Below are positions 1 through 64,000 of a stretch of DNA of 64,000 nucleotides, piece by piece. Numbering within the stretch: the first letter of the stretch is position 1; each line of letters begins with the position of its first letter. The notes beneath the pieces are model-generated. The model was not told the DNA's origin. It did not search any database and saw only the letters and a list, made by a program, of their open reading frames with translations. The DNA is taken from IMG/VR virus record IMGVR_UViG_3300044712_000810, positions 62,001 through 126,000 of that record, one strand, 5' to 3'. The translations under genes were made by a program, and so were the position numbers.

Positions 1-1536
1 CAGTTTAAATCTATCAATATCAGATAAATTAATAACTGAACCCCAACTTGTTCTCATAAAGATTTTATGAGTATCTCTACCGACTAATCCTAATGCTAAT
101 TGATCCGAAATAATATGTTTAATTATACAACGTACATATGATAATAATTGCGCATTATCAGAATATTTGGAAGTCATTTTAAATAAATAATCTATACCCA
201 TATCAACAAAATCAAATCTGAATAATGTAAAGATGAAACTGTAAGGATCATCAATCATTACGTCATTAAATTTATCGTCAACAATTATGGATGATGTTGA
301 CTTTGTTACAAGTTCGACGTGATATGGTTTTAAATTATAAATGATTTTATAAGTAACTGTATCTTCCACATGTAATGTTAATTTAGGTAAGAAATCCATA
401 AAATAAGAAAAATACTTTTTAAAGTGAATATCAGTTGTTGTATGTTCATACAACATTAATGAATTATAAATATCATTCATTATTTGTCTGTAGTCTTCTT
501 TTACATTTGAACTGTTTCCAATACGTTGTTGTAAATAATAAAAGAATACAGGGTCAATTATTTCAATAATATCAAGCATATTATCCGGAGTATAATCTTT
601 ATCAGTTGAATAAAACTGATTGAAAAATATAGATATCTTTTCATTAAAGAACTTATCAAGTGCTGTTCTTGTTTTGATTTCATTGTATTCACTAATAAGT
701 CCATCTAAATCTGATACAGAATATGGATTATTATAATCTATCCAACTTAATATACGTTTAAGATCAAAATGTTCCCAACTAATATTATGATAAACAGATG
801 CCAAATAAACCCATATGTAAACTATATTTCCCAGTGTCATCGAAAAGTTTTGACCATCGCTGAAATACATAGTGAAAAGATTATCTCTATATTCTTTAAT
901 AAATGTGCATGTTATTAAATCACGCATTAAAGATACTTTGGTTGTAATATTATAATCAAGTAATAACATGTTAGTCTTACTTGGTAATATAATATTTTCA
1001 GAGTCTTTTAATTCGGACAAATGTTCCGGACTAATAAGTAATGTAGGAACTTGATTGTAAATTTGAAGATAATCAAGTGGAGTATCTTTTATATCTACTT
1101 GATCATTCTTATAAATTAAAACAGGTTTTAAAACCCATTTCGATTGATTATTATCCCAGTCCGCATATAATTCATAAATGTTCATTTGATCATCAAACGA
1201 GTTACCGACTTTATCAAGGAATTGAATAGTTCCTTTATAACGCATAAAATCAGATAACGCTTTTAGAAAAATAACTTTTGAATTGTATGTAAACTCATCT
1301 GCTAATTCTTGTGGTACACCAACCGCGACTAATAACTGATCGTAAATGTTTTCAAGTATATCACTATTTTCATATAGTGTCTTTAATTCAATAGGATCAA
1401 TATTATATGCATTATTAAAATATGTATTTTCTAAAGTTGTAAGTATGGCTTGATATAAATTTTCATCTTTAAAAGGTGTATACGTTTTCAAATAATCATT
1501 AAAATACGTTTTAAGTTGATCAATTGTGATCGCCAT
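1..1536 (-). CDS. Baseplate wedge protein, T4 gp7 / P2 gpI-like (partial; runs off left edge)
   Basis: Missing from the ORF track. Manual translation from ATG at 1536 gives MAITIDQLKTYFNDYLKTY...KALSDFMRYKGTIQFLDKVGNSF. I translated only the first part; the frame appears to continue to the window edge. The RYKGT motif is typical of gp7/gpI wedge proteins. Confidence 0.55.
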   Translation of the reverse strand, partial: MAITIDQLKTYFNDYLKTYTPFKDENLYQAILTTLENTYFNNAYNIDPIELKTLYENSDILENIYDQLLVAVGVPQELADEFTYNSKVIFLKALSDFMRYKGTIQFLDKVGNSFDDQMNIYELYADWDNNQSKWVLKPVLIYKNDQVDIKDTPLDYLQIYNQVPTLLISPEHLSELKDSENIILPSKTNMLLLDYNITTKVSLMRDLITCTFIKEYRDNLFTMYFSDGQNFSMTLGNIVYIWVYLASVYHNISWEHFDLKRILSWIDYNNPYSVSDLDGLISEYNEIKTRTALDKFFNEKISIFFNQFYSTDKDYTPDNMLDIIEIIDPVFFYYLQQRIGNSSNVKEDYRQIMNDIYNSLMLYEHTTTDIHFKKYFSYFMDFLPKLTLHVEDTVTYKIIYNLKPYHVELVTKSTSSIIVDDKFNDVMIDDPYSFIFTLFRFDFVDMGIDYLFKMTSKYSDNAQLLSYVRCIIKHIISDQLALGLVGRDTHKIFMRTSWGSVINLSDIDRFKL

Positions 1537-2497
1537 TTTTTACTATCTCCGTATAAAACTCATGTGCCAAAGTAATTAGTTTATTAATGCCATAACTATT
1601 ATTGTCGTGATGTATATTAAACTTACAAATATCGATACGTTTAGATTTCAAATTTAAACATTCATATTCATACGTCTTTAAAATATCAAATGGGATTTCA
1701 CCTATTGTTTGATATTTTAAGTTTGGAAAGTTATCTATGTATCCGTATGGACTTGGATAACTTTCAAAAATACGAACGAATTCTTTATTAAATTTACGTT
1801 TAAAAAGAATTACTAGTTCATTGACGATGATTGGCGCGAGATCTCCAACTTTATAGAAATCGTTGTATGGTTCATAAAACTCAAAGAGTTGTTTTAAGAA
1901 ATCCTCATATCTAGCATACTTTTCCATTTGCAATTTATAATCATTGTATTCTAAATATTTTTCAACGGATAAATCATATATAAAGTGTTTAAATATTTTA
2001 AGTTGTCCAGGATCTTTTAATGGTGCAACTTCGAGATCTAATTCAAACCAATCAACATTTGGATCAGAGTGTAATGCATTTGATGCTACACGCAATCCAT
2101 TAACACGATAAATCTCACCAGACTTAATCGGGTCATAAAATACAACAAGGTCATTAACGCGAGGACGCTTAAGTGTATAAATTGTTATGGATGTTGCGGC
2201 ATCCATCATCTGTCCTCTCATATCCTGTACACTCGACGCGGTATTAACAATTGGTGCAAGATAATAACTCGGAGTGTAATCGTATATGTTAAATCTAACA
2301 TCAGAATACTTATAAATGTCATATGTCGATTCGCTTTTACCGTCGTATGTACTGTTTTCACGATCAATATTATAATAGCGAACAAAACTACTAGGTCTTT
2401 TAAGATTCTTATAATAGTTAATTAGTTTTAAGTATTCTGTATGATAGTTTTTTACCAATGTTGGTTCGTGGAAAATATTAAACATGATTTCCCCCAC
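1520..2497 (-). CDS. Putative neck/head-completion protein (T4 gp14-like)
   Basis: RPRVNDLVVFYDPIKSGEIYRVNGLR resembles the gp14-type PKxGDLIYF..xxLFEI strand; structural gene context. Confidence 0.4.
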   Translation of the reverse strand: MGEIMFNIFHEPTLVKNYHTEYLKLINYYKNLKRPSSFVRYYNIDRENSTYDGKSESTYDIYKYSDVRFNIYDYTPSYYLAPIVNTASSVQDMRGQMMDAATSITIYTLKRPRVNDLVVFYDPIKSGEIYRVNGLRVASNALHSDPNVDWFELDLEVAPLKDPGQLKIFKHFIYDLSVEKYLEYNDYKLQMEKYARYEDFLKQLFEFYEPYNDFYKVGDLAPIIVNELVILFKRKFNKEFVRIFESYPSPYGYIDNFPNLKYQTIGEIPFDILKTYEYECLNLKSKRIDICKFNIHHDNNSYGINKLITLAHEFYTEIVKNGDHN

Positions 2498-2508
2498 AAA
2501 ATTTCTCG

Positions 2509-2523
2509 TTTTTTATAGAAATA
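2509..2523 (+). promoter_or_regulatory. 15-bp motif variant TTTTTTATAGAAATA
   Basis: Two mismatches; upstream of the plus-strand ORF at 2560. Confidence 0.5.
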
Positions 2524-2559
2524 GTTTAAATAAACCAAATACACGGGGGCACACATAGA

Positions 2560-2955
2560 GTGTTAAAAAATATTGCCATTTGTGAAAAAAATGAAAAATT
2601 TATATCAATAATACAAAAAAATGATCATATAAGCATATTAACATTTTTTGAAAAAATAAACGATTCATATATATGTGAAATGAAATTAAAACATAATGAA
2701 ATTTTCAAAGCACAACAAATAGTTAATGTTGTACCACACTTATGTGATTATGAAATAAAACACACACATGTATTATTCAGATTAAACATACCGGATGAAT
2801 TCTTTGAAAATTATAATAAAGGATATTTAAATATAAATGTCTATCAATATAAAGAAGACAATCAAGAATACGTTGATATAGATCCCGTTTCAATAATCGA
2901 GTATGAAAATGAAACACAGTCTATATCACTATTAAATGAATTTTGGGGCGGATAA
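2560..2955 (+). CDS. Hypothetical protein, counter-oriented
   Basis: 131-aa ORF with GTG start, upstream 15-bp motif variant (2509-2523) and downstream hairpin terminator. Confidence 0.6.
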   Translation: MLKNIAICEKNEKFISIIQKNDHISILTFFEKINDSYICEMKLKHNEIFKAQQIVNVVPHLCDYEIKHTHVLFRLNIPDEFFENYNKGYLNINVYQYKEDNQEYVDIDPVSIIEYENETQSISLLNEFWGG

Positions 2956-2971
2956 TTTCCGCCCCATTTTT
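2945..2971 (+). terminator. Rho-independent terminator
   Basis: GGGGCGGA-TAATT-TCCGCCCC followed by ATTTTT. Confidence 0.75.
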
Positions 2972-3503
2972 AGCCAATTACGGTAATATTTAATAACTTA
3001 CTTTTATTACTTATACTAATATCTATATATACAGTATACTCTGTATATGCACCCATAGAAATTGGTGTAATATCAACGCTATTTAAAACAACGTTAACAC
3101 CAAGATCCGCACTTATTACTAATAAAATCATTTGAATTTCAGCTTCAATCAACTGTTTTGATGATTCCGTATCTTTCGAATGCAAGTATTTCTTTAATAA
3201 TGTACCAATTGACGCATCGAAAGGATAATCACCTACCATTGTTTGGAAAAAATTCTTAATATACGTAATAACAGTTTCATCAACAGTCTTTAAAGCACGG
3301 AAATCACCATATTCAGAAATTTGTGGAACAATATCAAATACTAAATCGTAATTGATTTGTTTCAGTTTTTCAATATAATCCCGAATCAAATATTGGATCG
3401 GTGATGGAAGTTCATCTAACTCATACAAATTCCGATACGATTTGATAGATCTCGGGATTTGATCTAATATTTCTTTCGGTAGTTTCGAGATATCTACTTC
3501 CAT
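2970..3503 (-). CDS. Baseplate wedge subunit, gp25/GPW family
   Basis: MVGDYPFDASIGTLLKKYL matches the gp25 GExPFxPxFGxxLxxxL motif. Confidence 0.75.
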   Translation of the reverse strand: MEVDISKLPKEILDQIPRSIKSYRNLYELDELPSPIQYLIRDYIEKLKQINYDLVFDIVPQISEYGDFRALKTVDETVITYIKNFFQTMVGDYPFDASIGTLLKKYLHSKDTESSKQLIEAEIQMILLVISADLGVNVVLNSVDITPISMGAYTEYTVYIDISISNKSKLLNITVIG

Positions 3504-3504
3504 T

Positions 3505-3741
3505 TTATCCCGCCTTTTGACCTACCCGCCTTTTCTTCTCCATTTCCTTCTTTTCTTTGACCTTTGCATTATATTGCTTTAATACAACATCATTATAAAG
3601 TGGATAAGGAATATCTGCAATATTTACGAGATCAGCAGGATTGGTTTTATCAAATAAATTATGATCAGATAAAAACAATTCAGTAAAATACTTATAGGCT
3701 TTCGACGCCCTCTCCGGTATTAAAAATGCTTCTGCGAAAAA
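3505..3741 (-). CDS. Start-less 78-codon frame; probable frameshift extension of the upstream gene
   Basis: +1 frame opens just after a TAG at the TTT TTT C site. Encodes FAEAFLIPERASKAYKYFTELFLSDHNLFDKTNPADLVNIADIPYPLYNDVVLKQYNAKVKEKKEMEKKRRVGQKAG*, ending 2 nt before the gp25 ATG. Confidence 0.55.
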   Translation of the reverse strand, partial: FFAEAFLIPERASKAYKYFTELFLSDHNLFDKTNPADLVNIADIPYPLYNDVVLKQYNAKVKEKKEMEKKRRVGQKAG

Positions 3742-4600
3742 ATTCTAATTCAATATTCACCTCTCTGTCAAATTTGTGTTGACAAATTGGACATTCGATG
3801 GATGCATAAAACCGAGGATCATATTTTTTGAATCTTTCGGTGTACTTATTAAAATAAGTTTCAGAAACAGTTTTTGGAATGTATGAATCAAAAGCAATAG
3901 CAATTTCTTGCATACTTTCAGTTCTTACAAATTGATCACTACCTTTTGGTTTTAATACGATAGCACGAGTAAGAAGAGTCATTTGTTCATGAAGAGCAAA
4001 TAATGATCCACCCTGCTCCAGATTCTTTTGTAGCATATCGGTACTAAGCATTGATAGTACACGGTTATTATCTTTGATTGTTGGAATTCTAGTATCAAAT
4101 GAATATACATATTTATCATAATCAATATCAATCTGGAATGAATACTTTGTAAAGGGAACGGTTTCACCATTCTCATCAACTTCATCCCACATTGTAAGAG
4201 TATCATCATGAAGTAAATCTTCAGCTATGATTTCTTTTTCAAATTCTTGACGACATTCAGGATTTTCACAAATAATTTTGCGTTTTCCAAGTGTTTCATA
4301 TGTATTTCTATAGATGCCCCAAATTAAACAGATTTTATCGATGTTTGAAACTTCACTAATAAATCTATCAAAATTTGGTTTTTCATCTTTATCTTCATTA
4401 TTAAAGACCATATGCTTATGAAGCAATTTAATCATTTCTCTATCATAACCATGAGGATTAGTAATAGATGTTCTAAGTGCAAGATCGTCACCAACAACTA
4501 ATGGTGTAACCGTAGCTGCTTTACGAGCAATCGGTAATGGTACTTGCAGTTTTTTAATTTCCATAATATTTTTAGCTGTTTCTAAAAACTGTGAAAGCAT
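3692..4600 (-). CDS. Baseplate hub assembly protein / tail assembly chaperone (T4 gp26/gp51-like)
   Basis: VTPLVVGDDLAL, DKICLIWGIYRNTY, Cys pairs CENPEC and CPIC, and a C-terminal ELEFF motif. Confidence 0.65.
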   Translation of the reverse strand: MLSQFLETAKNIMEIKKLQVPLPIARKAATVTPLVVGDDLALRTSITNPHGYDREMIKLLHKHMVFNNEDKDEKPNFDRFISEVSNIDKICLIWGIYRNTYETLGKRKIICENPECRQEFEKEIIAEDLLHDDTLTMWDEVDENGETVPFTKYSFQIDIDYDKYVYSFDTRIPTIKDNNRVLSMLSTDMLQKNLEQGGSLFALHEQMTLLTRAIVLKPKGSDQFVRTESMQEIAIAFDSYIPKTVSETYFNKYTERFKKYDPRFYASIECPICQHKFDREVNIELEFFRRSIFNTGEGVESL

Positions 4601-4613
4601 TGTCCCTCCAAAC

Positions 4614-4907
4614 TTACATATTAGGCATGTTAATTGAATAATTAATCTTATTCATTGCGTGTTTAAAATTTTGCATTGATTTAATAGATTTTAATATCTC
4701 TAAAATTTGTATTGCTGGAATCTTTGCTACACTAATATATGTAGGTGGATCATTTGCTACGCGGACGAATCCACGTGCATATAAAAGATTATCAATGTCT
4801 GTAAGTAACATCCCAAAGACCTTACGGTCATGACCTTTTTTTGGTTCAAAAATTACTGTGGATGCCATATATTTTCCAACTTTAATAGGGAATGATATAT
4901 TGAACAC
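4614..4907 (-). CDS. Hypothetical protein
   Basis: 97-aa ORF co-oriented with neighbours. Confidence 0.6.
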   Translation of the reverse strand: MFNISFPIKVGKYMASTVIFEPKKGHDRKVFGMLLTDIDNLLYARGFVRVANDPPTYISVAKIPAIQILEILKSIKSMQNFKHAMNKINYSINMPNM

Positions 4908-4918
4908 ATAAAATCACG

Positions 4919-4944
4919 CCCAGGGGGCATTTCTACCCCCTGGG
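4919..4944 (-). terminator. Terminator hairpin after major capsid gene
   Basis: CCCAGGGGG-TAGAAATG-CCCCCTGGG on minus strand; U-tract weak. Confidence 0.6.
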
Positions 4945-4959
4945 CTTAGATCAACTTAA

Positions 4960-6510
4960 TTAGCCGATGTAGTTTTCCATACCGTCGACTTTAATGAGTC
5001 CAAGACCTTCGGTACGAGCAACTTCGATCATTGTACGGGAACGAACGAAGTGTCTCATGTTACCATCGGTGATTTCTTGTACGATGTACAGTGGTTGATA
5101 GATAAGATCGATAATTGTGGCTTTCTCAAGAGCATTTTGTGGTGCTTTTGTTGAAAGATACATTTTACCATCATCAACTGCTGGACATTCAAGAACACGC
5201 ATTTGAGCGAATTGTGCGTTAGCACCAGACCAACCGATTTGACCCTTGTTATCAGGCATATTAACCATCATATCCTGAAGTGACTTCAGAAGAGCGGCTG
5301 TACGAAGACCTGTAACAATGTATTGTGGGTACATACGGAAGTTACGGTAAATGATACCGTTAAGAGTAGCAATACGTGGGATAATTGTACGAATGATATC
5401 AAGAACGTTAGCTGGAGCAAAATCACCAGTTCCGCCGCCACGATTGTAGTTACGGAGATCTACGTTTTGAATAGCATTGTTATTAGCCATATCGCCTTCA
5501 GCGGCTTCAAGGAAGTACTTAAGGTCGAAGTCTTTGTTTAAAAGAACCTGACGTTTAATAGCTTCTGAAAGTGTACGAGCAAGGTCAATCTTAAAGATTG
5601 ATTTGTAGTCTTGAATATCTTCTTGTGTAAGTTCAATTAAGAAGTCTTCGTTTGGATCGATTGTTACGTCGGTCATTTCAGTTGTAATCTTAACTTTTGT
5701 ACGACCCTTCATTGATGTTACTGGAGTAAAGCGACATTGGAATGTCATGCTTGAAAGAGTAACAGTGTTGGTTGTACCAGTTGTATCAAGAATTACAGAG
5801 TAAACAACTTCGCCTGAATCCCAGTTTACGTTACCATGCAGTGAACCTGTGACTACGCCACCGTCTGTTGCTTGATAAGTAAATGTGCCTTTAAGACCTG
5901 CACGGTTGTCAGGACGGATTGTTACTGGAATAACTTTAGCAGCACCATTGTCAACAAGGTTTGCCTTGTTAACCATGAAGTAACGACGATTCATTTTGAA
6001 CTTAGCAGCATCAGCACCAAGAGCTGCTGTAAGCAGATTCTCTGGGTTGTTTGGTGCTACGTTGTGCTCGAAGAAGTCAGCACGAACAAGGCTACGAGCT
6101 GTAGGAATAATTTGCTCAGAAACTGTTCCGTCGTAGTTTGTTGTTTTGGCTTTAATACGAACACGTGGGATAGATACAACAGGTGAATCTGTTGGGTATA
6201 CGTTGCAAAGTTCTGAGATGATTGGTTCAGCATAAATGTCTACGAGAATTGGGAAGCTAAGAACGGTCCAACCAAAGCCGAAGCTAGATGCTGGTACGTT
6301 TGCGGCTTCTGTAAGAAGATATTCACGTTGACGATCGGCAATAGCCATAACAACGGCACGACGACCTGCATCAAGACCCTCTGTTAAAGAATCCATGTAT
6401 GCGCGATACATACCGTTGTCAGTGATCATTTTAAGAGCACCGGTAGGACTATTGATGTCATCTGCATGTTCGCGGATAAATAATTCATAGTTTTCGAACA
6501 AAGTCTTCAT
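4960..6510 (-). CDS. Major capsid protein (T4 gp23-like)
   Basis: IISELCNVYPTDSP, DLARTLSEAIKRQVL, YQPLYIVQEIT...RSRT match gp23 blocks; LTE-A site at residue 68; highly biased codons; follows protease and portal genes. Confidence 0.85.
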   Translation of the reverse strand: MKTLFENYELFIREHADDINSPTGALKMITDNGMYRAYMDSLTEGLDAGRRAVVMAIADRQREYLLTEAANVPASSFGFGWTVLSFPILVDIYAEPIISELCNVYPTDSPVVSIPRVRIKAKTTNYDGTVSEQIIPTARSLVRADFFEHNVAPNNPENLLTAALGADAAKFKMNRRYFMVNKANLVDNGAAKVIPVTIRPDNRAGLKGTFTYQATDGGVVTGSLHGNVNWDSGEVVYSVILDTTGTTNTVTLSSMTFQCRFTPVTSMKGRTKVKITTEMTDVTIDPNEDFLIELTQEDIQDYKSIFKIDLARTLSEAIKRQVLLNKDFDLKYFLEAAEGDMANNNAIQNVDLRNYNRGGGTGDFAPANVLDIIRTIIPRIATLNGIIYRNFRMYPQYIVTGLRTAALLKSLQDMMVNMPDNKGQIGWSGANAQFAQMRVLECPAVDDGKMYLSTKAPQNALEKATIIDLIYQPLYIVQEITDGNMRHFVRSRTMIEVARTEGLGLIKVDGMENYIG

Positions 6511-6546
6511 ATCTTTCCTCCGAAATAATTATAAGTATTTTTTTTA

Positions 6547-7314
6547 TTAAAATTTAAAGACTAATCTTCTACCGATGACTTCAAGGAACTGTTCATTGAT
6601 AATATCATCGATAAATTTAACAACACAAGAATCACCATCACAAATGCGAAGATGATCATTTTCAATAATTGACATTACATCGGCGTTTTCACAAATCAAA
6701 GTCTTTGGATTCTCAGGAATAAAATCCCCTGCACTTTCTGGAAGGAAAGTAACAACACGAGCATTTTGATGTGATGGATTTGTAACAATGTCATAAGTAA
6801 TAGGCATGATTGGTTCAGTTACAACCAATGTACCATCTTGAAGTGGTTCAACTCCACCTAATGCGCGTAATGAGAAACCAATATTAATCTTGTCTTTCGT
6901 AATAAGATTTGCAAGATCAGGTCCTTTAAATCCAGAAAGAGTTTCGATTTCACCAATAATTTGGCCATTTTTCAACTCTAATTTTCTTAAAACAGCGGCG
7001 CAATTATTTAACTCAACAATTGCAGCTCTTTTCTTAAGAGTATCTGGATCTGAAGAAACAAACATTGGATGGTCTATCTCAAGAAGACATGATCTATTGT
7101 TAACTCTTGGAGCAAGTCTATTAACAATAGATTCACAAATTGCTTGTGAATAACGACGCTTATTAGCATTAAGAACATCTTGCTCTTGAAGAAGAGCTGA
7201 GAATGCTAATTTTGGTTTGCCACCAACTGTAGTTTCTTCAATAATCTTAATCTGATCGTATGGCACTACCGATGTCTGTTCAAAAATCAGATTGTACTTT
7301 CCGTTTGCTGGCAT
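6547..7314 (-). CDS. Prohead core protease (T4 gp21-like)
   Basis: NANKRRYS, LLEIDHP, IGFSLRALG, ITYDIVTNPSHQNA motifs. Confidence 0.9.
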   Translation of the reverse strand: MPANGKYNLIFEQTSVVPYDQIKIIEETTVGGKPKLAFSALLQEQDVLNANKRRYSQAICESIVNRLAPRVNNRSCLLEIDHPMFVSSDPDTLKKRAAIVELNNCAAVLRKLELKNGQIIGEIETLSGFKGPDLANLITKDKINIGFSLRALGGVEPLQDGTLVVTEPIMPITYDIVTNPSHQNARVVTFLPESAGDFIPENPKTLICENADVMSIIENDHLRICDGDSCVVKFIDDIINEQFLEVIGRRLVFKF

Positions 7315-7648
7315 TTTGTTGCGCCCTCTCTATTTCTGCATTTAATGTATTTATAAGATTATTACTTAACGATACAAGTGTCTCATATGAAAGAACATCG
7401 ATAAATTTAAGGACTGTTTCCAGTGCCTCATTTCTCATATTATATTGTTTCATTTTGACATTAAAATCACTCAATTTCTGAGCTAAATAATATTTCTTTA
7501 ATGATGTATATTCAACAGGTTCTTCTGGTTGAACTTCTTGTTGCATATCTTGCTGATCTATTGGTTGCCCATTTTGATCAAGCTGTGGAGGTTGTTGGAC
7601 CTGTTGAACTTGTTGTGGATATAACGGAACTTGTTCAACTAGGAACAT
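7280..7648 (-). CDS. Hypothetical Gln/Pro-rich protein (possible prohead core component)
   Basis: Likely start ATG at 7648 after GGAGGA; lies between portal and protease. Confidence 0.6.
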   Translation of the reverse strand: MFLVEQVPLYPQQVQQVQQPPQLDQNGQPIDQQDMQQEVQPEEPVEYTSLKKYYLAQKLSDFNVKMKQYNMRNEALETVLKFIDVLSYETLVSLSNNLINTLNAEIERAQQNASKRKVQSDF

Positions 7649-7649
7649 G

Positions 7650-9737
7650 TTATCCTCCCATATCTCCACCAAGCTGACCAGTTGCAGCAAGTGCATCTGC
7701 TTGAGCTTTTTGTTGTGCTTTCATCATAATTTCATTTTTAACTGCAAGTTCAGTAGAGTATTCCTTAGACTTCTGAATAAACTTATCCCAATCAACGTGA
7801 GGAACGTATGATTTAAGGAAGAAGTAAGGATCAACTTGCATTTGCATTCCTGTGAATACGCCTGCAATGTTACCGACAGAACTCATTGTCATTTCAATTA
7901 ATTGAAGAATCAGAACAACAGGTGGAATTAACGTAAACTTAGCATAGTCAGATGGTTTAAAACCAATTTCTAACATTTCAGCAACAGTGTCTATAACTTC
8001 ATTAAAACCTTTAGTAACTGTTTCTTGAATATCTGTAATCTCCGTCGAGAATGAAACGTTAGCATGGACTAATTGCTCACGTAATTCAACAGTATCCATG
8101 TATCCGAGATATGGTGCAGGAATACCAGATAAAGATATAATTTCACGTCTAGCATCTTCTAAGTCAGCAACTTTAATTGATGCATCGCCCATTGGTTGTA
8201 TTTCTACATCAACTGGACGTTTACCATCTTTTACAATAGCAAACATGTCTTTAAAGTCTGAAAGAATCTTAGGGATTGCTTTAAATGAAGCTAAATCTTC
8301 AAGTGTCACACGAGTATTATACAATTCACGTTTAAGTTGTTGTATATATTTTGTATGCATCTGTGTAGATCCTACGTCAATTGACCATTTACGGATAACA
8401 CTTGCGCGAGATAATTTAGTAATTGTATTTGCAAGCTGTGCTAATGTATATAACTTCGACGGAAACACTAATGGATCAACGACTGATTCGCCATATGGAG
8501 CAAATTCTGCAGAAGCCATTGAAAATGGAACCATGCGGTTAGATGGAATAAAGCGCACTTTCAATTGTTGATATTGCGCTTTGCGGTTCATTCCCTGTTC
8601 AATAAGCATACGCTTAATGAATCGGTATGTATCTTCACCTAATGATTTCAATGCAGCTTCTGGATTTTGCATTTTAGATTTCTTACTGCTTATAGCTTTC
8701 TTTAGAACGTAGTAGATCAGTCTGTTGACGACTTTTTCTTGTGTCAAACCTTGCGGGTTTGCCATGTTTGTAATTCGTCCAATAATAAGTGATAAGTTTT
8801 GTGTCATGTTTGTTGTATTGAATTCTTGTTGTTTTTGAATCTCAAGATATCCAATACGCGATCCATATTCTGTCTCAAGAACTAATATGTTATGAGGTTT
8901 ATGAATTTTTAAAAGGACATTATCAAAAGGATTATCTGTTTGTTCATCTTTCGATGGACCAGAATCCTCTTCAACTATTAAACAGTTTGCACATTCCTGT
9001 AATAAACTATCAATCTCGTAAATATTAGATCTGGCAAAATTTAGATTATTTGTTCTTGTCTCTAAATCTTTTACTCTAGCTTCAGTAATAATACTTCCGC
9101 GTAAAGCCGGTTCTAACATTTCACGAATTTCACCATTATACTTTAATGGTGGTGTATCTTGTTCATTGAGAACGTTAAGTGCTGCAAGCGTTTTTGACGC
9201 TTCGAACTTTTTAGATTCTGCTTCAACATCAACCGTTTCAATAAATACATCACCATATAATAGTTGCGAATGCAATACGATGTTTTTTAATTTCTCAATC
9301 AAATTAAAGTTTTTAATAACATCGTCAATGAATTGTTTTGCTTTTTCAATCTTCTCTTTATCTTCTTCTGTATCCTTTACAACCTTTGAATCTTCAACAT
9401 CCTTAATCATGTAACATTTTCCAGTTACCGGATTCTTTTGTAGAATGTTTGGTTTATAAACCTTGAAAATACGTTTGATCATTGGAACAGCACGATAAAG
9501 TTCTTCATAAGTCGCATATCGCATCAGTCTATCACGAGGAATTGTAGCTTCTTCTAGTATTTTATTAATTTCATCATCTTTTGTGTTTTCAGTGAACAAA
9601 TTAAGAAACTTTCCAGTCTCTTCTTCACTTTCAGTTTTACTATTTATACTAGGGATTGTTTGTAAAATCTTATCTATGTTTTGTTCTAAGTCTGATAGGT
9701 TTTTATCCGCAAAGACCGAACCACCAAATAATGGCAT
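7650..9737 (-). CDS. Portal protein (T4 gp20-like)
   Basis: PYGESVVDPL...TKLSRASVIRKWSIDVGS matches gp20 YRxxRAPERRIFYIDVG; RREIISLSGIPAPYL. Confidence 0.85.
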   Translation of the reverse strand: MPLFGGSVFADKNLSDLEQNIDKILQTIPSINSKTESEEETGKFLNLFTENTKDDEINKILEEATIPRDRLMRYATYEELYRAVPMIKRIFKVYKPNILQKNPVTGKCYMIKDVEDSKVVKDTEEDKEKIEKAKQFIDDVIKNFNLIEKLKNIVLHSQLLYGDVFIETVDVEAESKKFEASKTLAALNVLNEQDTPPLKYNGEIREMLEPALRGSIITEARVKDLETRTNNLNFARSNIYEIDSLLQECANCLIVEEDSGPSKDEQTDNPFDNVLLKIHKPHNILVLETEYGSRIGYLEIQKQQEFNTTNMTQNLSLIIGRITNMANPQGLTQEKVVNRLIYYVLKKAISSKKSKMQNPEAALKSLGEDTYRFIKRMLIEQGMNRKAQYQQLKVRFIPSNRMVPFSMASAEFAPYGESVVDPLVFPSKLYTLAQLANTITKLSRASVIRKWSIDVGSTQMHTKYIQQLKRELYNTRVTLEDLASFKAIPKILSDFKDMFAIVKDGKRPVDVEIQPMGDASIKVADLEDARREIISLSGIPAPYLGYMDTVELREQLVHANVSFSTEITDIQETVTKGFNEVIDTVAEMLEIGFKPSDYAKFTLIPPVVLILQLIEMTMSSVGNIAGVFTGMQMQVDPYFFLKSYVPHVDWDKFIQKSKEYSTELAVKNEIMMKAQQKAQADALAATGQLGGDMGG

Positions 9738-9739
9738 GG

Positions 9740-10123
9740 TTAAATACTCCTAAGATTGGAAATTATAATATATAAAAGAGCTTCTCGTGAATAGTAGTTT
9801 GCTAGATTTTCTAATACTTGTGGCGACATATGTTTCATTATTTCAATAGTCGCAGCATTTATCATTTTATCACGTTCTTCATTATAAACATGTGAAGAAT
9901 TCATTTTTGACTCAGGATTAAGATCGTAATTCTTTTTAATAGATTCAATCTTAGGTATCAATATAATTTCTTTATAATTATGCATTACATCTTCAAGAAC
10001 TTTTAATGATATCATGTATTGATCTTTATCCATCACTACTTTCGGTTTCCTGGACATAAATGAATAAATACTTAATAATATAATGATAATTGCTAGTTCA
10101 ACACATACAAAAACTTCGATCAT
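9740..10123 (-). CDS. Hypothetical protein with N-terminal transmembrane helix
   Basis: VFVCVELAIIIILLSIYSF hydrophobic stretch. Confidence 0.65.
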   Translation of the reverse strand: MIEVFVCVELAIIIILLSIYSFMSRKPKVVMDKDQYMISLKVLEDVMHNYKEIILIPKIESIKKNYDLNPESKMNSSHVYNEERDKMINAATIEIMKHMSPQVLENLANYYSREALLYIIISNLRSI

Positions 10124-10126
10124 AAA

Positions 10127-10429
10127 TTAGCCAACAAATCCTTCCTTTTCAAGTTCATCAAGGATGGCATCAACGGCTACGTGATCAATGTTGTCGTCTG
10201 TGAGTTCTTCTTCTGTTGATTCTTCAACAACTTCGGAAGCTTCAATAGCTGGAAGATCAAATTCTTCTTCCATCAGTGCGTTAATTGTTCCATCAACTCC
10301 GCCGAATTGTTCAAACACGGCTTCCTTTCCCATTGTCTCTTCAAGATTTTCCAAGAAGAGGTTAACACCACGTTCAAAACCTGCGTCAACAGTGTTTTCA
10401 ACCAGTTGGATGAATTCTTTACGTAACAT
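10127..10429 (-). CDS. Small acidic hypothetical protein (possible scaffold/core)
   Basis: Glu/Asp-rich 100-aa ORF with GGAGGA RBS, directly upstream of the head genes. Confidence 0.65.
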   Translation of the reverse strand: MLRKEFIQLVENTVDAGFERGVNLFLENLEETMGKEAVFEQFGGVDGTINALMEEEFDLPAIEASEVVEESTEEELTDDNIDHVAVDAILDELEKEGFVG

Positions 10430-10574
10430 AGTTCATTTTCCTCCAAAATATTTTTTGTGGATGTGATATTTTCCCAAATTACAAACCGACTCCCGTACCA
10501 TTAATAGTATAGGATTTTCGGTCTTATCATATACGTCATATCGTTTTTAGTATAGAAACTAAAGGGTTTAAAAA

Positions 10575-10599
10575 TGTTCCCAGGGGTTTCCTGGGAACA
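10575..10599 (-). terminator. Rho-independent terminator after helicase
   Basis: TGTTCCCAGG-AAACC-CCTGGGAACA followed by TTTTT on minus strand. Confidence 0.8.
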
Positions 10600-10604
10600 C
10601 CCGA

Positions 10605-12404
10605 TTACACGTCAAATGACATATCATCACCAGCAAAAACATCAGTTACATCACTGAAACTCATTGCTGTAAGTGCGTCCAGTTCTTGTTCAAGCAATGC
10701 ACTCTTCTTTAAGATTGTAGGTGCATCTGCAAGATACTCACGAATATTATTATAAATCTTACAGTTGTCAGTGCAGAATAGTAGAAACTTTTGTGTGTCT
10801 TTACCAGTTTCTTTTGATTTAGTAATTTTAAGTTCAAATGGAATAAGAACTTTTCTATTAATAATGTCATCTTTAATTTTAAGTAATTCGGCACTAAGAC
10901 CATTAACTTCATCATAATCATTATGATCTAAAACGTTACGTCTAACTTGATCACTTAAGAAAGTTAAATCGTTACGCATACGACACATATAAACAAAGTC
11001 ACAATATCTGATTTTCTTATAACTGTCACCGATTTGTGAGTTATCTAATGAAATGCCAATGTTCTCACTTGTCTTAGCATTCTGTGATGCTGTGATTACA
11101 GGAATTTTAAAGTTTCTAGCAAGGTTACGTAATTCTTGAATAATAACACCTTGAGAATTATAGTCATCAAAGTTGGTATACTTAGACAATGTCGGAACTA
11201 ATGGATCAACATAGTCGATGAAAATTGCTTTAACTTTGAGTCCGTTAGTTTTAAGTAAATCAATCCAATGACCAATATCACCAGGTGAGAAGGTATTTTC
11301 ATTTTCGTGTCTTAAAATTAAATTGACTTTACCGTTTGTTACCTTTGCAACACTCGTTTGTAAAAGTCTATCAAATAAATTTTCAACAGTTGCGGCTGAA
11401 TACGCATCGTTATTCTTTGCTTGTTGGAATTCACGAGTACGGTTAAACAACTCACGACATAAGTTATAAGTATAGTCGCCAAATACTGAAATAAACTTAC
11501 GAACTAACTTATAGATATCGTCTTCTACTGTTAAATATAAAATCGCATCATCCTTATCAAACGTATCAATGTTATCACGAATAATGGTATGACAAAGATT
11601 TAAAAGTAAAGTTGATTTACCATTGTTTGATGGTGCTGTAATCATATGAATAGACGAAGATTCAAAACCACGAATACCAGTATCAAAAATCTCGAAACCA
11701 GTTTTGAAGAAACTATAATCGTCTTTTAAGTATGAAGAAATTGTTTTGGCCAAAGATCTACATGAATGTTTATCACTAATAGTAAACCAGTTACTTACAT
11801 TCTCTTTTTTATTTAAAGATTGTAATTTTGATAAATCGTTAAATTGATTAATAATATTTTCTTTATAAACTTTCATCGCTTCAAACAATGCGAGTTTACC
11901 ATCAGAAATCGACTCACACAATTCATCATTGAAAATAAGACCAGTCTTAATAGAACAAATCTCATAATATGCCTGAATTAATGATGCGATTTCATTTACA
12001 ACTTCTTTAAATTCAGTAACATTCTGAATTGGTTGTGTACATGCCAAATTTAAAAGATCTTTACTAGCAACAGATAATGTGTTTGATGCTACATACACAT
12101 TCACGTTTGAATAGTTAATAAGAGCTTTACTTTGACGAATGTTTAAAATCGTATTTGCTAAATTACAATAGTTGACAATGTTCTTTTCATTTTCAAGTTT
12201 ATACTTTCTACATACGTTGGCAAGATCCTTTAAAAATTCTTGAACATAAGAAATAAAATCCTGTTGATTATTAGTCAACACACCAAAGTTAGAAGGATAT
12301 AAACTTACTCGAATAAGATTAATAAAGAAGTCATTTGAAGCATGATACTTAATGAACGCTGTAAATAATGATTTATTCGTTTGTTTATTCGAAATCGTCA
12401 TCAT
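10605..12404 (-). CDS. Replicative DnaB-like helicase (T4 gp41-like)
   Basis: Walker A APSNNGKS, IFIDYVD, ELRNLARNFKIPVITASQ. ATG at 12404 follows a GGAGGGG RBS (track start 12422). Confidence 0.9.
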   Translation of the reverse strand: MMTISNKQTNKSLFTAFIKYHASNDFFINLIRVSLYPSNFGVLTNNQQDFISYVQEFLKDLANVCRKYKLENEKNIVNYCNLANTILNIRQSKALINYSNVNVYVASNTLSVASKDLLNLACTQPIQNVTEFKEVVNEIASLIQAYYEICSIKTGLIFNDELCESISDGKLALFEAMKVYKENIINQFNDLSKLQSLNKKENVSNWFTISDKHSCRSLAKTISSYLKDDYSFFKTGFEIFDTGIRGFESSSIHMITAPSNNGKSTLLLNLCHTIIRDNIDTFDKDDAILYLTVEDDIYKLVRKFISVFGDYTYNLCRELFNRTREFQQAKNNDAYSAATVENLFDRLLQTSVAKVTNGKVNLILRHENENTFSPGDIGHWIDLLKTNGLKVKAIFIDYVDPLVPTLSKYTNFDDYNSQGVIIQELRNLARNFKIPVITASQNAKTSENIGISLDNSQIGDSYKKIRYCDFVYMCRMRNDLTFLSDQVRRNVLDHNDYDEVNGLSAELLKIKDDIINRKVLIPFELKITKSKETGKDTQKFLLFCTDNCKIYNNIREYLADAPTILKKSALLEQELDALTAMSFSDVTDVFAGDDMSFDV

Positions 12405-12459
12405 TCGTTCCCCCTCCCACAAGGGCTAGATGTTTAAACTGTTTCATGGACACGGGTAT

Positions 12460-12474
12460 TATTTTTATATGAAA
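12460..12474 (-). promoter_or_regulatory. 15-bp motif variant TTTCATATAAAAATA upstream of helicase
   Basis: One mismatch to consensus; shares the upstream flank CTAG with the 40198 copy. Confidence 0.65.
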
Positions 12475-12480
12475 CTAGAA

Positions 12481-14205
12481 TCACGCCATGAAAACTTGCA
12501 TAATTTTATAACCGGTTTCCCTTGTCAAAGTCGAGTTCATTAAATTTTCCACAAATCTGTAAATATTCATGCTATTTGCGGATATCAAATTCGTCGCGGT
12601 AATCTCCATAGTCCTAGTCTTGAATTGCGGTGGACTTGAAGTGTCTAACACATGAGTTAACGCATCATTAATATTTGAGTATGATTGTGTTAATATTGTT
12701 TCTTCTAATAATGATTTACGCATCAACGCTTTAAAATAACAATATATAAATGGTTCATAATCAAACCAACTGAAATTAAAATTAGCATGTCCATTATCAC
12801 GTAGTACTCTAAAGATTTTTTCAAGTATGTTTTGAACATATTTTTTAAAATCTGCTGTTGCAAAAAATTCATCAAACATTTTAGAGAAATGATAAGAAAA
12901 TGCAAACTTTTGAGGTTTGTAGTGATTTATGATTGATTTAATAAAAACTATATTAATAACTTCATCTAACCATGACTTTAAATACTCATGATTCATATTT
13001 CTATCAAATGCTGTTTGGAGAATAGAAATTAACTCATAATATGGAATCATACTTTCAGATTCTGGTTTAACATAATCGTCAATATATGCTCTCATAGTTG
13101 GCAAGATAACATTTATAAACTTTTCTGGATGTTCTTTATATTGATATAAAACATCCATATAATCACGTAAATAAATCTCACTAGAAGCTTTATCATTAAA
13201 ATTATAATATGCGGTATCTTCATAATAAATCAAATCAGTCATTGGATTGTTTTCATAATTTAAATATGGAAAAAGTTGAGGATCTTGACTCAAAGGATAT
13301 TGCTTATTTGGAAATTTAGATCCGATTAAATGACATGCAATAATATTGTAAATAGATTCATCTAATATTCTAGATATCTCAAAAATAGATTTAGAACTTC
13401 TGCGAGTAATATATTTATTAAATACATTTTTTAATTCAGCAACATCATCATTAATCATTGGAGCTAATGAATCCTTAAAAGATGCTGAACTTCCACTAAA
13501 TTTATATAAACATTTAACAACTATTCTAAATAAATCGCGAGACATTGTATTTAAATTCGAATCAATAAAATTATTAAAATCATTTGATATAACATCACTC
13601 GATAATGCTTTGGTTGAATCAAGATAACGAACCATAGGAATTGCTATTTGAACTCCAGATGATGCTACAAGTTTAAAGAAGGTATGTAGAAAATATAAAT
13701 AAATGCCACTTGTAGTTTTTATATTATTAGCTTCAAATCCATATTCTGTAAATATATCTTGAAAGAAATTACGTAAATTCTTTTCATATCTAAAAGAATA
13801 AAATGACGATATATAACCAAATACTTCTTCGGTTGTATTTAATGAAGTAAATTGAAAGTTCGAGTCGTTTGTAATATGTGATATTTTTAATGGAATTCTA
13901 TCTAATTTAGTTTTAAGTACTTTAGCACCTTCAGTATTAATTTCAGGAATTAAATATGACGGTACATCCGGTGTAATTCCATAAATTTTAAGAAAATTGA
14001 ACTTTCCTTTACTATCAACTATCATCATATTGTTTTGATATTTTGGATATTCTGATAATGACTTAAAAATAGCATCATCAAAAAACTTCTCATTAACCAA
14101 CATATCATAACAACCATCAAATATAATTTTTAATGAATTTAATTTAGTGGCAAAATTAAAATGCGTTTGTAAATAACGTGAATAGTTTGCTGCTAGTACA
14201 CTCAT
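12481..14205 (-). CDS. Hypothetical protein
   Basis: 574-aa ORF; no motif recognised. Confidence 0.7.
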   Translation of the reverse strand: MSVLAANYSRYLQTHFNFATKLNSLKIIFDGCYDMLVNEKFFDDAIFKSLSEYPKYQNNMMIVDSKGKFNFLKIYGITPDVPSYLIPEINTEGAKVLKTKLDRIPLKISHITNDSNFQFTSLNTTEEVFGYISSFYSFRYEKNLRNFFQDIFTEYGFEANNIKTTSGIYLYFLHTFFKLVASSGVQIAIPMVRYLDSTKALSSDVISNDFNNFIDSNLNTMSRDLFRIVVKCLYKFSGSSASFKDSLAPMINDDVAELKNVFNKYITRRSSKSIFEISRILDESIYNIIACHLIGSKFPNKQYPLSQDPQLFPYLNYENNPMTDLIYYEDTAYYNFNDKASSEIYLRDYMDVLYQYKEHPEKFINVILPTMRAYIDDYVKPESESMIPYYELISILQTAFDRNMNHEYLKSWLDEVINIVFIKSIINHYKPQKFAFSYHFSKMFDEFFATADFKKYVQNILEKIFRVLRDNGHANFNFSWFDYEPFIYCYFKALMRKSLLEETILTQSYSNINDALTHVLDTSSPPQFKTRTMEITATNLISANSMNIYRFVENLMNSTLTRETGYKIMQVFMA

Positions 14206-14214
14206 GTATTACTC

Positions 14215-15933
14215 CTATGCTAATGGAACACTACCATCAGTTAACATTGGTGATGGCCCAATATCTTTTGATGCTACACTTGTTGAACTTGTTGATGGAG
14301 TATCCGGAACTGAATTCTCTAAAGGATTTGGTGCTGTTGGCTGTTTAGTTCCGGCAACTTCTGATGAATTTTGTGTTGTATTCGGTTTAGATTCAGATGG
14401 CTTATTATCATTACCTTCTGCTAATTTTTTCTCCACATTAAATGTATTTTTTGCTGCATCTGCAATAGCACCAGAAGCTGAATCAGCTTCAGCTCTAGGT
14501 CTATTGGCCGGCGTTATTGGATTATTAGTTGGAGATTCAATAGGTTGTAATGATGCTTCTGGTGAATCATCATATGGCATCATTGAACGAACAATATCAC
14601 CAAGAGTTGGCATAACAATAGTAACAGGCGAAGGAGGTTGTTTAGATCCTTGAACTGATACTGAGTTGTAAATATTTTTATCATATGCCATTTTATTATT
14701 ATCTGGATTAACAACAGAAAATCCATCAACTATATTTTGAAAATCAATAGAAACATCAACTGTAAGTGGTTGACGATATATATTGAAACTAGTATCTGAT
14801 CCACCACGACGAAGTGTAATTGATGTAATTGCGCCGATATTTATATGATTAAGACCATGTGCCCGAATACTTACAAATGGTGGGTTTCCATATGTTATGC
14901 CATCGGTTGTTTCTGGAGCAGCTAATAATATTAAATACATTAATGGTCTAATAATTGCTTGTTGAATAGCATCAGGATGACCATATGGTGAAAATAATTT
15001 TAAGTTAACACTTATGTTTGGTGAATATGCAGATGAACTCCAAACTTTAGGAAAACTTATTTGGGTTCCATTAATAGCCATATTACCAATAATTTTTGTA
15101 GCATGTTCTGCTATATCACCGATTCTAGCATTTGTTCCTTCTGAAAATCCAGTAACCGGCGAAATTAAACCAGCACCAGCTCTTGCACCTTGTCCTACTT
15201 TTGTAGATGCATAATTAACAGCATCCACACCAAGTTGTTGGCCTTGTTGACCAAACGATTTAAGAATATCACGAATACTACGCGATCCTTGTAACATTCT
15301 ATTAATTGCACCTTCAACTAAGTTAGTCTCATACGAGTTAACAATGTTATCAGATGCAGTAGTTTCATCAGTTGCAAATAATTTAAGACCATAATAATCT
15401 GATTTAGGCAATCCATAATGCGCACATTTCTTTTTAAAATTATCAATAGCAACTTTATATTGAATCTTTGGTAAAAAACCTTCAACACCAGCACCTGCTA
15501 ATTTTCCAGAATTAGCCATATCAAATATATCAAAAGTAAATGCACAAGGAATCATATCAATAACAGTCATCTTCTTTGTATAATAATCCGATAACCAATT
15601 ATTAGGATCTACTTGCGGACGATATCTCATTGGCATACCAATACGTACTAATCCACCACCATAACTATTAGAAGCAGAATCACGAGTACTTACAGAGTTT
15701 ATAACTTTAGATCCTGCATTAGTATTCATCGCAACTTGTTGTCCTGGACTACCGGATACAAGTGAACTTTGTCCTGTATTTTCAGCAACTTGTTTAATGT
15801 TATTATCATTATTATAATTTAATTGTTGATTTGATTGTTTTAAAGATCTTAAATCATTTGTATATTGTCGTTTTTCTGTTGATGATAATTCATTAAGTGA
15901 AGTTCCACCTTTGACTTCATCAAATGGTGCCAT
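14215..15933 (-). CDS. Baseplate/tail-tube junction protein (gp48/gp54-like)
   Basis: PKVWSSSAYSPNISVNLKL, PPFVSIR..IGAITSITL, PLTVDVSIDF resemble tube-initiator folds; follows the tape measure gene. Confidence 0.5.
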   Translation of the reverse strand: MAPFDEVKGGTSLNELSSTEKRQYTNDLRSLKQSNQQLNYNNDNNIKQVAENTGQSSLVSGSPGQQVAMNTNAGSKVINSVSTRDSASNSYGGGLVRIGMPMRYRPQVDPNNWLSDYYTKKMTVIDMIPCAFTFDIFDMANSGKLAGAGVEGFLPKIQYKVAIDNFKKKCAHYGLPKSDYYGLKLFATDETTASDNIVNSYETNLVEGAINRMLQGSRSIRDILKSFGQQGQQLGVDAVNYASTKVGQGARAGAGLISPVTGFSEGTNARIGDIAEHATKIIGNMAINGTQISFPKVWSSSAYSPNISVNLKLFSPYGHPDAIQQAIIRPLMYLILLAAPETTDGITYGNPPFVSIRAHGLNHINIGAITSITLRRGGSDTSFNIYRQPLTVDVSIDFQNIVDGFSVVNPDNNKMAYDKNIYNSVSVQGSKQPPSPVTIVMPTLGDIVRSMMPYDDSPEASLQPIESPTNNPITPANRPRAEADSASGAIADAAKNTFNVEKKLAEGNDNKPSESKPNTTQNSSEVAGTKQPTAPNPLENSVPDTPSTSSTSVASKDIGPSPMLTDGSVPLA

Positions 15934-15947
15934 ATTATACTCCTAAA

Positions 15948-15969
15948 AGAGGGGGATTTCTCCCCCTCT
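15948..15969 (-). terminator. Terminator after tape measure gene
   Basis: AGAGGGGGA-GAAA-TCCCCCTCT then TTTT. Confidence 0.75.
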
Positions 15970-15973
15970 ATCT

Positions 15974-18900
15974 TTATACTAAACTGTGTATTGCATAATT
16001 AGTAGAATCATTTCTAAAACTATTTGAATTTGCTGAGAATAATTTATCAACAATATCTGTAATACTACCAGCGCCACTGTCTTTAATTGATTGTTGTTTA
16101 CTACTTCCAGTCTTATTCGCCGCAGCACCAGCTGCAACAACTTGTGTCATTGAAGACATCATGCCTTGCATACCAGAAGCCATCGACGACATTAACTGTC
16201 CAAGATTACCCATTTGTATTTTATTATTTGAAGTGTCAGCAATAATTGTATTTGGATCGAATCTAACTCTTGCATTCATTGATGACTGTGGATCAACTGG
16301 AATATTTCGCATATTTGTATTAATATCACTAATCATAGCATTGCGATATACTGCTGCGCGTTGTGCTGCTTCTTGTGCTTTTTGTAATACTTCAGATTTT
16401 AGATTGGCAAATGCATCACCAACTTTTTCTGGAGAATCTGACATATTATCAGCCATTTCTTGTTGTGCTGTAGTTGGTGTATTTTGTGCGACTGCACTTG
16501 AAGCGTTCATTGGTTTTAAATATTGTGCATATGCTGTACCTGGTTTTGTTCCTGATTCTCCCGCAGATTGGAACTGCTTTATACCTGCGAAATCAATACC
16601 AACAGGTTGAATATGCCACGGTTCATGTTTCATTGGTCTATATAAGCCATACTTTGCAAATAATCCGGCTTTATCCATTGCATCAGCAGCTTTAGGATCA
16701 ATATCCATTGCTAAACCAAAACCATGCATTGATGTACCAGGTGTGGCCGCGAGATTTGGTTTTTCTTGTTTTAATCTTTGTTGGACAGCTAAACTTCTCC
16801 ACCCATCTGTTACTTTAACTTGTTGACCAAATTCCTGTTGTGCTGCATTAAATCTTGCTAAGAAATCAGGGTTAACACCACCAAGGGCAGAACCACCAAT
16901 ACCAGCAACGTTTGCAGTATTACCAGATAAATTATTCATTGCGGCTGATGCTAATTGAGATCCACCTGCCATCTTATCACTTGCCCAACTAACTAATTGA
17001 TCTGCATTTTTACCAGCAAATATCTCTTTATTTGAACCAGCAGCTTTTGGTAAAATATCTGCTGCCAATTGACCAGTACCTTGTGCGGCGAGCATTTTCT
17101 TAGCACCTTCAGCACCAAGAAAGTGTGCGAGATATAATTTACCAGGATCCATCGATCCTATGGCTTTTGAGTTATCAAGCGTAAGTGCAGCAGCCATATA
17201 TGCTTGAGCACGAGGATCAAGAATATCTCCATCTTTTACATTATATTTAGATCCATATTTTTGTACTACACCTTTCCATGTTTCTTCTGTAAACTGGAAT
17301 AAACCTGTAGCAGAAGATGTTTTTGCTTTCGCTTTTGGATCTAAACCGCTTTCTTTTGTCGCAACAGATAATAAGTATTCAAATGGAACACCAGTTTCAT
17401 CACTAGCTTGTTTAATTGCAAGTAAAACATCTTGTGGTGCACTTGAAGCTCTACCAACATCTGTTTCATTTTGCTTAGTTTGTCTTTGTTGCATCTTATT
17501 TGCATTTGCTAAAGTGTCACTAGCAAATGCTGTATTCATATATCCAGCTTTATCGAATGTATTTGCTGCAATATTTTGTCTAGCAGTTTGCACTCGTTGT
17601 GCACGATCAGATTTAATTTGATCTTTGTATCCAGCCGTATCAAATTTATCACCAGCAGATTTGATTTCACTCTTTTCAGATCCGCCAACCATCCATTTCA
17701 AACTATCTGGAATTTGATCAAGTATCCAATTTCTTAATCTTGCACCCATATTACTAAAATCGAAACTCATAAAGAGATCAACTATACTACCAATTAATCC
17801 ACCAGCCAATGGAGATAAAAATGGTATTCCATTTTTTGCACCTGCATTAGAAAGTTTCAATGCATATTCTCCATCGAATAAATCAACAATAGGATCTTGC
17901 CATTCTTCAGTTTTAGCTTTAATTATCGTTGCCCAATTTGGCAAATCTGTAAATAACCATGCAATTCCATCAATGAGACTACCAATAGTTCCACCAACAA
18001 GAGGACCAAGGACTGGAATGGCATTAAAACCATGCGCCATCTTTGTTCCCCATTCACCAGGGAATATATCTACTATATTTTTAAGTGACCATGTTTTTAA
18101 TTGGTCATATGTGTCTTCAATTTTGTTTGCGCCAAAATAACCAATTAAACCACCAATAGCACCACCAACTAATAAACCGGCGATGTTACCGATGCCTGGT
18201 ACAACAGATCCTATTGCCCAACCCATTAATGCATATTTACCAAAACCTTTTAATCCAGACATTAATCCACCTTCATCGTTTCCGAGAAAGAATTTCTTTA
18301 ATGCTCCAGATATACCATCTTCTTTATATCCTGATATTAAATCATATATACCAGCAACAGCTCCACCAATAAGAATTCCACCAATACCAGCCATAAGACC
18401 AGCAGATCCTGCTGCAGATCCAAACATGGCACCAAGAGTAGGACCAAGGGCAGATGATAATGCTCCACCAATCTTAGATGTAATACCAGAAAATAATTCA
18501 CCAATTTTACCAATACCAGAAAATAAGAAATCAAGTATACCACCATCTTTACCAGTGCCAATTTTTGGTGTACGTTTTAAAATTTCTGCAATATTTTTAG
18601 ATATAGTTGGTAATTCTTTAGTATTTGCATCAATATCTTGTTGTGTTTTTTCTTGTTCTTTTTCTTTTTGACTTTGGCGAGTTTCACTTAATTCTTTAAT
18701 TGTTGAATGGACCTTATCATTTGGAACTACAGTTCCAGGTGTTTTTGGTACTATTACTTCCGGACCTTTTTCACCTACAAGATATGCTCGATCTGTTTTA
18801 ACAGGACCACCCTTTGCTGCTGCTTGTCCTGATCTATTTCTAAAAATATCATAAACATTATTAATACCTGTAACAACTTCTTGTACTCCAGAAGCTGTTA

Positions 18901-21403
18901 ATTCTGTAGATTCGGCAACCGTTGGATTTCTAGACTGCGGATTTGGTCCACGTTCAAGATTTTGTTTTGTCTCTTTTATCCAATATGCGACACTTTGAGT
19001 GTCAGCATATAATGCATCTAAAATTTGTTCTAATAATTGAATATCAGGACCACCAGAAATACCACTTGTTTGTATACGATGAAAATCAGTATTCTCATCG
19101 TATAATGATCCTCTTGGTGTATTATTAATCATACTAAAATTACCAAGTTGATCTTCTAAATTGCTAGACACATTATTTCTATATTTATCTAAAACTTTTT
19201 GTTTTTTCTTACCAGCAAATCCTTGAAGTAAATCACCAGCCTGTCCACCAAGTTCTGAACCTTTAATAATACCAGATGCCGCTAATAATGCAGCAATTAT
19301 ACCACCAACGGGTCCACCTAATGCTAGTCCAGCGCCAACTAATGCACCGCCACCAACACCACCAGTAAGACCACCAAATAATTGCCCGTATTCTTTAATA
19401 TTAACAGATTTAGACAATTTACCAAACATGGATTTATCATATTGCGATTCAATAAATTTTGATTTAATATCATCTAATTCTTGTTGTTTTTCATCTGTAT
19501 TTTTGAATCCACCACTTTCAAAATCCCATGCTCGATCATCTTTATAAAATTGGCGTCTATCAACTTTACCAGTACCAGCCAATTTCGATATATCTTCTTG
19601 AATCGCTTCTAAGAATTCTAATTGATGTTCTAATAATTCATTTGATTTCTTAACATAATTAGGCCATTCATTACCGGCAAACATATAGAATTTTTCTTGA
19701 TCGTTGCGTTCATACTGTTTCTTAAACTTATCAAATTCTTCAGTATCAGTATGACCCATTCCAAAACCAAGAAAATTCTTAACACCGTGATATGCGCCTT
19801 TTACTTTTCTTCCAGCACCTGTAATAGCATCACCTAAGTGAACTAATGCAGCAAGTCCTGGAACTTGAAGTGCCATATCATGAAAAAACCCACCAGGTGT
19901 TTTTGGTTTACTTTTTGATATCCATAAATTAGATGCTGCGCCAGAATGTACTCTTGCGTTTGTTGATTCTTTTGCTGTAATTTGTGTTGTACCAAAAATA
20001 CCTTGTAAATACATTATTACTTTTTCTTCCCATGATTGGCCGATTCGCCCAAGATCTGATGGCTTCATTGTAAGTAATCTGTATTCACCAAGAGTTAATC
20101 CAAGTAATGCTGAGTTTGTTTCTTCATCTTTCGAGAATGATTTAGAACCACCATATGCAAGTTTTAAATCATCCAACATGCCTTTAGGTGTTTGGCCAGT
20201 AGCAATAAAATTGAATAATTGACCAAATATATCATATTTTGCTAATGTTTTAGAAATACCATATTCAAATTTATCAAGACCACGTGAAAAGATTCCTTGT
20301 TGTCCAGGACCATCTAATCTTTTATCAAGAGTTGATGTTGATCCTTCGACTTGTTTTTCTTTCTCTTCGCGTACATATTCCATTTCAGAATAAATTGCAG
20401 GAAGAACACTAAGATAATCAATTTGAATCTTCATCATCTGTAATTTTAAATATTCTACAGAATTAAGACCCGGTTGACGTTGTGCAGCCATTTGTGATAT
20501 ATATGTAGTTAAGTTTCTTCCAGGTGAATGTTCATCAATAATTTTGTCAGATGATTTTCTTTGTGCTGTAATCTTTGAAAGTCTTGCAGATTTTGCCATT
20601 GATAAAGCTATCTGTGTTCCAATCAATGCTACCATCGGTCCAATAGTACCGGCACCAGCAATGGCAGATCCAACACCTTTCATACCCATCATGTTTGCTG
20701 CACCTGCAGCACCAGTAGCCATGCCTTTGTACATCATCATAGATGGGTTTACTGCGGAAAAAGCAGAACCAAGTGGAGCACCAGCCATCATACTTGCTGC
20801 GATTGGTAAACCATGAGTTATTTTACTTACTCTCATAGTATTATCAATAACGCGTGAAGCTTTTCCAACTCCACCTAAATGTTCTGAATATTGTCTCTCT
20901 TTAGCCATGCGTTTCATTTGGTTTACGTTACGAATACCGCGCATAGAACCATAAAGAGCACCAATACCAGGTGTAATAAAATCCATTGCATCAAGACCAG
21001 GTTTAGATGCAGCTTTAGCTGAAGAAAGTGCTGTGTCTAATTGTGCTTTAATTTGATCATTTGCAACATCTTTTGCAGCATCTTTAGTTCCTGGCTTTGT
21101 AATAGATCCACCAATAAATTTACGAACACTGGCAACATGTTTAGCAGCAGTATCTGGAGATAATCCAATTCCACGAAGAGCTTTGGCTAAACCAACATCG
21201 CTGATTTGTCCGCGAATATACATACTAGTTAAAGTTTCAGCAGTAACTAAAGGTAAATTTTGTGAAGCTTTATATGTATTAGAATTTTTAAACTGTTGAT
21301 GTTGATATGCAAAATAATCATTTGGTCCGCCACCTGATACTGACGGATTGCGCATTGCTTCTTGCGCTCTCATTTGTGCTTCTAAAAGTTTTGGATTCAT
21401 CAT
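15974..21403 (-). CDS. Tape measure protein with lytic transglycosylase and M15 (VanY-like) peptidase domains
   Basis: 1809 aa, Gly/Ala-rich; GGPV..AYLVGEKGPEVIVP motif; SLT motif ATKESGLDP..SSATGLFQF; M15 motif TDGWRS..PGTSMHGFGLAMDI..EPWH. Confidence 0.85.
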   Translation of the reverse strand: MMNPKLLEAQMRAQEAMRNPSVSGGGPNDYFAYQHQQFKNSNTYKASQNLPLVTAETLTSMYIRGQISDVGLAKALRGIGLSPDTAAKHVASVRKFIGGSITKPGTKDAAKDVANDQIKAQLDTALSSAKAASKPGLDAMDFITPGIGALYGSMRGIRNVNQMKRMAKERQYSEHLGGVGKASRVIDNTMRVSKITHGLPIAASMMAGAPLGSAFSAVNPSMMMYKGMATGAAGAANMMGMKGVGSAIAGAGTIGPMVALIGTQIALSMAKSARLSKITAQRKSSDKIIDEHSPGRNLTTYISQMAAQRQPGLNSVEYLKLQMMKIQIDYLSVLPAIYSEMEYVREEKEKQVEGSTSTLDKRLDGPGQQGIFSRGLDKFEYGISKTLAKYDIFGQLFNFIATGQTPKGMLDDLKLAYGGSKSFSKDEETNSALLGLTLGEYRLLTMKPSDLGRIGQSWEEKVIMYLQGIFGTTQITAKESTNARVHSGAASNLWISKSKPKTPGGFFHDMALQVPGLAALVHLGDAITGAGRKVKGAYHGVKNFLGFGMGHTDTEEFDKFKKQYERNDQEKFYMFAGNEWPNYVKKSNELLEHQLEFLEAIQEDISKLAGTGKVDRRQFYKDDRAWDFESGGFKNTDEKQQELDDIKSKFIESQYDKSMFGKLSKSVNIKEYGQLFGGLTGGVGGGALVGAGLALGGPVGGIIAALLAASGIIKGSELGGQAGDLLQGFAGKKKQKVLDKYRNNVSSNLEDQLGNFSMINNTPRGSLYDENTDFHRIQTSGISGGPDIQLLEQILDALYADTQSVAYWIKETKQNLERGPNPQSRNPTVAESTELTASGVQEVVTGINNVYDIFRNRSGQAAAKGGPVKTDRAYLVGEKGPEVIVPKTPGTVVPNDKVHSTIKELSETRQSQKEKEQEKTQQDIDANTKELPTISKNIAEILKRTPKIGTGKDGGILDFLFSGIGKIGELFSGITSKIGGALSSALGPTLGAMFGSAAGSAGLMAGIGGILIGGAVAGIYDLISGYKEDGISGALKKFFLGNDEGGLMSGLKGFGKYALMGWAIGSVVPGIGNIAGLLVGGAIGGLIGYFGANKIEDTYDQLKTWSLKNIVDIFPGEWGTKMAHGFNAIPVLGPLVGGTIGSLIDGIAWLFTDLPNWATIIKAKTEEWQDPIVDLFDGEYALKLSNAGAKNGIPFLSPLAGGLIGSIVDLFMSFDFSNMGARLRNWILDQIPDSLKWMVGGSEKSEIKSAGDKFDTAGYKDQIKSDRAQRVQTARQNIAANTFDKAGYMNTAFASDTLANANKMQQRQTKQNETDVGRASSAPQDVLLAIKQASDETGVPFEYLLSVATKESGLDPKAKAKTSSATGLFQFTEETWKGVVQKYGSKYNVKDGDILDPRAQAYMAAALTLDNSKAIGSMDPGKLYLAHFLGAEGAKKMLAAQGTGQLAADILPKAAGSNKEIFAGKNADQLVSWASDKMAGGSQLASAAMNNLSGNTANVAGIGGSALGGVNPDFLARFNAAQQEFGQQVKVTDGWRSLAVQQRLKQEKPNLAATPGTSMHGFGLAMDIDPKAADAMDKAGLFAKYGLYRPMKHEPWHIQPVGIDFAGIKQFQSAGESGTKPGTAYAQYLKPMNASSAVAQNTPTTAQQEMADNMSDSPEKVGDAFANLKSEVLQKAQEAAQRAAVYRNAMISDINTNMRNIPVDPQSSMNARVRFDPNTIIADTSNNKIQMGNLGQLMSSMASGMQGMMSSMTQVVAAGAAANKTGSSKQQSIKDSGAGSITDIVDKLFSANSNSFRNDSTNYAIHSLV

Positions 21404-21439
21404 TGACTCCAGTCTCTAAAATAATTTAATATTCATTTT

Positions 21440-21454
21440 TTTCATATAGAAATA
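21440..21454 (+). promoter_or_regulatory. Conserved 15-bp motif TTTCATATAGAAATA
   Basis: Exact copy; also exact at 45893-45907 (+) and 40198-40212 (-). Confidence 0.7.
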
Positions 21455-21530
21455 TATAATTAGTAAGTAAGGATTTACATGAATTAGCAACTTAACCCTG
21501 CGATCAAGCAGGTCAAGGAGGCAAAACACC

Positions 21531-21995
21531 ATGGCCAAGAACGAAAACAAGAACGTTGAAGGACAGGAAAATCCCACCAACGCCCAGAAAATGGGCGCAA
21601 TGGTCGGAAGCTTCTGGACCAAGGTCAAGTCGTTCGACTACAAGAACATGTCGAACTACCAGTTCATGTGCGTCGGATTCCTCATCGGAATCTTGATGGT
21701 CGGCGGTCTGTTGACCTACAAGGTCTACACCGATCCCGAAAACTTCAGGCAGGACGCCGTAAAGGCGGCCAAGACCGGAACTGTGGAAATCACGGTATCT
21801 GGCAAGTCTCTGGACGTGGTCTACACCACTTCCAAGACGACTGAAAGCTGGAACAATCTGTCGACCGAACAGGCCGTAAAGGTCATTCGTGGCCTCAATC
21901 CGGCCAACGTGAAGATCAACGCCAAGGAATGGCCGTTGATCGGAACCACGGATTCGACAAAGCTGACGATCCAACAGATTCGCCAGCAACTGTAA
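21531..21995 (+). CDS. Single-pass membrane protein, counter-oriented, GC-richer codons
   Basis: AGGAGG RBS, TM helix FMCVGFLIGILMVGGLLTY, own upstream motif and terminator. Confidence 0.75.
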   Translation: MAKNENKNVEGQENPTNAQKMGAMVGSFWTKVKSFDYKNMSNYQFMCVGFLIGILMVGGLLTYKVYTDPENFRQDAVKAAKTGTVEITVSGKSLDVVYTTSKTTESWNNLSTEQAVKVIRGLNPANVKINAKEWPLIGTTDSTKLTIQQIRQQL

Positions 21996-21997
21996 CA

Positions 21998-22047
21998 GCG
22001 CCTGCGCAACCCAAGAAGGGGTGCGCAAGCGCCCTTTCTTTTTTTAT
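21998..22047 (+). terminator. Rho-independent terminator
   Basis: GCGC..TGCGCA.CCC-AAGAA-GGG.TGCGCA.GCGC followed by a T-rich tract. Confidence 0.7.
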
Positions 22048-23925
22048 TTATCCACCAAAGAAAGGCATAAATGGTAAAACATCTGGATCATTACCATAAT
22101 TATTTTCACCAATATCATACATATCACGTTCGCCAGTTGTTATAAATAGATCTGGATTAAGCGATGCATTGCGAGGATTATATGTTCCTTTCTTAGGATC
22201 TGAAAGACCTATAAGCTCACGCATATTGGTTGAAAAGTTATTTGTAATTTCCCTATTTGATAAATTAAGCATTGGCATAATTTCCAAAGCTTTTCTTTTT
22301 CTTGTATATGCACAGAAACAGGCAGCCATAAATAAGTCACTAAAACTATTTGATCTGATTGTTCCTGCAGATGAACGTTCAATTGATGACATTTGGTTTA
22401 TTAATTCTTGCGATTTAATACACTTTGGATTTCCATCAATCGCTTCTTTTAAACAACCAATCATCATATCTTTTGAAATACCAGTAGTCATAATACCTGG
22501 TTCTTTATCATTATCTGAATACATAAATGGAGAATAATCAAATTCTCTAACATGATATAATAAGTGTTCAATTGGTGCAAGACCAATAGTGTTCTTTTCA
22601 ATTGCTAATATAATTCTTGGACCGACTTGACGATATAACCATTGAAATACTTCATGGATAATATCACCATATTTAGCAAAACTTCCAAGGCGAACTCCGA
22701 TTTCAGCAATCTGATTAAAGTCTTTAAAGCTAAATATTTGAATAGCGTTAAATGCACCTTTAATCGATCTAGCTGTATCTACACCAATTAAATAATAATC
22801 TAATGGATCAATATATTCAGAAAATACTTTCATTGTTGATCCATATTTAAATGGAACATTCTGAACTGAATTAACAGCTTCAAGTTTTGATAATTGATCG
22901 TCGTCGAAAATACAGTTAGATGTACCAACGAATATTAAGTCAAGTTCTTGGTTAATCTTACGTTGGTCTGAAAGTTCCTGACATTGTTCTTTATACCATT
23001 TTTCAGTTTTACGAGGATCTTCACTCCAATGATATTGAACTTTAATAAAACTGTTCTTACTTTCATCATGTGCAATTTCATCAATATCAACATCGGATCT
23101 CCAATCTTCATGTAAAGGATCATCTGGATCAGCAATAAACATATCTTCGGAATCTACAGCTTTTGACCAACGATCATAAAACCATTCACCGTTACCCGCG
23201 ATACCGTTTGGAGTACTTGTAACAAATTGAAAATATGGATAATTGTTTGATATTGCTTGGTCTTTAGCAGTTGCTAATGTTTGTTGTGCAGAACCGAAAA
23301 TTTCTCTCATGTGAGGTATGAATGCTGCTTCGTCGATATATAAACATGAACTTGTAAGTGAACGAGCAATAGTTGATGGGTGTGCGGTTGATGAAGGATA
23401 GAAAGAGTCAAGACGTGAACCATTACGAAGTTCAAGATATGTTAATCTTTCACTCTTTGTATTTTGTACACAAGTCCATCTTAACCAATCTGGCAAATTA
23501 TTAATAACAAACTTAACCATTGCTAAGTTTTTAATGGCAGGACCTTTTCTAAAGTTAAGAATAAGAGGTTTATTATATGGAAAGAAAATAGTGGACCATG
23601 CAAGAATACACGCAGCAATAGTGGACTTACCTAACTGACGTGAAGCCATGAATACACATTTATGATATCTATTTAATACGCGCACTACGCGTCTTAATTT
23701 CGGTCTTAACATTTCTTCTGAATATTGACGCATACCACCAGTTTCTTCTATATATACATAGTTTTGAATAAAATAAAGTGGATTACGTCTGCATTGAAGC
23801 CACTCAAGGGCATAATGATCATTAATTTTTATATTAGTATCTTTTGATAACATATCCAAACATTTTAAATCTGTTGTTGATAAATCATCATCTTCAATAC
23901 TTAAATCTATACTTTCACGAAGCAT
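22048..23925 (-). CDS. Terminase large subunit (T4 gp17-like)
   Basis: ASRQLGKST, LYIDEAAF, TSTPNG, nuclease IGVDTA and DLFMA motifs. Confidence 0.92.
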   Translation of the reverse strand: MLRESIDLSIEDDDLSTTDLKCLDMLSKDTNIKINDHYALEWLQCRRNPLYFIQNYVYIEETGGMRQYSEEMLRPKLRRVVRVLNRYHKCVFMASRQLGKSTIAACILAWSTIFFPYNKPLILNFRKGPAIKNLAMVKFVINNLPDWLRWTCVQNTKSERLTYLELRNGSRLDSFYPSSTAHPSTIARSLTSSCLYIDEAAFIPHMREIFGSAQQTLATAKDQAISNNYPYFQFVTSTPNGIAGNGEWFYDRWSKAVDSEDMFIADPDDPLHEDWRSDVDIDEIAHDESKNSFIKVQYHWSEDPRKTEKWYKEQCQELSDQRKINQELDLIFVGTSNCIFDDDQLSKLEAVNSVQNVPFKYGSTMKVFSEYIDPLDYYLIGVDTARSIKGAFNAIQIFSFKDFNQIAEIGVRLGSFAKYGDIIHEVFQWLYRQVGPRIILAIEKNTIGLAPIEHLLYHVREFDYSPFMYSDNDKEPGIMTTGISKDMMIGCLKEAIDGNPKCIKSQELINQMSSIERSSAGTIRSNSFSDLFMAACFCAYTRKRKALEIMPMLNLSNREITNNFSTNMRELIGLSDPKKGTYNPRNASLNPDLFITTGERDMYDIGENNYGNDPDVLPFMPFFGG

Positions 23926-23951
23926 TCAAAAAACTCCTTAATAAAAATTAT

Positions 23952-23969
23952 AGGGGCCTTTCGGCCCCT
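23952..23969 (-). terminator. Terminator hairpin
   Basis: AGGGGCC-GAAA-GGCCCCT. Confidence 0.7.
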
Positions 23970-23980
23970 TTGTAGATAAT

Positions 23981-24481
23981 TTATGGAGTGCCTTTTCCTT
24001 TACCTTTACCCTTTCCACCACCTTTCTTTCCACCAGGTGGTGGAGGCGTTGGAGCAGGACGTTGTGGCTTTGGCGATGCTAATGGACCCATAACTCTTGA
24101 TGCGTCACTAATTGTTGCTCTTTTTGTTTTTAAATTATGACGCATTGCATGTACTAAACCAACTCGTTTTTCACGAGCATCAGTATAATCAGCGCGAGCT
24201 TTTAATTTATCAGATTCAGATGCAGTTGGACTATTAATTGTATCTTGATGTTGTTTCATTGCATCTTTTAAACTCTTATGTTGTTGTTTCATTGCTGTAT
24301 GTTTTTCTTCCGCACTTCTTGCACCGCTTAAAACAAATTTACCAACTGCGCGTCTTGCTGTTGGAACTTTACTTTTAAGATGTGAAATACCCATAGCAGC
24401 ACCAACACCAGCAGCAAGTTTTGTATATGGACTTAAACTATCTTCATCTGTTTCATTTAAAATTAAATCTATAATTCCCAT
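23981..24481 (-). CDS. Basic hypothetical protein with Pro/Gly/Lys tail
   Basis: ILNE near N-terminus, AAGVGAAMG helix, C-terminal PAPTPPPPGGKKGGGKGKGKG. Confidence 0.7.
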   Translation of the reverse strand: MGIIDLILNETDEDSLSPYTKLAAGVGAAMGISHLKSKVPTARRAVGKFVLSGARSAEEKHTAMKQQHKSLKDAMKQHQDTINSPTASESDKLKARADYTDAREKRVGLVHAMRHNLKTKRATISDASRVMGPLASPKPQRPAPTPPPPGGKKGGGKGKGKGKGTP

Positions 24482-24489
24482 ATATACTC

Positions 24490-24975
24490 CTACATGTGGA
24501 ATACTGGAAGTGATTTAGAATTTGTTAAATTCTCTTCTGCTGTCCATTTATTTAATATCTCATTGACTTTACTAAATAAATAACCAATGGATACACCACC
24601 AAGTGCTGCACCTAAAAGTGCCAATGCAGCAACTAGAATACCTCCACCAGTAAGAGTTCCAACTGCCATACCAGCACCGGCACCAACAACCATGCCTGTT
24701 GGGACTCCATGAAGCCAACCATTTCTACGACCAACAGCTTTTGCTGCTTCTAAGTATGCTTTTACTTTTGGATCTTCAAATAAACTATTAAACGCTTTAT
24801 CTTCTTCTTTTGATAAATCACTAGTTAATTTCTTTTTACTCAAATCAATAAAACGTTGAACAGCAGAATCCTTAATCATATCCTTTAAACCTGAATCGAT
24901 TTCTTTTGGATGTGATGTTTCATGTAATGAATAAATCAATCCAGATTGTATAGCTTTATATAATTGTTCCATCAC
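24490..24975 (-). CDS. Glycine-zipper membrane protein
   Basis: GMVVGAGAGMAVGTLTGGGILVAALALLGAALGG. Confidence 0.7.
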   Translation of the reverse strand: MMEQLYKAIQSGLIYSLHETSHPKEIDSGLKDMIKDSAVQRFIDLSKKKLTSDLSKEEDKAFNSLFEDPKVKAYLEAAKAVGRRNGWLHGVPTGMVVGAGAGMAVGTLTGGGILVAALALLGAALGGVSIGYLFSKVNEILNKWTAEENLTNSKSLPVFHM

Positions 24976-24983
24976 AACTCCCT

Positions 24984-27965
24984 TTAAAATTCGATACGAA
25001 GATCAATATTATCCACATCCCAATTAAAGAAATGTGGTGTATACTTAACAAGACGCAATTTATATGGACGTAACGATTCCATTAAATCAATTTCTTCTAA
25101 TAATTCAATTCCGGAAGTTATAACATTCTGATGAATAGAACTATCACGAACTGTTACTTTAACAGAAAGTATATAAGAACCAATACTATGAATAATATCT
25201 TCAATCTGCGAATTGTAATATTTAAGATTATATCCAGTTGAAGTAAATTGTAAGTAAGACGATACATCAGTTAGTATTTGTTCTCTAACATCACTAAGAT
25301 TAATATTATTCTTAGTAACATATGTTTGATCTGCCAACACTTCGATTTGCATCTTAAGTGGGAAAATCATATTATATGTATTATATTTTTGTCTAGTAAC
25401 AAGTTCAAGATATTCAGTATCAACAGCATGTGTATTCATAAATCTGAATTGAACGTTATCAGTTTGCATACGATTTTCTCTAAATGAAAATCCTACAACA
25501 AAGTCATATAGTTTTTGTAAATAATATTGCTGTTCATAATCAAATGTTGCAGATTCGATGGATGGAATGGTAAGAATCCATTTACCATCCGCTTGAACAA
25601 ATGACAATAAACGAAGTTGATCTGATATAGATTTCACTTGTAAAATCTTATCAGTAAGGACTTCAAACTTATCTTTATTATCTTTTGTTGCTTTGATTCT
25701 TGCCTGTATTGGAATTTCAAAACGTCCAGTATCTAATGTATATTCATATTTGAATGTATTATCATCAACTGGAGTCATAACAATATCATAAAGACTAAGA
25801 TCTTCAATTGTTATCGTAAATGTCAAATCACTAATAAGTTGATATGATTTTAAATAAATTGTAGTTTTTTTATTTTCAAAATCGTAATCAAGATTTAGAT
25901 ATAATGATGGTGGAGTATAATATTGTTCTTTAAGAGTAAACGTATTAAAGTTTACCAACATGAACTTAAATACAACATATGCATCATACCATGTCATAAG
26001 ATCATTATATTTATATAAGAATGGACTAATAAATTCTTTTGAATTGATTAAATTAACTTTAAGATAATTTTCATCATAAACACTTGGTGCTAAATCTGCA
26101 AGTGTTCTAACATATAAAGTATTATATCCAATATTATCATTATCGCCATATGCCCATTGACTTTGTTGTAAAGAACCAATGTCACCTTCAAATATTTCAA
26201 GTCCCGCTTCTAAAACGTGTGACGGTTTAATCAATTGTGGATTACCACCTTGATTTAATTGTAAATAGAATTCACCTGTTCCATTAGCAGATGGCATCCA
26301 ACGATAATCGGATGTTACTAAACTAAATACATTATCCAAGTCATATCTAAATCTTGGCCACCAAATTTCATTGTTAACAACACCAGTTCCGGGAATACCA
26401 GTCTTTGCATTAGTATCAGAACCATTATCAGTGAAGAAAGTATCGTATGTTTCCCAGTATAATGTTTGTGAATTTTGTGTTCGGCCGAAGATCTTATAAC
26501 ATTCAGCGCCAGTATGTTTTGGCCATGATAATTTAATGACACTATTAGGATCAGTAACAGTTACAGCAACTTCTGATGATGAAGTTGTTGTGGAAAAACG
26601 ATTACATGCTACGATCTTATAATAATAAGTTCCAGGCGCTAATGTTGAAGTACCAGTTTTAATCGTTGCAACTGGAGCGACTGGAGGAATATTAACGTCT
26701 ATAACTTTTACTGACTTGTTAATACTTGGAATGACTTGTTGATATCTATTTCTAAAAGTTCTACATAAATGAAACGTATTGTCCATTACATGTGATTTCT
26801 TAAATAAAAATTTAAAGTCATTTAAGTATTGTTCAGTAATATTATAAAAATCACGTTGATTAATCATATTATCACGAGTTTGAATAAACTTAACAATTTC
26901 TTGTCTAAGATTTTCTCCCTCGTTTGGAATTGTTCCATTTTCACTATATTGAAAGTCTACCAATACATACTTTGGATCAAAATATGTTTCAGTAGATGCT
27001 GTTAAATTACCATTAATATATGAGTAATTAACAGAATATACATGACTCATCATTGTTGATTGATATGACAATGTATTAGAATCACGTGTAACAGTCTTTG
27101 TATTCTTATTAAGATTTCCTTTTTCGCCATATGTGTATTTAGCATTTATTTTAACTGTGGCATTAGTTACCCATTCACCACGAACACCAGAACCAAATTC
27201 TAATTCAAATTTAGTATCTGATATTTTTCTAAAAAATACAACCTTTGAAAATGGTTGTTCAAAATACTTAACACGACGAAGTGCATACTGTTGAAAATCA
27301 GTATCCGTTGGTTTCTTAATAAAAACTTCAAGATCTGTAATATATGGTTGTTTAATTTCGAATTGAGTAGTTGTAAATGATCCAAATGGATATGAATCCA
27401 ACTCAGGTATTGTAACTTCCTCAATTGAATATTGATAAACACCATACATAGGAACAACAATTCTAGATGATGATGATGGAACGTCAATAATCTTTCCATC
27501 ATTTGTAAAAACAATACATTTAAATTGATTATTTTCTTCAATGAATTTATATCTAGCAGTTGATGTGAATGTATAACCATCAACATCAAACTGAACTAAA
27601 CTAGTGTCAGTTCCGAAATATACTTCACGCTTAACAACATTATCAGGTTTCTTTGGTAAATCGGCAAAGTCAAAAATAAAGTTACCAACAGCAATTGATG
27701 GTGTACAAAATCCAGGAATATATCCATATGTTCCAGCATGTACAAATAAGTTTTTATCTTCTTGTGCTGTTGCTACAAAAGACTCTTTAAACAAAGAATC
27801 ATAATATTGTTTTGTATCAAAATTTGTATGACCAAGAATATTTAAAAAATATCCAAGAAAACCAAATTTGTTTGCTTGGATATCATAAACATTAAGATCT
27901 TGTTGAAGTTGATTGAAATAATATGAAATATATTCGTCTGGCGTAGTTAATTTGAGATCTGCCAT
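24984..27965 (-). CDS. Baseplate wedge protein (T4 gp6-like) with inserted FN3-like domain
   Basis: N-terminal FLGYFLNILG..ESFVATAQ..GYIP; FELEFGSGVRG; GTYYYKIVACN..IKLSW..CYKIFGR FN3-like block. Confidence 0.75.
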   Translation of the reverse strand: MADLKLTTPDEYISYYFNQLQQDLNVYDIQANKFGFLGYFLNILGHTNFDTKQYYDSLFKESFVATAQEDKNLFVHAGTYGYIPGFCTPSIAVGNFIFDFADLPKKPDNVVKREVYFGTDTSLVQFDVDGYTFTSTARYKFIEENNQFKCIVFTNDGKIIDVPSSSSRIVVPMYGVYQYSIEEVTIPELDSYPFGSFTTTQFEIKQPYITDLEVFIKKPTDTDFQQYALRRVKYFEQPFSKVVFFRKISDTKFELEFGSGVRGEWVTNATVKINAKYTYGEKGNLNKNTKTVTRDSNTLSYQSTMMSHVYSVNYSYINGNLTASTETYFDPKYVLVDFQYSENGTIPNEGENLRQEIVKFIQTRDNMINQRDFYNITEQYLNDFKFLFKKSHVMDNTFHLCRTFRNRYQQVIPSINKSVKVIDVNIPPVAPVATIKTGTSTLAPGTYYYKIVACNRFSTTTSSSEVAVTVTDPNSVIKLSWPKHTGAECYKIFGRTQNSQTLYWETYDTFFTDNGSDTNAKTGIPGTGVVNNEIWWPRFRYDLDNVFSLVTSDYRWMPSANGTGEFYLQLNQGGNPQLIKPSHVLEAGLEIFEGDIGSLQQSQWAYGDNDNIGYNTLYVRTLADLAPSVYDENYLKVNLINSKEFISPFLYKYNDLMTWYDAYVVFKFMLVNFNTFTLKEQYYTPPSLYLNLDYDFENKKTTIYLKSYQLISDLTFTITIEDLSLYDIVMTPVDDNTFKYEYTLDTGRFEIPIQARIKATKDNKDKFEVLTDKILQVKSISDQLRLLSFVQADGKWILTIPSIESATFDYEQQYYLQKLYDFVVGFSFRENRMQTDNVQFRFMNTHAVDTEYLELVTRQKYNTYNMIFPLKMQIEVLADQTYVTKNNINLSDVREQILTDVSSYLQFTSTGYNLKYYNSQIEDIIHSIGSYILSVKVTVRDSSIHQNVITSGIELLEEIDLMESLRPYKLRLVKYTPHFFNWDVDNIDLRIEF

Positions 27966-27995
27966 ATTTTATCACCTTTAAAACACGTTCCTATT

Positions 27996-29249
27996 TTAAG
28001 CATAGTTATCAGAAACTCTTTCAGAACCAGCCAACTGTGTTGATTTATTCGGGTCTTTCCATGTACTTGTTGCATATGGTTTTTGTTGTGCGTCTGAAAT
28101 TCCTTGTGTCAATTCGATACTACTTCTAGTATCACCAAATGCAGAAAGAACATTAGTAAGTTCTTCAAATATCCACATATTTCTACCAGTTTTAATAGTA
28201 GCTTCTCTAAATCCAGCACATGAATATGTAATAGGTAAAGTTGTAATCTCACTTTGTCCTCTGGTTCCAATTAACTCTTTCGATGGCATAGTAGTTGGAA
28301 ATATACCAATACATTTACATGCATAAGTAATTTTACTTTGATTCGGTAAATACTTAACTATATATGCAGCACCCATATAATCAAACATCATTGATTGTTC
28401 ATACTGTGTTTGTTGTAAATCCATATACTCCGAAGACGGCTTAACATAACCATCTAATACATCACGCATATATTCAGTCCAAATCAAATGATAAGTATAA
28501 ACATCAAGATTATAATTATCAATACATGTCAATGATAAACTATCAGAATGGTTAACTTCCGTTGGATATGGTGAATTCGCAACACGGTTAGCATGGTTTG
28601 CTGTATTAACTGTACTGGCCGGAGGTGTAAAATCTATAGCTGAAAATGTTAAAAATCGTGAGATGTCGGCCAAGTTATTAGATTGTCCAGAACCGATAGC
28701 AAAATTATATGAGTCGGCTCTTAAATTAACAGAATTTCTTCCACGTCTTCCATCAATACTATCTTTTAATGTTGACGAATCAACATTTCGATATCCACTT
28801 AAATCTGGCGGAACAAGAAAAACAAAAGTAAATCCGTTTATATCCGGATCATATACACGAAACATTTGGTTCATAAAATACTTTAAGACAGGATTATCTT
28901 GAAGATATTCTTCAACCATTTCCGAATATGAAAAACGAAAATTACCATCTTTTCCACTAGAAGCTACAGTTGGTGTAGGTCTACCTGGTGTAAATGTACC
29001 TAAACCACCACGATTTACTCCAAAAATACTCTGGACTTGATTGTAACCTCCAAGTCCAGAGTATCCACCAGAACCAAAAGAAGGTCCTGGATTTAGAATT
29101 CCACCAGTGGCTTTATTTATAGCGGATGCACCGATATTTAAACCGGTATTTACTGCGGTATTGATAGCAACGTTTCCAATTGTAGATAATAGATCTTTGA
29201 TAATTGCAGAAGATGATCTAGGAGAACCACTAATATATTCGTCGGCCAT
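27996..29249 (-). CDS. Tail tube-like protein (gp19/gp54 fold)
   Basis: DFTPPAST..LSLTCIDNYNLDVY..W..; CIGIFPTTMP..ITTLPITYS. Confidence 0.5.
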   Translation of the reverse strand: MADEYISGSPRSSSAIIKDLLSTIGNVAINTAVNTGLNIGASAINKATGGILNPGPSFGSGGYSGLGGYNQVQSIFGVNRGGLGTFTPGRPTPTVASSGKDGNFRFSYSEMVEEYLQDNPVLKYFMNQMFRVYDPDINGFTFVFLVPPDLSGYRNVDSSTLKDSIDGRRGRNSVNLRADSYNFAIGSGQSNNLADISRFLTFSAIDFTPPASTVNTANHANRVANSPYPTEVNHSDSLSLTCIDNYNLDVYTYHLIWTEYMRDVLDGYVKPSSEYMDLQQTQYEQSMMFDYMGAAYIVKYLPNQSKITYACKCIGIFPTTMPSKELIGTRGQSEITTLPITYSCAGFREATIKTGRNMWIFEELTNVLSAFGDTRSSIELTQGISDAQQKPYATSTWKDPNKSTQLAGSERVSDNYA

Positions 29250-29264
29250 ATTAAAACTCCGCTA

Positions 29265-30551
29265 TTAAAATGATTGACCTTTGCAAATATTCTTTCTAAG
29301 GTTATGATGTAAACCATAAATAATTACGTTACGAATTTGTATTTTATTTACATTACTATAATTATTAAAATTTACTCCAATTTTTGATTGGAATATATCT
29401 TCAAGTAATGAATTTAACAATGATTGAATTTTATTAGTTTCTTCATTATTTTTACTACTAATTACATTTTTCTTAAGATTTAAGAAATAATCTGATTTAC
29501 AAATGTCAGTTTTATCATTAACGTTTGTTCTGGATAAAACTAATGTTAAAAGGTCATGAACAGTATCATAATATTTATGACTATGCATAGATATTAAAAT
29601 CTTTTCAATTACTTTCATCGACACTTTAGTTGTTGAGTTGATTGTAGAGATTAATGCCGGTGGATATTGTGGGTTACTATTCATTGTAATATAGTCTGTA
29701 ACTGTAGTCGCAATTTCATCACGATTACTAATTGTACTATATTCTTCAAATCCAGCTTCATTATCCTCATCACCTTTAACAATTTGAGTTGACATTTGCA
29801 TACCTTGTTCTCTTGCTTTCATGTACATTGGAAGCAAGCCACCAAGCGCTTCACTTTTACCAGTCTCAACATTTGTTCTCATATTGAAAACGAATATTTG
29901 ACGGATACGTGAGTGTGCTTGTTCGAATAAACGTTTCATCATTCGTGGACTTTTAAGAATTTCTGGAGCATATTTTTCTAAAATAGATGGAGCAAAATAA
30001 TCTTTAAGTAATGTTACCGGTGTTTCAAACTTACTAACTTTATGTTTATTGTTTGTCATATGCGTAACAACATATTTCATAACACGCTTATCACAGAATT
30101 TTAAATAACGATGTTTACGTCCATTCCAAAGCTTCATCATCATTAACATGAACGCATTTTTTGTAAAGTTATCTTTCTTATTTACTAAACCCCAGTAAAT
30201 AAGTATTGATAACATTTGATAATATGGATCACTAAACATTTTAGCATTCGATGGATGACCCCATTCTTCAGTAAATGCTTGTGATGATACTTTTTGGTCT
30301 AAATTTAATCTTGTATAAAATTTTAAAACGACCGTTTCGGGAACTGTGAATTTAAAGCAGAAACCTTCATCACTAGACATCATTTGAGTATATGCTTGCG
30401 CAATAACTTTTGACATCTCTGAATAGATTTCAGCTTCTGCTCCTTTCTTCATTTCCCCATCGATCATATGATATAATCCAACGACACCAGACGGCTTTGT
30501 TTCCTGACTTTCTTTTTCTGTCAAATATATTTGTTTTAGTAAAGTAGACAC
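29265..30551 (-). CDS. Hypothetical protein
   Basis: 428-aa ORF (GTG start, GGAG RBS). Confidence 0.7.
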   Translation of the reverse strand: MSTLLKQIYLTEKESQETKPSGVVGLYHMIDGEMKKGAEAEIYSEMSKVIAQAYTQMMSSDEGFCFKFTVPETVVLKFYTRLNLDQKVSSQAFTEEWGHPSNAKMFSDPYYQMLSILIYWGLVNKKDNFTKNAFMLMMMKLWNGRKHRYLKFCDKRVMKYVVTHMTNNKHKVSKFETPVTLLKDYFAPSILEKYAPEILKSPRMMKRLFEQAHSRIRQIFVFNMRTNVETGKSEALGGLLPMYMKAREQGMQMSTQIVKGDEDNEAGFEEYSTISNRDEIATTVTDYITMNSNPQYPPALISTINSTTKVSMKVIEKILISMHSHKYYDTVHDLLTLVLSRTNVNDKTDICKSDYFLNLKKNVISSKNNEETNKIQSLLNSLLEDIFQSKIGVNFNNYSNVNKIQIRNVIIYGLHHNLRKNICKGQSF

Positions 30552-30578
30552 GTGAACCCTCCGAAGTTTATATTATGA

Positions 30579-31376
30579 TTAAACTATAGAGGCGACAATC
30601 TTACTGAGGTTGTGAATTTTTGTTTCAAATGACTCAATGAGATTAAGAAGTTCGCCTTGATCAAATACTAGACCGTAATCATCACTTTCACTAAGATGCT
30701 TTACTCTTGTCCATGTAGTAAATGGAAATGCTATTTTTGTAAGAAGCGTTTCAATAACTACACATTTAACTGCGGACTCAATTGCTTTTTCTGGCTGTAC
30801 ACCTTCTTGAATCAGTTGTTTTGTTAACGATCTAGATTCTTCTAAATACTTTGATTGTCTTTTTTCTGGCGAAAGATTATAAAAGTTCTTATCAATATGT
30901 TCAAATATTTTCTTAGATAATTTTTCATTTGCATCTTTAATTGATTCTTCTAAAATGTCAGATGTAATTCCTGATCCATAAATCTCAGGACGAACATTAA
31001 CAAACTCATAGATTTGTCTGACAGTTCTGAACATATCTACTAACAATGCTTGTGTACCTTCAATATGAATATCGTCAAGTTTTCTTAACATGTTTTGATA
31101 ATACATCATATCGACTCGCGCTTTACTTTCATAAGCAAGTTGATCATATTCTTCATATAATTCTTTACCCATGTCTGCGCGCTTCAAACCTTCATACAAC
31201 ATGTTTGTTGTGGGCTGTTTTGTTTCTTTTTGTTCTGTAATTGTTTTAAGAGCCTCTTTGGAAGCTTTCATAAACTCAAGTGCACTACTATCAAGAATAC
31301 TGCCTTCATTAAGATTGGTGGCTATATTATTCTTATCGAATAATGCAAATCCTTGTGGTTTTGTATGAAAAAACAT
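30579..31376 (-). CDS. Hypothetical protein
   Basis: 265-aa helical ORF with GAGG/GGAG RBS. Confidence 0.7.
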   Translation of the reverse strand: MFFHTKPQGFALFDKNNIATNLNEGSILDSSALEFMKASKEALKTITEQKETKQPTTNMLYEGLKRADMGKELYEEYDQLAYESKARVDMMYYQNMLRKLDDIHIEGTQALLVDMFRTVRQIYEFVNVRPEIYGSGITSDILEESIKDANEKLSKKIFEHIDKNFYNLSPEKRQSKYLEESRSLTKQLIQEGVQPEKAIESAVKCVVIETLLTKIAFPFTTWTRVKHLSESDDYGLVFDQGELLNLIESFETKIHNLSKIVASIV

Positions 31377-31387
31377 ATCTTATCTCC

Positions 31388-33481
31388 TTAATAATAATTT
31401 TGATTTTGATTCATTGGTTTATTTAAATGCGATTGAATAAATGTTTCTAATGTCGTAATACTTGTGGCGTTTATCGCAGTCATGAATTGGAATTTATAAT
31501 ATAATTTTCCTTTCTGTTCATCAATAACGATTATGTTTGGTACGCCAAGTCGCAAATTAATAAATTTGACTATATTTTTCACATAGTTTTCAGTAAGCGT
31601 AGTCATGTTTCTAACATCTGTATCATTCTTTACTAAATCTTGCCATGATTTAGCTAATACTACAGAATACAACGCGCTTACAACTTGTAATGGTAAAATT
31701 AAAGTATAGTTTGGAAGACTTAATACATCATTCTTTGTTGCATCTAATTCTACATCCAAAATTTTTACATATTCACAAAGTGCTACTTGTAATGAATATA
31801 AAAATAAAAAATAAAATGGCTGAATTATTATTCGTTTCAATTGTTTAATTAATGTATTTACAACTTGATCCGGATGAACACCAATATAATCGGTTGCTGC
31901 TGAACCATATAAACGTATTTCTTTAATATATGGATCAAAGAAAGAATCAATCGCGCCATAAATTTCTTGTTGAATGTTTTGAAGAATTGGTCCAGAATCA
32001 GTAATAAGTTCACTAATTTGACGTTCAATAGCTTTATTATGCGATGCACATGTTGATGCTATTTCTTCCATTTTAGATACAAATGATGAAAACTGTCTAT
32101 GATCATATGATGCGGATGCAATATTATTTGAGGAGTCTGATAATTCTGTAAACATTTTCTTAACTAATGATTGAGACTCTTCACCCAATGAATTACAAAG
32201 GTAAGTTACAGTTTTAACTTTATCAGAAGCTATTTCTGGACCTGAATCGGCTAAACTTGTTTCAATTTTTTCCATTAACTGATCTGCAATAATTGCTTGA
32301 ATCCTTGAATTCAATCGAGTATCAATTACATTTTCTTTAATAACAATATAATCAATATCATTTGATTTCGGATGAATAACATTCGCAGATGATCTTAAAA
32401 TTAAAGTACCAGTATTAGAAACTAACTTCATAAAATTTTGATGCATACCGAGGAAAATATTTTTTGTGTTTGGTGATAGTGTTCTTATTGTTGAAGATAT
32501 TTGTCCAGGTGAAACATCTAAACCGGTTTGTGATTTAATTAAATCTGGATTTAGCATAAATTTAAAAAATAATTTAGCTTGATCTAAATCTTGTTTAACT
32601 AATGTTAACATTCCAAAGATTTTATCAGATTCGAACTTATCTTTTAATTTCATTAATTGAGCATCTGGTTCTGCATATTGTGTATTAGGAATAGACAATT
32701 TTGGTTTAAATTTCATAACCGAAGATTCAAATTTCTTATATAATGCAGACATTGCTGGATGAGACTTTAACCATTCATCCATTGTTTCTTTAAATGATTT
32801 ATTAGGTTTAATAATATTATTTACTAATTTATACCACTCTGCTTGCGGCATACTTTTTAATTTTTCAATTATCTTATTTATATTTGCTTCACTATCTAAT
32901 TTTATATTAAGACCAATAGCAGCAATAAGAATATATGTTAATGATAATGTATCAATGTCAAATGTTTTTGTTCCGACAATAACAGGAATATCAATTAAGT
33001 TATCCATTGTAATTAATTCAACAAATGGCATTAATGCACTTAATCTAGGGTCAACATTTACTAATTGTTGAATAACTGCTGTACGTTCATGAATTCTACG
33101 TTGAATTTCATTTTTTGCACCAAAATCAGAAATATAATTTGGTGCAGGAATTCTATTAGCTTGAACTCTATCTTCAGCATACATTCCTGTTAATTTAGCC
33201 ATACCAATAACTGTTGCGACTTCAACTTCTTGGCCTTGTTCGTCAATAATAGGTTTGACTTGAGCACCAAGAGACATTAAGTTTAAACTATTACTAATAA
33301 AAATCTCTTTTAAAAATGTTATTGTTTGAAATTGACGGACAAACGTTTTATACTTACCTAATTTATCCGCAAACAACATCGGATAAACAAACACCATTTT
33401 TAAATGCTGATCTAACAGTTTACCCGGTTGGCGAAGACCAACTGTTGCTTTAGAATATTGCTTTAAACCTGTAATATTCAT
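31388..33481 (-). CDS. Hypothetical (probable virion) protein
   Basis: 697-aa ORF in the structural region. Confidence 0.65.
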   Translation of the reverse strand: MNITGLKQYSKATVGLRQPGKLLDQHLKMVFVYPMLFADKLGKYKTFVRQFQTITFLKEIFISNSLNLMSLGAQVKPIIDEQGQEVEVATVIGMAKLTGMYAEDRVQANRIPAPNYISDFGAKNEIQRRIHERTAVIQQLVNVDPRLSALMPFVELITMDNLIDIPVIVGTKTFDIDTLSLTYILIAAIGLNIKLDSEANINKIIEKLKSMPQAEWYKLVNNIIKPNKSFKETMDEWLKSHPAMSALYKKFESSVMKFKPKLSIPNTQYAEPDAQLMKLKDKFESDKIFGMLTLVKQDLDQAKLFFKFMLNPDLIKSQTGLDVSPGQISSTIRTLSPNTKNIFLGMHQNFMKLVSNTGTLILRSSANVIHPKSNDIDYIVIKENVIDTRLNSRIQAIIADQLMEKIETSLADSGPEIASDKVKTVTYLCNSLGEESQSLVKKMFTELSDSSNNIASASYDHRQFSSFVSKMEEIASTCASHNKAIERQISELITDSGPILQNIQQEIYGAIDSFFDPYIKEIRLYGSAATDYIGVHPDQVVNTLIKQLKRIIIQPFYFLFLYSLQVALCEYVKILDVELDATKNDVLSLPNYTLILPLQVVSALYSVVLAKSWQDLVKNDTDVRNMTTLTENYVKNIVKFINLRLGVPNIIVIDEQKGKLYYKFQFMTAINATSITTLETFIQSHLNKPMNQNQNYY

Positions 33482-33492
33482 GTGAGTCCTCT

Positions 33493-34350
33493 TTATTTAC
33501 ACTTTAAACTACTAAATATAATTGTAAGTTCTTTGTCATCTATTTTATATATATCTTTATACTTAGTAAAAATATTATTCATAAGAGCACAAATTCTAGT
33601 CTTATCTTCAGGATGTTGTCTTGTAAAAACTAAATTAGCCATGGATGCAATCATTTTATATAGTAAACTTTCATTATGTTTCTTTTTACTTGCTTCAATT
33701 TCTAAATGAAATTTGAATAATACTTTTGCTAATTCGTCTCCATAACCATATTTCACTGCATAGTTATCAGCTTTATACTCGCCTGCATGTTCAAAAAATG
33801 TAAGCGTTCGACTAACAATCATTAAAGAACCGATCAAAAAAATTGCGCCTGGTAAATGAAACCAGTCTAAAACAAAATTGGAGGCCGCCCGAACTTTGTC
33901 GGACAGCCACCAGATATAATGTGCATAATTACCTGAATGTGCATACGCATGACCTAATTCATGTAATAGAATTGCGGTCATTTGACGCGATGAACATTTA
34001 TCAATTATTTTCTTACCGAAACAAATATATACAGAATCGATGTACTTAGATAAGTCGGCATCTGCTACTTGTAAATTTGCTTCAGGTTCTTTTTTCTGTT
34101 TTATTAATTTACCCATATCAAGAACAAATGTATTCTTATATATAGGTATAATCCATGAATCTGCTGTTGATTTTTTAACAAATACAACAACTTTTTCAAT
34201 ACCTGTAAATTCTTTAATATGTTGTACTAATTTATTTTTAGCATCAACGTCGCCAATATTAATTTTTAATTTATCGAAATCACCATCTATTTGTCTTAAA
34301 ATAGATGATCTTTCTTGTGCTACTTCTAATAAAATTTTATCATCATACAT
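33493..34350 (-). CDS. Zinc metallopeptidase, M48-like
   Basis: ILLHELGHAY (HExxH), EYKADNYA, RQHP..TRI. Likely start ATG 34350 after GGAG (track start 34458). Confidence 0.75.
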   Translation of the reverse strand: MYDDKILLEVAQERSSILRQIDGDFDKLKINIGDVDAKNKLVQHIKEFTGIEKVVVFVKKSTADSWIIPIYKNTFVLDMGKLIKQKKEPEANLQVADADLSKYIDSVYICFGKKIIDKCSSRQMTAILLHELGHAYAHSGNYAHYIWWLSDKVRAASNFVLDWFHLPGAIFLIGSLMIVSRTLTFFEHAGEYKADNYAVKYGYGDELAKVLFKFHLEIEASKKKHNESLLYKMIASMANLVFTRQHPEDKTRICALMNNIFTKYKDIYKIDDKELTIIFSSLKCK

Positions 34351-34363
34351 GATTATCTCCAAT

Positions 34364-35329
34364 TTATTTAACTGGACAATTCGAAGAATATAAACAAAAG
34401 AAACATGCTTTTTTATTAATAAAAGGATCTTGAGGAGATGGTATTTTATTATTATCAATATACCAATTGATACACTTTAACTTCTGGTCAATGAAATCCA
34501 TATATGGTTTCGGATCAAAAGTAGATAAGTCAAGTGTAAGACTTTTAATAAAGTAAAATGGATCTGACTTTGATGACAATGCCTTTTTAATAGTGGTTAC
34601 GGCCGCTAAAGCTTCACCAATATTTTCAACATCAGCAGCAATAATATCGTGTGCGATATATAAAAATTGAATTTTCTTAATATCGTATTTTTTATATTTT
34701 GGTTTTGGTGAACGCGTAACAATTTCAGGATTACGAATTTCATCAATATAATTTTCTAAAATGTATTTATAAACCATCGTTTGATAAAAGTCTGGAGTTC
34801 TAGGCTTTTGACTTCTTATAATGGATTCATAATCTTTATATGTACATGTTTTAATTTCAACCAACACGTCAGTACCAATTAAACAGTCAATACGACCACT
34901 GAAACGAACACTTGGAACTTTCATTGATACTTCTGTTTCTGTAAATTGATCTGTATTACATTGAATAAAATCATGAACAGCAGAACCGATTGTATTTCTC
35001 ATAAATATTGGAAGCCATTTATCTGCATAATTCTCAACAGGCACATTTAAAATTTTATTAACAATACTTAGGATGCAACCGTGGGCAACATCGTGACCAC
35101 TTATATTCGATGCAACTTCCATATACGCTTTGTTTTTGGCCTGAGATTTATGATATAATTCTCTTGAAAAATCTTTAATATCAAATAATGCACCACTTGG
35201 AAGATCATCAGATTCTTCCATCACCATCTGTTGTGATTGTTCCGGTGTTGCTGTATTTACAGATTTTTGTGTTGTGATGTTTTCATTTGTATTTTCAATA
35301 ATATCTAAAATTCCATTAAATTCACTCAA
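34364..35329 (-). CDS. Cas4-like PD-(D/E)XK exonuclease
   Basis: GC..GSAVH, GRID..LVEIKT, QTMVY, C-terminal CFFC-x5-C cysteine cluster. Confidence 0.75.
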   Translation of the reverse strand: MSEFNGILDIIENTNENITTQKSVNTATPEQSQQMVMEESDDLPSGALFDIKDFSRELYHKSQAKNKAYMEVASNISGHDVAHGCILSIVNKILNVPVENYADKWLPIFMRNTIGSAVHDFIQCNTDQFTETEVSMKVPSVRFSGRIDCLIGTDVLVEIKTCTYKDYESIIRSQKPRTPDFYQTMVYKYILENYIDEIRNPEIVTRSPKPKYKKYDIKKIQFLYIAHDIIAADVENIGEALAAVTTIKKALSSKSDPFYFIKSLTLDLSTFDPKPYMDFIDQKLKCINWYIDNNKIPSPQDPFINKKACFFCLYSSNCPVK

Positions 35330-35399
35330 AACGCGCCTCCAAAATCCGTTATGTATTTACTAAACTTATTTTTTTATAAAAGTAGAATTTTTTTGAAAT

Positions 35400-35425
35400 G
35401 GGGGAGGAAAATTCATTCCTCCCCC
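35400..35425 (-). terminator. Terminator-like hairpin
   Basis: GGGGGAGGAA / TTCCTCCCCC 10-bp stem. Confidence 0.6.
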
Positions 35426-35434
35426 TGTAAAACA

Positions 35435-35689
35435 TTATTTATGCTTTGGTGCAGCCTTTGGTGCCATTCCTGCTTGACCCATGGCAATCTTACGAGCAGC
35501 CATAAGTGCTTTAGAACTATACTTTTTCATAATAGCCATTTTAACAGTTAAGTATGCGCGACGAAGTTTTTGATATTTTGCGAGAAGTGGATCATTACTG
35601 CGAGCAGCAAGTTTAAGAGCAAGACCACCAACAAGTGCATTCAATTTAGCAGCGCGTGTACGCTTGTGCATAGTATCTCTAAGAGCCAT
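35435..35689 (-). CDS. Small basic hypothetical protein
   Basis: 84 aa, Lys/Arg/Ala-rich, GGAGG RBS. Confidence 0.7.
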   Translation of the reverse strand: MALRDTMHKRTRAAKLNALVGGLALKLAARSNDPLLAKYQKLRRAYLTVKMAIMKKYSSKALMAARKIAMGQAGMAPKAAPKHK

Positions 35690-35709
35690 TTTAAAAATCC
35701 TCCATTTAA

Positions 35710-36633
35710 TTATCTATATTTATTAAAATCTTTACTGCCTTCGATTTCTTTTTTAGATTGATAAAGTTTTGATCGAAGAGTATTTATCCATTTTGTTTTT
35801 TCCGCTTCTTGTTCATCTTTATAGATGAAACTTAAAACTCTTTCAAAATTTTTAAAAGCTTCATGTGCTTGATCATACATTGGTTTACAATGAGCACTAA
35901 TATTAGTTTTTGAAATAACTTTCATTATTTCATCTGGATCAAATGATCCAATATTATTATCACCACCTGTAGTTTTCATACAAATGAAATAACTTTTCAT
36001 ATATAATGCAATAACATCAACCAATGATGAAAGATAACATTCAGATAAACAAGTACCTTGTTTAAGTCCTTCTGTTGTAGTTAACATACCCTTAAACAAT
36101 GGCTTCTTTTCACTAACAGCAAAATAACTTGTCATTGATAAGTTTTCGGCAGTTATACCACATCTGACGTAACATTGTTTTGAATTTTGTTGAATTATAG
36201 CATATCTAAATTTAAAATAACGACCTTGTTTAGATACTGCTTTTCCAAAAGATTCAAAGAAATGTCCGACTTTAGATAACGTGCCAAATAAAACTTTAGG
36301 TATATCCTTATATGTAAAATAAGCAATAATCATTAAGATTCCATATCCAATACTTTCAAGTCCAAACTCAGTTAATACTTCTTCAGTATTTTCTTGAGTT
36401 GGTCTAATTTCTTCAAAAACAGAATCTAAATATGTTTTAAATATTTGTTGTTGTGTGACCTTACTACGATCATACAACATATCATATAATTCAATATCGT
36501 TTTCACGTAGATCCACGACTAATTCATACAAGTGTGTCGCAATACTATCCGAATCACAGGTTGGATCAATTTCTTTTAATTTATTATCCAATATGTAGGC
36601 TTCGGATATCTCTTTAAGAAATCTGACATCCAT
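35710..36633 (-). CDS. Hypothetical protein
   Basis: 307 aa, several spaced Cys, one hydrophobic segment. Confidence 0.65.
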   Translation of the reverse strand: MDVRFLKEISEAYILDNKLKEIDPTCDSDSIATHLYELVVDLRENDIELYDMLYDRSKVTQQQIFKTYLDSVFEEIRPTQENTEEVLTEFGLESIGYGILMIIAYFTYKDIPKVLFGTLSKVGHFFESFGKAVSKQGRYFKFRYAIIQQNSKQCYVRCGITAENLSMTSYFAVSEKKPLFKGMLTTTEGLKQGTCLSECYLSSLVDVIALYMKSYFICMKTTGGDNNIGSFDPDEIMKVISKTNISAHCKPMYDQAHEAFKNFERVLSFIYKDEQEAEKTKWINTLRSKLYQSKKEIEGSKDFNKYR

Positions 36634-36651
36634 CTTAATCTCCTACGTTAC

Positions 36652-37986
36652 TTATTCAAAAGGATTTTCATTACTTTCAACAGTATCTGTATCATTGTCT
36701 ATATCAACGAATGAATCAGATGTATCTGCACCATCAGTACAGTCGCACTGACTTACATTTACAGTTTCTGCGCTAAACCAACCTTCTTTGATTCGTTTAT
36801 GTACCGAAATATTAACGGCATAATCAAACCATTGACGGAAAGTCTCACTTGTTTCATAAAGATGTTTTGCATCTTTCCTATAAAATGAATCAGAAGTAAA
36901 TGCGATTTCACCCGTTTGAACATTTGGAACTTCAAGATAATATCTTGAACCGTTCTTTTTAACGAGAAGCGGATAAGTAGTTTTACCAAAAAGTTTTTCT
37001 TCGGTATAAGTTGCTTCTGAAAGGAATATAAATTCGCTCCAAAACTTATCAATTCCTGTCTTTTTATCAAAGACACAACGAACTGTAAATTTTGAAGGCG
37101 CATGTTTATTCTTTTCTGTATAGATATCAAGATACCAACCATCAATTCCAAGTCCATCAATAGGAGCAATTGCTTTCTTTTTACTCAAGAATAGCCATTG
37201 CGCAAGTCTATGATTTAATGCCGCAATTGAACTTGCCGCTTTAAAATCTTTAAAGGCACCAACAGATTTTTCTTTCTGTACATATGGTCCTTCAATAGAT
37301 ATATTTGCACGGACTTGATCGATTGCGAGGAATGTAATTCTTTTATGGGCAAGTAATGGTGCATATTTTTCTAGACAGAATGTTAACTGTCTAGCCTTAG
37401 TACCAACAAGTTTCTGTGCTTCTTCGGCTTCTTCAACTTTGCTACTAGGGGTTGCAGCAATACTATCCCAAATAATCATGACATAGAATTGTGTTCCTGT
37501 CTTCTGTTCAAATGCATCTTTAATTTGTGCTAAACGTTCAATAAGTTTAAACACGTTAGGTACATCGAATATAATAGGTTCATATTTAAATCTATTAGCA
37601 TCAAGTCCAAATGATTCAATGCGTGATATTTGGAATTCTTTACTCTCACTTGAATTACCAGAACCTTCAATATCAATATAAACAACAACGCCGTTTTGAT
37701 ATTGATTCAAAAATGCTTTACTAAATTGAAAAGCAAATGTTGATTTGCCTGTTTCTGGTGTGCTGGAAATCATAACTGGTGCCGATGAAATAATACCACC
37801 ACCAAGAATTGCATCCAAATGGCGAATTCCAGTTGGAGTTAAAATTGGTGAAGGAGCAATATAGTCACCATATTCTTGCGAAATAATCGCTTGAAATGCC
37901 TGACCTAATTTCTCGGCATGTTCTGTAGTTCCAGTATCAAATGTAGATGATTTAATAGTATCATTCGATGTTTTTTTGCGAGCCAT
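36652..37986 (-). CDS. uvsX: RecA/UvsX-like recombinase
   Basis: PTGIRHLDAILGGG, Walker A STPETGKS, IIWDSIAATP, AIDQVR, YTEKNK. Confidence 0.85.
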   Translation of the reverse strand: MARKKTSNDTIKSSTFDTGTTEHAEKLGQAFQAIISQEYGDYIAPSPILTPTGIRHLDAILGGGIISSAPVMISSTPETGKSTFAFQFSKAFLNQYQNGVVVYIDIEGSGNSSESKEFQISRIESFGLDANRFKYEPIIFDVPNVFKLIERLAQIKDAFEQKTGTQFYVMIIWDSIAATPSSKVEEAEEAQKLVGTKARQLTFCLEKYAPLLAHKRITFLAIDQVRANISIEGPYVQKEKSVGAFKDFKAASSIAALNHRLAQWLFLSKKKAIAPIDGLGIDGWYLDIYTEKNKHAPSKFTVRCVFDKKTGIDKFWSEFIFLSEATYTEEKLFGKTTYPLLVKKNGSRYYLEVPNVQTGEIAFTSDSFYRKDAKHLYETSETFRQWFDYAVNISVHKRIKEGWFSAETVNVSQCDCTDGADTSDSFVDIDNDTDTVESNENPFE

Positions 37987-38035
37987 AAAAGAAAAAACTC
38001 CTTAATGTCTACCTGACAGATTAATTAGAACACAA

Positions 38036-38389
38036 TCAGTCATCGTTATCGTTTTCTGATTCTTTTGACTCTTCTTCAGAGCCTTCACCACAAAGTTCAT
38101 CAAGAACTTCTTCAATTTCTTCTTCTGACATTGGTTCAAATTCAACTTCCCGAGGATCTTCATCTAACTCATGTTCTTCGGGTTCACCATGTGGCATTGA
38201 GTCGTCATCACCATCGCCATCAGGATCAACTGCACCTGAATCGATATCTGACATTACTTCATCGATTTCATCATCAGACATTGGTTCAAAGTTTTCTTCT
38301 GATGGGTCTTCATCTAATGGATGTTCTTTAGTAACATCATCTGCTTTGACCATAGTGATTCTTAACATTGCTTCATTAAGCTCATCCAT
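38036..38389 (-). CDS. Highly acidic protein with internal duplication
   Basis: EHPLDEDPSEENFEPMSDDEIDEV / EHELDEDPREVEFEPMSEEEIEEV. Confidence 0.7.
   Translation of the reverse strand: MDELNEAMLRITMVKADDVTKEHPLDEDPSEENFEPMSDDEIDEVMSDIDSGAVDPDGDGDDDSMPHGEPEEHELDEDPREVEFEPMSEEEIEEVLDELCGEGSEEESKESENDNDD
38100..38340. repeat. Imperfect direct repeat inside the acidic protein gene
   Basis: GACATTGGTTCAAA..TCTTCATCTAA..ATGTTC occurs twice about 150 bp apart. Confidence 0.7.
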
Positions 38390-38399
38390 GAAAAATCTC

Positions 38400-38900
38400 C
38401 TATAAATCGTATTTCTTCGATTTCTTTATGGATGGTGTATCAAGTGCTTCATTAGCCGCTGTAGGATTTTCTTTAAGTCTTTCCATAAGCGATCTAAAGA
38501 TGCCTGCAAGTTCATCAGAACCAGCTTTGCGTTGATCATCCATCTTTGGAATATCAAGATAAACAAGTTTATTTTTCTTAAACTTCGTATCTGTTATTAA
38601 ACTAAGATATCTAATCTTAGTATCTTCAAACTCTCTATATGTACTATATAATCGAGTAAGACGATCAATATTATATGAAATAGCAGTATAATATTTTGAT
38701 TTTGTTGCTGCATCACTTGCCGTTTGAATTGCTTGTTCTAAATTATTATTTGCATTTTCCAATGTAAGAATAATATTAATCAATTCTGCTTGACGCAAAT
38801 CAACCATCGATAAATGTTTATTTGAAATATCTATATCGGCTTCGAATTCTTTTGATACTTGAGCCGGTATATCATTAGGATTTATTACAGCCACAAACAA
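38400..38900 (-). CDS. Hypothetical coiled-coil protein
   Basis: 166-aa ORF. Confidence 0.65.
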   Translation of the reverse strand: MFVAVINPNDIPAQVSKEFEADIDISNKHLSMVDLRQAELINIILTLENANNNLEQAIQTASDAATKSKYYTAISYNIDRLTRLYSTYREFEDTKIRYLSLITDTKFKKNKLVYLDIPKMDDQRKAGSDELAGIFRSLMERLKENPTAANEALDTPSIKKSKKYDL

Positions 38901-40152
38901 CCTCCGGCGTTAGACACAATCTAACAAACTTTTTAATTTGTTGTATAAAACTAATTTGGTTTATCTTCACTGAAGTTAGAGTTAGTAAATTAATATATTC
39001 ACCACTCAAAATGTTCTTCGTAAAGTTATCTGCAATTTTATCTAAAATTTCATGCATATAACTATCACTAAAGAAGTTTCTAAAAGGATAGCATAATTCT
39101 TCAAGCACTGCATTTCTAACCATTTCTGGTTTAATTAACATTTCGTTATATGCTTTTGTTTTAGGGGAAGCAATATGAACACATTTCAAAAGTTTATAAA
39201 TTGATGGTAATTTCTTAATCTCTTCAATTATTGTATCTTCTGAAATATCTTCATTATAGAATTTAACTAATTTATATTCATCATCATTAAGAGTAAATGA
39301 ATCTTTCTTACGACTAAAATAAACACTTTGTAATTCGTTAGGAATAATAACATTTCTGAAAATGTTAAAATTGTAACTTATCTGACTCAGTGTTGGCGAA
39401 TCAGAATATAATTTTTCAACTTGAAGGGCATAACTAACGTCTTTATAAATACTAAGACGGGTTGGACTATTTGAAAATCCATCCATAGAATCTTCAATGT
39501 CAAATAAGGAAACAACACAAGAAGAATACTTCTGATTTCCTTTGAAAAAGAAATTAAAATAATATTTAAATGCGTTTCTATAAAACGCATTAACATTATC
39601 AACATTCAACGGATTGTATTTCTTCAAACCATCAGATAAAAACTTGTATAGAATGTCACTTTTAATAACATCTTCATCAACATCCAAACAACTAGTATGT
39701 ACTTTGACTAAATCGGCCGAAGATTTCTTAAACTGTTGATACACTAATCGTATATTTGATTGTAAGAAATTTTTAGCATTGGGACAAAGTCTCATAAGTA
39801 AATAAATAATATTAGGATATAGTACTTTTTGCTTATACTTTAAATTAGATAAGTTAAGTGTACTATGATTAAAATCTTCAAGACCTTTTACTGTTTGGTG
39901 TAACAAATAAAGTTCTCGAACTATTGATGATTTACCAAGAATATTAGCAGCATGACATTTTTCAAATTTATCTATGTATGATTTAAGTGAAGTAACAGAT
40001 GCTGTAAGAGATGAGTTTTTACTTGTTTTTGATCTAGCAATCCGTTGGAGTTCGTCACCAAGATACGTTTGGATCAGTTTTTGTGTTATTTGACAACTAA
40101 GAGAATCCATATCCTGGTGTGCTAATTGAATGTTTGCTGGATCAAGTAGCAC
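38875..40152 (-). CDS. Hypothetical protein; weak resemblance to gp55-like late sigma factor
   Basis: DGLKKYNPLNVDNVNAFY..AF resembles the sigma region 2.3 segment of gp55; preceded by an exact 15-bp motif. Confidence 0.35.
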   Translation of the reverse strand: MLLDPANIQLAHQDMDSLSCQITQKLIQTYLGDELQRIARSKTSKNSSLTASVTSLKSYIDKFEKCHAANILGKSSIVRELYLLHQTVKGLEDFNHSTLNLSNLKYKQKVLYPNIIYLLMRLCPNAKNFLQSNIRLVYQQFKKSSADLVKVHTSCLDVDEDVIKSDILYKFLSDGLKKYNPLNVDNVNAFYRNAFKYYFNFFFKGNQKYSSCVVSLFDIEDSMDGFSNSPTRLSIYKDVSYALQVEKLYSDSPTLSQISYNFNIFRNVIIPNELQSVYFSRKKDSFTLNDDEYKLVKFYNEDISEDTIIEEIKKLPSIYKLLKCVHIASPKTKAYNEMLIKPEMVRNAVLEELCYPFRNFFSDSYMHEILDKIADNFTKNILSGEYINLLTLTSVKINQISFIQQIKKFVRLCLTPEVVCGCNKS

Positions 40153-40197
40153 AGGTGTCTCCTATTGGTTAAAATTTTACTTCCATCCCAATTGCAC

Positions 40198-40212
40198 TAT
40201 TTCTATATGAAA
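40198..40212 (-). promoter_or_regulatory. Conserved 15-bp motif TTTCATATAGAAATA
   Basis: Exact copy on minus strand, about 45 bp upstream of the 40152 start. Confidence 0.7.
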
Positions 40213-40223
40213 CTAGAGAAAAT

Positions 40224-40850
40224 TTACTTTCTGTTAAATCTTACTAATAAATCCTTATTAAATTTTTTACCCATATTGAAAAAATACGTCCTTTGAAATA
40301 CTCCAGATGGAATTTTAAAATATCGTATGAATGGCGAAATACAATATTTACCAATGGCTTCGTATGTTCTCTTGGTATAAATATCCAAGTTACTGTCACC
40401 AACAATGACAATATGTATACACTCGGACACATCAACAATATTTTCGTAAAGAAATTTATTAACTTCAGCATCTTGTTCGATTACATTTCTATTTTTTAAT
40501 TCAACATTGGTTAATGGAAATTTCATATCAATAGGTCTCGTATTAAATACATAATATCTATCTTCAACTAATTCTACCGTGAAATGCCAAGGAAGCATAT
40601 TATGTTCAAACTGACCATATAACTCACGATATCGTTGATTAATTTCATGCAAATCTATTCTATGAGTATCTATTCTAGGCTTTGGTCTAATTGGAAACGC
40701 GAAATGATTATAGGAGTCCGATATAATTAAGCCTTTTGGTTTAGTATCTATTTTATTAATAACGCTAGAATCATCTTTACTTATACTAATTCGTTGCTGT
40801 CCAGCTTCATCAGCAAAGAAATTGTTAATATCTTCATACATTACAAGCAT
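40224..40850 (-). CDS. Amidase_2 (T7 lysozyme-like) fold protein, probably catalytically degenerate
   Basis: PWHFTV..YVFNTRP..CIHIVIVGD..TKRTYEAI parallels GYHFVI..GRP..SIGICLVG..TxAQ; first Zn-ligand His replaced (IISDS). ATG 40850 follows GGAG. Confidence 0.5.
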   Translation of the reverse strand: MLVMYEDINNFFADEAGQQRISISKDDSSVINKIDTKPKGLIISDSYNHFAFPIRPKPRIDTHRIDLHEINQRYRELYGQFEHNMLPWHFTVELVEDRYYVFNTRPIDMKFPLTNVELKNRNVIEQDAEVNKFLYENIVDVSECIHIVIVGDSNLDIYTKRTYEAIGKYCISPFIRYFKIPSGVFQRTYFFNMGKKFNKDLLVRFNRK

Positions 40851-40964
40851 GTTCGGCTCCAATAAAAAGTTGGAAGGTCAAATTACAGAAATCCAATAAA
40901 CAATTATATTATAAGGCAAACTTAAACTGTGGGCATTCCACAAAATCTTTGACCTTCCCACAAA

Positions 40965-41141
40965 CTATTTTTTATAACGACGTTTCATGTCTTCTTTTTT
41001 CATTTCTTTTAAATGTTCTTTTATTGCTAATGCTGTTCTGGCAGATAATCCACCGATCGCAGCACCAATAACAAAACTTTTACTATCCATATCTTCAATT
41101 GATTTTTTAATACTTTCGAATTCATTGATTATACATATCAT
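40965..41141 (-). CDS. Small protein with GxxxG helix (not in ORF track)
   Basis: MICIINEFESIKKSIEDMDSKSFVIGAAIGGLSARTALAIKEHLKEMKKEDMKRRYKK*. Confidence 0.55.
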   Translation of the reverse strand: MICIINEFESIKKSIEDMDSKSFVIGAAIGGLSARTALAIKEHLKEMKKEDMKRRYKK

Positions 41142-41142
41142 A

Positions 41143-41361
41143 TTAATGCTCTTCTATTTTATGACTATGTACATGTTTAGCTAATTTAGCTAAAGCTCTC
41201 ATATGACCATTAAGTTGTTCTTTAGACATCTTATGACCATGTAATTGAATTCTTTTATTAATTCCATTAACTAAATTTCTTGCACTATTTGGATGTAACA
41301 CACGCTCAAATATCAGACCACTATTAATGGCAGTTTCTAATAAGGTCATAATGACCTCCAT
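41143..41361 (-). CDS. Hypothetical protein
   Basis: 72-aa ORF abutting neighbours. Confidence 0.55.
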   Translation of the reverse strand: MEVIMTLLETAINSGLIFERVLHPNSARNLVNGINKRIQLHGHKMSKEQLNGHMRALAKLAKHVHSHKIEEH

Positions 41362-41978
41362 TATCGATCTTTATTATTTTGTTTTGCTATATCTTTTTTA
41401 ACTGCGTCAGGTTTTGCAAAACCACCTAATGGAGTAATTGCTGATATTGTTCTTCCCAGTTTTCCATAACCCATTTGTTTAGCGGCAGCATGTCTATCTT
41501 TTATACCTTTAGCAATATACCCAATACCAGCGCCGACTTTTGCACCAGCAATAGCACCTGCTGCAGCGCCAGCTTTCATCATCTCTGGATCACCATGCCA
41601 TGCAGCAGCTCCTAATGAACCAAGTGCAGCAGCACCAATACCTGCACCAATACCTGCATGTTTTAATGTTTGTAATGAATTAGATTTATCTAAAAGTGCA
41701 CCAACACGATGAGATGCTTTTTTAGTATCTATATCTTTATTTGGATTATCTACTGCGTCCTTACCAATATAATGACCAGCAACCATTGTCGCGGGCGCAA
41801 CAACTGGAACTAAACTTCCAATCATTTTACCCCAACCAGATCCGACATGTTTCATTTTTAATTTTTGATCGTGGTCATTTTTTTCAATTTCATTAAGTAT
41901 TAAGCCTACTGAAATTGCTTCGAATAATTTTTCCATTTTTATATCCTTTAATGTCCCATTACGGCCATGAAATTCCAA
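41361..41978 (-). CDS. Glycine-zipper protein
   Basis: AGIGAGIGAAALGSLG..AGAAAGAIAGAKVGAGIG. Confidence 0.7.
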   Translation of the reverse strand: MEFHGRNGTLKDIKMEKLFEAISVGLILNEIEKNDHDQKLKMKHVGSGWGKMIGSLVPVVAPATMVAGHYIGKDAVDNPNKDIDTKKASHRVGALLDKSNSLQTLKHAGIGAGIGAAALGSLGAAAWHGDPEMMKAGAAAGAIAGAKVGAGIGYIAKGIKDRHAAAKQMGYGKLGRTISAITPLGGFAKPDAVKKDIAKQNNKDR

Positions 41979-42682
41979 AGACCATGAATTAAAATACCTA
42001 GCTTATAACCTGTATATTTTTTATTTTCATCTTTAGGATATTTATCATAATAATATTTCTGTATAAGTGTGGTTGTCGCATGTAAACCAACAGCTAAAAG
42101 TCTAGCAACTGTTGCTGTTACAATATCCATTCCAGCACCTAATAATCTAACCATATACATAGAAAATTCAGCAACGTTAAATACAACAAAAAATGTACCT
42201 GTAAAACCACCTTGAATAGATATCATCTTTGCTGTTTCTTCAGTTAATGGTGCAACAAATATTGAACCCATAGCATAACCTAACGACGGTGGTAAGCCAA
42301 TTATCATACAAACAACAGCAAGAAAATTATGAAGAAATGTATTTATGATTAAAATAATAGAAAGTAAAACTAATGATTTTCCAATTTTATTAAATGCAAC
42401 TTCAATACTAGATTCTTGAACTGCCGCTTGAAAATTTCGTTTTAATATAATACCAATATCGGCTTTATCTTTTGATTGTTTAAATTCAACAACAGCACGT
42501 TTAGAATATTTCTTAGCAATATTCTCAAGTTTGGAAGTTTCAACATTTCCATCTTTTAACTGTTGTGTTATTTTTTTAATTTTATTATCTTTCTGTTCAA
42601 TTAATGATTCTTTAAATGAACCAATTGAAAACGATTCAAGAAAAAGTTCATTAGTATACATATTTTTGGCGACCGAATACAT
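41948..42682 (-). CDS. PrsW-family (CPBP-type) intramembrane protease
   Basis: Four family motifs in order: APLTEETAK (EExxK), FNVAE (FxxxE), LHATT (H), IHGLWN (HxxxN); several TM helices. Confidence 0.7.
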   Translation of the reverse strand: MYSVAKNMYTNELFLESFSIGSFKESLIEQKDNKIKKITQQLKDGNVETSKLENIAKKYSKRAVVEFKQSKDKADIGIILKRNFQAAVQESSIEVAFNKIGKSLVLLSIILIINTFLHNFLAVVCMIIGLPPSLGYAMGSIFVAPLTEETAKMISIQGGFTGTFFVVFNVAEFSMYMVRLLGAGMDIVTATVARLLAVGLHATTTLIQKYYYDKYPKDENKKYTGYKLGILIHGLWNFMAVMGH

Positions 42683-42697
42683 TTTTTAACTTTCTCC

Positions 42698-42714
42698 AAT
42701 TTGATATACAAATT
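42698..42714 (+). promoter_or_regulatory. Dyad AATTTG-ATATA-CAAATT, compensatory variant of the 15-bp motif
   Basis: C>G and G>C changes keep the symmetry; upstream of the plus-strand ORF at 42737. Confidence 0.5.
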
Positions 42715-42736
42715 AGTTATTAAAGGAGGTAATAAC

Positions 42737-42862
42737 ATGTTACGATCTGCAATACAAGCGGTCATTGCGTTAATCGTCATATGTACACTTATCTACATGA
42801 TAAATGAAAACCCAATCATACAATGGATAATAAATCAAATATCCAAGATTGGGCAGTTTTAA
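42737..42862 (+). CDS. 41-aa membrane peptide (not in ORF track)
   Basis: AAAGGAGG RBS; MLRSAIQAVIALIVICTLIYMINENPIIQWIINQISKIGQF*; terminator directly after. Confidence 0.7.
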   Translation: MLRSAIQAVIALIVICTLIYMINENPIIQWIINQISKIGQF

Positions 42863-42866
42863 AAAG

Positions 42867-42888
42867 AATGGGGGCTTTCGCCCCCATT
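42867..42888. terminator. Bidirectional terminator
   Basis: AATGGGGGC-TTTC-GCCCCCATT with T-tracts on both strands. Confidence 0.8.
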
Positions 42889-42894
42889 TTAATA

Positions 42895-43095
42895 TTAATC
42901 AAACTTTGTTTTACCAAATGATCCTAAGATTGCTTTTTGTGGAGGATTAAATCTTCCCATTTCAACCCCAGGAGGCATCTTCTTTTTAAGACTTGAAGGC
43001 ACACCATCAGATGATGCGCCACCAATTGGTGCTTTCGCAAAATCAGCTGATGTATCTTCGTCTAAGTAATATAATTGTTCGAAGATACTTAACAT
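42895..43095 (-). CDS. Hypothetical protein
   Basis: 66-aa ORF. Confidence 0.55.
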   Translation of the reverse strand: MLSIFEQLYYLDEDTSADFAKAPIGGASSDGVPSSLKKKMPPGVEMGRFNPPQKAILGSFGKTKFD

Positions 43096-43099
43096 AACA

Positions 43100-43384
43100 T
43101 TAGAACTTTACGTTTTCTTGGCTGATTGAATTATCAACCTTTGTGTTTGTTGCGCCTGGACTTGACTTTGCCCATGAATTTGTATTAGGAATTCCATCAG
43201 TTGTTGAAGCAACATTCAAAGATGTTTTAAGAACTTGATCAAGAGCTGATTGAACGTTTCCGTCAAGTTTACCTTTTTGACCTTTGTTTTCAGTACCCAT
43301 ATCAATTGTGGTACCTTCGGCTTCTGTAACTACTTCTTCGAATTCACCTGCAAAAATGTTTGATACACTTAACATTTCATACAC
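43100..43384 (-). CDS. Hypothetical protein
   Basis: 94-aa ORF. Confidence 0.6.
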   Translation of the reverse strand: MYEMLSVSNIFAGEFEEVVTEAEGTTIDMGTENKGQKGKLDGNVQSALDQVLKTSLNVASTTDGIPNTNSWAKSSPGATNTKVDNSISQENVKF

Positions 43385-43404
43385 TCCGTTATTTATTTTG
43401 TTTA

Positions 43405-44514
43405 TTAAAGTCTGTCAGTTGTTATTGGAAGATTTGAAAACCAAGCCTGTTCAAAAATACCATAAATGAACTTAGTCTCTGGACGTACATAATATGTTCC
43501 AGCAAGAGGACCATCAACAACAACTTTATAGTATGCTGTTACACTTGGACCTTTCGCTTCGAAAAGAATTGATTTAACAAAAGCACCGTTATTATAAACA
43601 GCACGATCAAAAACAATCTTCCATTCTTTTGTGAACTTAAATGTATTGTCAGCAAATGTCATTGGAATAATTCCAATGATATCAAGTGAATTAAATGTTT
43701 CAGGATGAACTGTTTCAATTTCTGTATTTACGAATACAAAACTTGCAGATGTTACTGCATTTGTTTTTACATAATTCATAAACCAGTCATATTCAACAAT
43801 TGGAGTAGGAGCACCAACTGCTTCTGCAACTTCAAATTCGAATGCAGCAAACATGTCAATACTTACAGCATCGCCTGATTCGGCAACTGCAGAAACTTTA
43901 ATATCTGTTTTAGAAGCAAATTCTAATGGAACATCAAAAGATAGAATTTGTGATCCAGGAGCATTAGTGAAAATACTACGAATTGTTTTAAATGAACCAC
44001 CAACTTCACGTGCTTCAAGTTTTACATTAACATTGGTTGCAGCGGCATTGTTTGCATAAACTTCAAGTTTCTTAAGTTTACCAACAAATCCATCAGGAAT
44101 TGTTACAACACCTACTTTTGATTCCGTATCACCAATGGCGATAACTGACTTAATAAGACTTGCAGTTTGTGGAACGCCAGCAGTTAAAGTGTCAGTGCTA
44201 TCAAATACATAAACAGTACCAGCACATGGCGCAGAAACTTTTACATCATTAATTCTGAAAAACTTATTAACTGTCTTAACTAATGTCTGACCGTTAAGAA
44301 TAACTTTTTCAGTGATTGGGTTAAAGAATAAACCAGTACCGACGATTTCAACGATTTGTGTTTTGTCTGTGGCCGAAGAGCTAGTTACACCTAACACAGT
44401 TTCTGTTGGAAGAAATGTGTAGGTATCAGCTGGTGAACCACTAATGTCTTTTGCTACATCGGCAATAGCTGATTTACTACCAGACACGGCAACATTAAAA
44501 AAAGTTCTTGGCAT
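43405..44514 (-). CDS. Beta-rich probable virion protein
   Basis: Thr/Val/Ala-rich; likely ATG 44514 after GGAGGA (track start 44529). Confidence 0.6.
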   Translation of the reverse strand: MPRTFFNVAVSGSKSAIADVAKDISGSPADTYTFLPTETVLGVTSSSATDKTQIVEIVGTGLFFNPITEKVILNGQTLVKTVNKFFRINDVKVSAPCAGTVYVFDSTDTLTAGVPQTASLIKSVIAIGDTESKVGVVTIPDGFVGKLKKLEVYANNAAATNVNVKLEAREVGGSFKTIRSIFTNAPGSQILSFDVPLEFASKTDIKVSAVAESGDAVSIDMFAAFEFEVAEAVGAPTPIVEYDWFMNYVKTNAVTSASFVFVNTEIETVHPETFNSLDIIGIIPMTFADNTFKFTKEWKIVFDRAVYNNGAFVKSILFEAKGPSVTAYYKVVVDGPLAGTYYVRPETKFIYGIFEQAWFSNLPITTDRL

Positions 44515-44535
44515 TATAATATCCTCCAAAGATAT

Positions 44536-45498
44536 TTACTGAATTGATGAAGTATCAAATTTGATACTTTCTACATATTTTTTCATAATTTCCTCAACGC
44601 CATTATGAATTTCCTCATTAACCAAACAGTCCTTACTAAAGATACTAAATGGATATTTGGTTGTTACGACTAAACCAATTAATTGATCTAATGGTCCAGT
44701 AAAACAATAAAAACCAGAAGTTTTTAATGTTCTTAAAAGACTTAAAATTATTTGATTTGGATTTTCAATTAATGCTCTTGTATCAATAAACATTTTTGGA
44801 ATATCTTTAATATCGTTATATCTTTCCAAATCATCCATTCTAGGTTCAAATTCTTCATATACTTCTAACATCTTAATTGTTTTAAAATGATCATGAATTA
44901 CTTTCTTAATATACGCATGTTTTTCTTTTAAGAAATGTTTATAATAAGCATACATACAAACAATATTTATAAACATTTTTTGTTTTTGATTGTATACTGT
45001 TGTTTTACCAATAGATTTCATAAACATTAAATAAATATATGTACTTAATAACTTATGTAAATCTTTATCTTGTCTTATCTTTTCTTTATTTAATATCGTT
45101 GCGGCTCTCATAAGTCCAAAATAAGACGAATATATACAATCATCTATCTTTGATGAATGACCATCGCGAATATTAATTTCAAGATCGGCAGAATCTAAAA
45201 TGATACCAACAAGTTTATCTTTGTCATATGCAACTCTAACAAAAACGCCATCATCTTTAATAGTTGAAATACCAATATAAATCTGATTTTTATTATATAA
45301 ATCAGAAACATAATGTTTTACATTATTGTTTGGTAGTTTACTTAAATAAAGATGAAAGTCTTCATTAAAATTATCATATACATGCTTATTAGTATCAGTC
45401 TTTTTAAAAATTACGATTTTAATTTCCTTCTCGCTTAACACTCGATTCATTGAACTGTCTGAAAAATATAATGGAGGAAATTTAGTTTCATCACTCAT
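44536..45498 (-). CDS. Hypothetical protein
   Basis: 320-aa ORF. Confidence 0.7.
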   Translation of the reverse strand: MSDETKFPPLYFSDSSMNRVLSEKEIKIVIFKKTDTNKHVYDNFNEDFHLYLSKLPNNNVKHYVSDLYNKNQIYIGISTIKDDGVFVRVAYDKDKLVGIILDSADLEINIRDGHSSKIDDCIYSSYFGLMRAATILNKEKIRQDKDLHKLLSTYIYLMFMKSIGKTTVYNQKQKMFINIVCMYAYYKHFLKEKHAYIKKVIHDHFKTIKMLEVYEEFEPRMDDLERYNDIKDIPKMFIDTRALIENPNQIILSLLRTLKTSGFYCFTGPLDQLIGLVVTTKYPFSIFSKDCLVNEEIHNGVEEIMKKYVESIKFDTSSIQ

Positions 45499-45512
45499 AT
45501 GAACATCTCCCT

Positions 45513-45875
45513 TTAAGTACTACTCATTGATAACACTTTATATATTATATCCTCATTAGGAGTTATAATCAATCTTTTATAAAAGTTCTCAGAAGTAAAT
45601 TCAAAGATACTATTTATATTATTAACGGTAAGTATAACAGGATAAAAATATTGTTCGCCATAAATATCCTGACAAAACTCATGTGGGCGCATAACCCACC
45701 GATCATTATCAAACAATTCATATTTACACTGTTGAATAAGCAATTGTTTGTTATTAAAAAACACATTATCAAATATCGGTTTTTTATATTCCAAAAAAAT
45801 ATTTTTTACATCATACGTTTGTCCTGAAAAAAATTGAAACAAATCGGTTGTTCTTGTTTCCATTTTAAATCTCAC
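45513..45875 (-). CDS. Baseplate wedge protein (T4 gp53-like, LysM-type)
   Basis: RPHEFCQDIYGEQYFYPVILTVNNI matches RPDxIAxxLYGDxxLYWVILxxNNI. Confidence 0.7.
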   Translation of the reverse strand: MRFKMETRTTDLFQFFSGQTYDVKNIFLEYKKPIFDNVFFNNKQLLIQQCKYELFDNDRWVMRPHEFCQDIYGEQYFYPVILTVNNINSIFEFTSENFYKRLIITPNEDIIYKVLSMSST

Positions 45876-45892
45876 AATTTAATATTTTAAAT

Positions 45893-45907
45893 TTTCATAT
45901 AGAAATA
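45893..45907 (+). promoter_or_regulatory. Conserved 15-bp motif TTTCATATAGAAATA
   Basis: Exact copy upstream of the AAA gene. Confidence 0.7.
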
Positions 45908-45968
45908 ATGTAAATGCAAGAAGTCGTACAAAACCTTTTTTTTCAACACATCAAAGGAGTTACTACAA

Positions 45969-47204
45969 ATGGCAAAGAATGAACAAACTGAAAACAGAGT
46001 CGAAATGCCATTGGCAGATCTGATTCAAAACTTTGTCGTTCCGAACTGCTATTTGCAGTGCGACAAAGACACGTCAGATAAAGGCGGCGTGGCAATTCCA
46101 TACATCGTGTCGAAGCCTGGCGCCGGTAAGACATCAGTTATCGAGGCGCTTTGCAAGAACAATGGATGGGGACTCATGTCCGTTCACTTTGCCCTCAAGC
46201 CTATCGAAGAGCTTGGTGGCATTCCGAACTTCACCAAAGTTCACATCAACGGCAAGGAAGTTTCAGGTACCGAATGGACCGTTACCGATATGGTAACGAA
46301 ACTGTGGGAGATGCACAACGAAACCAAAGAGGTTTTGGCGAAGGACGGGTCAACCGTTACCGAACCCAAGTACAAAATCATCATACTGCTGTATGACGAT
46401 GCTCACCTTTGCGGTCCCGGACACATGGCATTCTTCTACGAACCTTTCACCGAAAGAACAATTCGTGGGCACAAGTTGCCTCCGAACTGCGCACAAGCAA
46501 TGGCAGGAAACGACAGCAACAAAGCAGGCGCAAAAGCCTTCTTCTCCGCTATCACCAACCGTTGCGCTCGTCTCTATGCAAGAGCAGAATTCAAACCTTG
46601 GAAAGAAATGTTCGCTCTTCCCAAGCAGGTTCACCCGGCAGTTGTTTCTTTCCTCGGAAAGGACAACTATCAGTTCCAGTTCTTCCATGGCGAAGAAGTT
46701 CAGGATTCTCCTTGGGCATCACCCAGATCCTGGACTCGTCTCGCAAACTTCATCGAGGCGTATGAAAAGTGGAATGGTGGAAAAGCAATGCCTGCTTCCG
46801 AACTGCGCTTCTACGCTGAAGCTCACGTCGGAAAATCTGCAGGAAACGAATTTTCCAACTACTATTCCGTATTCACCAAATTCAATCTGGATCGTGATCT
46901 CGATAACTTCAAGAACTTCCAACTTCCCTCAAACGATATCGACAAATACGCATTCGCATTTGCGATCACCGCGCATTACTGCGGCAACAAGGAACTGAGA
47001 AAGGTCAAGAGCGAAAACTTCGCTCACATCCTTTTCCGTTACCTTGAAGACTGCCGTGAAGTCGGCATCGTCATGATGAAGGATATCATGTCCCTCGAAA
47101 AGATCGTCAAAGATGAAAACATCTTCGGCGCTGTCGCGAAGCATCTGGAAAAACTGAAGCCCACTTGCGTTACCGCGCTGTTGCAAGAAGTCGCTCGCCT
47201 GTAG
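45969..47204 (+). CDS. MoxR-like AAA+ ATPase
   Basis: Walker A SKPGAGKT, GGIP, Walker B LLYDD, AGN, AITNR, ASPRSW. Confidence 0.85.
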   Translation: MAKNEQTENRVEMPLADLIQNFVVPNCYLQCDKDTSDKGGVAIPYIVSKPGAGKTSVIEALCKNNGWGLMSVHFALKPIEELGGIPNFTKVHINGKEVSGTEWTVTDMVTKLWEMHNETKEVLAKDGSTVTEPKYKIIILLYDDAHLCGPGHMAFFYEPFTERTIRGHKLPPNCAQAMAGNDSNKAGAKAFFSAITNRCARLYARAEFKPWKEMFALPKQVHPAVVSFLGKDNYQFQFFHGEEVQDSPWASPRSWTRLANFIEAYEKWNGGKAMPASELRFYAEAHVGKSAGNEFSNYYSVFTKFNLDRDLDNFKNFQLPSNDIDKYAFAFAITAHYCGNKELRKVKSENFAHILFRYLEDCREVGIVMMKDIMSLEKIVKDENIFGAVAKHLEKLKPTCVTALLQEVARL

Positions 47205-47212
47205 GATAATAC

Positions 47213-48553
47213 ATGAGTGCGAATCTGGCGAAAGTCAAAAAAATAATCGAACAAGCCAGATTGAAGCTGATCCGTAAAGAATACTTATTCTTCGGTCTCT
47301 TCTGCGGCAAGTTCGTGTGGAAGCATTACGATTTCGGTGATGAAATGAAGGATATCGAAGGTTGTGTCTATCTTCCGAACGACCCAAAGAATCCTGATAA
47401 AGAAGTGATGGATAACGCAATCCATCTCAATGATAGATTCATTTCAAAAGACGATTATACATATTTGAATCTTTGCGATCTTGTACTGCATGAATCGCTA
47501 CACATCATAAACAAACACGGAATACGTCGCGGATCGAGAGATCCAAAACTTTGGAATATTGCAGGTGACCATGTCATCGACAGATTCCTCCGTGATTTGA
47601 ATATGACTAAACCATATCATAGGTGGAACGTAATTCCAGAACTCGACAAAGCACTTCCAAAGTGTTCTGCCGAGGAAGCCTATATGTGGCTTGAAAAAAA
47701 TCAAAAGAAATTCACAATATCACAAGATCCTGCATCAGGACAAATTACTATTACAGATGGGCAGGGAAATACATTCCATGTCAATCCATCGCAAGGTGGT
47801 GTGACATCTGGTAATGTTGATCCCAAAGTAAAACAAATGGTTGAAGAACTTGTTGCAGGCGCCAGAGCAATTCACGAGTCATCGAAAGATCGTGGTGTTG
47901 GTTCCGCAGCAATTTCTGCATATCTTGATGATGTTCTTAAGGTTGTGATTCCATGGCAAGAACTGCTTGAAATCGCGATCAAAACAAATATCATAATGAA
48001 ACCGGACGATTATGGTTGGGCAAACCCCAACAAACGCCTCAGATGTCATGGCCTTGTGCTTCCTGGAAGCATAATGACAGAAACAAATGAAGGCGTTGGA
48101 ACTCTCATAGTTCACGTAGACACTTCTGGATCAGTTAACGACACACAGCTTAAAGAAGCTGCTGGAATAATCTGCGAATCTATGAGATATTTCAAAACAA
48201 TTAAACTCATTACTGCCGACTGGAACATTCAACAGGAAGTTGATTTCGACAGCGACAGTATTAGTGATTTCCTTAACTTCTGTCAAAAAGAAGGATTTAA
48301 AGGTCGTGGCGGCACATCACATAAACCAACGTTTGATCGAATCAATGAAATCTGGGAAGACAACATTGATGATCTCTCGATGGTAATTTCAATAACCGAT
48401 GGATATTCTGATATTGAACAAATATATACAGTATATCCATTCATAACAAACCACGTTCCGTTGGTTTTCCTTCTCAATGGCGGATCGAGGGAACTAAATC
48501 TCAATCCTGATATTGGGAAAATAAAACAAATCGTCATGGACGATGCAAAATAA
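47213..48553 (+). CDS. Metallopeptidase-VWA protein (DUF2201-like)
   Basis: LHESLH (HExxH), WNIAGDHVID, VDTSGSV MIDAS motif, GRGGT, ITDG. Confidence 0.85.
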   Translation: MSANLAKVKKIIEQARLKLIRKEYLFFGLFCGKFVWKHYDFGDEMKDIEGCVYLPNDPKNPDKEVMDNAIHLNDRFISKDDYTYLNLCDLVLHESLHIINKHGIRRGSRDPKLWNIAGDHVIDRFLRDLNMTKPYHRWNVIPELDKALPKCSAEEAYMWLEKNQKKFTISQDPASGQITITDGQGNTFHVNPSQGGVTSGNVDPKVKQMVEELVAGARAIHESSKDRGVGSAAISAYLDDVLKVVIPWQELLEIAIKTNIIMKPDDYGWANPNKRLRCHGLVLPGSIMTETNEGVGTLIVHVDTSGSVNDTQLKEAAGIICESMRYFKTIKLITADWNIQQEVDFDSDSISDFLNFCQKEGFKGRGGTSHKPTFDRINEIWEDNIDDLSMVISITDGYSDIEQIYTVYPFITNHVPLVFLLNGGSRELNLNPDIGKIKQIVMDDAK

Positions 48554-48559
48554 CATTCA

Positions 48560-48589
48560 GGGAGGCCTTTCGGCCTCCCCATTTTTTTT
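48560..48589 (+). terminator. Rho-independent terminator
   Basis: GGGAGGCC-TTTC-GGCCTCCC then a poly-T tract. Confidence 0.85.
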
Positions 48590-48809
48590 ATTGCTTTCCA
48601 TGTGGATACTTTGTATAACCGGTTCCACTATCTGTTGAGCTTTGAATTGACGCCACTCTAGGACCAATTGGAGCCGGTCTCGAAGGAGTCGGCGGTGGAT
48701 GTATTTGTTTATCCATTGGTGATAGTGACGTAACTTTACGCTGATTAGCAGCTGATTGAATATATCCACCAGGCATTTGTCTGGTAAGTTCAAATAATAC
48801 ACTTATCAT
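48588..48809 (-). CDS. Hypothetical Pro-rich protein
   Basis: 73-aa ORF overlapping the upstream stop codon. Confidence 0.55.
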   Translation of the reverse strand: MISVLFELTRQMPGGYIQSAANQRKVTSLSPMDKQIHPPPTPSRPAPIGPRVASIQSSTDSGTGYTKYPHGKQ

Positions 48810-49111
48810 TTCGAACTCCCATTTAACGCCCTAGCGGCAATTAAAGATTGTAGATGTTCGGGATAATCATCCATAAATCTTTCTCGAACTTCTTTTTTCT
48901 GACGATCATGTTGCTTTAATCTTTCAAGTTCTTGCTCCATACTAGACGCACGATGACCATGTTCATCAGTATGTGCAGAACCCACTCCATATTTTTCATC
49001 AATCTTTTTATTTTTATGTTTATTATACAAGTGCTTTGCACTTAAAATTGCGGCGACAGCCAATCCTGCCGCCGCACCATGTTTAAGGAGATCCTCTGAT
49101 TCAAAGGGCAT
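48806..49111 (-). CDS. Small protein with N-terminal Gly/Ala hydrophobic helix
   Basis: LKHGAAAGLAVAAILSAKHLY; ATG 49111 after GGAGGG. Confidence 0.65.
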   Translation of the reverse strand: MPFESEDLLKHGAAAGLAVAAILSAKHLYNKHKNKKIDEKYGVGSAHTDEHGHRASSMEQELERLKQHDRQKKEVRERFMDDYPEHLQSLIAARALNGSSK

Positions 49112-49124
49112 GTTGCCCTCCATA

Positions 49125-49457
49125 TTAAAGATAGGTATTAATTTCGTTTTCTACAATAGCTTTTTGGTCTACGAGAAAATTTGAATTGAATGATGTTACT
49201 TCATGAATATATTGTGCTGTAGCAGCTTCAGTAAATACATTAATATTTTTGATTGTTTCAGCAATATTTTCGCCAAGGAATTCGCCAGGATTGGCAAGAA
49301 CGAAATTCTTTAATGTTTCTTTAAACTCAACAGCAGCACCCATTGTTGCTTCTACGAGTTCTTCATTTTCTGACAATACACGTACTACATCCTCGTTTTC
49401 AAAAAGAGCTTTAACTTGGCTCATATTAAATTCCTCCAAGACTTTATTTTTGTTCAA
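49125..49457 (-). CDS. Hypothetical acidic protein
   Basis: 110-aa ORF. Confidence 0.6.
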   Translation of the reverse strand: MNKNKVLEEFNMSQVKALFENEDVVRVLSENEELVEATMGAAVEFKETLKNFVLANPGEFLGENIAETIKNINVFTEAATAQYIHEVTSFNSNFLVDQKAIVENEINTYL

Positions 49458-49479
49458 TTAAACTATATTACCAAACAAC

Positions 49480-49959
49480 TTATTTTTTCAGTTTTGAAAG
49501 ACGCTTACGAAGAGCAACAGCACCAAGACCAGCAGCTAAAGCTGAACCAGCGGCATACTTTGCCCATGGATGATCTTCATCAAAATCCTTAGCAGCAGTG
49601 CCAGCATCTTCAGCAGCACGTTTTGCTTTTGTTGCAAGACTACCACGATCTGGGCCAGGAGTATCTAAATCTTCAGCCTTACGTTTAATAGCTTTACCAG
49701 CATCACGGGCTACACGACCACCTTTCTTTGCAAGTTCTTCAGCTTTTTCTTTAGCTTCACCAGCAAGTTCTTTGCCACCTTTTATTACTCTATCTACATC
49801 TTTCTTGTGATCAGAAACATCTTCCATTGGATCGCCTGAAGATGATTCATTAAGTGCCTTATTAAGTTCTTCTTTTACGCCCATATCGGTTTCCCCATTT
49901 CCTTTCTCAATGTTTTCTTGAAGAGATTCCATGATAATTTTGTTAACATCAAATGACAT
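49480..49959 (-). CDS. Protein with C-terminal hydrophobic helix and basic tail
   Basis: Ends PWAKYAAGSALAAGLGAVALRKRLSKLKK; ATG 49959 after GGAGGA. Confidence 0.7.
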   Translation of the reverse strand: MSFDVNKIIMESLQENIEKGNGETDMGVKEELNKALNESSSGDPMEDVSDHKKDVDRVIKGGKELAGEAKEKAEELAKKGGRVARDAGKAIKRKAEDLDTPGPDRGSLATKAKRAAEDAGTAAKDFDEDHPWAKYAAGSALAAGLGAVALRKRLSKLKK

Positions 49960-49991
49960 AGTATTATCCTCCACTATAATTTATTTATTAT

Positions 49992-50540
49992 TTAACCTGC
50001 TCTACGACGTGAAAGTAACCAACCTGCTCCAAGACCAGCTGCTGCTGCTAATGGTGCAGGAGAATCCTCTAATGCTTTATAACCTTTTGAGGCTATATTT
50101 TTTACACTATCATATACACCTGGATTTTCACCTGTTACAGGCGATGTTAACGGTTTAGCAATCGCACTGGGCATTCCTTGAGGAGTTGCATCACGATTAC
50201 CAATTCCTTCTGATTGTTTAATATTTCCAGGATTAGGTACTGGTTGAGTTGGTGTAGGCATTGTTTGACCTCCAGCCTTTACTTGATTGTCTGCAACTCT
50301 TTGTGCTCCTGGAATTGCAGTATTTTGTGGAACTTGATTATCTATTGATCTGACTGATCCAGGAACTGCACTTGGACGTTGCACAAAGTTTGGATCATTT
50401 TGCAAATTCGTTGGTGTTACTCCAGGATTAGGAGAACCAGTCATTGCACCACGACCACGAGCTAAATCTTGTTTTTTCAAAAAATCAAATGTTTCTTGCG
50501 CTCCAGGCGATAAAGAACCTCCACCAATTGGTCCAGCCAT
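49992..50540 (-). CDS. Pro/Gln-rich protein with C-terminal PAP-helix-RRR tail
   Basis: Ends KGYKALEDSPAPLAAAAGLGAGWLLSRRRAG. Confidence 0.7.
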   Translation of the reverse strand: MAGPIGGGSLSPGAQETFDFLKKQDLARGRGAMTGSPNPGVTPTNLQNDPNFVQRPSAVPGSVRSIDNQVPQNTAIPGAQRVADNQVKAGGQTMPTPTQPVPNPGNIKQSEGIGNRDATPQGMPSAIAKPLTSPVTGENPGVYDSVKNIASKGYKALEDSPAPLAAAAGLGAGWLLSRRRAG

Positions 50541-50542
50541 AA

Positions 50543-51118
50543 TTAGCCTCCTTGACGACGACGGCTAAGGAGATATGCGGCACCAAGTCCACCGGCAGCA
50601 GCTAATGGCGCTGGTGAATCTTCTAATGCTTTAAAACCTTTGGCAGCAATATTTTTAACATTACCATATACTGAATCATCATGTTGCACTGGTGCTGCTT
50701 GTGCCACTTGTTGTGGTGAAGCAACTGGAGCAACATCAGCCGGATGATTAACTTTTACACCACTTTGTTGAGCATGATATTCAGCTTTAGCTTTCTGTGC
50801 TACTGCTTCAGCTTCTGCTTTTTTTGCTTTTGTTAAAGCTTCTGCTTGTTCTTGTGCACTTTGTTGTTCGTGTTTTTGTAATGGTGCGTTTTTATCAGGA
50901 TTTGCTCCACGACCACGCATCATTTCTTGTTCAGCAGGTGTTGGTACTGGTTGTTGATCATTTTTCTTATTCATAGCATTATAAATACCATAACCAAGAC
51001 CACCGGCAGCACCAGCTCCAAGACCAACCATTGCAACTTTTTTTCCAGTTCCAGTTCCAGATTTAGTAGTATCAACCGCAATCTCATACATATTTTTTAA
51101 TGCATTTAAAACGCTCAT
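50543..51118 (-). CDS. Paralog with C-terminal PAP-helix-RRR tail
   Basis: Ends KGFKALEDSPAPLAAAGGLGAAYLLSRRRQGG; also has an N-terminal GLGAGAAGGLG helix. Confidence 0.7.
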   Translation of the reverse strand: MSVLNALKNMYEIAVDTTKSGTGTGKKVAMVGLGAGAAGGLGYGIYNAMNKKNDQQPVPTPAEQEMMRGRGANPDKNAPLQKHEQQSAQEQAEALTKAKKAEAEAVAQKAKAEYHAQQSGVKVNHPADVAPVASPQQVAQAAPVQHDDSVYGNVKNIAAKGFKALEDSPAPLAAAGGLGAAYLLSRRRQGG

Positions 51119-51131
51119 ATTTGCATTTCTC

Positions 51132-52412
51132 CTATGATACTGAAATATTTAACCATCCACCTTTACCCATAATTTTTGTAATTGTTGGATCATATATTTG
51201 AATTAACAGTGGATTGGTTGGAGTGGGTTTACATTTATCCCAAAATTCTGATGAAAACTTAAATGTTACTTTATTATCATCAGGATTTAAAGTTTCAATT
51301 GGGTAATTATAATTATATTCATCTTTTCCAGAAATAACATTATAAGAATAATATTTCTGAATTTTAAAATCCTTCGGATCAAAATGAACAATTAAATATA
51401 TACCAGATTGAGTTTCATGCACTTTAAATTGATCTGTTGTTGAGATCAATAAATTTCTACGAACAATGCCCATGAAGTCATTAATATCAAGTCCGAGTTT
51501 TTTAGCTTCCCCAATTATTCTTAATGCAGTTTCATCAAGTATTTTACTATCAAATACATAACCAGAGGCTTCTTGAATCTCTTGTTGTGTATATTTACGA
51601 GTACGTTTCTTAATAAATTCATCAGAAAATAAATATGGATTTATATACTTTTGGGCCGGGAAATCTAAAATAGGAGTATCGCGACCCATAGACATAGAAA
51701 CGTTAAGTGTTTCAATTGGTTTATCATCTTGTGTTGAGAATAAGAACATTGGCCACTGCATCATATATGTCATATCAAATTGACATGAATATGAACGCTG
51801 TGTTGAATCTGGACTTGATGCACTTATAGACTCTAAACGAATCATTGGAGTATATTTAAGTGAAAAACAATAATCAACTTGACCAAGAACATCATTAGGT
51901 TTAACAAATAAATTGAGGATATCATGTTCATTTGGATCAAAGTTAAAATTGCTAAGGAAAATGTTTGATACTTCAATGAATGAAGTAAAATCAAAAATGG
52001 AAATCCATTTGTTCAATGGTAAATATCTCTTTATAACATGAGACAATTCCTTAGCTTGGAATTGTGATTCACAATTTATACTTACAGTGATTGGAATATT
52101 TGCAGATTCTTCTTGTAAGAAAAGAACTCTGTTATTAGTTCGATTATACAATACCGGTAACTGATTCATATTGAACATTCGTTGTTGCAATAATGTTTCA
52201 GTTCTTTGTCCAAATGATGGTGTTTCATCATTTATAGTAACCATACATGTAGGTAAATCAAAATTAACTTTATAGTCTTTTTCTAATTGGAATGTTCTAG
52301 TACCGGTATTAAACTCATAACGTTTGATATATTTTGAATCTTGTAATATATAATTATCTAGTAATGCACTTACAGATAATCCAATATCATTGAAAAGACT
52401 ATGTATATACAT
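51132..52412 (-). CDS. Tail sheath stabiliser / tail completion protein (T4 gp15-like)
   Basis: LPTCMVTINDE, PITVSINCESQFQAKELSHVIKRYLP, RSYSCQFDMTY..WPMF. Confidence 0.5.
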   Translation of the reverse strand: MYIHSLFNDIGLSVSALLDNYILQDSKYIKRYEFNTGTRTFQLEKDYKVNFDLPTCMVTINDETPSFGQRTETLLQQRMFNMNQLPVLYNRTNNRVLFLQEESANIPITVSINCESQFQAKELSHVIKRYLPLNKWISIFDFTSFIEVSNIFLSNFNFDPNEHDILNLFVKPNDVLGQVDYCFSLKYTPMIRLESISASSPDSTQRSYSCQFDMTYMMQWPMFLFSTQDDKPIETLNVSMSMGRDTPILDFPAQKYINPYLFSDEFIKKRTRKYTQQEIQEASGYVFDSKILDETALRIIGEAKKLGLDINDFMGIVRRNLLISTTDQFKVHETQSGIYLIVHFDPKDFKIQKYYSYNVISGKDEYNYNYPIETLNPDDNKVTFKFSSEFWDKCKPTPTNPLLIQIYDPTITKIMGKGGWLNISVS

Positions 52413-52425
52413 TAATTACTCCAAC

Positions 52426-52566
52426 TTATTTAATTACCTTTTCAGTTGAATCTTCTGAAGGATTAATTGTTACTGTATTATTTTTAGTATTCTGTTTTGA
52501 TACTTTACCGCAACGTTTTGCTTCAATAATCAATGAAGCCTCTATTGCTTCTTGTAGATTTTTCAT
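52426..52566 (-). CDS. 46-aa hypothetical protein (not in ORF track)
   Basis: MKNLQEAIEASLIIEAKRCGKVSKQNTKNNTVTINPSEDSTEKVIK* fills the intergenic gap. Confidence 0.5.
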   Translation of the reverse strand: MKNLQEAIEASLIIEAKRCGKVSKQNTKNNTVTINPSEDSTEKVIK

Positions 52567-52577
52567 ATTATTTTACC

Positions 52578-53378
52578 TTATAATTGTGTAGTTTTAAGAG
52601 TACCATCATCTTCAACAGTGATTTTGAAATTGGTACCATTGGGAGAAGTTAGAATAATACCAGATTGTACTTGAGAAGGAGTATTAGAACGAACAAATAA
52701 ATCTTGATCTATTTGCCATTGTTCTGCTGTTTCTTTCCAAGTAAGTGATACATTCTGTTCTGTACCACGTTCAATTTCAATACGACAATCACTATTGGCT
52801 ACACCAGTAAGATCTTTATTTAAAGTAAATGTTGGTGAAGTTGTTCCATCAACATCTGACTTATTCGCTAATTCAGTCGCCAAACCTGTCATTGTTGGAC
52901 GATCAGTTAACGCTTGACTAAGATCTGTAATTGCATCAATTGGATGACAATTTAAATCATCACGGCCTTTCATTCCATTATGAAGACTTGAAAAGACACT
53001 AGCACCAATAAATGGTCTTGCATCAAAAATCGCATCATCATAAATAGCAGTAACACCACCATCGACATATACGATGGCAAGTGGAACATGTCCTTCTGGA
53101 ATGGCTGGAACTACAGGATTTGCAGATTCTAAACCATTAACTAAAAGAACATTAGCACGTTTGTCGATAACAACTACGACCCATTTTGCAGCAGAAGAGC
53201 TAGCAGTAATAGTAGGACTTGTACCGCCAGAATATTCAACAAAAGTTATACCATCATGCCAAAATGAACCTTCTGTTACTTTTACTTTCATAGAAGGAGT
53301 TGCGGTTGCATGAACTTTTAAATTTGCAAAGTATGCTCCTGCACGATTAAGTGAATCGCCTTTTGGTGGAAGTCCCAT
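52578..53378 (-). CDS. Virion structural / fibre-associated protein
   Basis: HPIDAITDL fibre-type motif; C-terminal ILTSPNGTNFKITVEDDGTL. Confidence 0.55.
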   Translation of the reverse strand: MGLPPKGDSLNRAGAYFANLKVHATATPSMKVKVTEGSFWHDGITFVEYSGGTSPTITASSSAAKWVVVVIDKRANVLLVNGLESANPVVPAIPEGHVPLAIVYVDGGVTAIYDDAIFDARPFIGASVFSSLHNGMKGRDDLNCHPIDAITDLSQALTDRPTMTGLATELANKSDVDGTTSPTFTLNKDLTGVANSDCRIEIERGTEQNVSLTWKETAEQWQIDQDLFVRSNTPSQVQSGIILTSPNGTNFKITVEDDGTLKTTQL

Positions 53379-53388
53379 ATTACTCCTC

Positions 53389-53736
53389 CTATTGATCTAA
53401 TTTAGCAGTTACAATTTTAATCTCAATTGGTTCACTGTTTGGATTTGTAATGAAAAATGTTTGTGGATCACCAGTATATACATATACAAATGTATTAGGC
53501 ATGGCTTGTGCACCAATTGATCCAATCTTTAATGTAAATTTCTTGGTTGAAGTAGCAATAAATGTATTTACGCCTTCAGCCATTTTAGAATCTGCTTCAT
53601 TAGCAGTTAAGAATTCTTTTCCCGAATAATATGATTTAGGTGTTGTTAAATAAACCTCATCTAAATATCTATGAACTTCATTTGTATCTGTCTCAGTTAA
53701 CTGAGCTAACAATTGAAGTTTTAATTGATCGGCCAT
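53389..53736 (-). CDS. Hypothetical protein
   Basis: 115-aa ORF. Confidence 0.6.
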   Translation of the reverse strand: MADQLKLQLLAQLTETDTNEVHRYLDEVYLTTPKSYYSGKEFLTANEADSKMAEGVNTFIATSTKKFTLKIGSIGAQAMPNTFVYVYTGDPQTFFITNPNSEPIEIKIVTAKLDQ

Positions 53737-53737
53737 A

Positions 53738-53929
53738 TTATACCTCTTCTGGTTTTTCTTCTACTTTTGATTCGTCAGTAGGAGGATTTACACGTCCTAC
53801 AGGATTCTGAAGTGAACTTACAACACTTTGAAACATTGCAATTTGTTCACCTGTAATTTGCGATTTCATAAGTTGATTATACACAAATTGAATTTGTTGT
53901 TCAGTCATTGCGATTACATAAGTTTGCAT
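53738..53929 (-). CDS. Hypothetical protein
   Basis: ATG 53929 after GGAGGG. Confidence 0.55.
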   Translation of the reverse strand: MQTYVIAMTEQQIQFVYNQLMKSQITGEQIAMFQSVVSSLQNPVGRVNPPTDESKVEEKPEEV

Positions 53930-54015
53930 TAGGTTCCCCTCCATAATGCTAAAAAATTGTTGGATATATTAATGTTACACATTTAAACACGCCCATATAT
54001 AACCAAGGGATACAA

Positions 54016-54669
54016 TTAATTCCCAGCAGTATAAATTTTACTAGTCAAGCGATAATTAGAATCATAATTATAAGTATAACTATGTATTATGGTTGTTCCA
54101 TTAAAATCATAAAAGGTTTCTTTTGAAACAAATCCATGTGAATTATATAGATATTTAATTAATCTTCCAGTTGAAAATGTAATAGTATCAACAAATCCAT
54201 TCGCATTATATGTTAATGTTGTTGATGATGTATCTGCAAAAAGTGTATCCTGTGTTATATATGTAAAACACGATGATGGATAAAATGGAAAAAGGTCAGC
54301 ACGTTGTAAGTGTTTTTCTTGATCAGATGTGTGTGTTACGATATTTGTATTTAATGTATTTAATTTATCTGGTGTTAATGGAGATCCTTTTCCCCAATAT
54401 GTAATAGAATAAGTATTTCCTGATTCAGATTCGTTAAAAAATATATCTGCATTTTTATAGTTTATAAAAAACGACCCACTTTGCGGTGGATATGAAGTCG
54501 TTTGCGATAATCCTATGATTACTGGTGATACTTTAAGTTCACCATTATCTGGCATTTCAGTTAATTTTAAACTATAAGGAGGATCAACCGGAACTATAAG
54601 TTGTTCAGTTATTTCCACTAATTGCCAGATACCATCAGGTGATTTTCTTAATGGAACTAATGGAAACAT
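54016..54669 (-). CDS. Probable virion protein with C-terminal YD/RHS-like repeats
   Basis: LTYNANGFV..YLYNSHGFV..YNYDSNYRL. Confidence 0.5.
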   Translation of the reverse strand: MFPLVPLRKSPDGIWQLVEITEQLIVPVDPPYSLKLTEMPDNGELKVSPVIIGLSQTTSYPPQSGSFFINYKNADIFFNESESGNTYSITYWGKGSPLTPDKLNTLNTNIVTHTSDQEKHLQRADLFPFYPSSCFTYITQDTLFADTSSTTLTYNANGFVDTITFSTGRLIKYLYNSHGFVSKETFYDFNGTTIIHSYTYNYDSNYRLTSKIYTAGN

Positions 54670-54680
54670 GTAAGTCTCCC

Positions 54681-55757
54681 TTAAATATTTGGATTAAATT
54701 TAAAACCTGAAGTAAGTACTTGTATACAAGCATCTACAATGTCATCATCTAACTTGATTCCTCGTTCTTCATTAATTATTGACATAGCCTTATCAATACC
54801 AAGACCAGCACGATACGGTCTATGATTTGTAACTGCTTCAACAACATCAGCAACTGAAATTATTCTAGATAAGAAATGTATTTCATCACCTTTCAGTCCT
54901 AATGGATAACCGGAACCATCTAATCTTTCATGATGTTGATGTATAATTTCATGAACCGGTATCGTATATTTAAATGGAATCTTTTCAACTATTTTAGCAC
55001 CAACTTCTGAATGTAATTTAATAAAATTCATCTCATGTTCAGTTAATTTTCCTGGACGGACTAAGATCTCTGTTGGTGTATAAAATTTGCCAATATCATG
55101 AAGTATTGAAGCTATCTCGAGGCATTCCATATCTTCATCATTTAATTTAAACAATTTCCCAATTTCAAGAGAAAGATGTTTAACTCTCATTTGATGACCA
55201 TATGTATATGGATCTTTAATTTCACCCATTTTCGAAAGTGTTTCAACAGTTGAAACTATAACATCTTTCGAATAATGATTTGTTTTTGTTAATCGCATTT
55301 CAGTATCTTCTAAAACTATAATCGCTCGTTTTAAAGCATCTATATATTTTTTTTCTTTAGATAAATCAACAATAATTCCATAAATTAAATCATTATGTAA
55401 TAACATTGAATCTTTAGCTTCAAATTCTTTACCTGTTTTAAAATTAATAAAAACAGACTCGAGTGAATAGTATTTATTCTTTTTTAATTCTTCAATTGCT
55501 GTAAGTCGAACATTTGAATCGACATATACTTTCGATGAATTAAAATCGTAATCTATCATATGATTAACATCATTATAACCAAATAACTCACAAAAAAATG
55601 AGTTAGCATATAATATATCACCATCAATTGATGTAACATAAACACCAATCTCGGCATTATCAAAAACATCGAAAAACTTTTTTGGGATGCATTTATGTTC
55701 GCAATTAACATTAAGAACATCTCGAAGTTTTTCTAACAACTGTTTTTTATTTTGCAT
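54681..55757 (-). CDS. PAS + HD-GYP cyclic dinucleotide phosphodiesterase
   Basis: PAS FDNAEIGVY..DGDILYANSFFCELFGY; KDPYTYGHQMRV, LHDIGK, HHERLDGSGYPLGL, ADVVEA. Confidence 0.9.
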   Translation of the reverse strand: MQNKKQLLEKLRDVLNVNCEHKCIPKKFFDVFDNAEIGVYVTSIDGDILYANSFFCELFGYNDVNHMIDYDFNSSKVYVDSNVRLTAIEELKKNKYYSLESVFINFKTGKEFEAKDSMLLHNDLIYGIIVDLSKEKKYIDALKRAIIVLEDTEMRLTKTNHYSKDVIVSTVETLSKMGEIKDPYTYGHQMRVKHLSLEIGKLFKLNDEDMECLEIASILHDIGKFYTPTEILVRPGKLTEHEMNFIKLHSEVGAKIVEKIPFKYTIPVHEIIHQHHERLDGSGYPLGLKGDEIHFLSRIISVADVVEAVTNHRPYRAGLGIDKAMSIINEERGIKLDDDIVDACIQVLTSGFKFNPNI

Positions 55758-55770
55758 AATAATCTCACTT

Positions 55771-55792
55771 GAGGGGAGGTTTCCCTCCCCTC
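55771..55792 (-). terminator. Terminator hairpin
   Basis: GAGGGGAGG-GAAA-CCTCCCCTC; near-identical to the 58765 hairpin. Confidence 0.7.
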
Positions 55793-55796
55793 GAAG

Positions 55797-56021
55797 TTAC
55801 GCGGGTTTAGGTATTCCTACTATTGGTTTGTATACATATTTTTCATAACCAGATGATACTTTTTTAGCAGTATCTTTTTTTAATCCTACATCTCGTAATC
55901 TTGAATATATATGAAGCGGACTTCCATAATGATTAACAGCATTATGAACATTACTTTTTACTTTTTGATAAGTATCACCTAACCATCCTTCATTAATCAT
56001 ATGGTTAGATATTGAGATCAT
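55797..56021 (-). CDS. Hypothetical protein
   Basis: 74 aa, MINE motif. Confidence 0.6.
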   Translation of the reverse strand: MISISNHMINEGWLGDTYQKVKSNVHNAVNHYGSPLHIYSRLRDVGLKKDTAKKVSSGYEKYVYKPIVGIPKPA

Positions 56022-58234
56022 TATGATTTCTCTTCAAGTGCCTCTACTCTTGCTGCAAGTTCTTGAATTGCTTTAATTATTGGAGAAATAAATTCATTAT
56101 AACGCAATCCATAGATATCATTAGCTTCATCATATACAAAACCAGCAAATGTAGATGAACATTTATTGATTAAAGTTTTTACTTCTTGTGCGATAAGACC
56201 ATAATGTTTTTGGTTGTCATTATTGTCCTTCCACTTATACGAAACAGGTCTTAATTCAAGAACAAAGTTAAGACCAAGATCTGAATTCTCGATATTTCCT
56301 TTCTTTCTTAAATCTGAAGTTTGAATTGTAGCGTTTGTTGCATAGATATCTTTCCATCTAATTCCAGGTGTACCTAAGCTATAAGTATCATCTGTTCCAG
56401 CAACAATTGCGCCTTCAACTGTTAATTTACCATTATTTGATGTTGTACCAACAAGTAAATCACCAGTATTATTAATTCTTACTTGTTCTGTGAATGTTCC
56501 GCCGGCAATACGTTTACCAAATGAAATAATAGAAGATGCATTATTATTATGTGATAATTGAAGTGAATTTGAATTTGCTTCAACTGTAATATCACCATCT
56601 GTTGCGCTTTGGAATATATTAAGTTTTCTATTATTACCATTAAGGTAGATATCACCAGTTGTATTAATAAAACCTGTTGTTCCGGCAGTTCCACCAACAC
56701 ACAATTTACCATCATTGGTAATCTTAACTTGTGTTGTGAATACGTCGGATGAGTTAATACTACCAAACAGTATTTCAGATGTTGCGGAAGTATTATGTGC
56801 AATTCTAATATCAGTTAATTCTTCATCGATAACAACGTTTCCGTTTGTTGAATCTTTTACAAAAATAACTTTATTTTCAGAACCTGTAAATAATACATTA
56901 CCATTAATGTTTAATCTTTCACTATTAGTAAAAGTATTTAAAGATAAGTTTCCAGTAGGACCTAATAACATTTCTGTTGTAAATGCTCCAGCACTATCTT
57001 TACGTCCAAACACCATACCAGCATTTGTTTTACTACTATGTGAAAGATACAATACACCACTGTTTTGATCGTCTGCAAAAATATCAATGTTACCGTTTGT
57101 TGTATCTTCTTTAATTCTAATCAATGGTAAGTTTGAAACAAGTTCAATATTACCATTAACAGTAAGATGTGACTTTTCAACTTCTGTGTTGATACTCATT
57201 TTACCACTACTAAATACACGAGCGGCCTCAACACCGTTACATGCAAAAGAAATTATACCTTTGCCTGGTGTATAAAAACCAGTATCATTGTCATTATCAC
57301 CATAGTCAAAGTATAATCTTGGCGCAGTAGCATCAATAGATGAACCAGATGTAATACCAACACGACCAGTGAATCTATCACCAGTCTTTTTAGCATAAAC
57401 AGCGGCAGCATGGAATGGACTTACTGCGCGATTTGATAAAGTTCCATCAATAACTTCTTGACGAGTACCTAAAGTAATTATACCAGCAGTAGTTTCACTT
57501 GAAAGTGGTATATTAGCAATTTTACTCCAATCAATTGATGTTACTTCATTATTTGTGTGATTGTGAGGAGGAAGCTGTTCAATTGGCATTTTACCAGTAC
57601 TATCAAGACTTGCGGTACCGTTATTCATACCAATGATTGATTTTAATGATAATGGTGAAACTGCGCGGGTATTATCTAAACCAGCCATAGTTTCAACATC
57701 TGTTGCTAACTCAACAATACCTGGAGTTGTTTGTGATGCACTTGGAATATTTTTCAGTTTAGACCAATCAATATCCACAAGAGTAGAATCACCATGAGTA
57801 TGTGAGTTATCATTAATCGCAACAGTTAATGTAGCATCGGCCATATTATTGAATATGGCAGAACCAGAAACATCACCAGTCAATGTAAGTCTTGGACTAG
57901 GAATGTTTGTTAGCATTGTAAAATCGACACTTCCCATCTCTCCACTTAAGTGTGAGTGAGGTGGAAGTTGTGCCATAGGAAGTTTTGAACTTTCGTCAAG
58001 TGATGCAATACCATTCGCAATACCACGAATACCATTTAGACTTTCACATGTAACAACCGCGTCTGTTGTTCCGGCAAAAGTTTCTTCGGTAGTCGCAAGT
58101 TTAACAATACCTGTAACAGTAGTTGTAGCACTTTTAAGGTGATCATTGTGAATAGTATCTCCGGCTTGGAATTCACTTAATGATGTAACACTTCCAGCTG
58201 TAAATACCCCTCTAAATGGTCTTTTATCAGCCAT
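56021..58234 (-). CDS. Tail fibre with C-terminal peptidase S74 intramolecular chaperone
   Basis: Fibre repeats GIVKLAT/GIVELAT/GIITLGT; TSDLRKKGNI..LRPVSYKW..YGLIAQEV..LRYNEFISPIIKAIQEL. Confidence 0.85.
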   Translation of the reverse strand: MADKRPFRGVFTAGSVTSLSEFQAGDTIHNDHLKSATTTVTGIVKLATTEETFAGTTDAVVTCESLNGIRGIANGIASLDESSKLPMAQLPPHSHLSGEMGSVDFTMLTNIPSPRLTLTGDVSGSAIFNNMADATLTVAINDNSHTHGDSTLVDIDWSKLKNIPSASQTTPGIVELATDVETMAGLDNTRAVSPLSLKSIIGMNNGTASLDSTGKMPIEQLPPHNHTNNEVTSIDWSKIANIPLSSETTAGIITLGTRQEVIDGTLSNRAVSPFHAAAVYAKKTGDRFTGRVGITSGSSIDATAPRLYFDYGDNDNDTGFYTPGKGIISFACNGVEAARVFSSGKMSINTEVEKSHLTVNGNIELVSNLPLIRIKEDTTNGNIDIFADDQNSGVLYLSHSSKTNAGMVFGRKDSAGAFTTEMLLGPTGNLSLNTFTNSERLNINGNVLFTGSENKVIFVKDSTNGNVVIDEELTDIRIAHNTSATSEILFGSINSSDVFTTQVKITNDGKLCVGGTAGTTGFINTTGDIYLNGNNRKLNIFQSATDGDITVEANSNSLQLSHNNNASSIISFGKRIAGGTFTEQVRINNTGDLLVGTTSNNGKLTVEGAIVAGTDDTYSLGTPGIRWKDIYATNATIQTSDLRKKGNIENSDLGLNFVLELRPVSYKWKDNNDNQKHYGLIAQEVKTLINKCSSTFAGFVYDEANDIYGLRYNEFISPIIKAIQELAARVEALEEKS

Positions 58235-58309
58235 ATTAATTCTCCCATATACATAATTTGTTATTTAATTACTATTATATCGTATGAGACTAATATCTCA
58301 TTTAACATT

Positions 58310-58555
58310 CTAATTTATATAACGCGTTTTTATAACATCCACACCATCAATACGTGTTTTGTTAAATTGAACATCCTTTAAAAGTCTTAATAATCGATAC
58401 TGTTCCATAATTTGAGTTCGGAGCATATCATAATCAACCATTTGTGGATCTGAATATTTCAATACATCTTGAATACGTTCAATATTTAATATTATTCGAT
58501 CCAACCATTTACCCATTCTAATAAATTTTTGTTCCGCGCGACTTGTTACTGCCAC
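58310..58555 (-). CDS. Hypothetical protein
   Basis: 81-aa ORF. Confidence 0.6.
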   Translation of the reverse strand: MAVTSRAEQKFIRMGKWLDRIILNIERIQDVLKYSDPQMVDYDMLRTQIMEQYRLLRLLKDVQFNKTRIDGVDVIKTRYIN

Positions 58556-58749
58556 GGGTCAACTCCTTGATCTTTAATTCTAGAAAGATAAATTATATTC
58601 GTTTCTGCTTGTGAAAACATAACATGTATATGTTGAAGTTTTTCACTAAACGATTTTTTGTCGGCAAAATGCTGCCGAAGATCTTGCGCATTATTTTTTA
58701 TTTTATCTAACCAATCAATAGTTGAAAGCCGAAGTTCATCATAATTCAT
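58546..58749 (-). CDS. Hypothetical protein
   Basis: 67-aa ORF overlapping the next gene. Confidence 0.55.
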   Translation of the reverse strand: MNYDELRLSTIDWLDKIKNNAQDLRQHFADKKSFSEKLQHIHVMFSQAETNIIYLSRIKDQGVDPWQ

Positions 58750-58764
58750 AAATCACCATCAAAC

Positions 58765-58784
58765 GGGGGAGGTTTCCCTCCCCC
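58765..58784 (-). terminator. Terminator hairpin after fibre gene
   Basis: GGGGGAGG-GAAA-CCTCCCCC. Confidence 0.7.
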
Positions 58785-58799
58785 TTATATTAGTTATAA

Positions 58800-60848
58800 T
58801 TAAGCAATTGTTTCGGCGCTACGTACGATAACACGAATGTTACGAGCTTCTGTAAGATCAACAACAAGTGAATTATCATTGCTAAGAGTAATACCAACAA
58901 GGTCATTCTTCCAAAGGTTATCATCGTCTTTTACGAATACTGATACTTCAACATAAGCTGTACCAAGGTTGTGAGTAATTGTGTGTGAAGTTGCTTGAGT
59001 TGTTGTTTCAGTTTTGTAAACTTGTGCGTTAACATTAGACTTAAATGTTGCAACTGCATCAGCTGTTGTTTTAAGTTGAGTATCAAGAGCTGTAATACCA
59101 CTCTTAATAGTTGTTGAAGAATCAAGATAGTTCGAACCAGACCAAGCATTGAATGTGCCATTGCTATTAAGACCAACAGCAGTTTCAACTGAGTTAACTT
59201 CTGTTTGAACGGCAGCATTATTATCAGAATTGATTTTTGCTTGACCATCAAGTGCAGTAAGAGCATTGGCGATGCTTGTTGTTGAACCAAGATAGTTTGT
59301 TCCTGATGGTGCACTATATGAACCATCAATATTTAAACCAGCAGCGAGTTCAATAGCATTAACTTCATTTTGTACTGATGTAATTGTAGCAATTGTAGCA
59401 TCAGAAACTTTTAAGCCGTTTGAACTACGTGAAAGTGTTGTTCCATCAAGTTTAACAGCTAATTGTGCTGATGTATCAGTAGATGCTGCGATACCATCAA
59501 CAGTTAAGAATAAACCACCAGTATTTAAGTTTTCGATACCAACTTCGCCAGTAGGAAGTTCTGCAATACCAGCGCCAAGAAGAACAGACATTGTGTTGCC
59601 AGATTTTGTAAGACCAACACCAGCTGTGATTTGACCAGCACCTGAGAATTGTGTCCAATCAATAGGATCTGTACCAACAACAATTGCGCCATCTGAAGTT
59701 ACAACCCAACCAGAGTCGGCGTTAACTGTACCTTCTTGTACGAATGTAAAGATACCACCCTTAACTTCACTTGAAGGAGTTCCATCAGTATCAAGTGCAC
59801 GTGTCCATGCACCAGATTTAGCAACATAAATACCGTTGTCTTTAGCAGCAGTTTGGTTTTTAACAAGAACACGGTCGTTCGCAACAAGAGTAACACCGTC
59901 TACAGAAATAAGACCTGAAAGAGCTGATAAGTTACCAGTTGTTGCTGCACGAACTGCGTCTTTTACAATAAGACCTTGTGCTGTAGCATCAACATATGCT
60001 TTTGTGGCAGCATCTTGATCATTAACTGGATCTTTAAGATTGGTAATGGCAAAACCGCCCATTCCAATATCACCAGTCATTGTACCACCAGAACGTGCAA
60101 GAGCAGCCTGAGCGATTACATCGGTTGCTTTAAGTTGTGTGTCAAGTTTGCTATCTGCATCTTTTAATGATGCTGCTGTTCCAAGATAATTTGTACCTGT
60201 TGGAGCTGTATATGAACCGTTAGCATTAAGACCAGCACCAGTTTCGATTGCGTCGAGTTCTGTTTGTTGTGCTGTTTGATTTGCAATACGAGCATCATAA
60301 TCAGCTTTTACTTGTGTATCAAGTGCAACTAATGCAGCTTTAACAGTTGTTGCTGAACCAACGTAGTTAGCACCAACTGGAGCAGACCAGTTACCAGATG
60401 AATCAAGACCAACACCAGCTTCAATATTGTCAATTTCAGTTTGAATTGCTGCAAGGCTACCAGAACCAATGTCATTAATTGCTTTTGAGTTTGCATCAAT
60501 TTGTTCAACGATTGAGTCAAGAGATACATCAAGTTTACCAGCTGAAACACTGAATACACCATTAGTACCAGCAAAACCATCATAACCAACAAGTGATGCA
60601 CCAGATGAACCTACTGTCTCTGCTGCAATTGATGTTACAAATGCATCAAATTCTTCAAATGTAGCAAACGAACGAATAACAACGTTACTACCAACAACGG
60701 TAGACATTTTAAGACGTTTACTAATTGAGTTGAACCAAACACGACCTGCAACAGATACTGATGGATCAACTGAAAGTGATTCCATCATGGCGTTCTTAAT
60801 ATAACCGCCACCAGCAATCGTCAAACCATGACTTTTTGGAAATGCCAT
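58800..60848 (-). CDS. Fibre / whisker-like virion protein
   Basis: KDPVNDQDAATKAYVD, DGVTLVANDRVLVKNQT..DNGIYV..AWTRALD domain; four GLxxxG..NY..LDxQxK repeats; strong codon bias. Confidence 0.75.
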   Translation of the reverse strand: MAFPKSHGLTIAGGGYIKNAMMESLSVDPSVSVAGRVWFNSISKRLKMSTVVGSNVVIRSFATFEEFDAFVTSIAAETVGSSGASLVGYDGFAGTNGVFSVSAGKLDVSLDSIVEQIDANSKAINDIGSGSLAAIQTEIDNIEAGVGLDSSGNWSAPVGANYVGSATTVKAALVALDTQVKADYDARIANQTAQQTELDAIETGAGLNANGSYTAPTGTNYLGTAASLKDADSKLDTQLKATDVIAQAALARSGGTMTGDIGMGGFAITNLKDPVNDQDAATKAYVDATAQGLIVKDAVRAATTGNLSALSGLISVDGVTLVANDRVLVKNQTAAKDNGIYVAKSGAWTRALDTDGTPSSEVKGGIFTFVQEGTVNADSGWVVTSDGAIVVGTDPIDWTQFSGAGQITAGVGLTKSGNTMSVLLGAGIAELPTGEVGIENLNTGGLFLTVDGIAASTDTSAQLAVKLDGTTLSRSSNGLKVSDATIATITSVQNEVNAIELAAGLNIDGSYSAPSGTNYLGSTTSIANALTALDGQAKINSDNNAAVQTEVNSVETAVGLNSNGTFNAWSGSNYLDSSTTIKSGITALDTQLKTTADAVATFKSNVNAQVYKTETTTQATSHTITHNLGTAYVEVSVFVKDDDNLWKNDLVGITLSNDNSLVVDLTEARNIRVIVRSAETIA

Positions 60849-60906
60849 AATCTTCTCCTATTATTTAATATTAACATAAATAACAACATATTACCTACAC
60901 AATATA

Positions 60907-61281
60907 TTAAAGTGGAAAAAGTTTTCTTATAGTGATTTTTACGTTTGAGGATTCAGTTAACCAAATTTCAATAACATTATTACTAATAAATTCAACGGAA
61001 ACAGTATCTTTTGCCCACCTTAATGACTCTGGATCTTGGACTAAAACGTCCACTTGTAAATCGTAAGTGCCAAGATTATGATTAACACTATGCATGACAC
61101 TTGGAATAACCGATTCATATTTAATACATTTTGTACGTTCGTACAATTCTTCAACAACTCCATCAATATAACTAGACTGGAAATGATTAAACTGATTTGT
61201 TACTTCAATATTACTGTCTCGTAAAACACTTTTCCATGTCTGCCCCGGTGTATTTGAAATTTTGATTTGAAGTTTACTCAT
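60907..61281 (-). CDS. Small virion protein similar to the C-terminus of the adjacent fibre
   Basis: VNHNLGTYDLQVDVLVQD..WAKD..NNVIEIWLTESSNVKITIR versus ITHNLGTAYVEVSVFVKD..WKND..DNSLVVDLTEARNIRVIVR. Confidence 0.7.
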   Translation of the reverse strand: MSKLQIKISNTPGQTWKSVLRDSNIEVTNQFNHFQSSYIDGVVEELYERTKCIKYESVIPSVMHSVNHNLGTYDLQVDVLVQDPESLRWAKDTVSVEFISNNVIEIWLTESSNVKITIRKLFPL

Positions 61282-61297
61282 TACGATACTCCATAAG

Positions 61298-62620
61298 TTA
61301 TTGGCCTAAATACTTTTTAGCATCTATGTCCATATTATCTAAATCAAGAACCTTAAGGGCAAAATACTCGGCACTATCTTTTCTGCCACTTTTCTGAAAT
61401 ACTCGAAAAATATTTTTAATGATAGACTTATTACCTTCACCAAATTTACCATTTATAGCTAATGCCTTTTCCAAAAAACTAGAAGAACTTTTAAATTCTC
61501 CACCTTCAGCATAAGCCATTGCAATATTATAATATAAACCTTCATCATTCTTCTTAATTGTTATTGCTTTTTCATATTCACGGATAGCATCACGCCATTT
61601 ACCCTGTTTACGATAAATTATTCCAAGTTTATTAAATACTTCAATATCGCTATCTTCATACTCATTATTTCTATATGCAATAGCTCTTGAATAATATTTA
61701 AGTGCAAGATCTGGATTCTTTTCTTCTGTCATTTCTGCAATCTTTTTAACCAAAACAACAATTTCATGAATAGCATCTTGCGCTGCTAATTTAATCGCTT
61801 CATTAAAATATGACTCAGCAACATCAACTTTACCAAGATCAAGATTTATTTTACCAATTTGCATTTTTCGTTGTGTATTTAAAGGAGATAATCGTTCTAA
61901 TTTATTTAGATATTTTAAAACTTTGTCTGTATCGTTTTTAACAGAATAAGCTTCCGCAAGCTTCTTAATCGGTTCTAAATATAATACCGATTGTCTATGC
62001 GCAAGATCATAATATTCAATAGCTTTATCCGGGTTATTTAAATGATAAAGTTCAATATCACCATATAAAATATTTCCAGTCGGTGAATTAGGTTTTTTAC
62101 TGAGTATTTGTTCGACAATTAATTGAGCGACATCATATTTTCCAAATTCCATATTAGTTTTAGCTTTATCAATAAGTTCACTCAATTCACCGTGTGGTTC
62201 TATAACATTCGATAATTTTTCAACAAGAACATCAACAGAAACTGGTTTAATTACAAAATTTTTAGCACCAAGTTCATGATAAAGTGCTAATATATTTTTA
62301 TGAGTCTCTGTAGTAACTATAATGGTTTTAACATTTTTAAAATTTGATGAAATAGTTCCCAAAATTGAAGTTACAAAACTATTTGAAAAAATCATATCAA
62401 ACACAAAAATGATATTATTACTATCACATCGTTTAAGTTTTGAATACAAGTCAAGATCATTTGATGCAAATATAATTCGATCTAAAGTTGCACCAATATA
62501 CTTAGTTACTGTAATTTTTAATAATTTGAAAAAACTACTATTTTCACCAAGATAAAATATATATCCATTATTTGAATGAAGATAATCGAAAACTGCTTTG
62601 TCGTATTTAGTGTTTTTCAT
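61298..62620 (-). CDS. Response-regulator receiver + TPR protein
   Basis: Receiver: FVFDM (Asp), VTTE, GAKNFVIKPVS; multiple TPRs including FNKLGIIYRKQGKWRDAIREYEKA and YYNIAMAY. Confidence 0.8.
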   Translation of the reverse strand: MKNTKYDKAVFDYLHSNNGYIFYLGENSSFFKLLKITVTKYIGATLDRIIFASNDLDLYSKLKRCDSNNIIFVFDMIFSNSFVTSILGTISSNFKNVKTIIVTTETHKNILALYHELGAKNFVIKPVSVDVLVEKLSNVIEPHGELSELIDKAKTNMEFGKYDVAQLIVEQILSKKPNSPTGNILYGDIELYHLNNPDKAIEYYDLAHRQSVLYLEPIKKLAEAYSVKNDTDKVLKYLNKLERLSPLNTQRKMQIGKINLDLGKVDVAESYFNEAIKLAAQDAIHEIVVLVKKIAEMTEEKNPDLALKYYSRAIAYRNNEYEDSDIEVFNKLGIIYRKQGKWRDAIREYEKAITIKKNDEGLYYNIAMAYAEGGEFKSSSSFLEKALAINGKFGEGNKSIIKNIFRVFQKSGRKDSAEYFALKVLDLDNMDIDAKKYLGQ

Positions 62621-62623
62621 CGA

Positions 62624-63088
62624 TTATCCTCCATCAGTCATTCTACGTAACTCTGTAAGTATATCTCTTACTTTGTCCGCATCTCCATCGATATCTGTAC
62701 GACGTCTTGACATTGTTTGATGAGGACTGTGAACATCACCAAGAAAAATACTTTTCTTCAACGTAGACACGTCAGCTTCTATTTCACTAACTTTGCTTAA
62801 AATGGTTTGTTGATTTGTAATAATATTATCAACTTTACCTGTTAAAAGTTTCAAATCATCTGAAACTTCTTTGACTTCGCTTTGGTTGTTTTCAACTAAA
62901 TGTTTAGTAACCTCAGTATCAACACTTATAGTTCTAACACTTGCTTCGGTTTTATCAAATGTCAATCTCCATCGAAATTTTAATTCGAATATAAGGGCAA
63001 CTAGCGGAGCCATGCAAGTAATCAGAACCCAAGAAATACCTTGCCAAAACGTCACTGAAAATATTTCTTCTTTTATTGGAAATTCCAT
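62624..63088 (-). CDS. Membrane protein with coiled coil
   Basis: TM GISWVLITCMAPLVALIF followed by a heptad-rich region. Confidence 0.65.
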   Translation of the reverse strand: MEFPIKEEIFSVTFWQGISWVLITCMAPLVALIFELKFRWRLTFDKTEASVRTISVDTEVTKHLVENNQSEVKEVSDDLKLLTGKVDNIITNQQTILSKVSEIEADVSTLKKSIFLGDVHSPHQTMSRRRTDIDGDADKVRDILTELRRMTDGG

Positions 63089-63090
63089 AT

Positions 63091-63420
63091 TTAATTACCC
63101 GCATTACAATTTTTATCAATCTCTGTTAAAATCAATTTATATGCATTTGGCACATGGTCCGATTTTCTCACATAAGTTTGAATTGCCCTTGGCGAATTCA
63201 ATGGATCAGACTTTTTAACACCGGTTAATTTCTCAAATACAATCTCATCAATACATAAATATATTTGTTCAGATTGTGCGGCTCTACTTTTTATTTGATC
63301 GTTAATATTTTTTGTAACTTGTTTACCATGTATACTATAATATAGCACACATATAAATAAACTTAAAATAGTCAATATAGATCCTATGTAACGTGTCATA
63401 TACACTCCATTAGTAAACAA
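63091..63420 (-). CDS. Single-pass membrane protein
   Basis: IGSILTILSLFICVLYYSI. Confidence 0.6.
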   Translation of the reverse strand: MFTNGVYMTRYIGSILTILSLFICVLYYSIHGKQVTKNINDQIKSRAAQSEQIYLCIDEIVFEKLTGVKKSDPLNSPRAIQTYVRKSDHVPNAYKLILTEIDKNCNAGN

Positions 63421-64000
63421 CTATATCATCAGTGAGTATAAGTTTAGAATATCCTAAATAATGAATTCTATTTAAATTCATACTTATAACACTGGTTGTA
63501 TTAAAAACTTGTGGAGTAACCGGTTTTCCATTGACTAATTTAATTAAAATATCACCAGCTTCTTCACCCATTTTTGAAAAAAATGGACCCACACAAGTTG
63601 ATAATCCAATTTTTGCAAATAGTGGATTTATACTAACTTCAAGATGTCTATTATTATGTTTTAATAATTCTTTAATAATTTCTTCTTTGCTTAATGTTTT
63701 CCCAGTCTCAAAGTTAAGTAATCTTTGTGCGGTGAGCATTATTAAACCAGATGGTTTACTTTGTAATTCATTAAGTGCTTTTTTAAATTGATGTAAAGTT
63801 TCACATTTAATAATGACTGGAGTTTCATTCATACTTTTTAAAATATTTCTATATTCATTAGCTATATATGTACTAGTTTCAGAACCATCGTCCGTTATAA
63901 TATAATATTTATCAATAACAACATTATGTTTCTTTAACATTTTAAAATAAGCAGTCATATTTGGAACTTCACATACACCGTATAAATTTTTAAGATTTAA
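63410..64000 (-). CDS. ABC substrate-binding-like sensor domain protein (partial; frame open to right edge)
   Basis: Frame open upstream of the track ATG (LNLKNLYGVCEVPNM); GEEAGDILIKLVNGKPV..VISMNLNRIHYLG resembles the ABC_sub_bind C-terminus. Confidence 0.5.
   Translation of the reverse strand, partial: LNLKNLYGVCEVPNMTAYFKMLKKHNVVIDKYYIITDDGSETSTYIANEYRNILKSMNETPVIIKCETLHQFKKALNELQSKPSGLIMLTAQRLLNFETGKTLSKEEIIKELLKHNNRHLEVSINPLFAKIGLSTCVGPFFSKMGEEAGDILIKLVNGKPVTPQVFNTTSVISMNLNRIHYLGYSKLILTDDIVVY

What the first reader, a model, noticed from the sequence alone, without database searches (positions are those of the whole stretch)
2509..45907. 15-bp dyad motif TTTC-ATATA-GAAA-TA marks every counter-oriented gene plus two non-structural genes
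Seen: exact copies at 21440 (+), 45893 (+) and 40198 (-); variants at 12460 (-, 1 mismatch), 2509 (+, 2 mismatches) and 42700 (+, TTTG-ATATA-CAAA with symmetric compensatory changes). All are intergenic, about 20-80 bp upstream and co-oriented with the downstream gene. They precede all four plus-strand units, the helicase and the 425-aa gene, and I noticed none in front of a recognised structural gene. Inference: a phage-specific early/middle promoter or a dimeric-regulator operator defining a regulon.
Basis: partly seen in the sequence, partly recalled or inferred. Interest (0 to 1): 0.7.

Follow-up and report, generated by a model that had tools for sequence, protein, structure and literature searches.

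The report
Early promoter of a jumbo phage
The 15-base motif is the core of a one-directional, roughly 40-bp promoter used about 90 times in a 315-kb uncultivated jumbo phage that encodes two RNA polymerases of its own; this is expected for such phages, and the motif is not a symmetric repressor site.

Summary
The window is part of a 314,837-bp jumbo phage genome from a rhizosphere metagenome. TTTCATATAGAAATA occurs 52 times at up to 1 mismatch, against 1 for the reversed control. A 42-nt weight matrix finds about 90 sites and none in shuffled genomes.

The full element is wwTTTTwATwTTy-N5-TTTCATATAGAAATA-nT-N6-R. It is directional: 76 of 90 sites have an SD+ORF or a tRNA within 200 nt downstream. 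About half the sites follow a terminator hairpin, and tRNA 5' ends never lie closer than motif position 25.

The dyad reading fails. Of 71 sites that vary at positions 4 or 10, only 5 stay complementary.

The same motif recurs in four related phage contigs. In those, it sits at matching positions before the ATPase/VWA pair, the helicase and the 425-aa gene.

The genome encodes a virion-type and a non-virion-type multisubunit RNA polymerase. I found no sigma factor. Orthologues of motif-bearing genes in Bacillus phage AR9 have annotated early promoters.

Best reading: this is the early promoter read by the injected virion polymerase, a new member of a known kind. Timing, start site and the reading enzyme are inferred, because no RNA data exist. 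Sites 2509 and 12460 lack the upstream box and may form a weaker or later subclass.

The parts
21422..21463 (+). Full bipartite promoter: upstream box 21422-21434, core 21440-21454, predicted start near 21463. It drives the 154-aa gene 21531-21995.
   Evidence: Matrix score 37.8 bits, box +13.1. The gene has AAGGAGG 8 nt before its ATG. The gene is absent from relative G001, so it is a cassette inserted next to the terminase gene.
21998..22045 (+). Terminator hairpin plus T run that closes the 21531-21995 cassette.
   Evidence: Fold energy -23.6 kcal/mol, followed by TTTCTTTTTTT.
45875..45916 (+). Full bipartite promoter: box 45875-45887, core 45893-45907, predicted start near 45916. It drives the AAA ATPase (45969-47204) and the metallopeptidase/VWA protein (47213-48553).
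   Evidence: Score 38.6 bits. The promoter is kept at the same place in G001, G006 and G007. The same gene pair in AR9 (g028/g029) has an annotated early promoter. Protein families.
48560..48589 (+). Terminator closing the ATPase/VWA unit.
   Evidence: 8-bp stem with 7 G-C pairs, then CATTTTTTTT.
40189..40230 (-). Promoter with a weak upstream box: core 40198-40212, predicted start near 40189. It drives the 425-aa gene and probably the operon down to the UvsX-like recombinase (36652-37986) and the 84-aa gene at 35435-35689.
   Evidence: Score 36.3 bits, box +7.6. The 425-aa orthologue in G007 has TTTTATATAGAAATA 25 nt upstream, and G001 has AAATATATAGAAATT. UvsX assignment.
35400..35425 (-). 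Terminator hairpin that probably ends the 425-aa/UvsX unit.
   Evidence: GGGGGAGGAA...TTCCTCCCCC followed by ATTT, read directly from the sequence.
35367..35381 (-). Degenerate copy TTTTATAAAAAAATA (3 mismatches), right after the terminator and upstream of the 321-aa gene 34364-35329.
   Evidence: The orthologous gap in G001 holds a terminator followed by a scoring promoter, TTATATATAGAAATT, at 24.7 bits.
42682..42723 (+). Bipartite promoter with a weaker core TTTGATATACAAATT (42700-42714). It drives a 41-aa hydrophobic ORF at 42737-42862.
   Evidence: Score 23.7 bits, box +12.5, core 14.1. AGGAGG and ATG follow. A terminator lies at 42867-42888.
12451..12474 (-). Core-only promoter TTTCATATAAAAATA (12460-12474) with no distal box. 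It drives the DnaB-like helicase 10605-12422.
   Evidence: Core 19.1 bits, box -25.2. Boxless copies sit at the same place before the helicase in G001 and G006. Helicase assignment.
10571..10598 (-). Terminator after the helicase gene, which makes it a single-gene unit.
   Evidence: GTTCCCAGG...CCTGGGAAC followed by ATTTTT, read directly from the sequence.
2509..2532 (+). Core-only site TTTTTTATAGAAATA. It precedes the counter-oriented 131-aa gene 2560-2955. This is the weakest of the six sites.
   Evidence: Core 13.2 bits, box -19.6. G001 has a boxless ATTTATATAGAAATG before a counter-oriented, weakly similar gene at the same position (blastp E 2e-5). A two-way terminator lies at 2944-2966.
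33697..33711 (-). Match with 2 mismatches inside an ORF; probably chance.
   Evidence: Inside ORF 33493-34458, box score -29.4, total -20.3 bits.
61666..61680 (-). Match with 1 mismatch inside an ORF; probably chance.
   Evidence: Inside ORF 61298-62620, box score -16.5, total 0.4 bits.

Best explanation
The motif is the core of the phage's own early-class promoter. The full element spans about 42 bp. It has an AT-rich upstream box (wwTTTTwATwTTy, about -41 to -29), a 5-bp spacer, the core TTTCATATAGAAATA (about -23 to -9, with ATATAGAAAT nearly invariant), a T near -7, and a purine start 6 nt further on.

Proposed mechanism, by analogy with phiKZ, AR9 and phiR1-37: a multisubunit RNA polymerase packed in the virion enters with the DNA and starts transcription at these roughly 90 sites without host sigma factors. 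These sites express replication and recombination genes, nucleotide metabolism genes, tRNAs, small accessory genes and the second (non-virion) polymerase. The second polymerase then reads the late structural genes, which have no recognisable shared motif.

Inside the long minus-strand late block covered by the window, every gene that needs early expression carries its own promoter. Most are closed by their own terminator. That is why the motif 'marks' the counter-oriented genes, the helicase and the 425-aa/UvsX operon.

Shown: it is a directional, genome-wide, clade-conserved promoter-type element, and the phage encodes two polymerase sets.
For: Abundance:
- 52 hits at up to 1 mismatch, against 1 for the reversed control.
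- About 90 matrix sites with a bimodal score distribution, and 0 in Markov shuffles at 14 bits or more.

Anatomy:
- A second conserved box lies 5 nt upstream, and position 24 is a purine in 86% of sites.

Direction:
- 76 of 90 sites have an SD+ORF or tRNA within 200 nt downstream. The figure is 22 of 90 in the opposite direction and 13% at random positions.
- The start codon is never closer than 9 nt to the predicted start.
- tRNA 5' ends lie at motif positions 25, 26, 29, 34 and 38, never closer.

Insulation:
- 47% of sites follow a hairpin of -12 kcal/mol or stronger, against 5% of controls.
- The window's plus-strand units are promoter-gene-terminator cassettes.

Conservation:
- Relative G001 shares 100 reciprocal best hits at a mean 41% amino-acid identity. 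It has 39 hits at up to 1 mismatch and 65 exact copies of ATATAGAAAT.
- Three fragments with about 50% terminase identity have 2-4 hits each. A 31%-identity relative has none above control.
- Promoters sit at matching positions before orthologues (odds ratio 21.5, p 3.5e-4).

Polymerases:
- There are two beta and two beta' homologues and no Sigma70_r2 match.
- Set A's beta'N matches the AR9 virion subunit g145 at 6e-28, against 5e-11 for the non-virion subunit. Set B matches the AR9 non-virion subunits g089 and g154.

Class:
- The non-virion beta gene lies behind the motif: 1.2 kb downstream after two small genes in G000, as in AR9, and 63 nt downstream in G001. An enzyme that is present before phage protein synthesis must therefore read the motif.
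- AR9 orthologues of motif-bearing genes have annotated early promoters. These are gyrB g024, the ATPase/VWA pair g028-g029, DNA polymerase g132 and nvRNAP g089.
- Orthologues of AR9 late genes (sheath, portal, protease, terminase) lack the motif.

Literature:
- Every two-polymerase jumbo phage has such an AT-rich motif near -10 of its early operons, with the start about 6 nt downstream (PMC7598289, PMC5312081).
- The phiKZ early motif also has a T-rich part upstream of -19 (PMC8244752).
Against: - There is no transcript evidence. The only RNA-labelled run holds two reads and is probably DNA.
- The virion-type beta'N gene (genome 302167-303468) lies about 400 nt downstream of three strong copies. 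Under the simple model virion-polymerase genes should be late, though structured leaders with terminator-like hairpins intervene.
- Ninety sites is two to three times the number of early promoters in AR9 (41) or phiKZ (28-32). The set may therefore mix early and middle classes.
- Two window sites lack the upstream box.
- The host is unknown, so a host holoenzyme or an unrecognised phage sigma-like factor is not excluded.
- The assignment of set A as virion-type rests mainly on one subunit at about 28% identity.
Confidence: 0.7

Rival explanations
1. The motif is an early promoter read by the host RNA polymerase holoenzyme, with or without a small phage-encoded specificity factor, as for T4 early or middle promoters.
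For: Positions 12-17 (AATAnT) would lie at -12 to -7. They keep the A at -11 and the T at -7 that are critical in sigma-70-type -10 elements. The AT-rich upstream box could act like an UP element. The host is unknown. T4 early promoters are also far more conserved than the plain sigma-70 consensus (general knowledge).
Against: No TTGACA-like hexamer lies 16-18 bp upstream. None of the window sites is picked up in the right orientation by the sigma-70 scan, and sigma-70-like matches are not enriched (73 against 79.8 +/- 9.7, and 73 against 62.9 +/- 6.6). No Sigma70_r2 domain is encoded. The phage carries a virion-type polymerase set, which would then have no obvious role. An exact 10-15-mer kept across phages at 41% protein identity fits a phage-encoded reader better.
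Confidence: 0.15
2. The motif is the promoter of the non-virion polymerase (a middle class), and true immediate-early promoters are something else not yet seen.
For: The roughly 90 sites are more than the known early sets of AR9 and phiKZ. Copies lie upstream of a virion-type polymerase gene. Boxed and boxless subclasses exist.
Against: The non-virion beta and beta' genes themselves lie behind the motif in two genomes, so their first expression cannot depend on their own product. No other over-represented upstream motif was found. In studied phages the motif that can be predicted bioinformatically is always the early one, and middle and late motifs are not predictable (PMC7598289).
Confidence: 0.1
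3. The motif is the operator of a dimeric phage regulator that binds the TTTC-N5-GAAA dyad and defines a regulon.
For: The consensus contains a 4+4 inverted repeat. One site (42700) has G and C at positions 4 and 10, which keeps the symmetry.
Against: The left arm is variable: T at position 1 in 64 of 90 sites and C at position 4 in 47 of 90. The right arm GAAA is invariant except for G10. Only 5 of 49 (G000) and 0 of 22 (G001) sites that vary at positions 4 or 10 remain complementary. The centre CATATAG is not palindromic. The flanks are asymmetric: the box lies on one side only. Orientation tracks the downstream gene.
Confidence: 0.03

Closest known systems
Early (virion RNA polymerase) promoters of Bacillus phage AR9/PBS1: AAATATATATTAT-(6N)-G+1
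   Same: - The genome has two multisubunit polymerase sets whose subunits are the best database matches to this phage's.
- Both have a long, nearly invariant AT-rich core.
- The start lies about 6 nt after the last conserved T. AR9's value is taken from PMC5312081; here it is inferred.
- Copies sit before the same orthologous genes: gyrB, the AAA ATPase/VWA pair, DNA polymerase and nvRNAP beta.
- Copies face away from late genes such as the terminase gene.
- A subset of AR9 sites also has an upstream box, CGTATTAAA.
   Different: - The sequence is different.
- The upstream box is near-universal here: 81 of 94 core sites.
- There are about 90 sites against 41.
- Protein identity to AR9 is only 21-29%.
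- No experimental start sites, timing or virion proteome exist for this phage.
phiKZ early promoters (vRNAP; extended -10-like AT-rich box plus a T-rich tract upstream of -19)
   Same: Bipartite layout with a T-rich upstream part. Expression is independent of host sigma factors. The two-polymerase strategy is the same (PMC8244752, PMC7598289).
   Different: - The consensus is different.
- phiKZ has 28-32 sites.
- This phage's terminase is T4-like at 25% identity or less, and its polymerase subunits are closer to the AR9, Staphylococcus and Listeria jumbo phages than to phiKZ.
Promoters of single-subunit phage polymerases (T7, SP6 type)
   Same: A long, nearly invariant, directional, phage-specific promoter repeated many times, often just after a terminator.
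   Different: No T7-like polymerase gene was detected, though that search had no positive control. No unassigned ORF of 800 aa or more remains apart from one 993-aa protein in the structural block. Here the conserved block ends about 7-9 nt before the start, rather than running through it.
Palindromic operators of dimeric phage repressors
   Same: The consensus holds a short inverted repeat, TTTC/GAAA.
   Different: There is no covariation between the arms, the flanks are asymmetric, and the function depends on orientation.

Membership tests
Jumbo-phage vRNAP early promoter (phiKZ/AR9 type) | The genome encodes two sets of split beta/beta' multisubunit RNA polymerase genes, one virion-type and one non-virion-type. 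| tested here: met
   Two Rpb2_6 and two Rpb1_2 loci, plus a third beta'-C piece. Set A's beta'N matches AR9 virion g145 best, and set B matches AR9 non-virion g089/g154.
Jumbo-phage vRNAP early promoter (phiKZ/AR9 type) | A highly conserved AT-rich motif of 10 nt or more, over-represented upstream of operons and oriented with them. | tested here: met
   52 hits against 1 for the control. About 90 matrix sites against 0 in shuffles. 76 of 90 have a gene or tRNA downstream.
Jumbo-phage vRNAP early promoter (phiKZ/AR9 type) | The motif is centred near -10, with the transcription start about 6 nt downstream of its last conserved base. | tested here: inconclusive
   Indirect only. A purine is enriched (86%) 6 nt after the conserved T at position 17. 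tRNA 5' ends lie at position 25 or beyond. Start codons lie at position 33 or beyond. No RNA 5' ends are available.
Jumbo-phage vRNAP early promoter (phiKZ/AR9 type) | The non-virion polymerase genes and replication genes lie behind the motif, and structural genes do not. | tested here: met
   nvRNAP beta and beta', gyrB, DNA polymerase, helicase, the UvsX operon, RNR and tRNAs lie behind it. Terminase, portal, protease, sheath and tail genes do not. Exception: the virion-type beta'N gene lies downstream of three copies.
Jumbo-phage vRNAP early promoter (phiKZ/AR9 type) | Transcription is early and independent of new protein synthesis and of host RNA polymerase, and the polymerase is present in virions. 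| not testable with these tools
   The phage is uncultivated and known only from a rhizosphere metagenome. There is no transcriptome or virion proteome.
Host sigma-70/sigma-A promoter | TTGACA-like -35 and TATAAT-like -10 hexamers, 16-18 bp apart. | tested here: not met
   The consensus has no TTGACA-like hexamer at the required spacing. The sites are not among the co-oriented sigma-70-like matches, and such matches are not enriched.
Operator of a dimeric regulator | Two-fold symmetric half-sites that are equally conserved and covary; function independent of orientation. | tested here: not met
   The arms are unequally conserved. Only 5 of 49 and 0 of 22 variant sites stay complementary. There is a strong orientation bias.
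T7-type single-subunit polymerase promoter | The phage encodes a T7-like single-subunit RNA polymerase. | tested here: inconclusive
   PF00940 found nothing, but it also failed to match any control genome. Among ORFs of 800 aa or more, only the 993-aa protein has no assignment, and it lies in the structural block.

The most novel reading that the evidence does not exclude
This is a previously undescribed clade of soil and wastewater jumbo phages. It is only 21-29% identical to AR9-type phages, and its terminase is T4-like. The clade has kept one and the same ~42-bp two-part promoter across genomes that have diverged to about 41% protein identity. It uses two conserved grades of that promoter: with the distal AT box (most early units) and without it (helicase, the 425-aa/UvsX operon, and one counter-oriented gene). 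The grades would act as a built-in timing or strength switch, so the distal box would be a separable recognition module for a sigma-less virion polymerase.
Probability: 0.25. Interest if true: 0.5.

Novelty: new member of a known kind. Interest (0 to 1): 0.3.

Why it matters
How the sigma-less virion polymerases of jumbo phages recognise promoters is still unsolved. The AR9 authors call recognition by the split beta/beta' core alone 'unprecedented' (PMC5312081).

This phage clade offers an unusually information-rich, two-part promoter. It provides about 90 natural variants in one genome and dozens more in four related genomes. It also offers a natural comparison of boxed and boxless forms at orthologous genes. 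That is useful raw material for in-vitro promoter dissection and for annotating transcription units in uncultivated huge phages.

For the genome scan itself, the finding is an expected feature of this phage type rather than a new kind of system.

Tried and rejected
1. Dyad or operator reading: rejected by the covariation counts.
2. Chance or AT-rich composition: rejected by shuffles and the reversed control.
3. RNA evidence: two run searches and one read layout. Only DNA runs hold the phage, and the one RNA-labelled run has two reads, so no start sites could be mapped.
4. Megablast of 12 kb against GenBank phages: no match. Terminase as a single query against IMG/VR: no relative. Relatives came only from the exact-motif scan and from an alignment query.
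5. Search for a late-gene promoter. K-mer enrichment in motif-free upstream regions gave only terminator stems and SD words. TATAAT-like words in five late gaps of this genome are not kept in G001.
6. Simple transcription-unit tracing without terminators over-extends units and was dropped.
7. Matrix-to-matrix comparison with AR9 early promoters anchored on the start site. The best score is at zero offset, but the AT periodicity makes this weak evidence.
8. Literature search for ATATAGAAAT: 49 papers hold the string, and none of the 15 listed concerns a phage promoter.
9. Pfam and PHROGs on the 425-aa, 154-aa, 131-aa and several neighbouring proteins: no significant or informative matches (only a sub-threshold DUF7614 hit for the 131-aa protein).

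Full report
**What the window is.** The window is bases 62001-126000 of a 314,837-bp viral record with 33% G+C. It was assembled from a rhizosphere metagenome. Its 127-bp 'terminal repeat' is short enough to be an assembly overlap of a circular or permuted genome. The window covers most of a long minus-strand block. That block holds a T4-like terminase, a portal, a prohead protease, a capsid-like protein, tail proteins and a 1809-aa tail/lysozyme protein. It also holds a DnaB-like helicase and a UvsX-like recombinase.

**The observation.** The window has 7 matches at up to 2 mismatches against 1.43 expected, and no shuffle reaches 7. Two further matches (33697, 61666) lie inside ORFs. The six listed sites are intergenic and point at the next gene. 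They precede the four plus-strand units, the helicase and the 425-aa gene, and none precedes a recognisable structural gene.

**Genome-wide picture.**
- The 15-mer occurs 52 times at up to 1 mismatch (43 forward, 9 reverse). The reversed-sequence control gives 1.
- Aligning the sites shows a second conserved block 5 nt upstream, wwTTTTwATwTTy. It also shows a T two bases after the core and a purine in 86% of sites at motif position 24.
- A 42-nt weight matrix gives a cleanly bimodal score distribution. About 90 sites score 16 bits or more, and first-order Markov genomes give none at 14 bits or more.
- Direction matters. In the motif's direction, 76 of 90 sites have an SD plus ORF of at least 30 aa, or a tRNA, within 200 nt. 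The figure is 22 of 90 in the other direction and 13% at random positions.
- The median distance from position 24 to the start codon is 25.5 nt, and it is never below 9 nt.
- Six tRNA genes lie directly behind a site. Five have their 5' ends at positions 25, 26, 29, 34 and 38; the sixth is 95 nt away. None is closer than position 25.
- Almost half the sites sit just after a stable hairpin: 47% at -12 kcal/mol or stronger, against 5% of random controls.
- Each of the window's plus-strand units is closed by its own terminator.

Together these are the properties of a promoter whose start lies about 9 nt after the 15-mer.

**The dyad.** TTTC-N5-GAAA is a real inverted repeat in the consensus, but it is not selected as one. 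The right arm is invariant, whereas the left arm varies: T1 occurs in 64 of 90 sites and C4 in 47 of 90. Among sites that differ from C4/G10, 5 of 49 in this genome and 0 of 22 in the relative stay complementary. The G...C pair at 42700 is the only one of its kind among 90 sites. The nearly invariant part is ATATAGAAAT (positions 5-14), with 74 exact copies here and 65 in the relative.

**The six window sites are not equal.** Sites 21440, 45893 and 40198 are full promoters (36-39 bits). Site 42700 has a good box and a weaker core (23.7 bits). Sites 2509 and 12460 have the core only, with box scores of -20 and -25 bits. A seventh, degenerate copy (TTTTATAAAAAAATA, 35367-35381, minus strand) follows a terminator. 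It corresponds in position to a scoring promoter in the relative.

**Relatives.** An exact-match scan of IMG/VR returned mostly single chance hits, but one 285,572-bp contig (G001) appeared twice.
- G001 holds 39 matches at up to 1 mismatch against 0 for the control.
- It is collinear with this genome but distant. Only 8% of the genome aligns at the DNA level, at about 66% identity. There are 100 reciprocal best protein hits at a mean 41% identity.
- A terminase alignment found three more fragments at about 50% identity, with 2-4 motif copies each. It also found a 272-kb genome at 31% identity that has no copies above control.
- Positions are conserved. The promoter before the AAA ATPase and metallopeptidase/VWA pair is present in G000, G001, G006 and G007.
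- The boxless promoter before the helicase is present in G000, G001 and G006.
- The promoter before the 425-aa gene is present in G000 and G007, and as a variant in G001.
- Over all orthologue pairs, having a promoter within 300 nt upstream is shared far more often than chance predicts (odds ratio 21.5, p 3.5e-4).
- The 154-aa gene at 21531-21995 is absent from G001, so it is an inserted cassette that carries its own promoter and terminator.

**Which enzyme reads it.** The genome has two Rpb2_6 (beta) loci and two Rpb1_2 (beta') loci, plus a further beta'-C piece. There is no Sigma70_r2 match. The T7-type model also found nothing, but that model matched none of the control genomes. Best database matches are the polymerase subunits of AR9/PBS1 and of the Staphylococcus, Listeria and Yersinia jumbo phages, at 24-28% identity. 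Against AR9's annotated subunits, set A's beta'N matches virion subunit g145 at 6e-28, against 5e-11 for the non-virion one. Set B matches the non-virion subunits g089 and g154.

The non-virion beta gene lies behind the motif in both genomes. In G000 two small genes come first, exactly as in AR9. An enzyme that exists before phage proteins are made must therefore read the motif: either the injected virion polymerase or the host enzyme.

The host option is weaker. There is no -35-like hexamer, and the sites are not detected as sigma-70-like. Sigma-70-like matches are not enriched. An exact core kept across such diverged phages also fits a co-inherited reader better.

**Timing by orthology.** AR9's record annotates early promoters directly before gyrB (g024), the AAA ATPase/VWA pair (g028/g029), DNA polymerase (g132), nvRNAP beta (g087-g089) and nvRNAP beta' (g154). 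Its DnaB helicase (g007) lies in an early operon. Its sheath, portal, protease and terminase genes have no early promoter. In this genome the orthologues show the same split. AR9 also has an early promoter facing away from its terminase gene, as at 21440 here.

The literature states that every two-polymerase jumbo phage has such a motif and that, wherever tested, it is the early promoter. It also states that the start lies 6 nt after the motif and that middle and late promoters cannot be predicted from sequence (PMC7598289, PMC5312081). The phiKZ early motif has a T-rich upstream part as well (PMC8244752). Consistent with this, I found no shared motif for the late genes.

**Caveats.**
- No transcript data exist, so the start site, the timing and the reading enzyme are all inferred.
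- Three strong copies lie upstream of the virion-type beta'N gene. Each is followed by a structured GC-rich leader with a terminator-like hairpin. This may mean attenuation, separate small RNAs, or simply that this gene is also made early.
- Ninety sites exceed the early sets of AR9 and phiKZ, so the set may include a delayed class.
- The boxless sites before the helicase and the 425-aa/UvsX operon are conserved in form across genomes. They are the best candidates for such a class.

**Verdict.** It is the phage's own early-type promoter, not a dimer operator. It is a new example, in a new and distant clade, of a known kind of element.

Noticed in passing
Outside the window: genome 301352-302000 (L126:2353-2975): Three tandem copies of the promoter, each followed by a 120-200-nt GC-rich, strongly structured non-coding stretch and a hairpin plus T run. 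Fold z-scores are -3.9 and -6.3, and there is no Rfam family. The third runs into a 54-aa zinc-ribbon ORF and the virion-type beta'N gene. These may be phage small RNAs or attenuating leaders.
   Followed up: partly
window 12460-12474 (-), 2509-2523 (+), 40198-40212 (-); L232, L236; G001rc 197666, 185044: A boxless form of the promoter (TTCTAn directly before TTTTATATAGAAATA, no distal AT box). It is kept before the helicase and the 425-aa/UvsX operon in several clade members, whereas the ATPase/VWA promoter keeps the box in all four genomes. This may be a weaker or later promoter grade.
   Followed up: partly
window 45969-48553 (+): A 45% G+C island in a roughly 30% G+C region. It holds an AAA ATPase and a DUF2201 metallopeptidase/VWA protein. 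The same pair is conserved in AR9 (g028/g029) and in every clade member seen, always with its own early-type promoter.
   Followed up: partly
Outside the window: genome 290747-290821: ARAGORN calls a tRNA with anticodon CTA (an amber suppressor, printed as tRNA-Pyl) within an array of 27 tRNA genes at 275-296 kb. Several of these tRNAs sit directly behind motif promoters. Coding density under code 11 is 93.5%, so there is no sign of TAG recoding.
   Followed up: no
window 35367-35381 (-): A degenerate promoter copy, TTTTATAAAAAAATA, right after a terminator and upstream of a 321-aa gene with a weak nuclease-like PHROG match. The orthologous gap in G001 has a scoring promoter.
   Followed up: partly
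G001 (reverse complement) 194347-197382, orthologous to window 10605-12422: The helicase orthologue in the relative appears as three consecutive ORFs (328, 267 and 296 aa) instead of one 605-aa gene. This may reflect an insertion such as a homing element or intein, or a sequencing break.
   Followed up: no
window 42737-42862 (+): A 41-aa hydrophobic ORF forms a minimal promoter-gene-terminator cassette, antisense to the surrounding block. The predicted 5' UTR is only about 14 nt.
   Followed up: no
whole genome ends: The 'direct terminal repeat' is only 127 bp, which looks like an assembly overlap. The polymerase set A genes at 302-314 kb and 1-6 kb are then one contiguous region.
   Followed up: no
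AR9 record, loci L144-L146: About a third of AR9's annotated early promoters share CGTATTAAA roughly 10 nt upstream of the 13-mer core. AR9 may therefore have an upstream box in a subset of sites too.
   Followed up: no

What the first reader, a model, noticed from the sequence alone, without database searches (positions are those of the whole stretch)
3505..3745. Probable programmed +1 frameshift (TTT TTT C) in the gp26/51-like tail assembly gene
Seen: the ORF reads GAA TTT TTT CGC (E-F-F-R) 17 codons before its stop. The +1 frame is closed by TAG just upstream, opens exactly at this T6 run (3742-3737), continues 78 codons and stops 2 nt before the gp25 ATG. It has no properly spaced RBS/ATG of its own. 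Established: tail assembly chaperones (lambda G/GT) use programmed frameshifts, mostly -1. Inference: a UUU-to-UUC +1 slip (or -2) makes a longer isoform, implying this T4-like 'hub' family is a G/GT-type chaperone.
Basis: partly seen in the sequence, partly recalled or inferred. Interest (0 to 1): 0.72.

Follow-up and report, generated by a model that had tools for sequence, protein, structure and literature searches.

The report
Conserved +1 frameshift in gp26-like gene
A baseplate-hub (T4 gp26-like) gene of an uncultivated 315-kb phage almost certainly makes a second, longer protein when ribosomes slip +1 at a conserved UUU_CGN site, which would give T4-type tails a counterpart of the lambda G/GT chaperone pair.

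Summary
Gene X (window 3692-4600, minus strand, 302 aa) reads GAA TTT TTT CGC 17 codons before its stop. The +1 frame opens just upstream of this site, runs 76 further codons and ends 1 nt before the next gene's ATG. In 50 non-identical related loci the +1 ORF (69-97 codons) is always present. It shows coding-type conservation from the first codon after the site and has no conserved start codon. The T6 run is not the conserved element. The invariant core is UUU followed by C: CGN in 49 loci and CTG in one, never AGR, although AGA is the commonest Arg codon. Two distant homologues (P0143, P0188) encode X plus the extension in one continuous ORF. One intron-bearing relative (L046) carries the junction FF|AEA in frame in its DNA. 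Gene X folds like gp26-type baseplate hub proteins. The three best structural matches of its N-terminal 105 residues are the three solved chains that PMC9603447 calls tail assembly chaperones (Z 5.8-6.4). Best reading: a programmed +1 slip of tRNA-Phe (UUU to UUC) yields a 364-aa isoform beside the 302-aa one, G/GT-like in logic. The efficiency of the shift and the function of the extension are untested.

The parts
3692..4600 (-). Gene X, 0-frame CDS (302 aa, P0001): a gp26-like baseplate hub / hub-assembly protein with two CxxC pairs. The stop TAA lies at 3694-3692.
   Evidence: There are 118 homologues of about 300 aa. The AF2 model has pLDDT 90. Fold matches to baseplate hub proteins appear, and the TAC-like N-terminal domain.
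4604..4609 (-). GGAGGG Shine-Dalgarno sequence, 3 nt (4603-4601) upstream of the ATG of gene X at 4600-4598.
   Evidence: Read directly from the sequence.
3734..3742 (-). Shift site UUU UUU CGC. The proposed slip has P-site tRNA-Phe moving from UUU (3739-3737) to UUC (3738-3736), with CGC (3736-3734) in the A site.
   Evidence: The second Phe codon is TTT in 50 of 50 loci. The next codon is CGN in 49 and CTG in one. On a tree of 46 sequences it shows 0 changes, against at least 11 changes that all stay within C-initial codons. The neighbouring Arg codon flips between CGA and AGA at least 13 times.
3745..3747 (-). TAG that closes the +1 frame two codons upstream of the UUC re-pairing codon. It sets the 5' limit of the window in which the shift can occur.
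3692..3736 (-). Dual-coding overlap: the 14 sense codons of the 0-frame tail (RRSIFNTGEGVESL) plus the stop, read in +1 as AEAFLIPERASKAY.
   Evidence: The synonymous fraction of single-nucleotide differences in the overlap is 0.74 in frame +1, 0.53 in frame 0 and 0.14 in frame +2. The background for a non-coding frame is about 0.2.
3505..3735 (-). +1-frame extension: 76 codons plus TAA (3507-3505). It forms a three-helix domain with a basic C-terminal tail. Added to residues 1-288 it gives a 364-aa isoform.
   Evidence: The domain is found in frame at the C-terminus of the homologues P0143 and P0188.
2970..3503 (-). Downstream gene (177 aa), a possible gp25-like baseplate wedge protein. Its ATG lies 1 nt after the +1 ORF stop.
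   Evidence: Weak PHROG hits phrog_261 and phrog_975. Synteny is conserved, and in many relatives the purine-rich end of the +1 ORF (AGAAGG TAA) lies just before the ATG. BLASTP against T4 gp25 is not significant.

Best explanation
Gene X encodes a gp26-type baseplate-hub assembly protein. Most ribosomes terminate 14 codons after Phe288 and give a 302-aa product. A fraction shift +1 while tRNA-Phe (anticodon GAA) sits on UUU in the P site and the A site waits for the Arg codon CGN. The tRNA re-pairs with the overlapping UUC, the C is skipped, and decoding continues in the +1 frame for 76 codons. The result is a 364-aa isoform that carries an extra three-helix, basic-tailed domain (junction ..EFF|AEAF..). 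The two isoforms share the TAC-like N-terminal domain and the Zn-binding body and differ only at the C-terminus. This is the same logic as lambda G/GT: two proteins in a fixed ratio, one carrying an extra binding module for tail or hub assembly. Shown here: the site, its nucleotide-level conservation, coding of both frames in the overlap, the existence of fused homologues, and the fold relationships. Inferred: that the ribosome (not RNA polymerase) shifts, the exact slip codon, a probably low efficiency, and the chaperone role of the extension.
For: (1) All 50 non-identical loci keep a +1 ORF of 69-97 codons, and its amino-acid conservation begins at the first codon after the site. (2) No conserved ATG, GTG or TTG with a Shine-Dalgarno sequence is present. 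(3) The site is conserved beyond what the protein needs. F288 is TTT in 46 of 46 sequences with 0 changes over a tree of 15.3 substitutions per site. R289 shows at least 11 changes, all within C-initial codons and never AGR, although CGN makes up only 33% of Arg codons in these genes and CGC only 3%. The adjacent R290 swaps between CGA and AGA at least 13 times. (4) In the 14-codon overlap the +1 frame is under stronger purifying selection (synonymous fraction 0.74) than frame 0 (0.53), and frame +2 scores 0.14. The +1 frame is therefore translated upstream of the 0-frame stop. (5) P0143 (340 aa) and P0188 (333 aa) are full-length homologues of X (hhalign probabilities 99.5 and 97.8). They carry the extension domain in frame (E 8e-14 and 4e-7) as continuous ORFs on their contigs. 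(6) In L046 an intron-associated second copy of the segment reads GAA TTC TTT GCT GAG GCC.., that is EFF|AEAF in one frame without the C. The first copy, which ends in the short tail, has AGA instead of CGN. (7) UUU_Ynn is known to be +1-prone in bacteria, and UUU_CGU is the proven influenza PA-X +1 site (PMC5009743, PMC3498833). (8) The phage encodes its own tRNA-Phe(GAA) and tRNA-Arg(ACG). (9) Fold evidence: gp26-type baseplate hub proteins, and an N-terminal domain whose best matches are the solved tail assembly chaperones 3KLU, 2OB9 and 3FGX.
Against: There is no protein-level evidence: no mass spectrometry, reporter assay or ribosome profiling. No conserved RNA structure or upstream SD-like stimulator was found. 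The same genome has 32 other in-frame TTT_CGN dicodons in long ORFs, so the core motif alone probably shifts only weakly and the efficiency here is unknown. The EFF motif is also present in T4 gp26, which has no extension, so the amino-acid conservation of EFFRR is not in itself evidence. TAC-fold Z-scores (5.8-6.4) lie below the level the tool's own notes call safe. The gene does not lie between a tube gene and a tape-measure gene. The divergent L005/L006 lack UUU_C, so the site is not universal. Each fused homologue rests on one contig from one sample.
Confidence: 0.85

Rival explanations
1. The +1 ORF is an independent small gene, translated from a non-canonical start or by termination-reinitiation after the stop of gene X. 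No fusion protein is made.
For: Gene callers in public data do call short ORFs of 42-106 aa here. Many loci have a TTG at +1 codon 4, and the window has a TTG at codon 19. The stop of gene X lies inside the ORF, so coupling is conceivable.
Against: No candidate start is conserved and almost none has a Shine-Dalgarno sequence. The window, L007, L008 and L067 lack the codon-4 TTG. Conservation in the +1 frame starts at the slip site, and purifying selection on +1 (0.74) is already present upstream of the 0-frame stop. The 0-frame stop position varies from 7 to 18 codons while the +1 sequence stays in register. Relatives encode X and the domain as one ORF.
Confidence: 0.07
2. The shift is translational but of another kind: -2 on the T run, or a +1 event elsewhere in the 17-codon window between the +1-frame TAG and the 0-frame TAA.
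For: The window's T6 run would allow -2 re-pairing (UUU to UUU). Sequence alone cannot place the slip to the codon.
Against: In 8 of the 50 non-identical loci the first Phe codon is TTC (7) or TTG (1), where -2 re-pairing fails, yet UUU_C is invariant. No other shift-prone element is conserved in the overlap. L046 encodes exactly FF|AEA.
Confidence: 0.05
3. RNA polymerase slips on the T/A run and makes a subpopulation of mRNAs with one base deleted or two bases added.
For: The window has six T in a row. Transcriptional slippage is a known route to frameshifted products.
Against: Six bases is short for productive slippage, and the run is interrupted (TTC TTT or TTG TTT) in 8 of the 50 non-identical loci that keep the same arrangement. 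Slippage would not explain the strict C after UUU.
Confidence: 0.02
4. It is an assembly or sequencing indel, or a decaying gene: the true gene is either the fused ORF or two unrelated pieces.
For: Homopolymers are error-prone.
Against: The same frame arrangement recurs in 50 different assemblies from many samples, including loci without a homopolymer. Both frames are under purifying selection.
Confidence: 0.01

Closest known systems
Lambda gpG/gpGT tail assembly chaperone frameshift (conserved in long-tailed phages 'except T4', PMC5009743)
   Same: [quoted passage not shown] The N-terminal domain of X has the TAC fold as its best structural match. The product belongs to tail or baseplate assembly.
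   Different: The shift is +1 rather than -1 and uses no X_XXY_YYZ heptamer. X has 302 aa and extra Zn-binding domains, against about 100-150 aa for G. The gene lies after the capsid gene and before a gp25-like gene, not between the tube and tape-measure genes. Binding partners are unknown.
T4 gp26 / gp26' (baseplate hub, 'hub assembly chaperone', PMC3004832)
   Same: Fold-level relatives. They share a C-terminal CPxCG-x11-EFF motif, and gene 26 sits directly upstream of the wedge gene 25. T4 also makes two products from gene 26; an internal-start 26' is annotated.
   Different: T4 gp26 has 208 aa, stops three codons after EFF (TTC TTT GAG), and has no +1 ORF. Its second product is an N-terminally shortened form, not a C-terminally extended one. 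Sequence similarity to X is marginal (hhalign probability 38% over 23 residues).
UUU_CGN / UUU_Ynn class of +1 shift sites (influenza A PA-X UCC_UUU_CGU, PMC3498833; bacterial UUU_Ynn and Yersinia YopN-TyeA, PMC5009743)
   Same: The core tetranucleotide is identical, and the proposed mechanism is the same: P-site tRNA-Phe re-pairs from UUU to UUC while an Arg CGN codon sits in the A site. No downstream structure is required.
   Different: Here the host is bacterial and the genome is a dsDNA phage. The preceding codon is UUY (or UUG) rather than UCC. The efficiency is unmeasured.
+1 frameshifts in phage structural genes (Listeria phages PSA, A118 and A500 at CCC_UGA and ACA_CCC; myovirus HSTV-2 tail chaperone, PMC5009743)
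   Same: These are also +1 recoding events that produce C-terminally extended structural or assembly proteins of tailed viruses.
   Different: The slip codon (Pro CCC) and the stimulators (a stop codon or a pseudoknot) differ, and the protein families are unrelated.
prfB (RF2) +1 site: AGGGGG-UAU-CUU_UGA
   Same: This applies only to the divergent relatives L005/L006. Their overlap reads AGG AGG UUC CUU CAA, that is an SD-like hexamer, a 3-nt spacer and CUU followed by a pyrimidine.
   Different: There is no stop codon in the A site. The comparison rests on one sequence pair and is not tested. The window's own site has no SD-like element upstream.

Membership tests
T4 gp26-type baseplate hub protein (Pfam PF12322 T4_baseplate) | Match to the family HMM | tested here: inconclusive
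   P0001 has no hit at E<=0.1. Two of 32 family members hit PF12322, best E 0.0015. The fused homologue P0188 carries a weak precomputed PF12322 hit.
T4 gp26-type baseplate hub protein (Pfam PF12322 T4_baseplate) | Shared fold with annotated gp26-type proteins | tested here: met
   BFVD gave 63 hits at E<=1e-3, many named baseplate hub subunit or baseplate hub assembly protein T4-like, with TM by query 0.45-0.72. AFDB clusters named baseplate protein or baseplate hub subunit also match.
T4 gp26-type baseplate hub protein (Pfam PF12322 T4_baseplate) | C-terminal Cys pair followed by the EFF motif, as in T4 gp26 | tested here: met
   hhalign aligns CPICQHKFDREVNIELEFF with T4 CPECGKTHAHVIRGLKEFF. 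The T4 DNA was read directly.
T4 gp26-type baseplate hub protein (Pfam PF12322 T4_baseplate) | Position directly upstream of the gp25 wedge gene | tested here: inconclusive
   The T4 order is 26 then 25. Here the downstream 177-aa gene has only weak baseplate-wedge PHROG hits (E 0.003-0.005) and no BLASTP similarity to T4 gp25.
Programmed +1 ribosomal frameshift (UUU_Ynn / UUU_CGN class) | P-site codon whose tRNA can re-pair in the +1 frame (UUU to UUC) | tested here: met
   UUU_C is present in 50 of 50 main-family loci. The genome encodes tRNA-Phe(GAA).
Programmed +1 ribosomal frameshift (UUU_Ynn / UUU_CGN class) | Site conserved at nucleotide level beyond what the encoded amino acids need | tested here: met
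   The TTT codon shows 0 changes and the next codon is never AGR, while control codons vary (F287 6 changes; R290 at least 13 CGA/AGA flips). The CGN background is 33%.
Programmed +1 ribosomal frameshift (UUU_Ynn / UUU_CGN class) | Conserved overlapping ORF without its own initiation signal, coding from the shift site on | tested here: met
Programmed +1 ribosomal frameshift (UUU_Ynn / UUU_CGN class) | Trans-frame protein observed (mass spectrometry or reporter assay) | not testable with these tools
   No proteomic data are available. Indirect support comes from in-frame fused homologues and the DNA-encoded junction in L046.
Lambda G/GT-type tail assembly chaperone pair | TAC (gpG) fold | tested here: inconclusive
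   The top matches, on residues 1-105 only, are 3klu (Z 6.4), 2ob9 HK97 TAC (6.2) and 3fgx (5.8); the next unrelated row scores 3.7. PMC9603447 calls these three chains TACs. The Z-scores are below the tool's caution level of 8, and there is no Pfam TAC hit.
Lambda G/GT-type tail assembly chaperone pair | Frameshift near the 3' end that adds a T-like domain | tested here: met
   The shift lies 14 codons before the stop and the extension has 76 aa. The direction is +1, not the usual -1.
Lambda G/GT-type tail assembly chaperone pair | Gene located between the tail tube gene and the tape measure gene | tested here: not met
   X lies between the capsid module (protease 6547-7314, major-head-like 4960-6510) and a gp25-like gene. 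The tape-measure-like 1809-aa gene lies at 15974-21403.
Lambda G/GT-type tail assembly chaperone pair | G part binds the tape measure, T part binds the tube protein, and both are absent from virions | not testable with these tools
   Partners were not identified, because the tube and sheath genes could not be assigned with confidence.

The most novel reading that the evidence does not exclude
gp26-family 'hub' proteins are the T4-type homologues of the G/GT tail assembly chaperones, the one lineage for which the reviewed literature lists no G-T frameshift. A widespread clade of uncultivated jumbo phages still runs the two-isoform system, but through a +1 slip on UUU_CGN, the motif known from influenza PA-X, working here on bacterial ribosomes. 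Evolution has replaced the slip at least twice by other means: in-frame fusion in P0143 and P0188, and possibly alternative 3' splice sites of a group I intron in L046.
Probability: 0.35. Interest if true: 0.8.

Novelty: new variant of a known kind. Interest (0 to 1): 0.68.

Why it matters
Programmed frameshifting in tail-assembly chaperone genes is among the most conserved recoding events in tailed phages, and the reviewed literature names T4 as the exception (PMC5009743). This finding links the gp26 hub-chaperone family to the TAC fold. It also shows that a large clade of environmental phages keeps a two-isoform system by a +1 slip. That gives a concrete, testable candidate for the missing T4-type G/GT. 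It adds a well-supported bacterial-virus example of the UUU_CGN +1 motif, with natural controls (fused relatives and an intron variant) that define the junction. In practice, gene callers split this locus into a 302-aa gene plus a spurious short ORF or nothing at all. The whole family should be annotated with a joined CDS.

Tried and rejected
- **Cultured-phage search.** Megablast and tblastn of the region, of gene X and of the +1 peptide against 50,697 cultured-phage records found nothing.
- **HMM scans.** Pfam and PHROG scans of X and of the +1 peptide gave nothing significant.
- **Solved structures.** Foldseek of the X model against the PDB gave nothing. A profile search of A1 against PDB sequences gave nothing relevant.
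- **Stimulatory RNA.** No conserved RNA structure lies 3' of the site: RNAalifold on 47 sequences found none, and the mean z-score of single folds was 0.1. A downstream stimulatory RNA was therefore dropped.
- **SD-like GGAGRG.** This sequence, about 24 nt downstream, is explained by dual coding (VEGRA / GGREG), is absent from several loci and has no start codon behind it.
- **Extension fold.** The extension model had no significant match in BFVD.
- **In-frame variants.** A pattern scan of viral contigs for in-frame (C-less) junction variants found none.
- **Amber recoding.** The genome has a tRNA with a CUA anticodon, but reading TAG as sense does not lengthen ORFs meaningfully. The standard code was kept.
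- **Sequencing runs.** The source-like DNA run did not lay usefully. Only a 109-nt contig piece from an unrelated run covered the site, without gaps.
- **Tail module.** HMMs could not assign the tube, the sheath or a canonical TAC. For that reason no complex prediction was sent.

Full report
**What is in the window.**

The window is bases 62001-126000 of a 314,837-bp IMG/VR virus record with direct terminal repeats. It has 33% GC and encodes 32 tRNAs. On the minus strand, an ORF at 3692-4600 (gene X, 302 aa, P0001) follows a GGAGGG Shine-Dalgarno sequence.

In the +1 frame a TAG lies at 3747-3745. From there the frame stays open to TAA at 3507-3505. That stop lies one nucleotide (not two) before the ATG of the next gene at 2970-3503. 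A slip at the second TTT would join residues 1-288 to 76 new residues and give a 364-aa protein with the junction ..LEFF|AEAFLIPER...

**Relatives.**

Cultured phages hold nothing similar. Metagenomes hold 118 homologues of about 300 aa, 36-60% identical to P0001, and all end shortly after a nearly invariant E-F-F-R-R motif. I fetched 7 viral and 75 metagenomic loci. Of these, 67 contain the C-terminal region and 50 of those are non-identical.

Every one of the 50 has a +1 ORF of 69-97 codons that starts at the same place. Its translation is conserved from the first codon after the site, with the consensus xEAYLVEGRAxKxYKYFVDTFLLYQTLFENxGDxxSILxLPYPLYNDIILKQIEEKKREKK followed by a basic tail.

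Codon-position entropy and synonymous fractions fit coding in that frame. Downstream of the 0-frame stop the synonymous fraction is 0.65 in +1, against 0.05 and 0.21 in the other frames. The body of gene X scores 0.66 in its own frame.

No ATG, GTG or TTG is conserved, and almost none has a Shine-Dalgarno sequence. The window itself offers only a TTG at codon 19 and an ATG at codon 64.

**Where the shift occurs.**

The T6 run is not the conserved element. Among the 50 non-identical loci the first Phe codon is TTC in seven and TTG (Leu) in one. What never varies is the second codon, TTT, followed by C.

| Measure | Value |
|---|---|
| Tree of X sequences | 46 sequences, 15.3 substitutions per site, 17 clusters at 70% identity |
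| F288 codon (TTT) | 0 changes |
| F287 codon | 6 changes |
| R289 codon | at least 11 changes, all within CGT/CGC/CGG/CGA plus one CTG, never AGR |
| R290 codon | at least 13 flips between CGA and AGA |
| Arg codons in the gene bodies | AGA 59%, CGN 33%, CGC 3% |

The residue that the +1 frame encodes right after the site is variable (A, V, G, E or C). The invariant C is therefore not explained by protein needs in either frame. It is what tRNA-Phe (anticodon GAA) needs in order to re-pair from UUU to UUC.

In the 14-codon overlap the +1 frame has a synonymous fraction of 0.74, frame 0 has 0.53 and frame +2 has 0.14. The +1 frame is thus already being translated upstream of the 0-frame stop. 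That is the key distinction between frameshifting and reinitiation. The position of the 0-frame stop also varies between loci (7-18 codons from F288), while the +1 sequence stays in register.

**Natural controls.**

A profile of the extension was searched against 1.84 billion representative proteins. It found 94 matches. Nearly all are short ORF calls, but two are long.
- P0143 (340 aa) has the domain at residues 269-338 (E 8e-14).
- P0188 (333 aa) has it at residues 262-322 (E 4e-7).

Both are full-length homologues of gene X (hhalign probabilities 99.5% and 97.8%). Both are continuous ORFs on their contigs. The X-plus-extension architecture therefore exists as an ordinary protein in distant relatives.

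Four relatives carry intervening sequences at or next to the site. In L046 and L048 these are group I introns by Rfam (107 and 99 bits). In L045 and L048 splicing would restore GAG TT|T TTT CGC.

L046 is the most informative. After the intron come two copies of the segment.
- The first copy reads GAA TTT TTT AGA AGG ... TAA. It encodes the short tail, and it is the only family member with AGA instead of CGN.
- The second copy reads GAA TTC TTT GCT GAG GCC ... It encodes EFF|AEAFLVEGRA.. and the whole extension in one frame, without the C.

Each copy is preceded by a G and begins with a sequence able to pair with the intron's GAATTC-containing guide region. That pairing was judged by eye. This shows the predicted junction encoded in DNA. 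It also suggests, without proof, that alternative 3' splice sites replace the frameshift in that phage.

**Mechanism in context.**

No conserved RNA structure follows the site, and no SD-like element precedes it.

[quoted passage not shown] It also notes that the influenza A PA-X shift occurs at UCC_UUU_CGU, which was shown by mass spectrometry in PMC3498833. The phage site has the same core.

The genome has 32 other in-frame TTT_CGN dicodons in long ORFs. I therefore infer a low efficiency, in the range usual for G/GT-type systems, unless the flanking context (GAR UUY UUU CGN MGA AGC) adds to it.

The divergent pair L005/L006 (34% identity) lack UUU_C but keep the +1 ORF. Their overlap reads AGG AGG UUC CUU CAA, which resembles the prfB arrangement. 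This rests on a single observation.

**What the protein is.**

AlphaFold gives a confident model of X (pLDDT 90). Foldseek finds nothing in the PDB. It does find 63 viral models at E<=1e-3, many annotated as baseplate hub subunit, baseplate hub assembly protein T4-like, or hub assembly chaperone, and similarly named AlphaFold DB clusters.

T4 gp26 ends ..CPECGKTHAHVIRGLKEFFELL*, with gene 25 starting at its stop. X shares the Cys pair and the EFF motif and sits in the same place relative to a possible gp25-like gene. T4 has TTC TTT GAG and no extension.

A Foldseek-independent search of 48,161 PDB chains places three chains on top. All three cover residues 1-105 of X: YqbN 3KLU (Z 6.4), the HK97 tail assembly chaperone 2OB9 (6.2) and Rbstp2171 3FGX (5.8). 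PLE ORF19 follows at 5.2, and the next unrelated row scores 3.7. PMC9603447 describes these three chains as phage tail assembly chaperones. The Z-scores are modest and no Pfam TAC model matches, so I treat the TAC relationship as probable, not shown.

The extension folds as three helices with a long basic C-terminal helix (pLDDT 85) and has no recognisable relatives.

Leiman et al. list gp26 as a hub assembly chaperone (PMC3004832). The recoding review says G-T frameshifting is conserved among long-tailed phages 'except T4'.

**Verdict.**

The slippery element is UUU_C(GN) rather than the T run. The G/GT comparison is an analogy of logic with partial structural support, not a membership: the gene is larger than G and is not in the canonical position.

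My confidence that a +1 translational frameshift makes a fusion protein is 0.85. My confidence that the pair acts as a G/GT-like assembly chaperone is about 0.4. I found no paper describing a frameshift in gp26-type genes. I rate the finding as a new variant of a known kind.

Noticed in passing
L046:1761-2330 (Ga0114934_10020395): A group I intron (Rfam, 107 bits) interrupts the gene X homologue just before the EFF codons. Two tandem candidate 3' exons follow. One encodes the short tail (EFFRRSLFGN*, with Arg as AGA). The other encodes EFF fused in frame to the whole extension. Each is preceded by G and can pair with the intron's GAATTC guide region, so alternative 3' splicing may replace frameshifting.
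   Followed up: partly
L045:about 3330-4460; L048:3348-3581 and about 3670-5100; L042:about 1870-1926: Further intron-like insertions cluster within a few bases of the shift site. They split GAGTT|TTTTCGC in L045 and L048. A second insertion lies after CGCMGA in L048 and L042. At least one holds a long ORF, possibly a homing endonuclease. The site appears to be a hotspot for intron homing.
   Followed up: partly
L005:3900-4200 and L006 (IMGVR_UViG_3300028584_000450 and 3300028549_001062): These divergent homologues (34% identity) keep the +1 ORF but lack UUU_C. Their overlap reads AAC CTT TTC AGG AGG TTC CTT CAA CGG GAC TGA, a prfB-like SD-spacer-CUU arrangement with tandem AGG codons.
   Followed up: no
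Own genome G000:C1:290747-290821 (outside the window); tRNA cluster at C1:275644-305720: The phage encodes 32 tRNAs, including one with a CUA anticodon (amber-suppressor-like; ARAGORN labels it Pyl). TAG nevertheless behaves as a normal stop genome-wide.
   Followed up: partly
window 3505-3520 and the same place in relatives: In many relatives the last codons of the +1 ORF (..AGA AGG TAA) lie 1-15 nt before the ATG of the downstream gp25-like gene and look like its Shine-Dalgarno sequence. This suggests translational coupling between the long isoform and the next gene.
   Followed up: no
window 6547-9737: An ORF at 7280-7696 (138 aa) overlaps both the prohead-protease-like gene (6547-7314) and the 695-aa virion or portal-like gene (7650-9737) by 35-47 nt. 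I did not examine whether this is a real gene or another recoding site.
   Followed up: no
window 15974-21403: An 1809-aa protein combines transglycosylase or endolysin-like segments with tape-measure-like segments. It is probably the tape measure or tail lysin of this phage. A terminase gene (22048-23925) separates it from the rest of the tail genes.
   Followed up: no
L084:1803-2429 (T4 gene 26): T4 gp26 ends with the same EFF motif (..LKEFFELL*) three codons before its stop, which overlaps the gene 25 ATG. The FF codons used for slipping in the jumbo-phage clade are thus an ancestral protein feature of the family.
   Followed up: yes

What the first reader, a model, noticed from the sequence alone, without database searches (positions are those of the whole stretch)
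41948..42682. Phage-encoded PrsW-type intramembrane protease; candidate processing enzyme for the helix-tailed proteins
Seen: EExxK, FxxxE, H and HxxxN motifs in order within TM segments, inside a cluster of small GxxxG-helix genes; the N-terminus carries FLE/LIE motifs like putative packaged proteins. Established: PrsW cleaves anti-sigma factor RsiW, and related CPBP proteases have been proposed as sorting enzymes. Inference: either host envelope-stress manipulation or a phage 'sortase' for the PAP-helix-RRR and glycine-zipper proteins.
Basis: partly seen in the sequence, partly recalled or inferred. Interest (0 to 1): 0.62.

Follow-up and report, generated by a model that had tools for sequence, protein, structure and literature searches.

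The report
Jumbo-phage PrsW-type membrane protease

Summary
The ORF at 41948..42682 (-) is a real gene for a PrsW-family intramembrane protease. It scores above the Pfam PF13367 cut-off. All four catalytic motifs are invariant in 60 relatives. The AlphaFold model has pLDDT 91.6, and its five-helix core superposes best on APH-1, a solved member of the same superfamily.

It belongs to a phage-specific subfamily with 468 cluster representatives. These lie on viral contigs next to terminase, tail-fibre and other virion genes. None was found in cultured phages or in bacterial genomes.

The subfamily adds a basic, roughly 85-residue helical domain and an acidic leader of about 16 residues. The leader ends in L/I-x-E: the third-last residue is L or I in 55/60 and the last is E in 55/60. 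That is the cleavage and capsid-targeting signature of T4-type prohead proteases, and the phage encodes such a protease at 6547..7314.

The gene heads a four-gene operon bounded by terminators and encoding small membrane-active proteins.

My best reading (about 0.35) is a head-packaged, injected membrane protease acting mainly on a host target.

The helix-tailed proteins are real and resemble ElaB/YqjD tail-anchored proteins. They co-occur with the protease only in two syntenic genomes and are absent from a complete, more distant genome. The 'phage sortase' idea is therefore weakly supported.

The parts
41948..42682 (-). PrsW-family intramembrane protease gene (244 aa, P0001). An RBS-like GGAGA lies 10 nt before the ATG at 42682. 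A database gene call starts at Met8 (237 aa).
42635..42682 (-). Codons 1-16: acidic leader ending in F14-L15-E16, the family-conserved L/I-x-E and the inferred prohead-protease or capsid-targeting site.
   Evidence: T4 rule from PMC9026906
42383..42634 (-). Codons 17-100: basic helical N-terminal domain (17 K/R, net +6, pI 9.7). Predicted cytoplasmic. Its last helix runs on into TM1.
41951..42382 (-). Codons 101-244: five-helix catalytic core carrying EExxK, FxxxE, H and HxxxN. Superposes on APH-1B (Z 11.1, rmsd 2.9 A over 142 residues).
42867..42888 (-). Intrinsic-terminator hairpin (9 pairs, 6 G-C, T run) that closes the upstream unit. It marks the 5' boundary of the PrsW operon. It is palindromic, so it may also stop the small plus-strand ORF.
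42737..42862 (+). 41-aa single-pass membrane ORF with GGAGGT 6 nt before its ATG. It diverges from the PrsW start. An ORF of the same size, kind and position exists in L006.
   Evidence: no sequence similarity
41361..41936 (-). Glycine-zipper protein (191 aa from the ATG at 41936, 11 nt after the PrsW stop). Its N-terminal leader is of the LFEAIxVGLILNE type.
41143..41349 (-). 68-aa protein with the same leader type (MTLLETAINSGLIFE) and a His-rich C-terminus.
40965..41141 (-). 58-aa protein with an N-terminal IINEFE motif, one GxxxG helix and a basic tail. It is the last gene of the operon.
40927..40943 (-). Terminator-like hairpin at the 3' end of the four-gene operon.
6547..7314 (-). T4 gp21-type prohead protease: Peptidase_S77 32 bits (cut-off 27), S80 25.8 bits (cut-off 23.4), phrog_207 E 4e-21. 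It is the inferred enzyme acting on the L/I-x-E leaders. It lies next to the major head protein (4960..6510), whose N-terminus reads MKTLFEN.
49480..51118 (-). Three adjacent genes (49480..49974, 49992..50540, 50543..51118) for the helix-tailed family, with the tail pattern [DE]-x-P, small-residue helix, basic cluster. They have weak, sub-threshold ElaB/YqjD-like matches.

Best explanation
Shown:
- The gene encodes a member of the PrsW/CPBP/APH-1 superfamily with every catalytic motif intact.
- It belongs to a phage-specific subfamily built as: acidic leader of about 16 aa, basic three-helix domain of about 85 aa, then a minimal five-helix core.
- It is the first gene of a four-gene unit between two terminator hairpins. 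The unit lies in a minus-strand block that also holds terminase, head protease, major head protein, tape-measure and tail-fibre genes.

Inferred, step 1 (about 0.5-0.55): the leader, ending in the family-conserved L/I-x-E, is a T4-type propeptide or capsid-targeting sequence. The protein would be loaded into the prohead and trimmed after E16 by the phage's gp21-like protease. The basic mature form would then travel with the DNA.

Inferred, step 2: at the next infection it is ejected and inserts in the host cytoplasmic membrane together with the small glycine-zipper and GxxxG proteins of its operon. There it cuts a membrane-anchored protein near the cytoplasmic face.

Inferred, step 3: the target is more likely a host protein, such as an anti-sigma factor, a stress or defence sensor, or a tail-anchored protein, than a phage protein. 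No phage partner is conserved across the subfamily.

Confidence that it is an active PrsW-type protease is about 0.9. Confidence in the whole chain is about 0.35.
For: Family, motifs and fold:
- PF13367 above cut-off, and in 55/60 relatives.
- Invariant P145, E148, K152, E172, H201, H233 and N237.
- AlphaFold pLDDT 91.6.
- Best solved match is APH-1B at Z 11.1, about 3 Z units above the next row.
- ESM Atlas neighbours are PrsW clusters. The nearest has 80 members, and all of the 25 members with a known taxon are Uroviricota.

Phage-specific distribution:
- 468 representatives at E<=1e-3.
- 10 IMG/VR loci.
- No match in 50,697 cultured-phage records.
- None found in the species-representative genomes, though that was a pattern-limited search.

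Virion-module context in several lineages:
- The window itself.
- L006 is syntenic.
- L008-L010 place it next to TerL.
- L011 places it next to tail fibres.

Leader:
- The third-last residue is L 39, I 16, F 3, V 2 of 60. The last residue is E in 55 of 60.
- The site lies 4-34 residues from Met1 (median 16).
- K/R content is 3% in the leader against 20% in the next domain.
- Family mean net charge is -2.7 for the leader and +6.5 for the domain.

The enzyme with that specificity is encoded in the window.

T4 precedents:
- gp21 cuts after L/I-x-E, and 10-20-residue CTS propeptides load diverse internal proteins (PMC9026906, PMC3012670, PMC5694885).
- SPN3US gp47 is a processed ejection protein with a predicted TM helix.

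Shared leaders on unrelated cargo:
- In L006, at least 7 genes start MIS[IL]SYLFE or a close variant. They include a Peptidase_C39 protein and a DUF5661 protein.
- In G000, four proteins share a leader (0-3 of 200 shuffles reach the score) with unrelated bodies in five of the six pairs. The exception is a pair that both carry glycine-zipper regions.

Against: - There is no experimental or expression evidence. The one run holding this DNA is a DNA run.
- A protein with five membrane helices is an unlikely capsid cargo. Known packaged proteins with TM segments have one or two.
- The L/I-x-E is followed by further conserved hydrophobic positions, so it could be the structural start of the N-terminal domain rather than a cleavage site.
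- Genome-wide enrichment of generic leader patterns in this phage is weak: 32 against 21.8 +/- 4.1, and 24 against 15.9 +/- 3.8.
- The window protein's own leader is not significantly like its neighbours' leaders: 25 of 200 shuffles reach the score.
- No S77 protease was detected in five other records carrying relatives, one of them complete.
- The T4 late-promoter motif is not enriched.
Confidence: 0.35

Rival explanations
1. The protease is not packaged. It is made late in the infected cell and inserts co-translationally (N-terminus in, C-terminus out). It acts there on host membrane proteins, for example to manipulate envelope stress or anti-sigma signalling, remove defence sensors, or tune membrane state and lysis timing. 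The conserved L/I-x-E is then a structural or regulatory element of the N-terminal domain.
For: - The PrsW precedent is site-1 cleavage of the membrane anti-sigma factor RsiW (PMC3482391).
- Polytopic proteins normally insert co-translationally.
- The positive-inside pattern fits an ordinary N-in, five-TM membrane protein.
- A second membrane-type protease, Peptidase_M48 at 33493..34350, is in the same block.
- Residues after E16 are also conserved.
Against: - It does not explain why an acidic leader free of K/R, with exactly the gp21-type motif at CTS distance from Met1, is kept across a family with 25% mean column identity.
- It does not explain why neighbours with unrelated folds carry similar leaders.
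- No sigma/anti-sigma pair and no host are known.
Confidence: 0.3
2. The protease is a phage 'sortase' or maturation enzyme. It cuts the C-terminal [DE]-x-P / helix / basic-tail signal of the 49480, 49992 and 50543 products, and possibly the glycine-zipper proteins.
For: - A CPBP protease, myxosortase MrtX, cleaves a tripartite C-terminal signal (PMC11980579).
- The tails are a real, conserved paralogous family: 3 copies in G000 and 6 in G001.
- They score just under the MYXO-CTERM-type models: 49992 scores 15.7 bits on TIGR03382 against a cut-off of 15.85, and 50543 scores 14.2 bits on TIGR03901 against a cut-off of 20.
- By the positive-inside rule the catalytic residues sit in the cytoplasmic half of the bilayer. 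That is where the [DE]-x-P boundary of an N-in tail anchor would lie (inference).
- A glycine-zipper gene is adjacent to PrsW in both G000 and G001.
Against: - Co-occurrence is limited to two syntenic genomes, so it is not independent evidence.
- The same profile finds no tails in a complete 241-kb genome or in four fragments that hold PrsW relatives. The profile does recover all 9 of its own training copies.
- There are only 3 candidate substrates, no signal peptides and no invariant Cys.
- The tails resemble ElaB/YqjD (DUF883) anchors, which need no sorting enzyme.
- No glycine-zipper neighbour occurs in the other lineages.
- The complex prediction gave no support, which is not evidence against.
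Confidence: 0.15
3. The protease is the leader peptidase of the cluster. It removes the N-terminal amphipathic leaders of the neighbouring small proteins at the membrane, as CPBP/Abi-type enzymes do for peptide precursors in Firmicutes (recalled knowledge, not checked here).
For: - It sits among genes with conserved N-terminal leaders.
- The CPBP superfamily includes bacteriocin- and peptide-processing enzymes by name (PMC11980579).
Against: - The leader motif, hydrophobic-x-Glu, is the known specificity of gp21-type serine proteases, and one is encoded here.
- The protease itself and the major head protein carry such N-termini.
- Leaders also sit on soluble enzymes: the C39 peptidase and DUF5661 proteins.
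Confidence: 0.07
4. The protein has a non-proteolytic role, such as membrane immunity or superinfection exclusion, or acts as an APH-1-like scaffold.
For: - Some CPBP members act as immunity or non-catalytic regulatory proteins (for example the abstract of PMC13692083).
- The best solved structural match is the non-catalytic APH-1.
Against: All catalytic positions are invariant across 60 diverged relatives. That argues for retained catalysis.
Confidence: 0.05

Closest known systems
Bacillus subtilis PrsW (YpdC), Pfam PF13367
   Same: The profile matches above the cut-off. It has the same four motifs (EExxK, FxxxE, H, HxxxN) in membrane helices, and PrsW clusters are its nearest neighbours in ESM Atlas.
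   Different: - It has only five helices in about 140 residues, whereas 'most representatives bear eight' (PMC3482391).
- It adds a basic helical N-terminal domain and an acidic L/I-x-E leader.
- It is phage-encoded in a virion-gene block.
- No anti-sigma substrate is known.
- No NCBIfam or PHROG model matches it.
T4 internal proteins and Alt with capsid-targeting sequences (IPI-III)
   Same: - A short N-terminal leader ends in L/I-x-E.
- A gp21-family protease is in the genome.
- The mature part is basic.
- Leaders are shared by unrelated cargo encoded in runs of small genes (PMC9026906, PMC3012670).
   Different: The cargo here is a polytopic membrane enzyme, whereas known T4 cargo is soluble. 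Packaging and cleavage are only inferred.
SPN3US gp47 and similar giant-phage ejection proteins
   Same: It is a head protein processed by the prohead protease and carries a predicted TM helix, proposed to act at the host membrane (PMC5694885).
   Different: gp47 has one TM helix, no protease domain and a long propeptide cut at A-x-E.
Myxosortase MrtX and other CPBP (Rce1-like) proteases
   Same: Same superfamily. MrtX is an intramembrane enzyme that cuts next to a membrane helix, and its tripartite C-terminal substrates resemble the phage tails in outline (PMC11980579).
   Different: - Motifs 1 and 2 here are of the PrsW type (EExxK, FxxxE).
- There is no PF02517 hit at E<=1.
- The tails lack the Cys motif and signal peptides, and there are few of them.
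APH-1 (gamma-secretase subunit)
   Same: It is the best solved structural match for the core: Z 11.1, rmsd 2.9 A, 142 residues.
   Different: Sequence identity is 13%. APH-1 is a non-catalytic eukaryotic scaffold.
PrsW domains fused to polymorphic toxins
   Same: PrsW is used there as a membrane conduit or releasing peptidase for conflict proteins (PMC3482391).
   Different: In those proteins PrsW is the N-terminal domain with a toxin fused to its C-terminus. Here it is C-terminal, with no toxin domain detected.

Membership tests
PrsW family (PF13367) | Profile match above the curated cut-off | tested here: met
   25.9 bits against a cut-off of 23.5, E 8.2e-6. 55 of 60 relatives match, best E 5.4e-9.
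PrsW family (PF13367) | Four motifs in order within membrane helices: EExxK, FxxxE, H, HxxxN | tested here: met
   E148 E149 K152, F168 E172, H201 and H233 N237 are invariant or at least 90% conserved in 60 sequences. All lie in model helices.
PrsW family (PF13367) | Typical polytopic architecture (most members have eight helices) | tested here: not met
   Five helices in the core plus a soluble N-terminal domain. Core-only relatives of 136-167 aa also exist. This is a minimal variant. It does not exclude membership.
PrsW family (PF13367) | Proteolytic activity on a membrane-anchored substrate | not testable with these tools
   Needs expression of the wild type against E148A/E149A together with candidate substrates.
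PrsW/CPBP/APH-1 fold superfamily | Structural similarity to a solved member | tested here: met
   APH-1B 8oqz_C at Z 11.1, rmsd 2.9 A over 142 aa, against 8.3 for the next row. Foldseek with the whole model found nothing.
CPBP / Rce1-like (PF02517) | Profile match | tested here: not met
   No PF02517 hit at E<=1. Motifs 1 and 2 read EExxK and FxxxE, the PrsW forms.
T4-type capsid-targeted, prohead-processed internal protein | Leader of 10-20 residues ending in L/I-x-E | tested here: met
   F14-L15-E16 in this protein. Across the family the third-last residue is L/I in 55/60, the last is E in 55/60, and the median distance from Met1 is 16. The rule is from PMC9026906.
T4-type capsid-targeted, prohead-processed internal protein | gp21-family prohead protease in the same genome | tested here: met
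   Window 6547..7314: S77 32 bits (cut-off 27), S80 25.8 bits (cut-off 23.4), phrog_207 E 4e-21.
T4-type capsid-targeted, prohead-processed internal protein | Same leader shared by unrelated cargo proteins of the genome | tested here: inconclusive
   - Clear in L006, where the PrsW leader is most like those of its neighbours.
- Clear for four other G000 proteins.
- The window protein's own leader is not significantly like its neighbours' (25 of 200 shuffles).
- Generic patterns are only weakly enriched genome-wide.
T4-type capsid-targeted, prohead-processed internal protein | Presence in virions with a trimmed N-terminus | not testable with these tools
   Needs virion mass spectrometry. The phage is known only from a rhizosphere metagenome.
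Sortase-like system (CPBP enzyme plus C-terminal tripartite signal, as in MrtX / MYXO-CTERM) | Substrates with a signature motif, TM helix and basic cluster that pass the curated models | tested here: not met
   The tripartite outline is present. Both tails score below cut-off: 49992 scores 15.7 bits on TIGR03382 (cut-off 15.85) and 50543 scores 14.2 bits on TIGR03901 (cut-off 20). There is no invariant Cys.
Sortase-like system (CPBP enzyme plus C-terminal tripartite signal, as in MrtX / MYXO-CTERM) | Substrates are exported proteins (N-terminal signal peptide), usually dozens per genome | tested here: not met
   There are three proteins only. None has an N-terminal hydrophobic signal on reading the sequences or in the hydropathy scan.
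Sortase-like system (CPBP enzyme plus C-terminal tripartite signal, as in MrtX / MYXO-CTERM) | Enzyme and signal co-occur across genomes | tested here: inconclusive
   Both are present in G000 and its syntenic relative G001. The signal is absent from the complete genome G005 and from 4 fragments that hold the enzyme. The tail profile was built from two genomes only.
ElaB/YqjD (DUF883) tail-anchored proteins (for the helix-tailed genes) | Profile match | tested here: inconclusive
   PF05957 scores 25.1 bits against a cut-off of 25.4 for L018:2231-2629. PRK10132 gives E 9e-4 for window 49480. The other copies have no hit.

The most novel reading that the evidence does not exclude
A polytopic intramembrane protease is a capsid-targeted internal protein. 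It would be loaded into the prohead through a T4-like leader, trimmed by the prohead protease, and injected with the DNA. It would travel with a set of glycine-zipper and helix-plus-basic-tail proteins whose tails let them enter the host membrane from outside. This would be the first membrane enzyme known to be delivered by a phage head, as part of an injected 'membrane toolkit'.
Probability: 0.3. Interest if true: 0.8.

Novelty: new variant of a known kind. Interest (0 to 1): 0.55.

Why it matters
PrsW/CPBP proteases are widespread, but few have known substrates, and I found no functional study of a phage-encoded one.

This subfamily is large (468 cluster representatives) and confined to uncultured, mostly large phages. 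It combines an intact catalytic core with the signature of head-packaged proteins.

If the packaging inference holds, three things follow:
- The kinds of cargo a phage can inject would extend to membrane enzymes.
- It would point to host membrane proteins, such as sensors, anti-sigma factors and tail-anchored proteins, as early infection targets.
- It would give a compact five-helix model enzyme for a family with little structural data.

If the inference fails, the result is still a well-defined phage auxiliary membrane protease with a testable set of candidate substrates.

Tried and rejected
- **Cultured-phage searches.** megablast of 40000-46000 and tblastn of the protein against 50,697 phage records gave no match.
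- **Other profile libraries.** PHROGs and NCBIfam have no family for the protease.
- **Sequence search of solved structures.** phmmer against PDB sequences found nothing.
- **Word-index protein search.** It found only one relative. The exhaustive HMMER search was needed.
- **Loci scans.** The first viral-contig scan used two sequences and was too narrow. The 60-sequence alignment was too diverse for the loci tool. The genome-contig scan found no relatives, but its sensitivity is limited by the search patterns.
- **Foldseek with the whole model.** No significant match. VIA-align found APH-1.
- **Complex prediction.** The core (residues 95-244) was run with the 62-residue tail of the 50543 product. 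Result: 'no answer', score 0.00, controls not run. This counts neither for nor against binding.
- **S77 protease in other records.** None was found in five other records with relatives. The result is uninformative because four are fragments and the model is weak.
- **T4 late promoter TATAAATA.** 16 matches against 12.75 expected, so not enriched. The sigma-70-like scan is also at chance.
- **Generic leader patterns genome-wide.** Only z of about 2-2.5, so I do not rest the leader argument on them.
- **Leader similarity to neighbours.** Not significant for the window copy.
- **A guess that the 40224..40862 product is an amidase or endolysin, which would make this a lysis cassette.** No Pfam or Atlas support, so dropped.
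- **tRNAs.** None in the window.
- **Read laying.** Not used, because the only run is a DNA run kept as contigs.
Full report
**What the sequence is.** The window is bases 62001-126000 of a 314,837-bp virus record with direct terminal repeats, rated complete, at 33% G+C. The one public run that holds this stretch is a rhizosphere metagenome. The large terminase is only about 24% identical to T4-like terminases. Its best matches are an uncultured 484-kb phage and Flavobacterium phages.

Almost all genes from position 1 to 45875 and from 48557 to 64000 lie on the minus strand. They include:
- terminase (22048..23925);
- a gp21-type head protease (6547..7314);
- a major head protein (4960..6510);
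- an 1809-aa tape-measure/transglycosylase protein;
- tail-tube and tail-fibre proteins;
- some replication genes.

**The observation.** The ORF at 41948..42682 (-) encodes 244 residues.

Pfam's PrsW model matches above its curated cut-off: 25.9 bits against 23.5, E 8.2e-6. A search of 1.84 billion cluster representatives gave 468 relatives at E<=1e-3 and 202 at E<=1e-10. Nearly all are 230-330 residues long and align over almost the whole length.

In an alignment of 60 of them (mean column identity 25%), P145, E148, K152, E172, H201, H233 and N237 are invariant. E149, F168 and R194 are at least 90% conserved. Fifty-five of the 60 hit PF13367 themselves.

An AlphaFold model built on that alignment has mean pLDDT 91.6. 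It shows three N-terminal helices, the last of which (73-127) runs on into the first of five membrane helices. Foldseek found nothing with the whole model. An exhaustive structural alignment put the gamma-secretase subunit APH-1B first: Z 11.1, rmsd 2.9 A, 142 residues, model residues 95-244, about three Z units above the next row. APH-1 is described as a distant relative of PrsW and CPBP proteases (PMC3482391). ESM Atlas neighbours are PrsW clusters. The nearest has 80 members, and all of the 25 members with a known taxon are Uroviricota.

**A phage-specific subfamily.**
- No cultured phage in 50,697 records encodes a relative.
- No PHROG or NCBIfam model matches.
- A pattern-based scan of species-representative genomes found none.
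- Ten IMG/VR viral contigs do encode relatives.

One of those contigs, L006 (record G001, 48 kb), is syntenic with window 35435-48553, and the protease sits in the same slot. In other lineages the gene lies next to the large terminase (L008-L010) or tail-fibre genes (L011). A short contig with relative P0004 has it upstream of a 1314-aa protein with a faint head-fibre hit.

The subfamily differs from typical PrsW, which mostly has eight helices (PMC3482391). It has a minimal five-helix core and a basic N-terminal domain of about 85 residues. In this protein that domain has 17 K/R, net +6 and pI 9.7. The family mean is +6.5. Core-only relatives of 136-167 residues also exist.

By the positive-inside rule, the N-terminal domain and the loop at 213-228 (5 K/R) are cytoplasmic, and the other loops carry no K/R. 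This is an inference. It places the catalytic residues in the cytoplasmic half of the bilayer.

**The N-terminal leader.** This is the feature I think matters most. At the position of F14-L15-E16, the 60 relatives have:
- L (39), I (16), F (3) or V (2) at the third-last position;
- any residue at the second-last;
- E in 55 of 60 at the last;
- a small or polar residue after it.

The site lies 4-34 residues from Met1, with a median of 16. The stretch before it has 3% K/R and 20% D/E. The following domain has 20% K/R.

This matches what is established for T4. gp21 cuts after L/I-x-E with few other determinants. The 10-20-residue propeptides of internal proteins are capsid-targeting sequences that load unrelated cargo into the prohead (PMC9026906, PMC5694885, PMC3012670).

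The phage encodes a gp21-type protease in this same window: Peptidase_S77 32 bits (cut-off 27), S80 25.8 bits (cut-off 23.4), phrog_207 E 4e-21. It lies next to a major head protein whose N-terminus reads MKTLFEN.

Shared leaders on unrelated bodies are plain in the relative L006. At least seven consecutive or nearby small genes begin MIS[IL]SYLFE or a close variant. Among them are a Peptidase_C39 protein (E 3.5e-18) and a DUF5661 protein. The L006 PrsW homologue begins MLAVADYFED, much like its glycine-zipper neighbour MIPVADLF.

In the window's own genome, four proteins share a leader of the type LFEAIxSGLI..E. Between 0 and 3 of 200 shuffles reach the observed scores. Their bodies are unrelated in five of the six pairs. 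The exception is a pair that both carry glycine-zipper regions.

**Weak points of the leader argument.**
- The window protein's own leader is not significantly like those.
- Generic leader patterns are only weakly enriched genome-wide, z about 2-2.5.
- Residues after E16 are also conserved, so the motif could be a structural start of the domain.
- Five membrane helices make an awkward capsid cargo. The nearest precedent, SPN3US gp47, has a single predicted TM helix.

**The local unit.** A strong hairpin with a T run at 42867-42888 ends the upstream genes, and another at 40927-40943 follows ORF 40965..41141. Four genes lie between them:
- the protease;
- a 191-aa glycine-zipper protein that starts 11 nt after the protease stop (41361..41936);
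- a 68-aa protein (41143..41349);
- a 58-aa protein with one GxxxG helix and a basic tail (40965..41141).

All four have hydrophobic-x-Glu motifs near the N-terminus.

Just upstream and divergent lies a 41-aa single-pass membrane ORF (42737..42862, +) with a canonical GGAGGT ribosome-binding site. L006 has an ORF of the same size, kind and position, with its own terminator, although the two show no detectable sequence similarity.

**The helix-tailed proteins.** These are real and form a family:
- three adjacent genes in the window (49480..51118);
- six in the syntenic relative;
- each with [DE]-x-P, a helix of small residues and a basic cluster;
- several also carry N-terminal leaders.

Their closest described look-alikes are the ElaB/YqjD (DUF883) tail-anchored proteins, but only at sub-threshold scores. 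They also fall just below the MYXO-CTERM-type sorting-signal models. The 49992 product scores 15.7 bits on TIGR03382 against a cut-off of 15.85, and the 50543 product scores 14.2 bits on TIGR03901 against a cut-off of 20.

Myxosortase is now shown to cleave such signals (PMC11980579). The defining features of such systems are mostly missing here:
- there are three substrates, not dozens;
- there are no signal peptides;
- there is no invariant cysteine.

A profile of the tails recovers all nine known copies but finds none in a complete 241-kb genome or in four fragments that encode a PrsW relative. No glycine-zipper neighbour is conserved outside the two syntenic genomes. A complex prediction of the core with one tail returned no verdict.

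I therefore rate the sortase model at about 0.15. No phage partner is conserved across the subfamily, which is my main reason to favour a host target.

**Verdict.** This is a new, phage-specific variant of a known protease family. The family assignment and the anatomy are well supported. The mechanism is inferred. My preferred chain is capsid-targeted, trimmed by the prohead protease, injected, then acting on a host membrane protein. It stands at about 0.35. The main rival, at about 0.30, is an ordinary late-expressed membrane protease acting in the infected cell.

The literature held here contains no functional study of a phage PrsW homologue. A PrsW domain has been noted in RNA viruses (PMC7508674).

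Noticed in passing
window 42737..42862 (+); L006 9857..9979 (-): A 40-41-aa single-pass membrane ORF with its own ribosome-binding site and terminator lies divergently about 20-55 nt from the PrsW start. It runs against the direction of the whole late block. The arrangement is the same in both syntenic genomes, yet there is no detectable sequence similarity apart from a TM helix followed by NPI[IL]. It could be a regulator, inhibitor or substrate of the protease.
   Followed up: partly
window 33493..34350 (-): A second membrane-type protease sits in the same block: Peptidase_M48 (HELGH motif), E 2.8e-9, 37.5 bits against a cut-off of 20.3. From Met37 its N-terminus reads MYDDKILLEV, which again contains L-x-E.
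   Followed up: partly
window 54681..55757 (-): A PAS plus HD_5 (HD-GYP-like) protein, E 1.7e-38. It is a possible cyclic-nucleotide phosphodiesterase encoded between tail-fibre genes.
   Followed up: no
window 45969..48553 (+): A two-gene plus-strand island, ATPase (phrog_1297) and HNH endonuclease (phrog_1314), at 45% G+C inside a region of about 30% G+C. It is conserved at 39-44% identity in L006.
   Followed up: partly
L006 6824..9813 and 12560..16168; L018 1340..6254: A run of more than a dozen small genes share N-terminal leaders (MIS[IL]SYLFE and variants) on unrelated bodies. The bodies include a Peptidase_C39-like cysteine protease (8716..9276) and a DUF5661 protein (6824..7258). The arrangement looks like a large T4-style internal-protein locus.
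   Followed up: partly
window 41361..41936, 41143..41349, 24490..24975; G000:127707..127967: Four proteins of this genome share the leader [LF][FLY][EK]AIxSG[LM]I..E. Their bodies differ except where two carry glycine zippers. 24490..24975 and 23981..24481 form a second glycine-zipper pair next to the terminase.
   Followed up: partly
G000:C1:19354-19689 (+), outside the window: A second, weaker Peptidase_S77-like ORF (21.3 bits, 130 aa). It recalls the diverged prohead-protease paralogue reported in SPN3US-like giant phages.
   Followed up: no
window 49480..51118 and L018 2228..6254: The basic tails after the C-terminal helix are long, up to 19 residues with 8 Lys in L018. That fits poorly with an N-in tail anchor made in the cytoplasm. 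It would fit proteins that enter the membrane from outside.
   Followed up: no
window 34364..35329 (-): A 321-aa ORF with a C-terminal Cys cluster. By eye it looks like a PD-(D/E)xK or Cas4-like nuclease, but there is no Pfam hit at E<=0.01.
   Followed up: no
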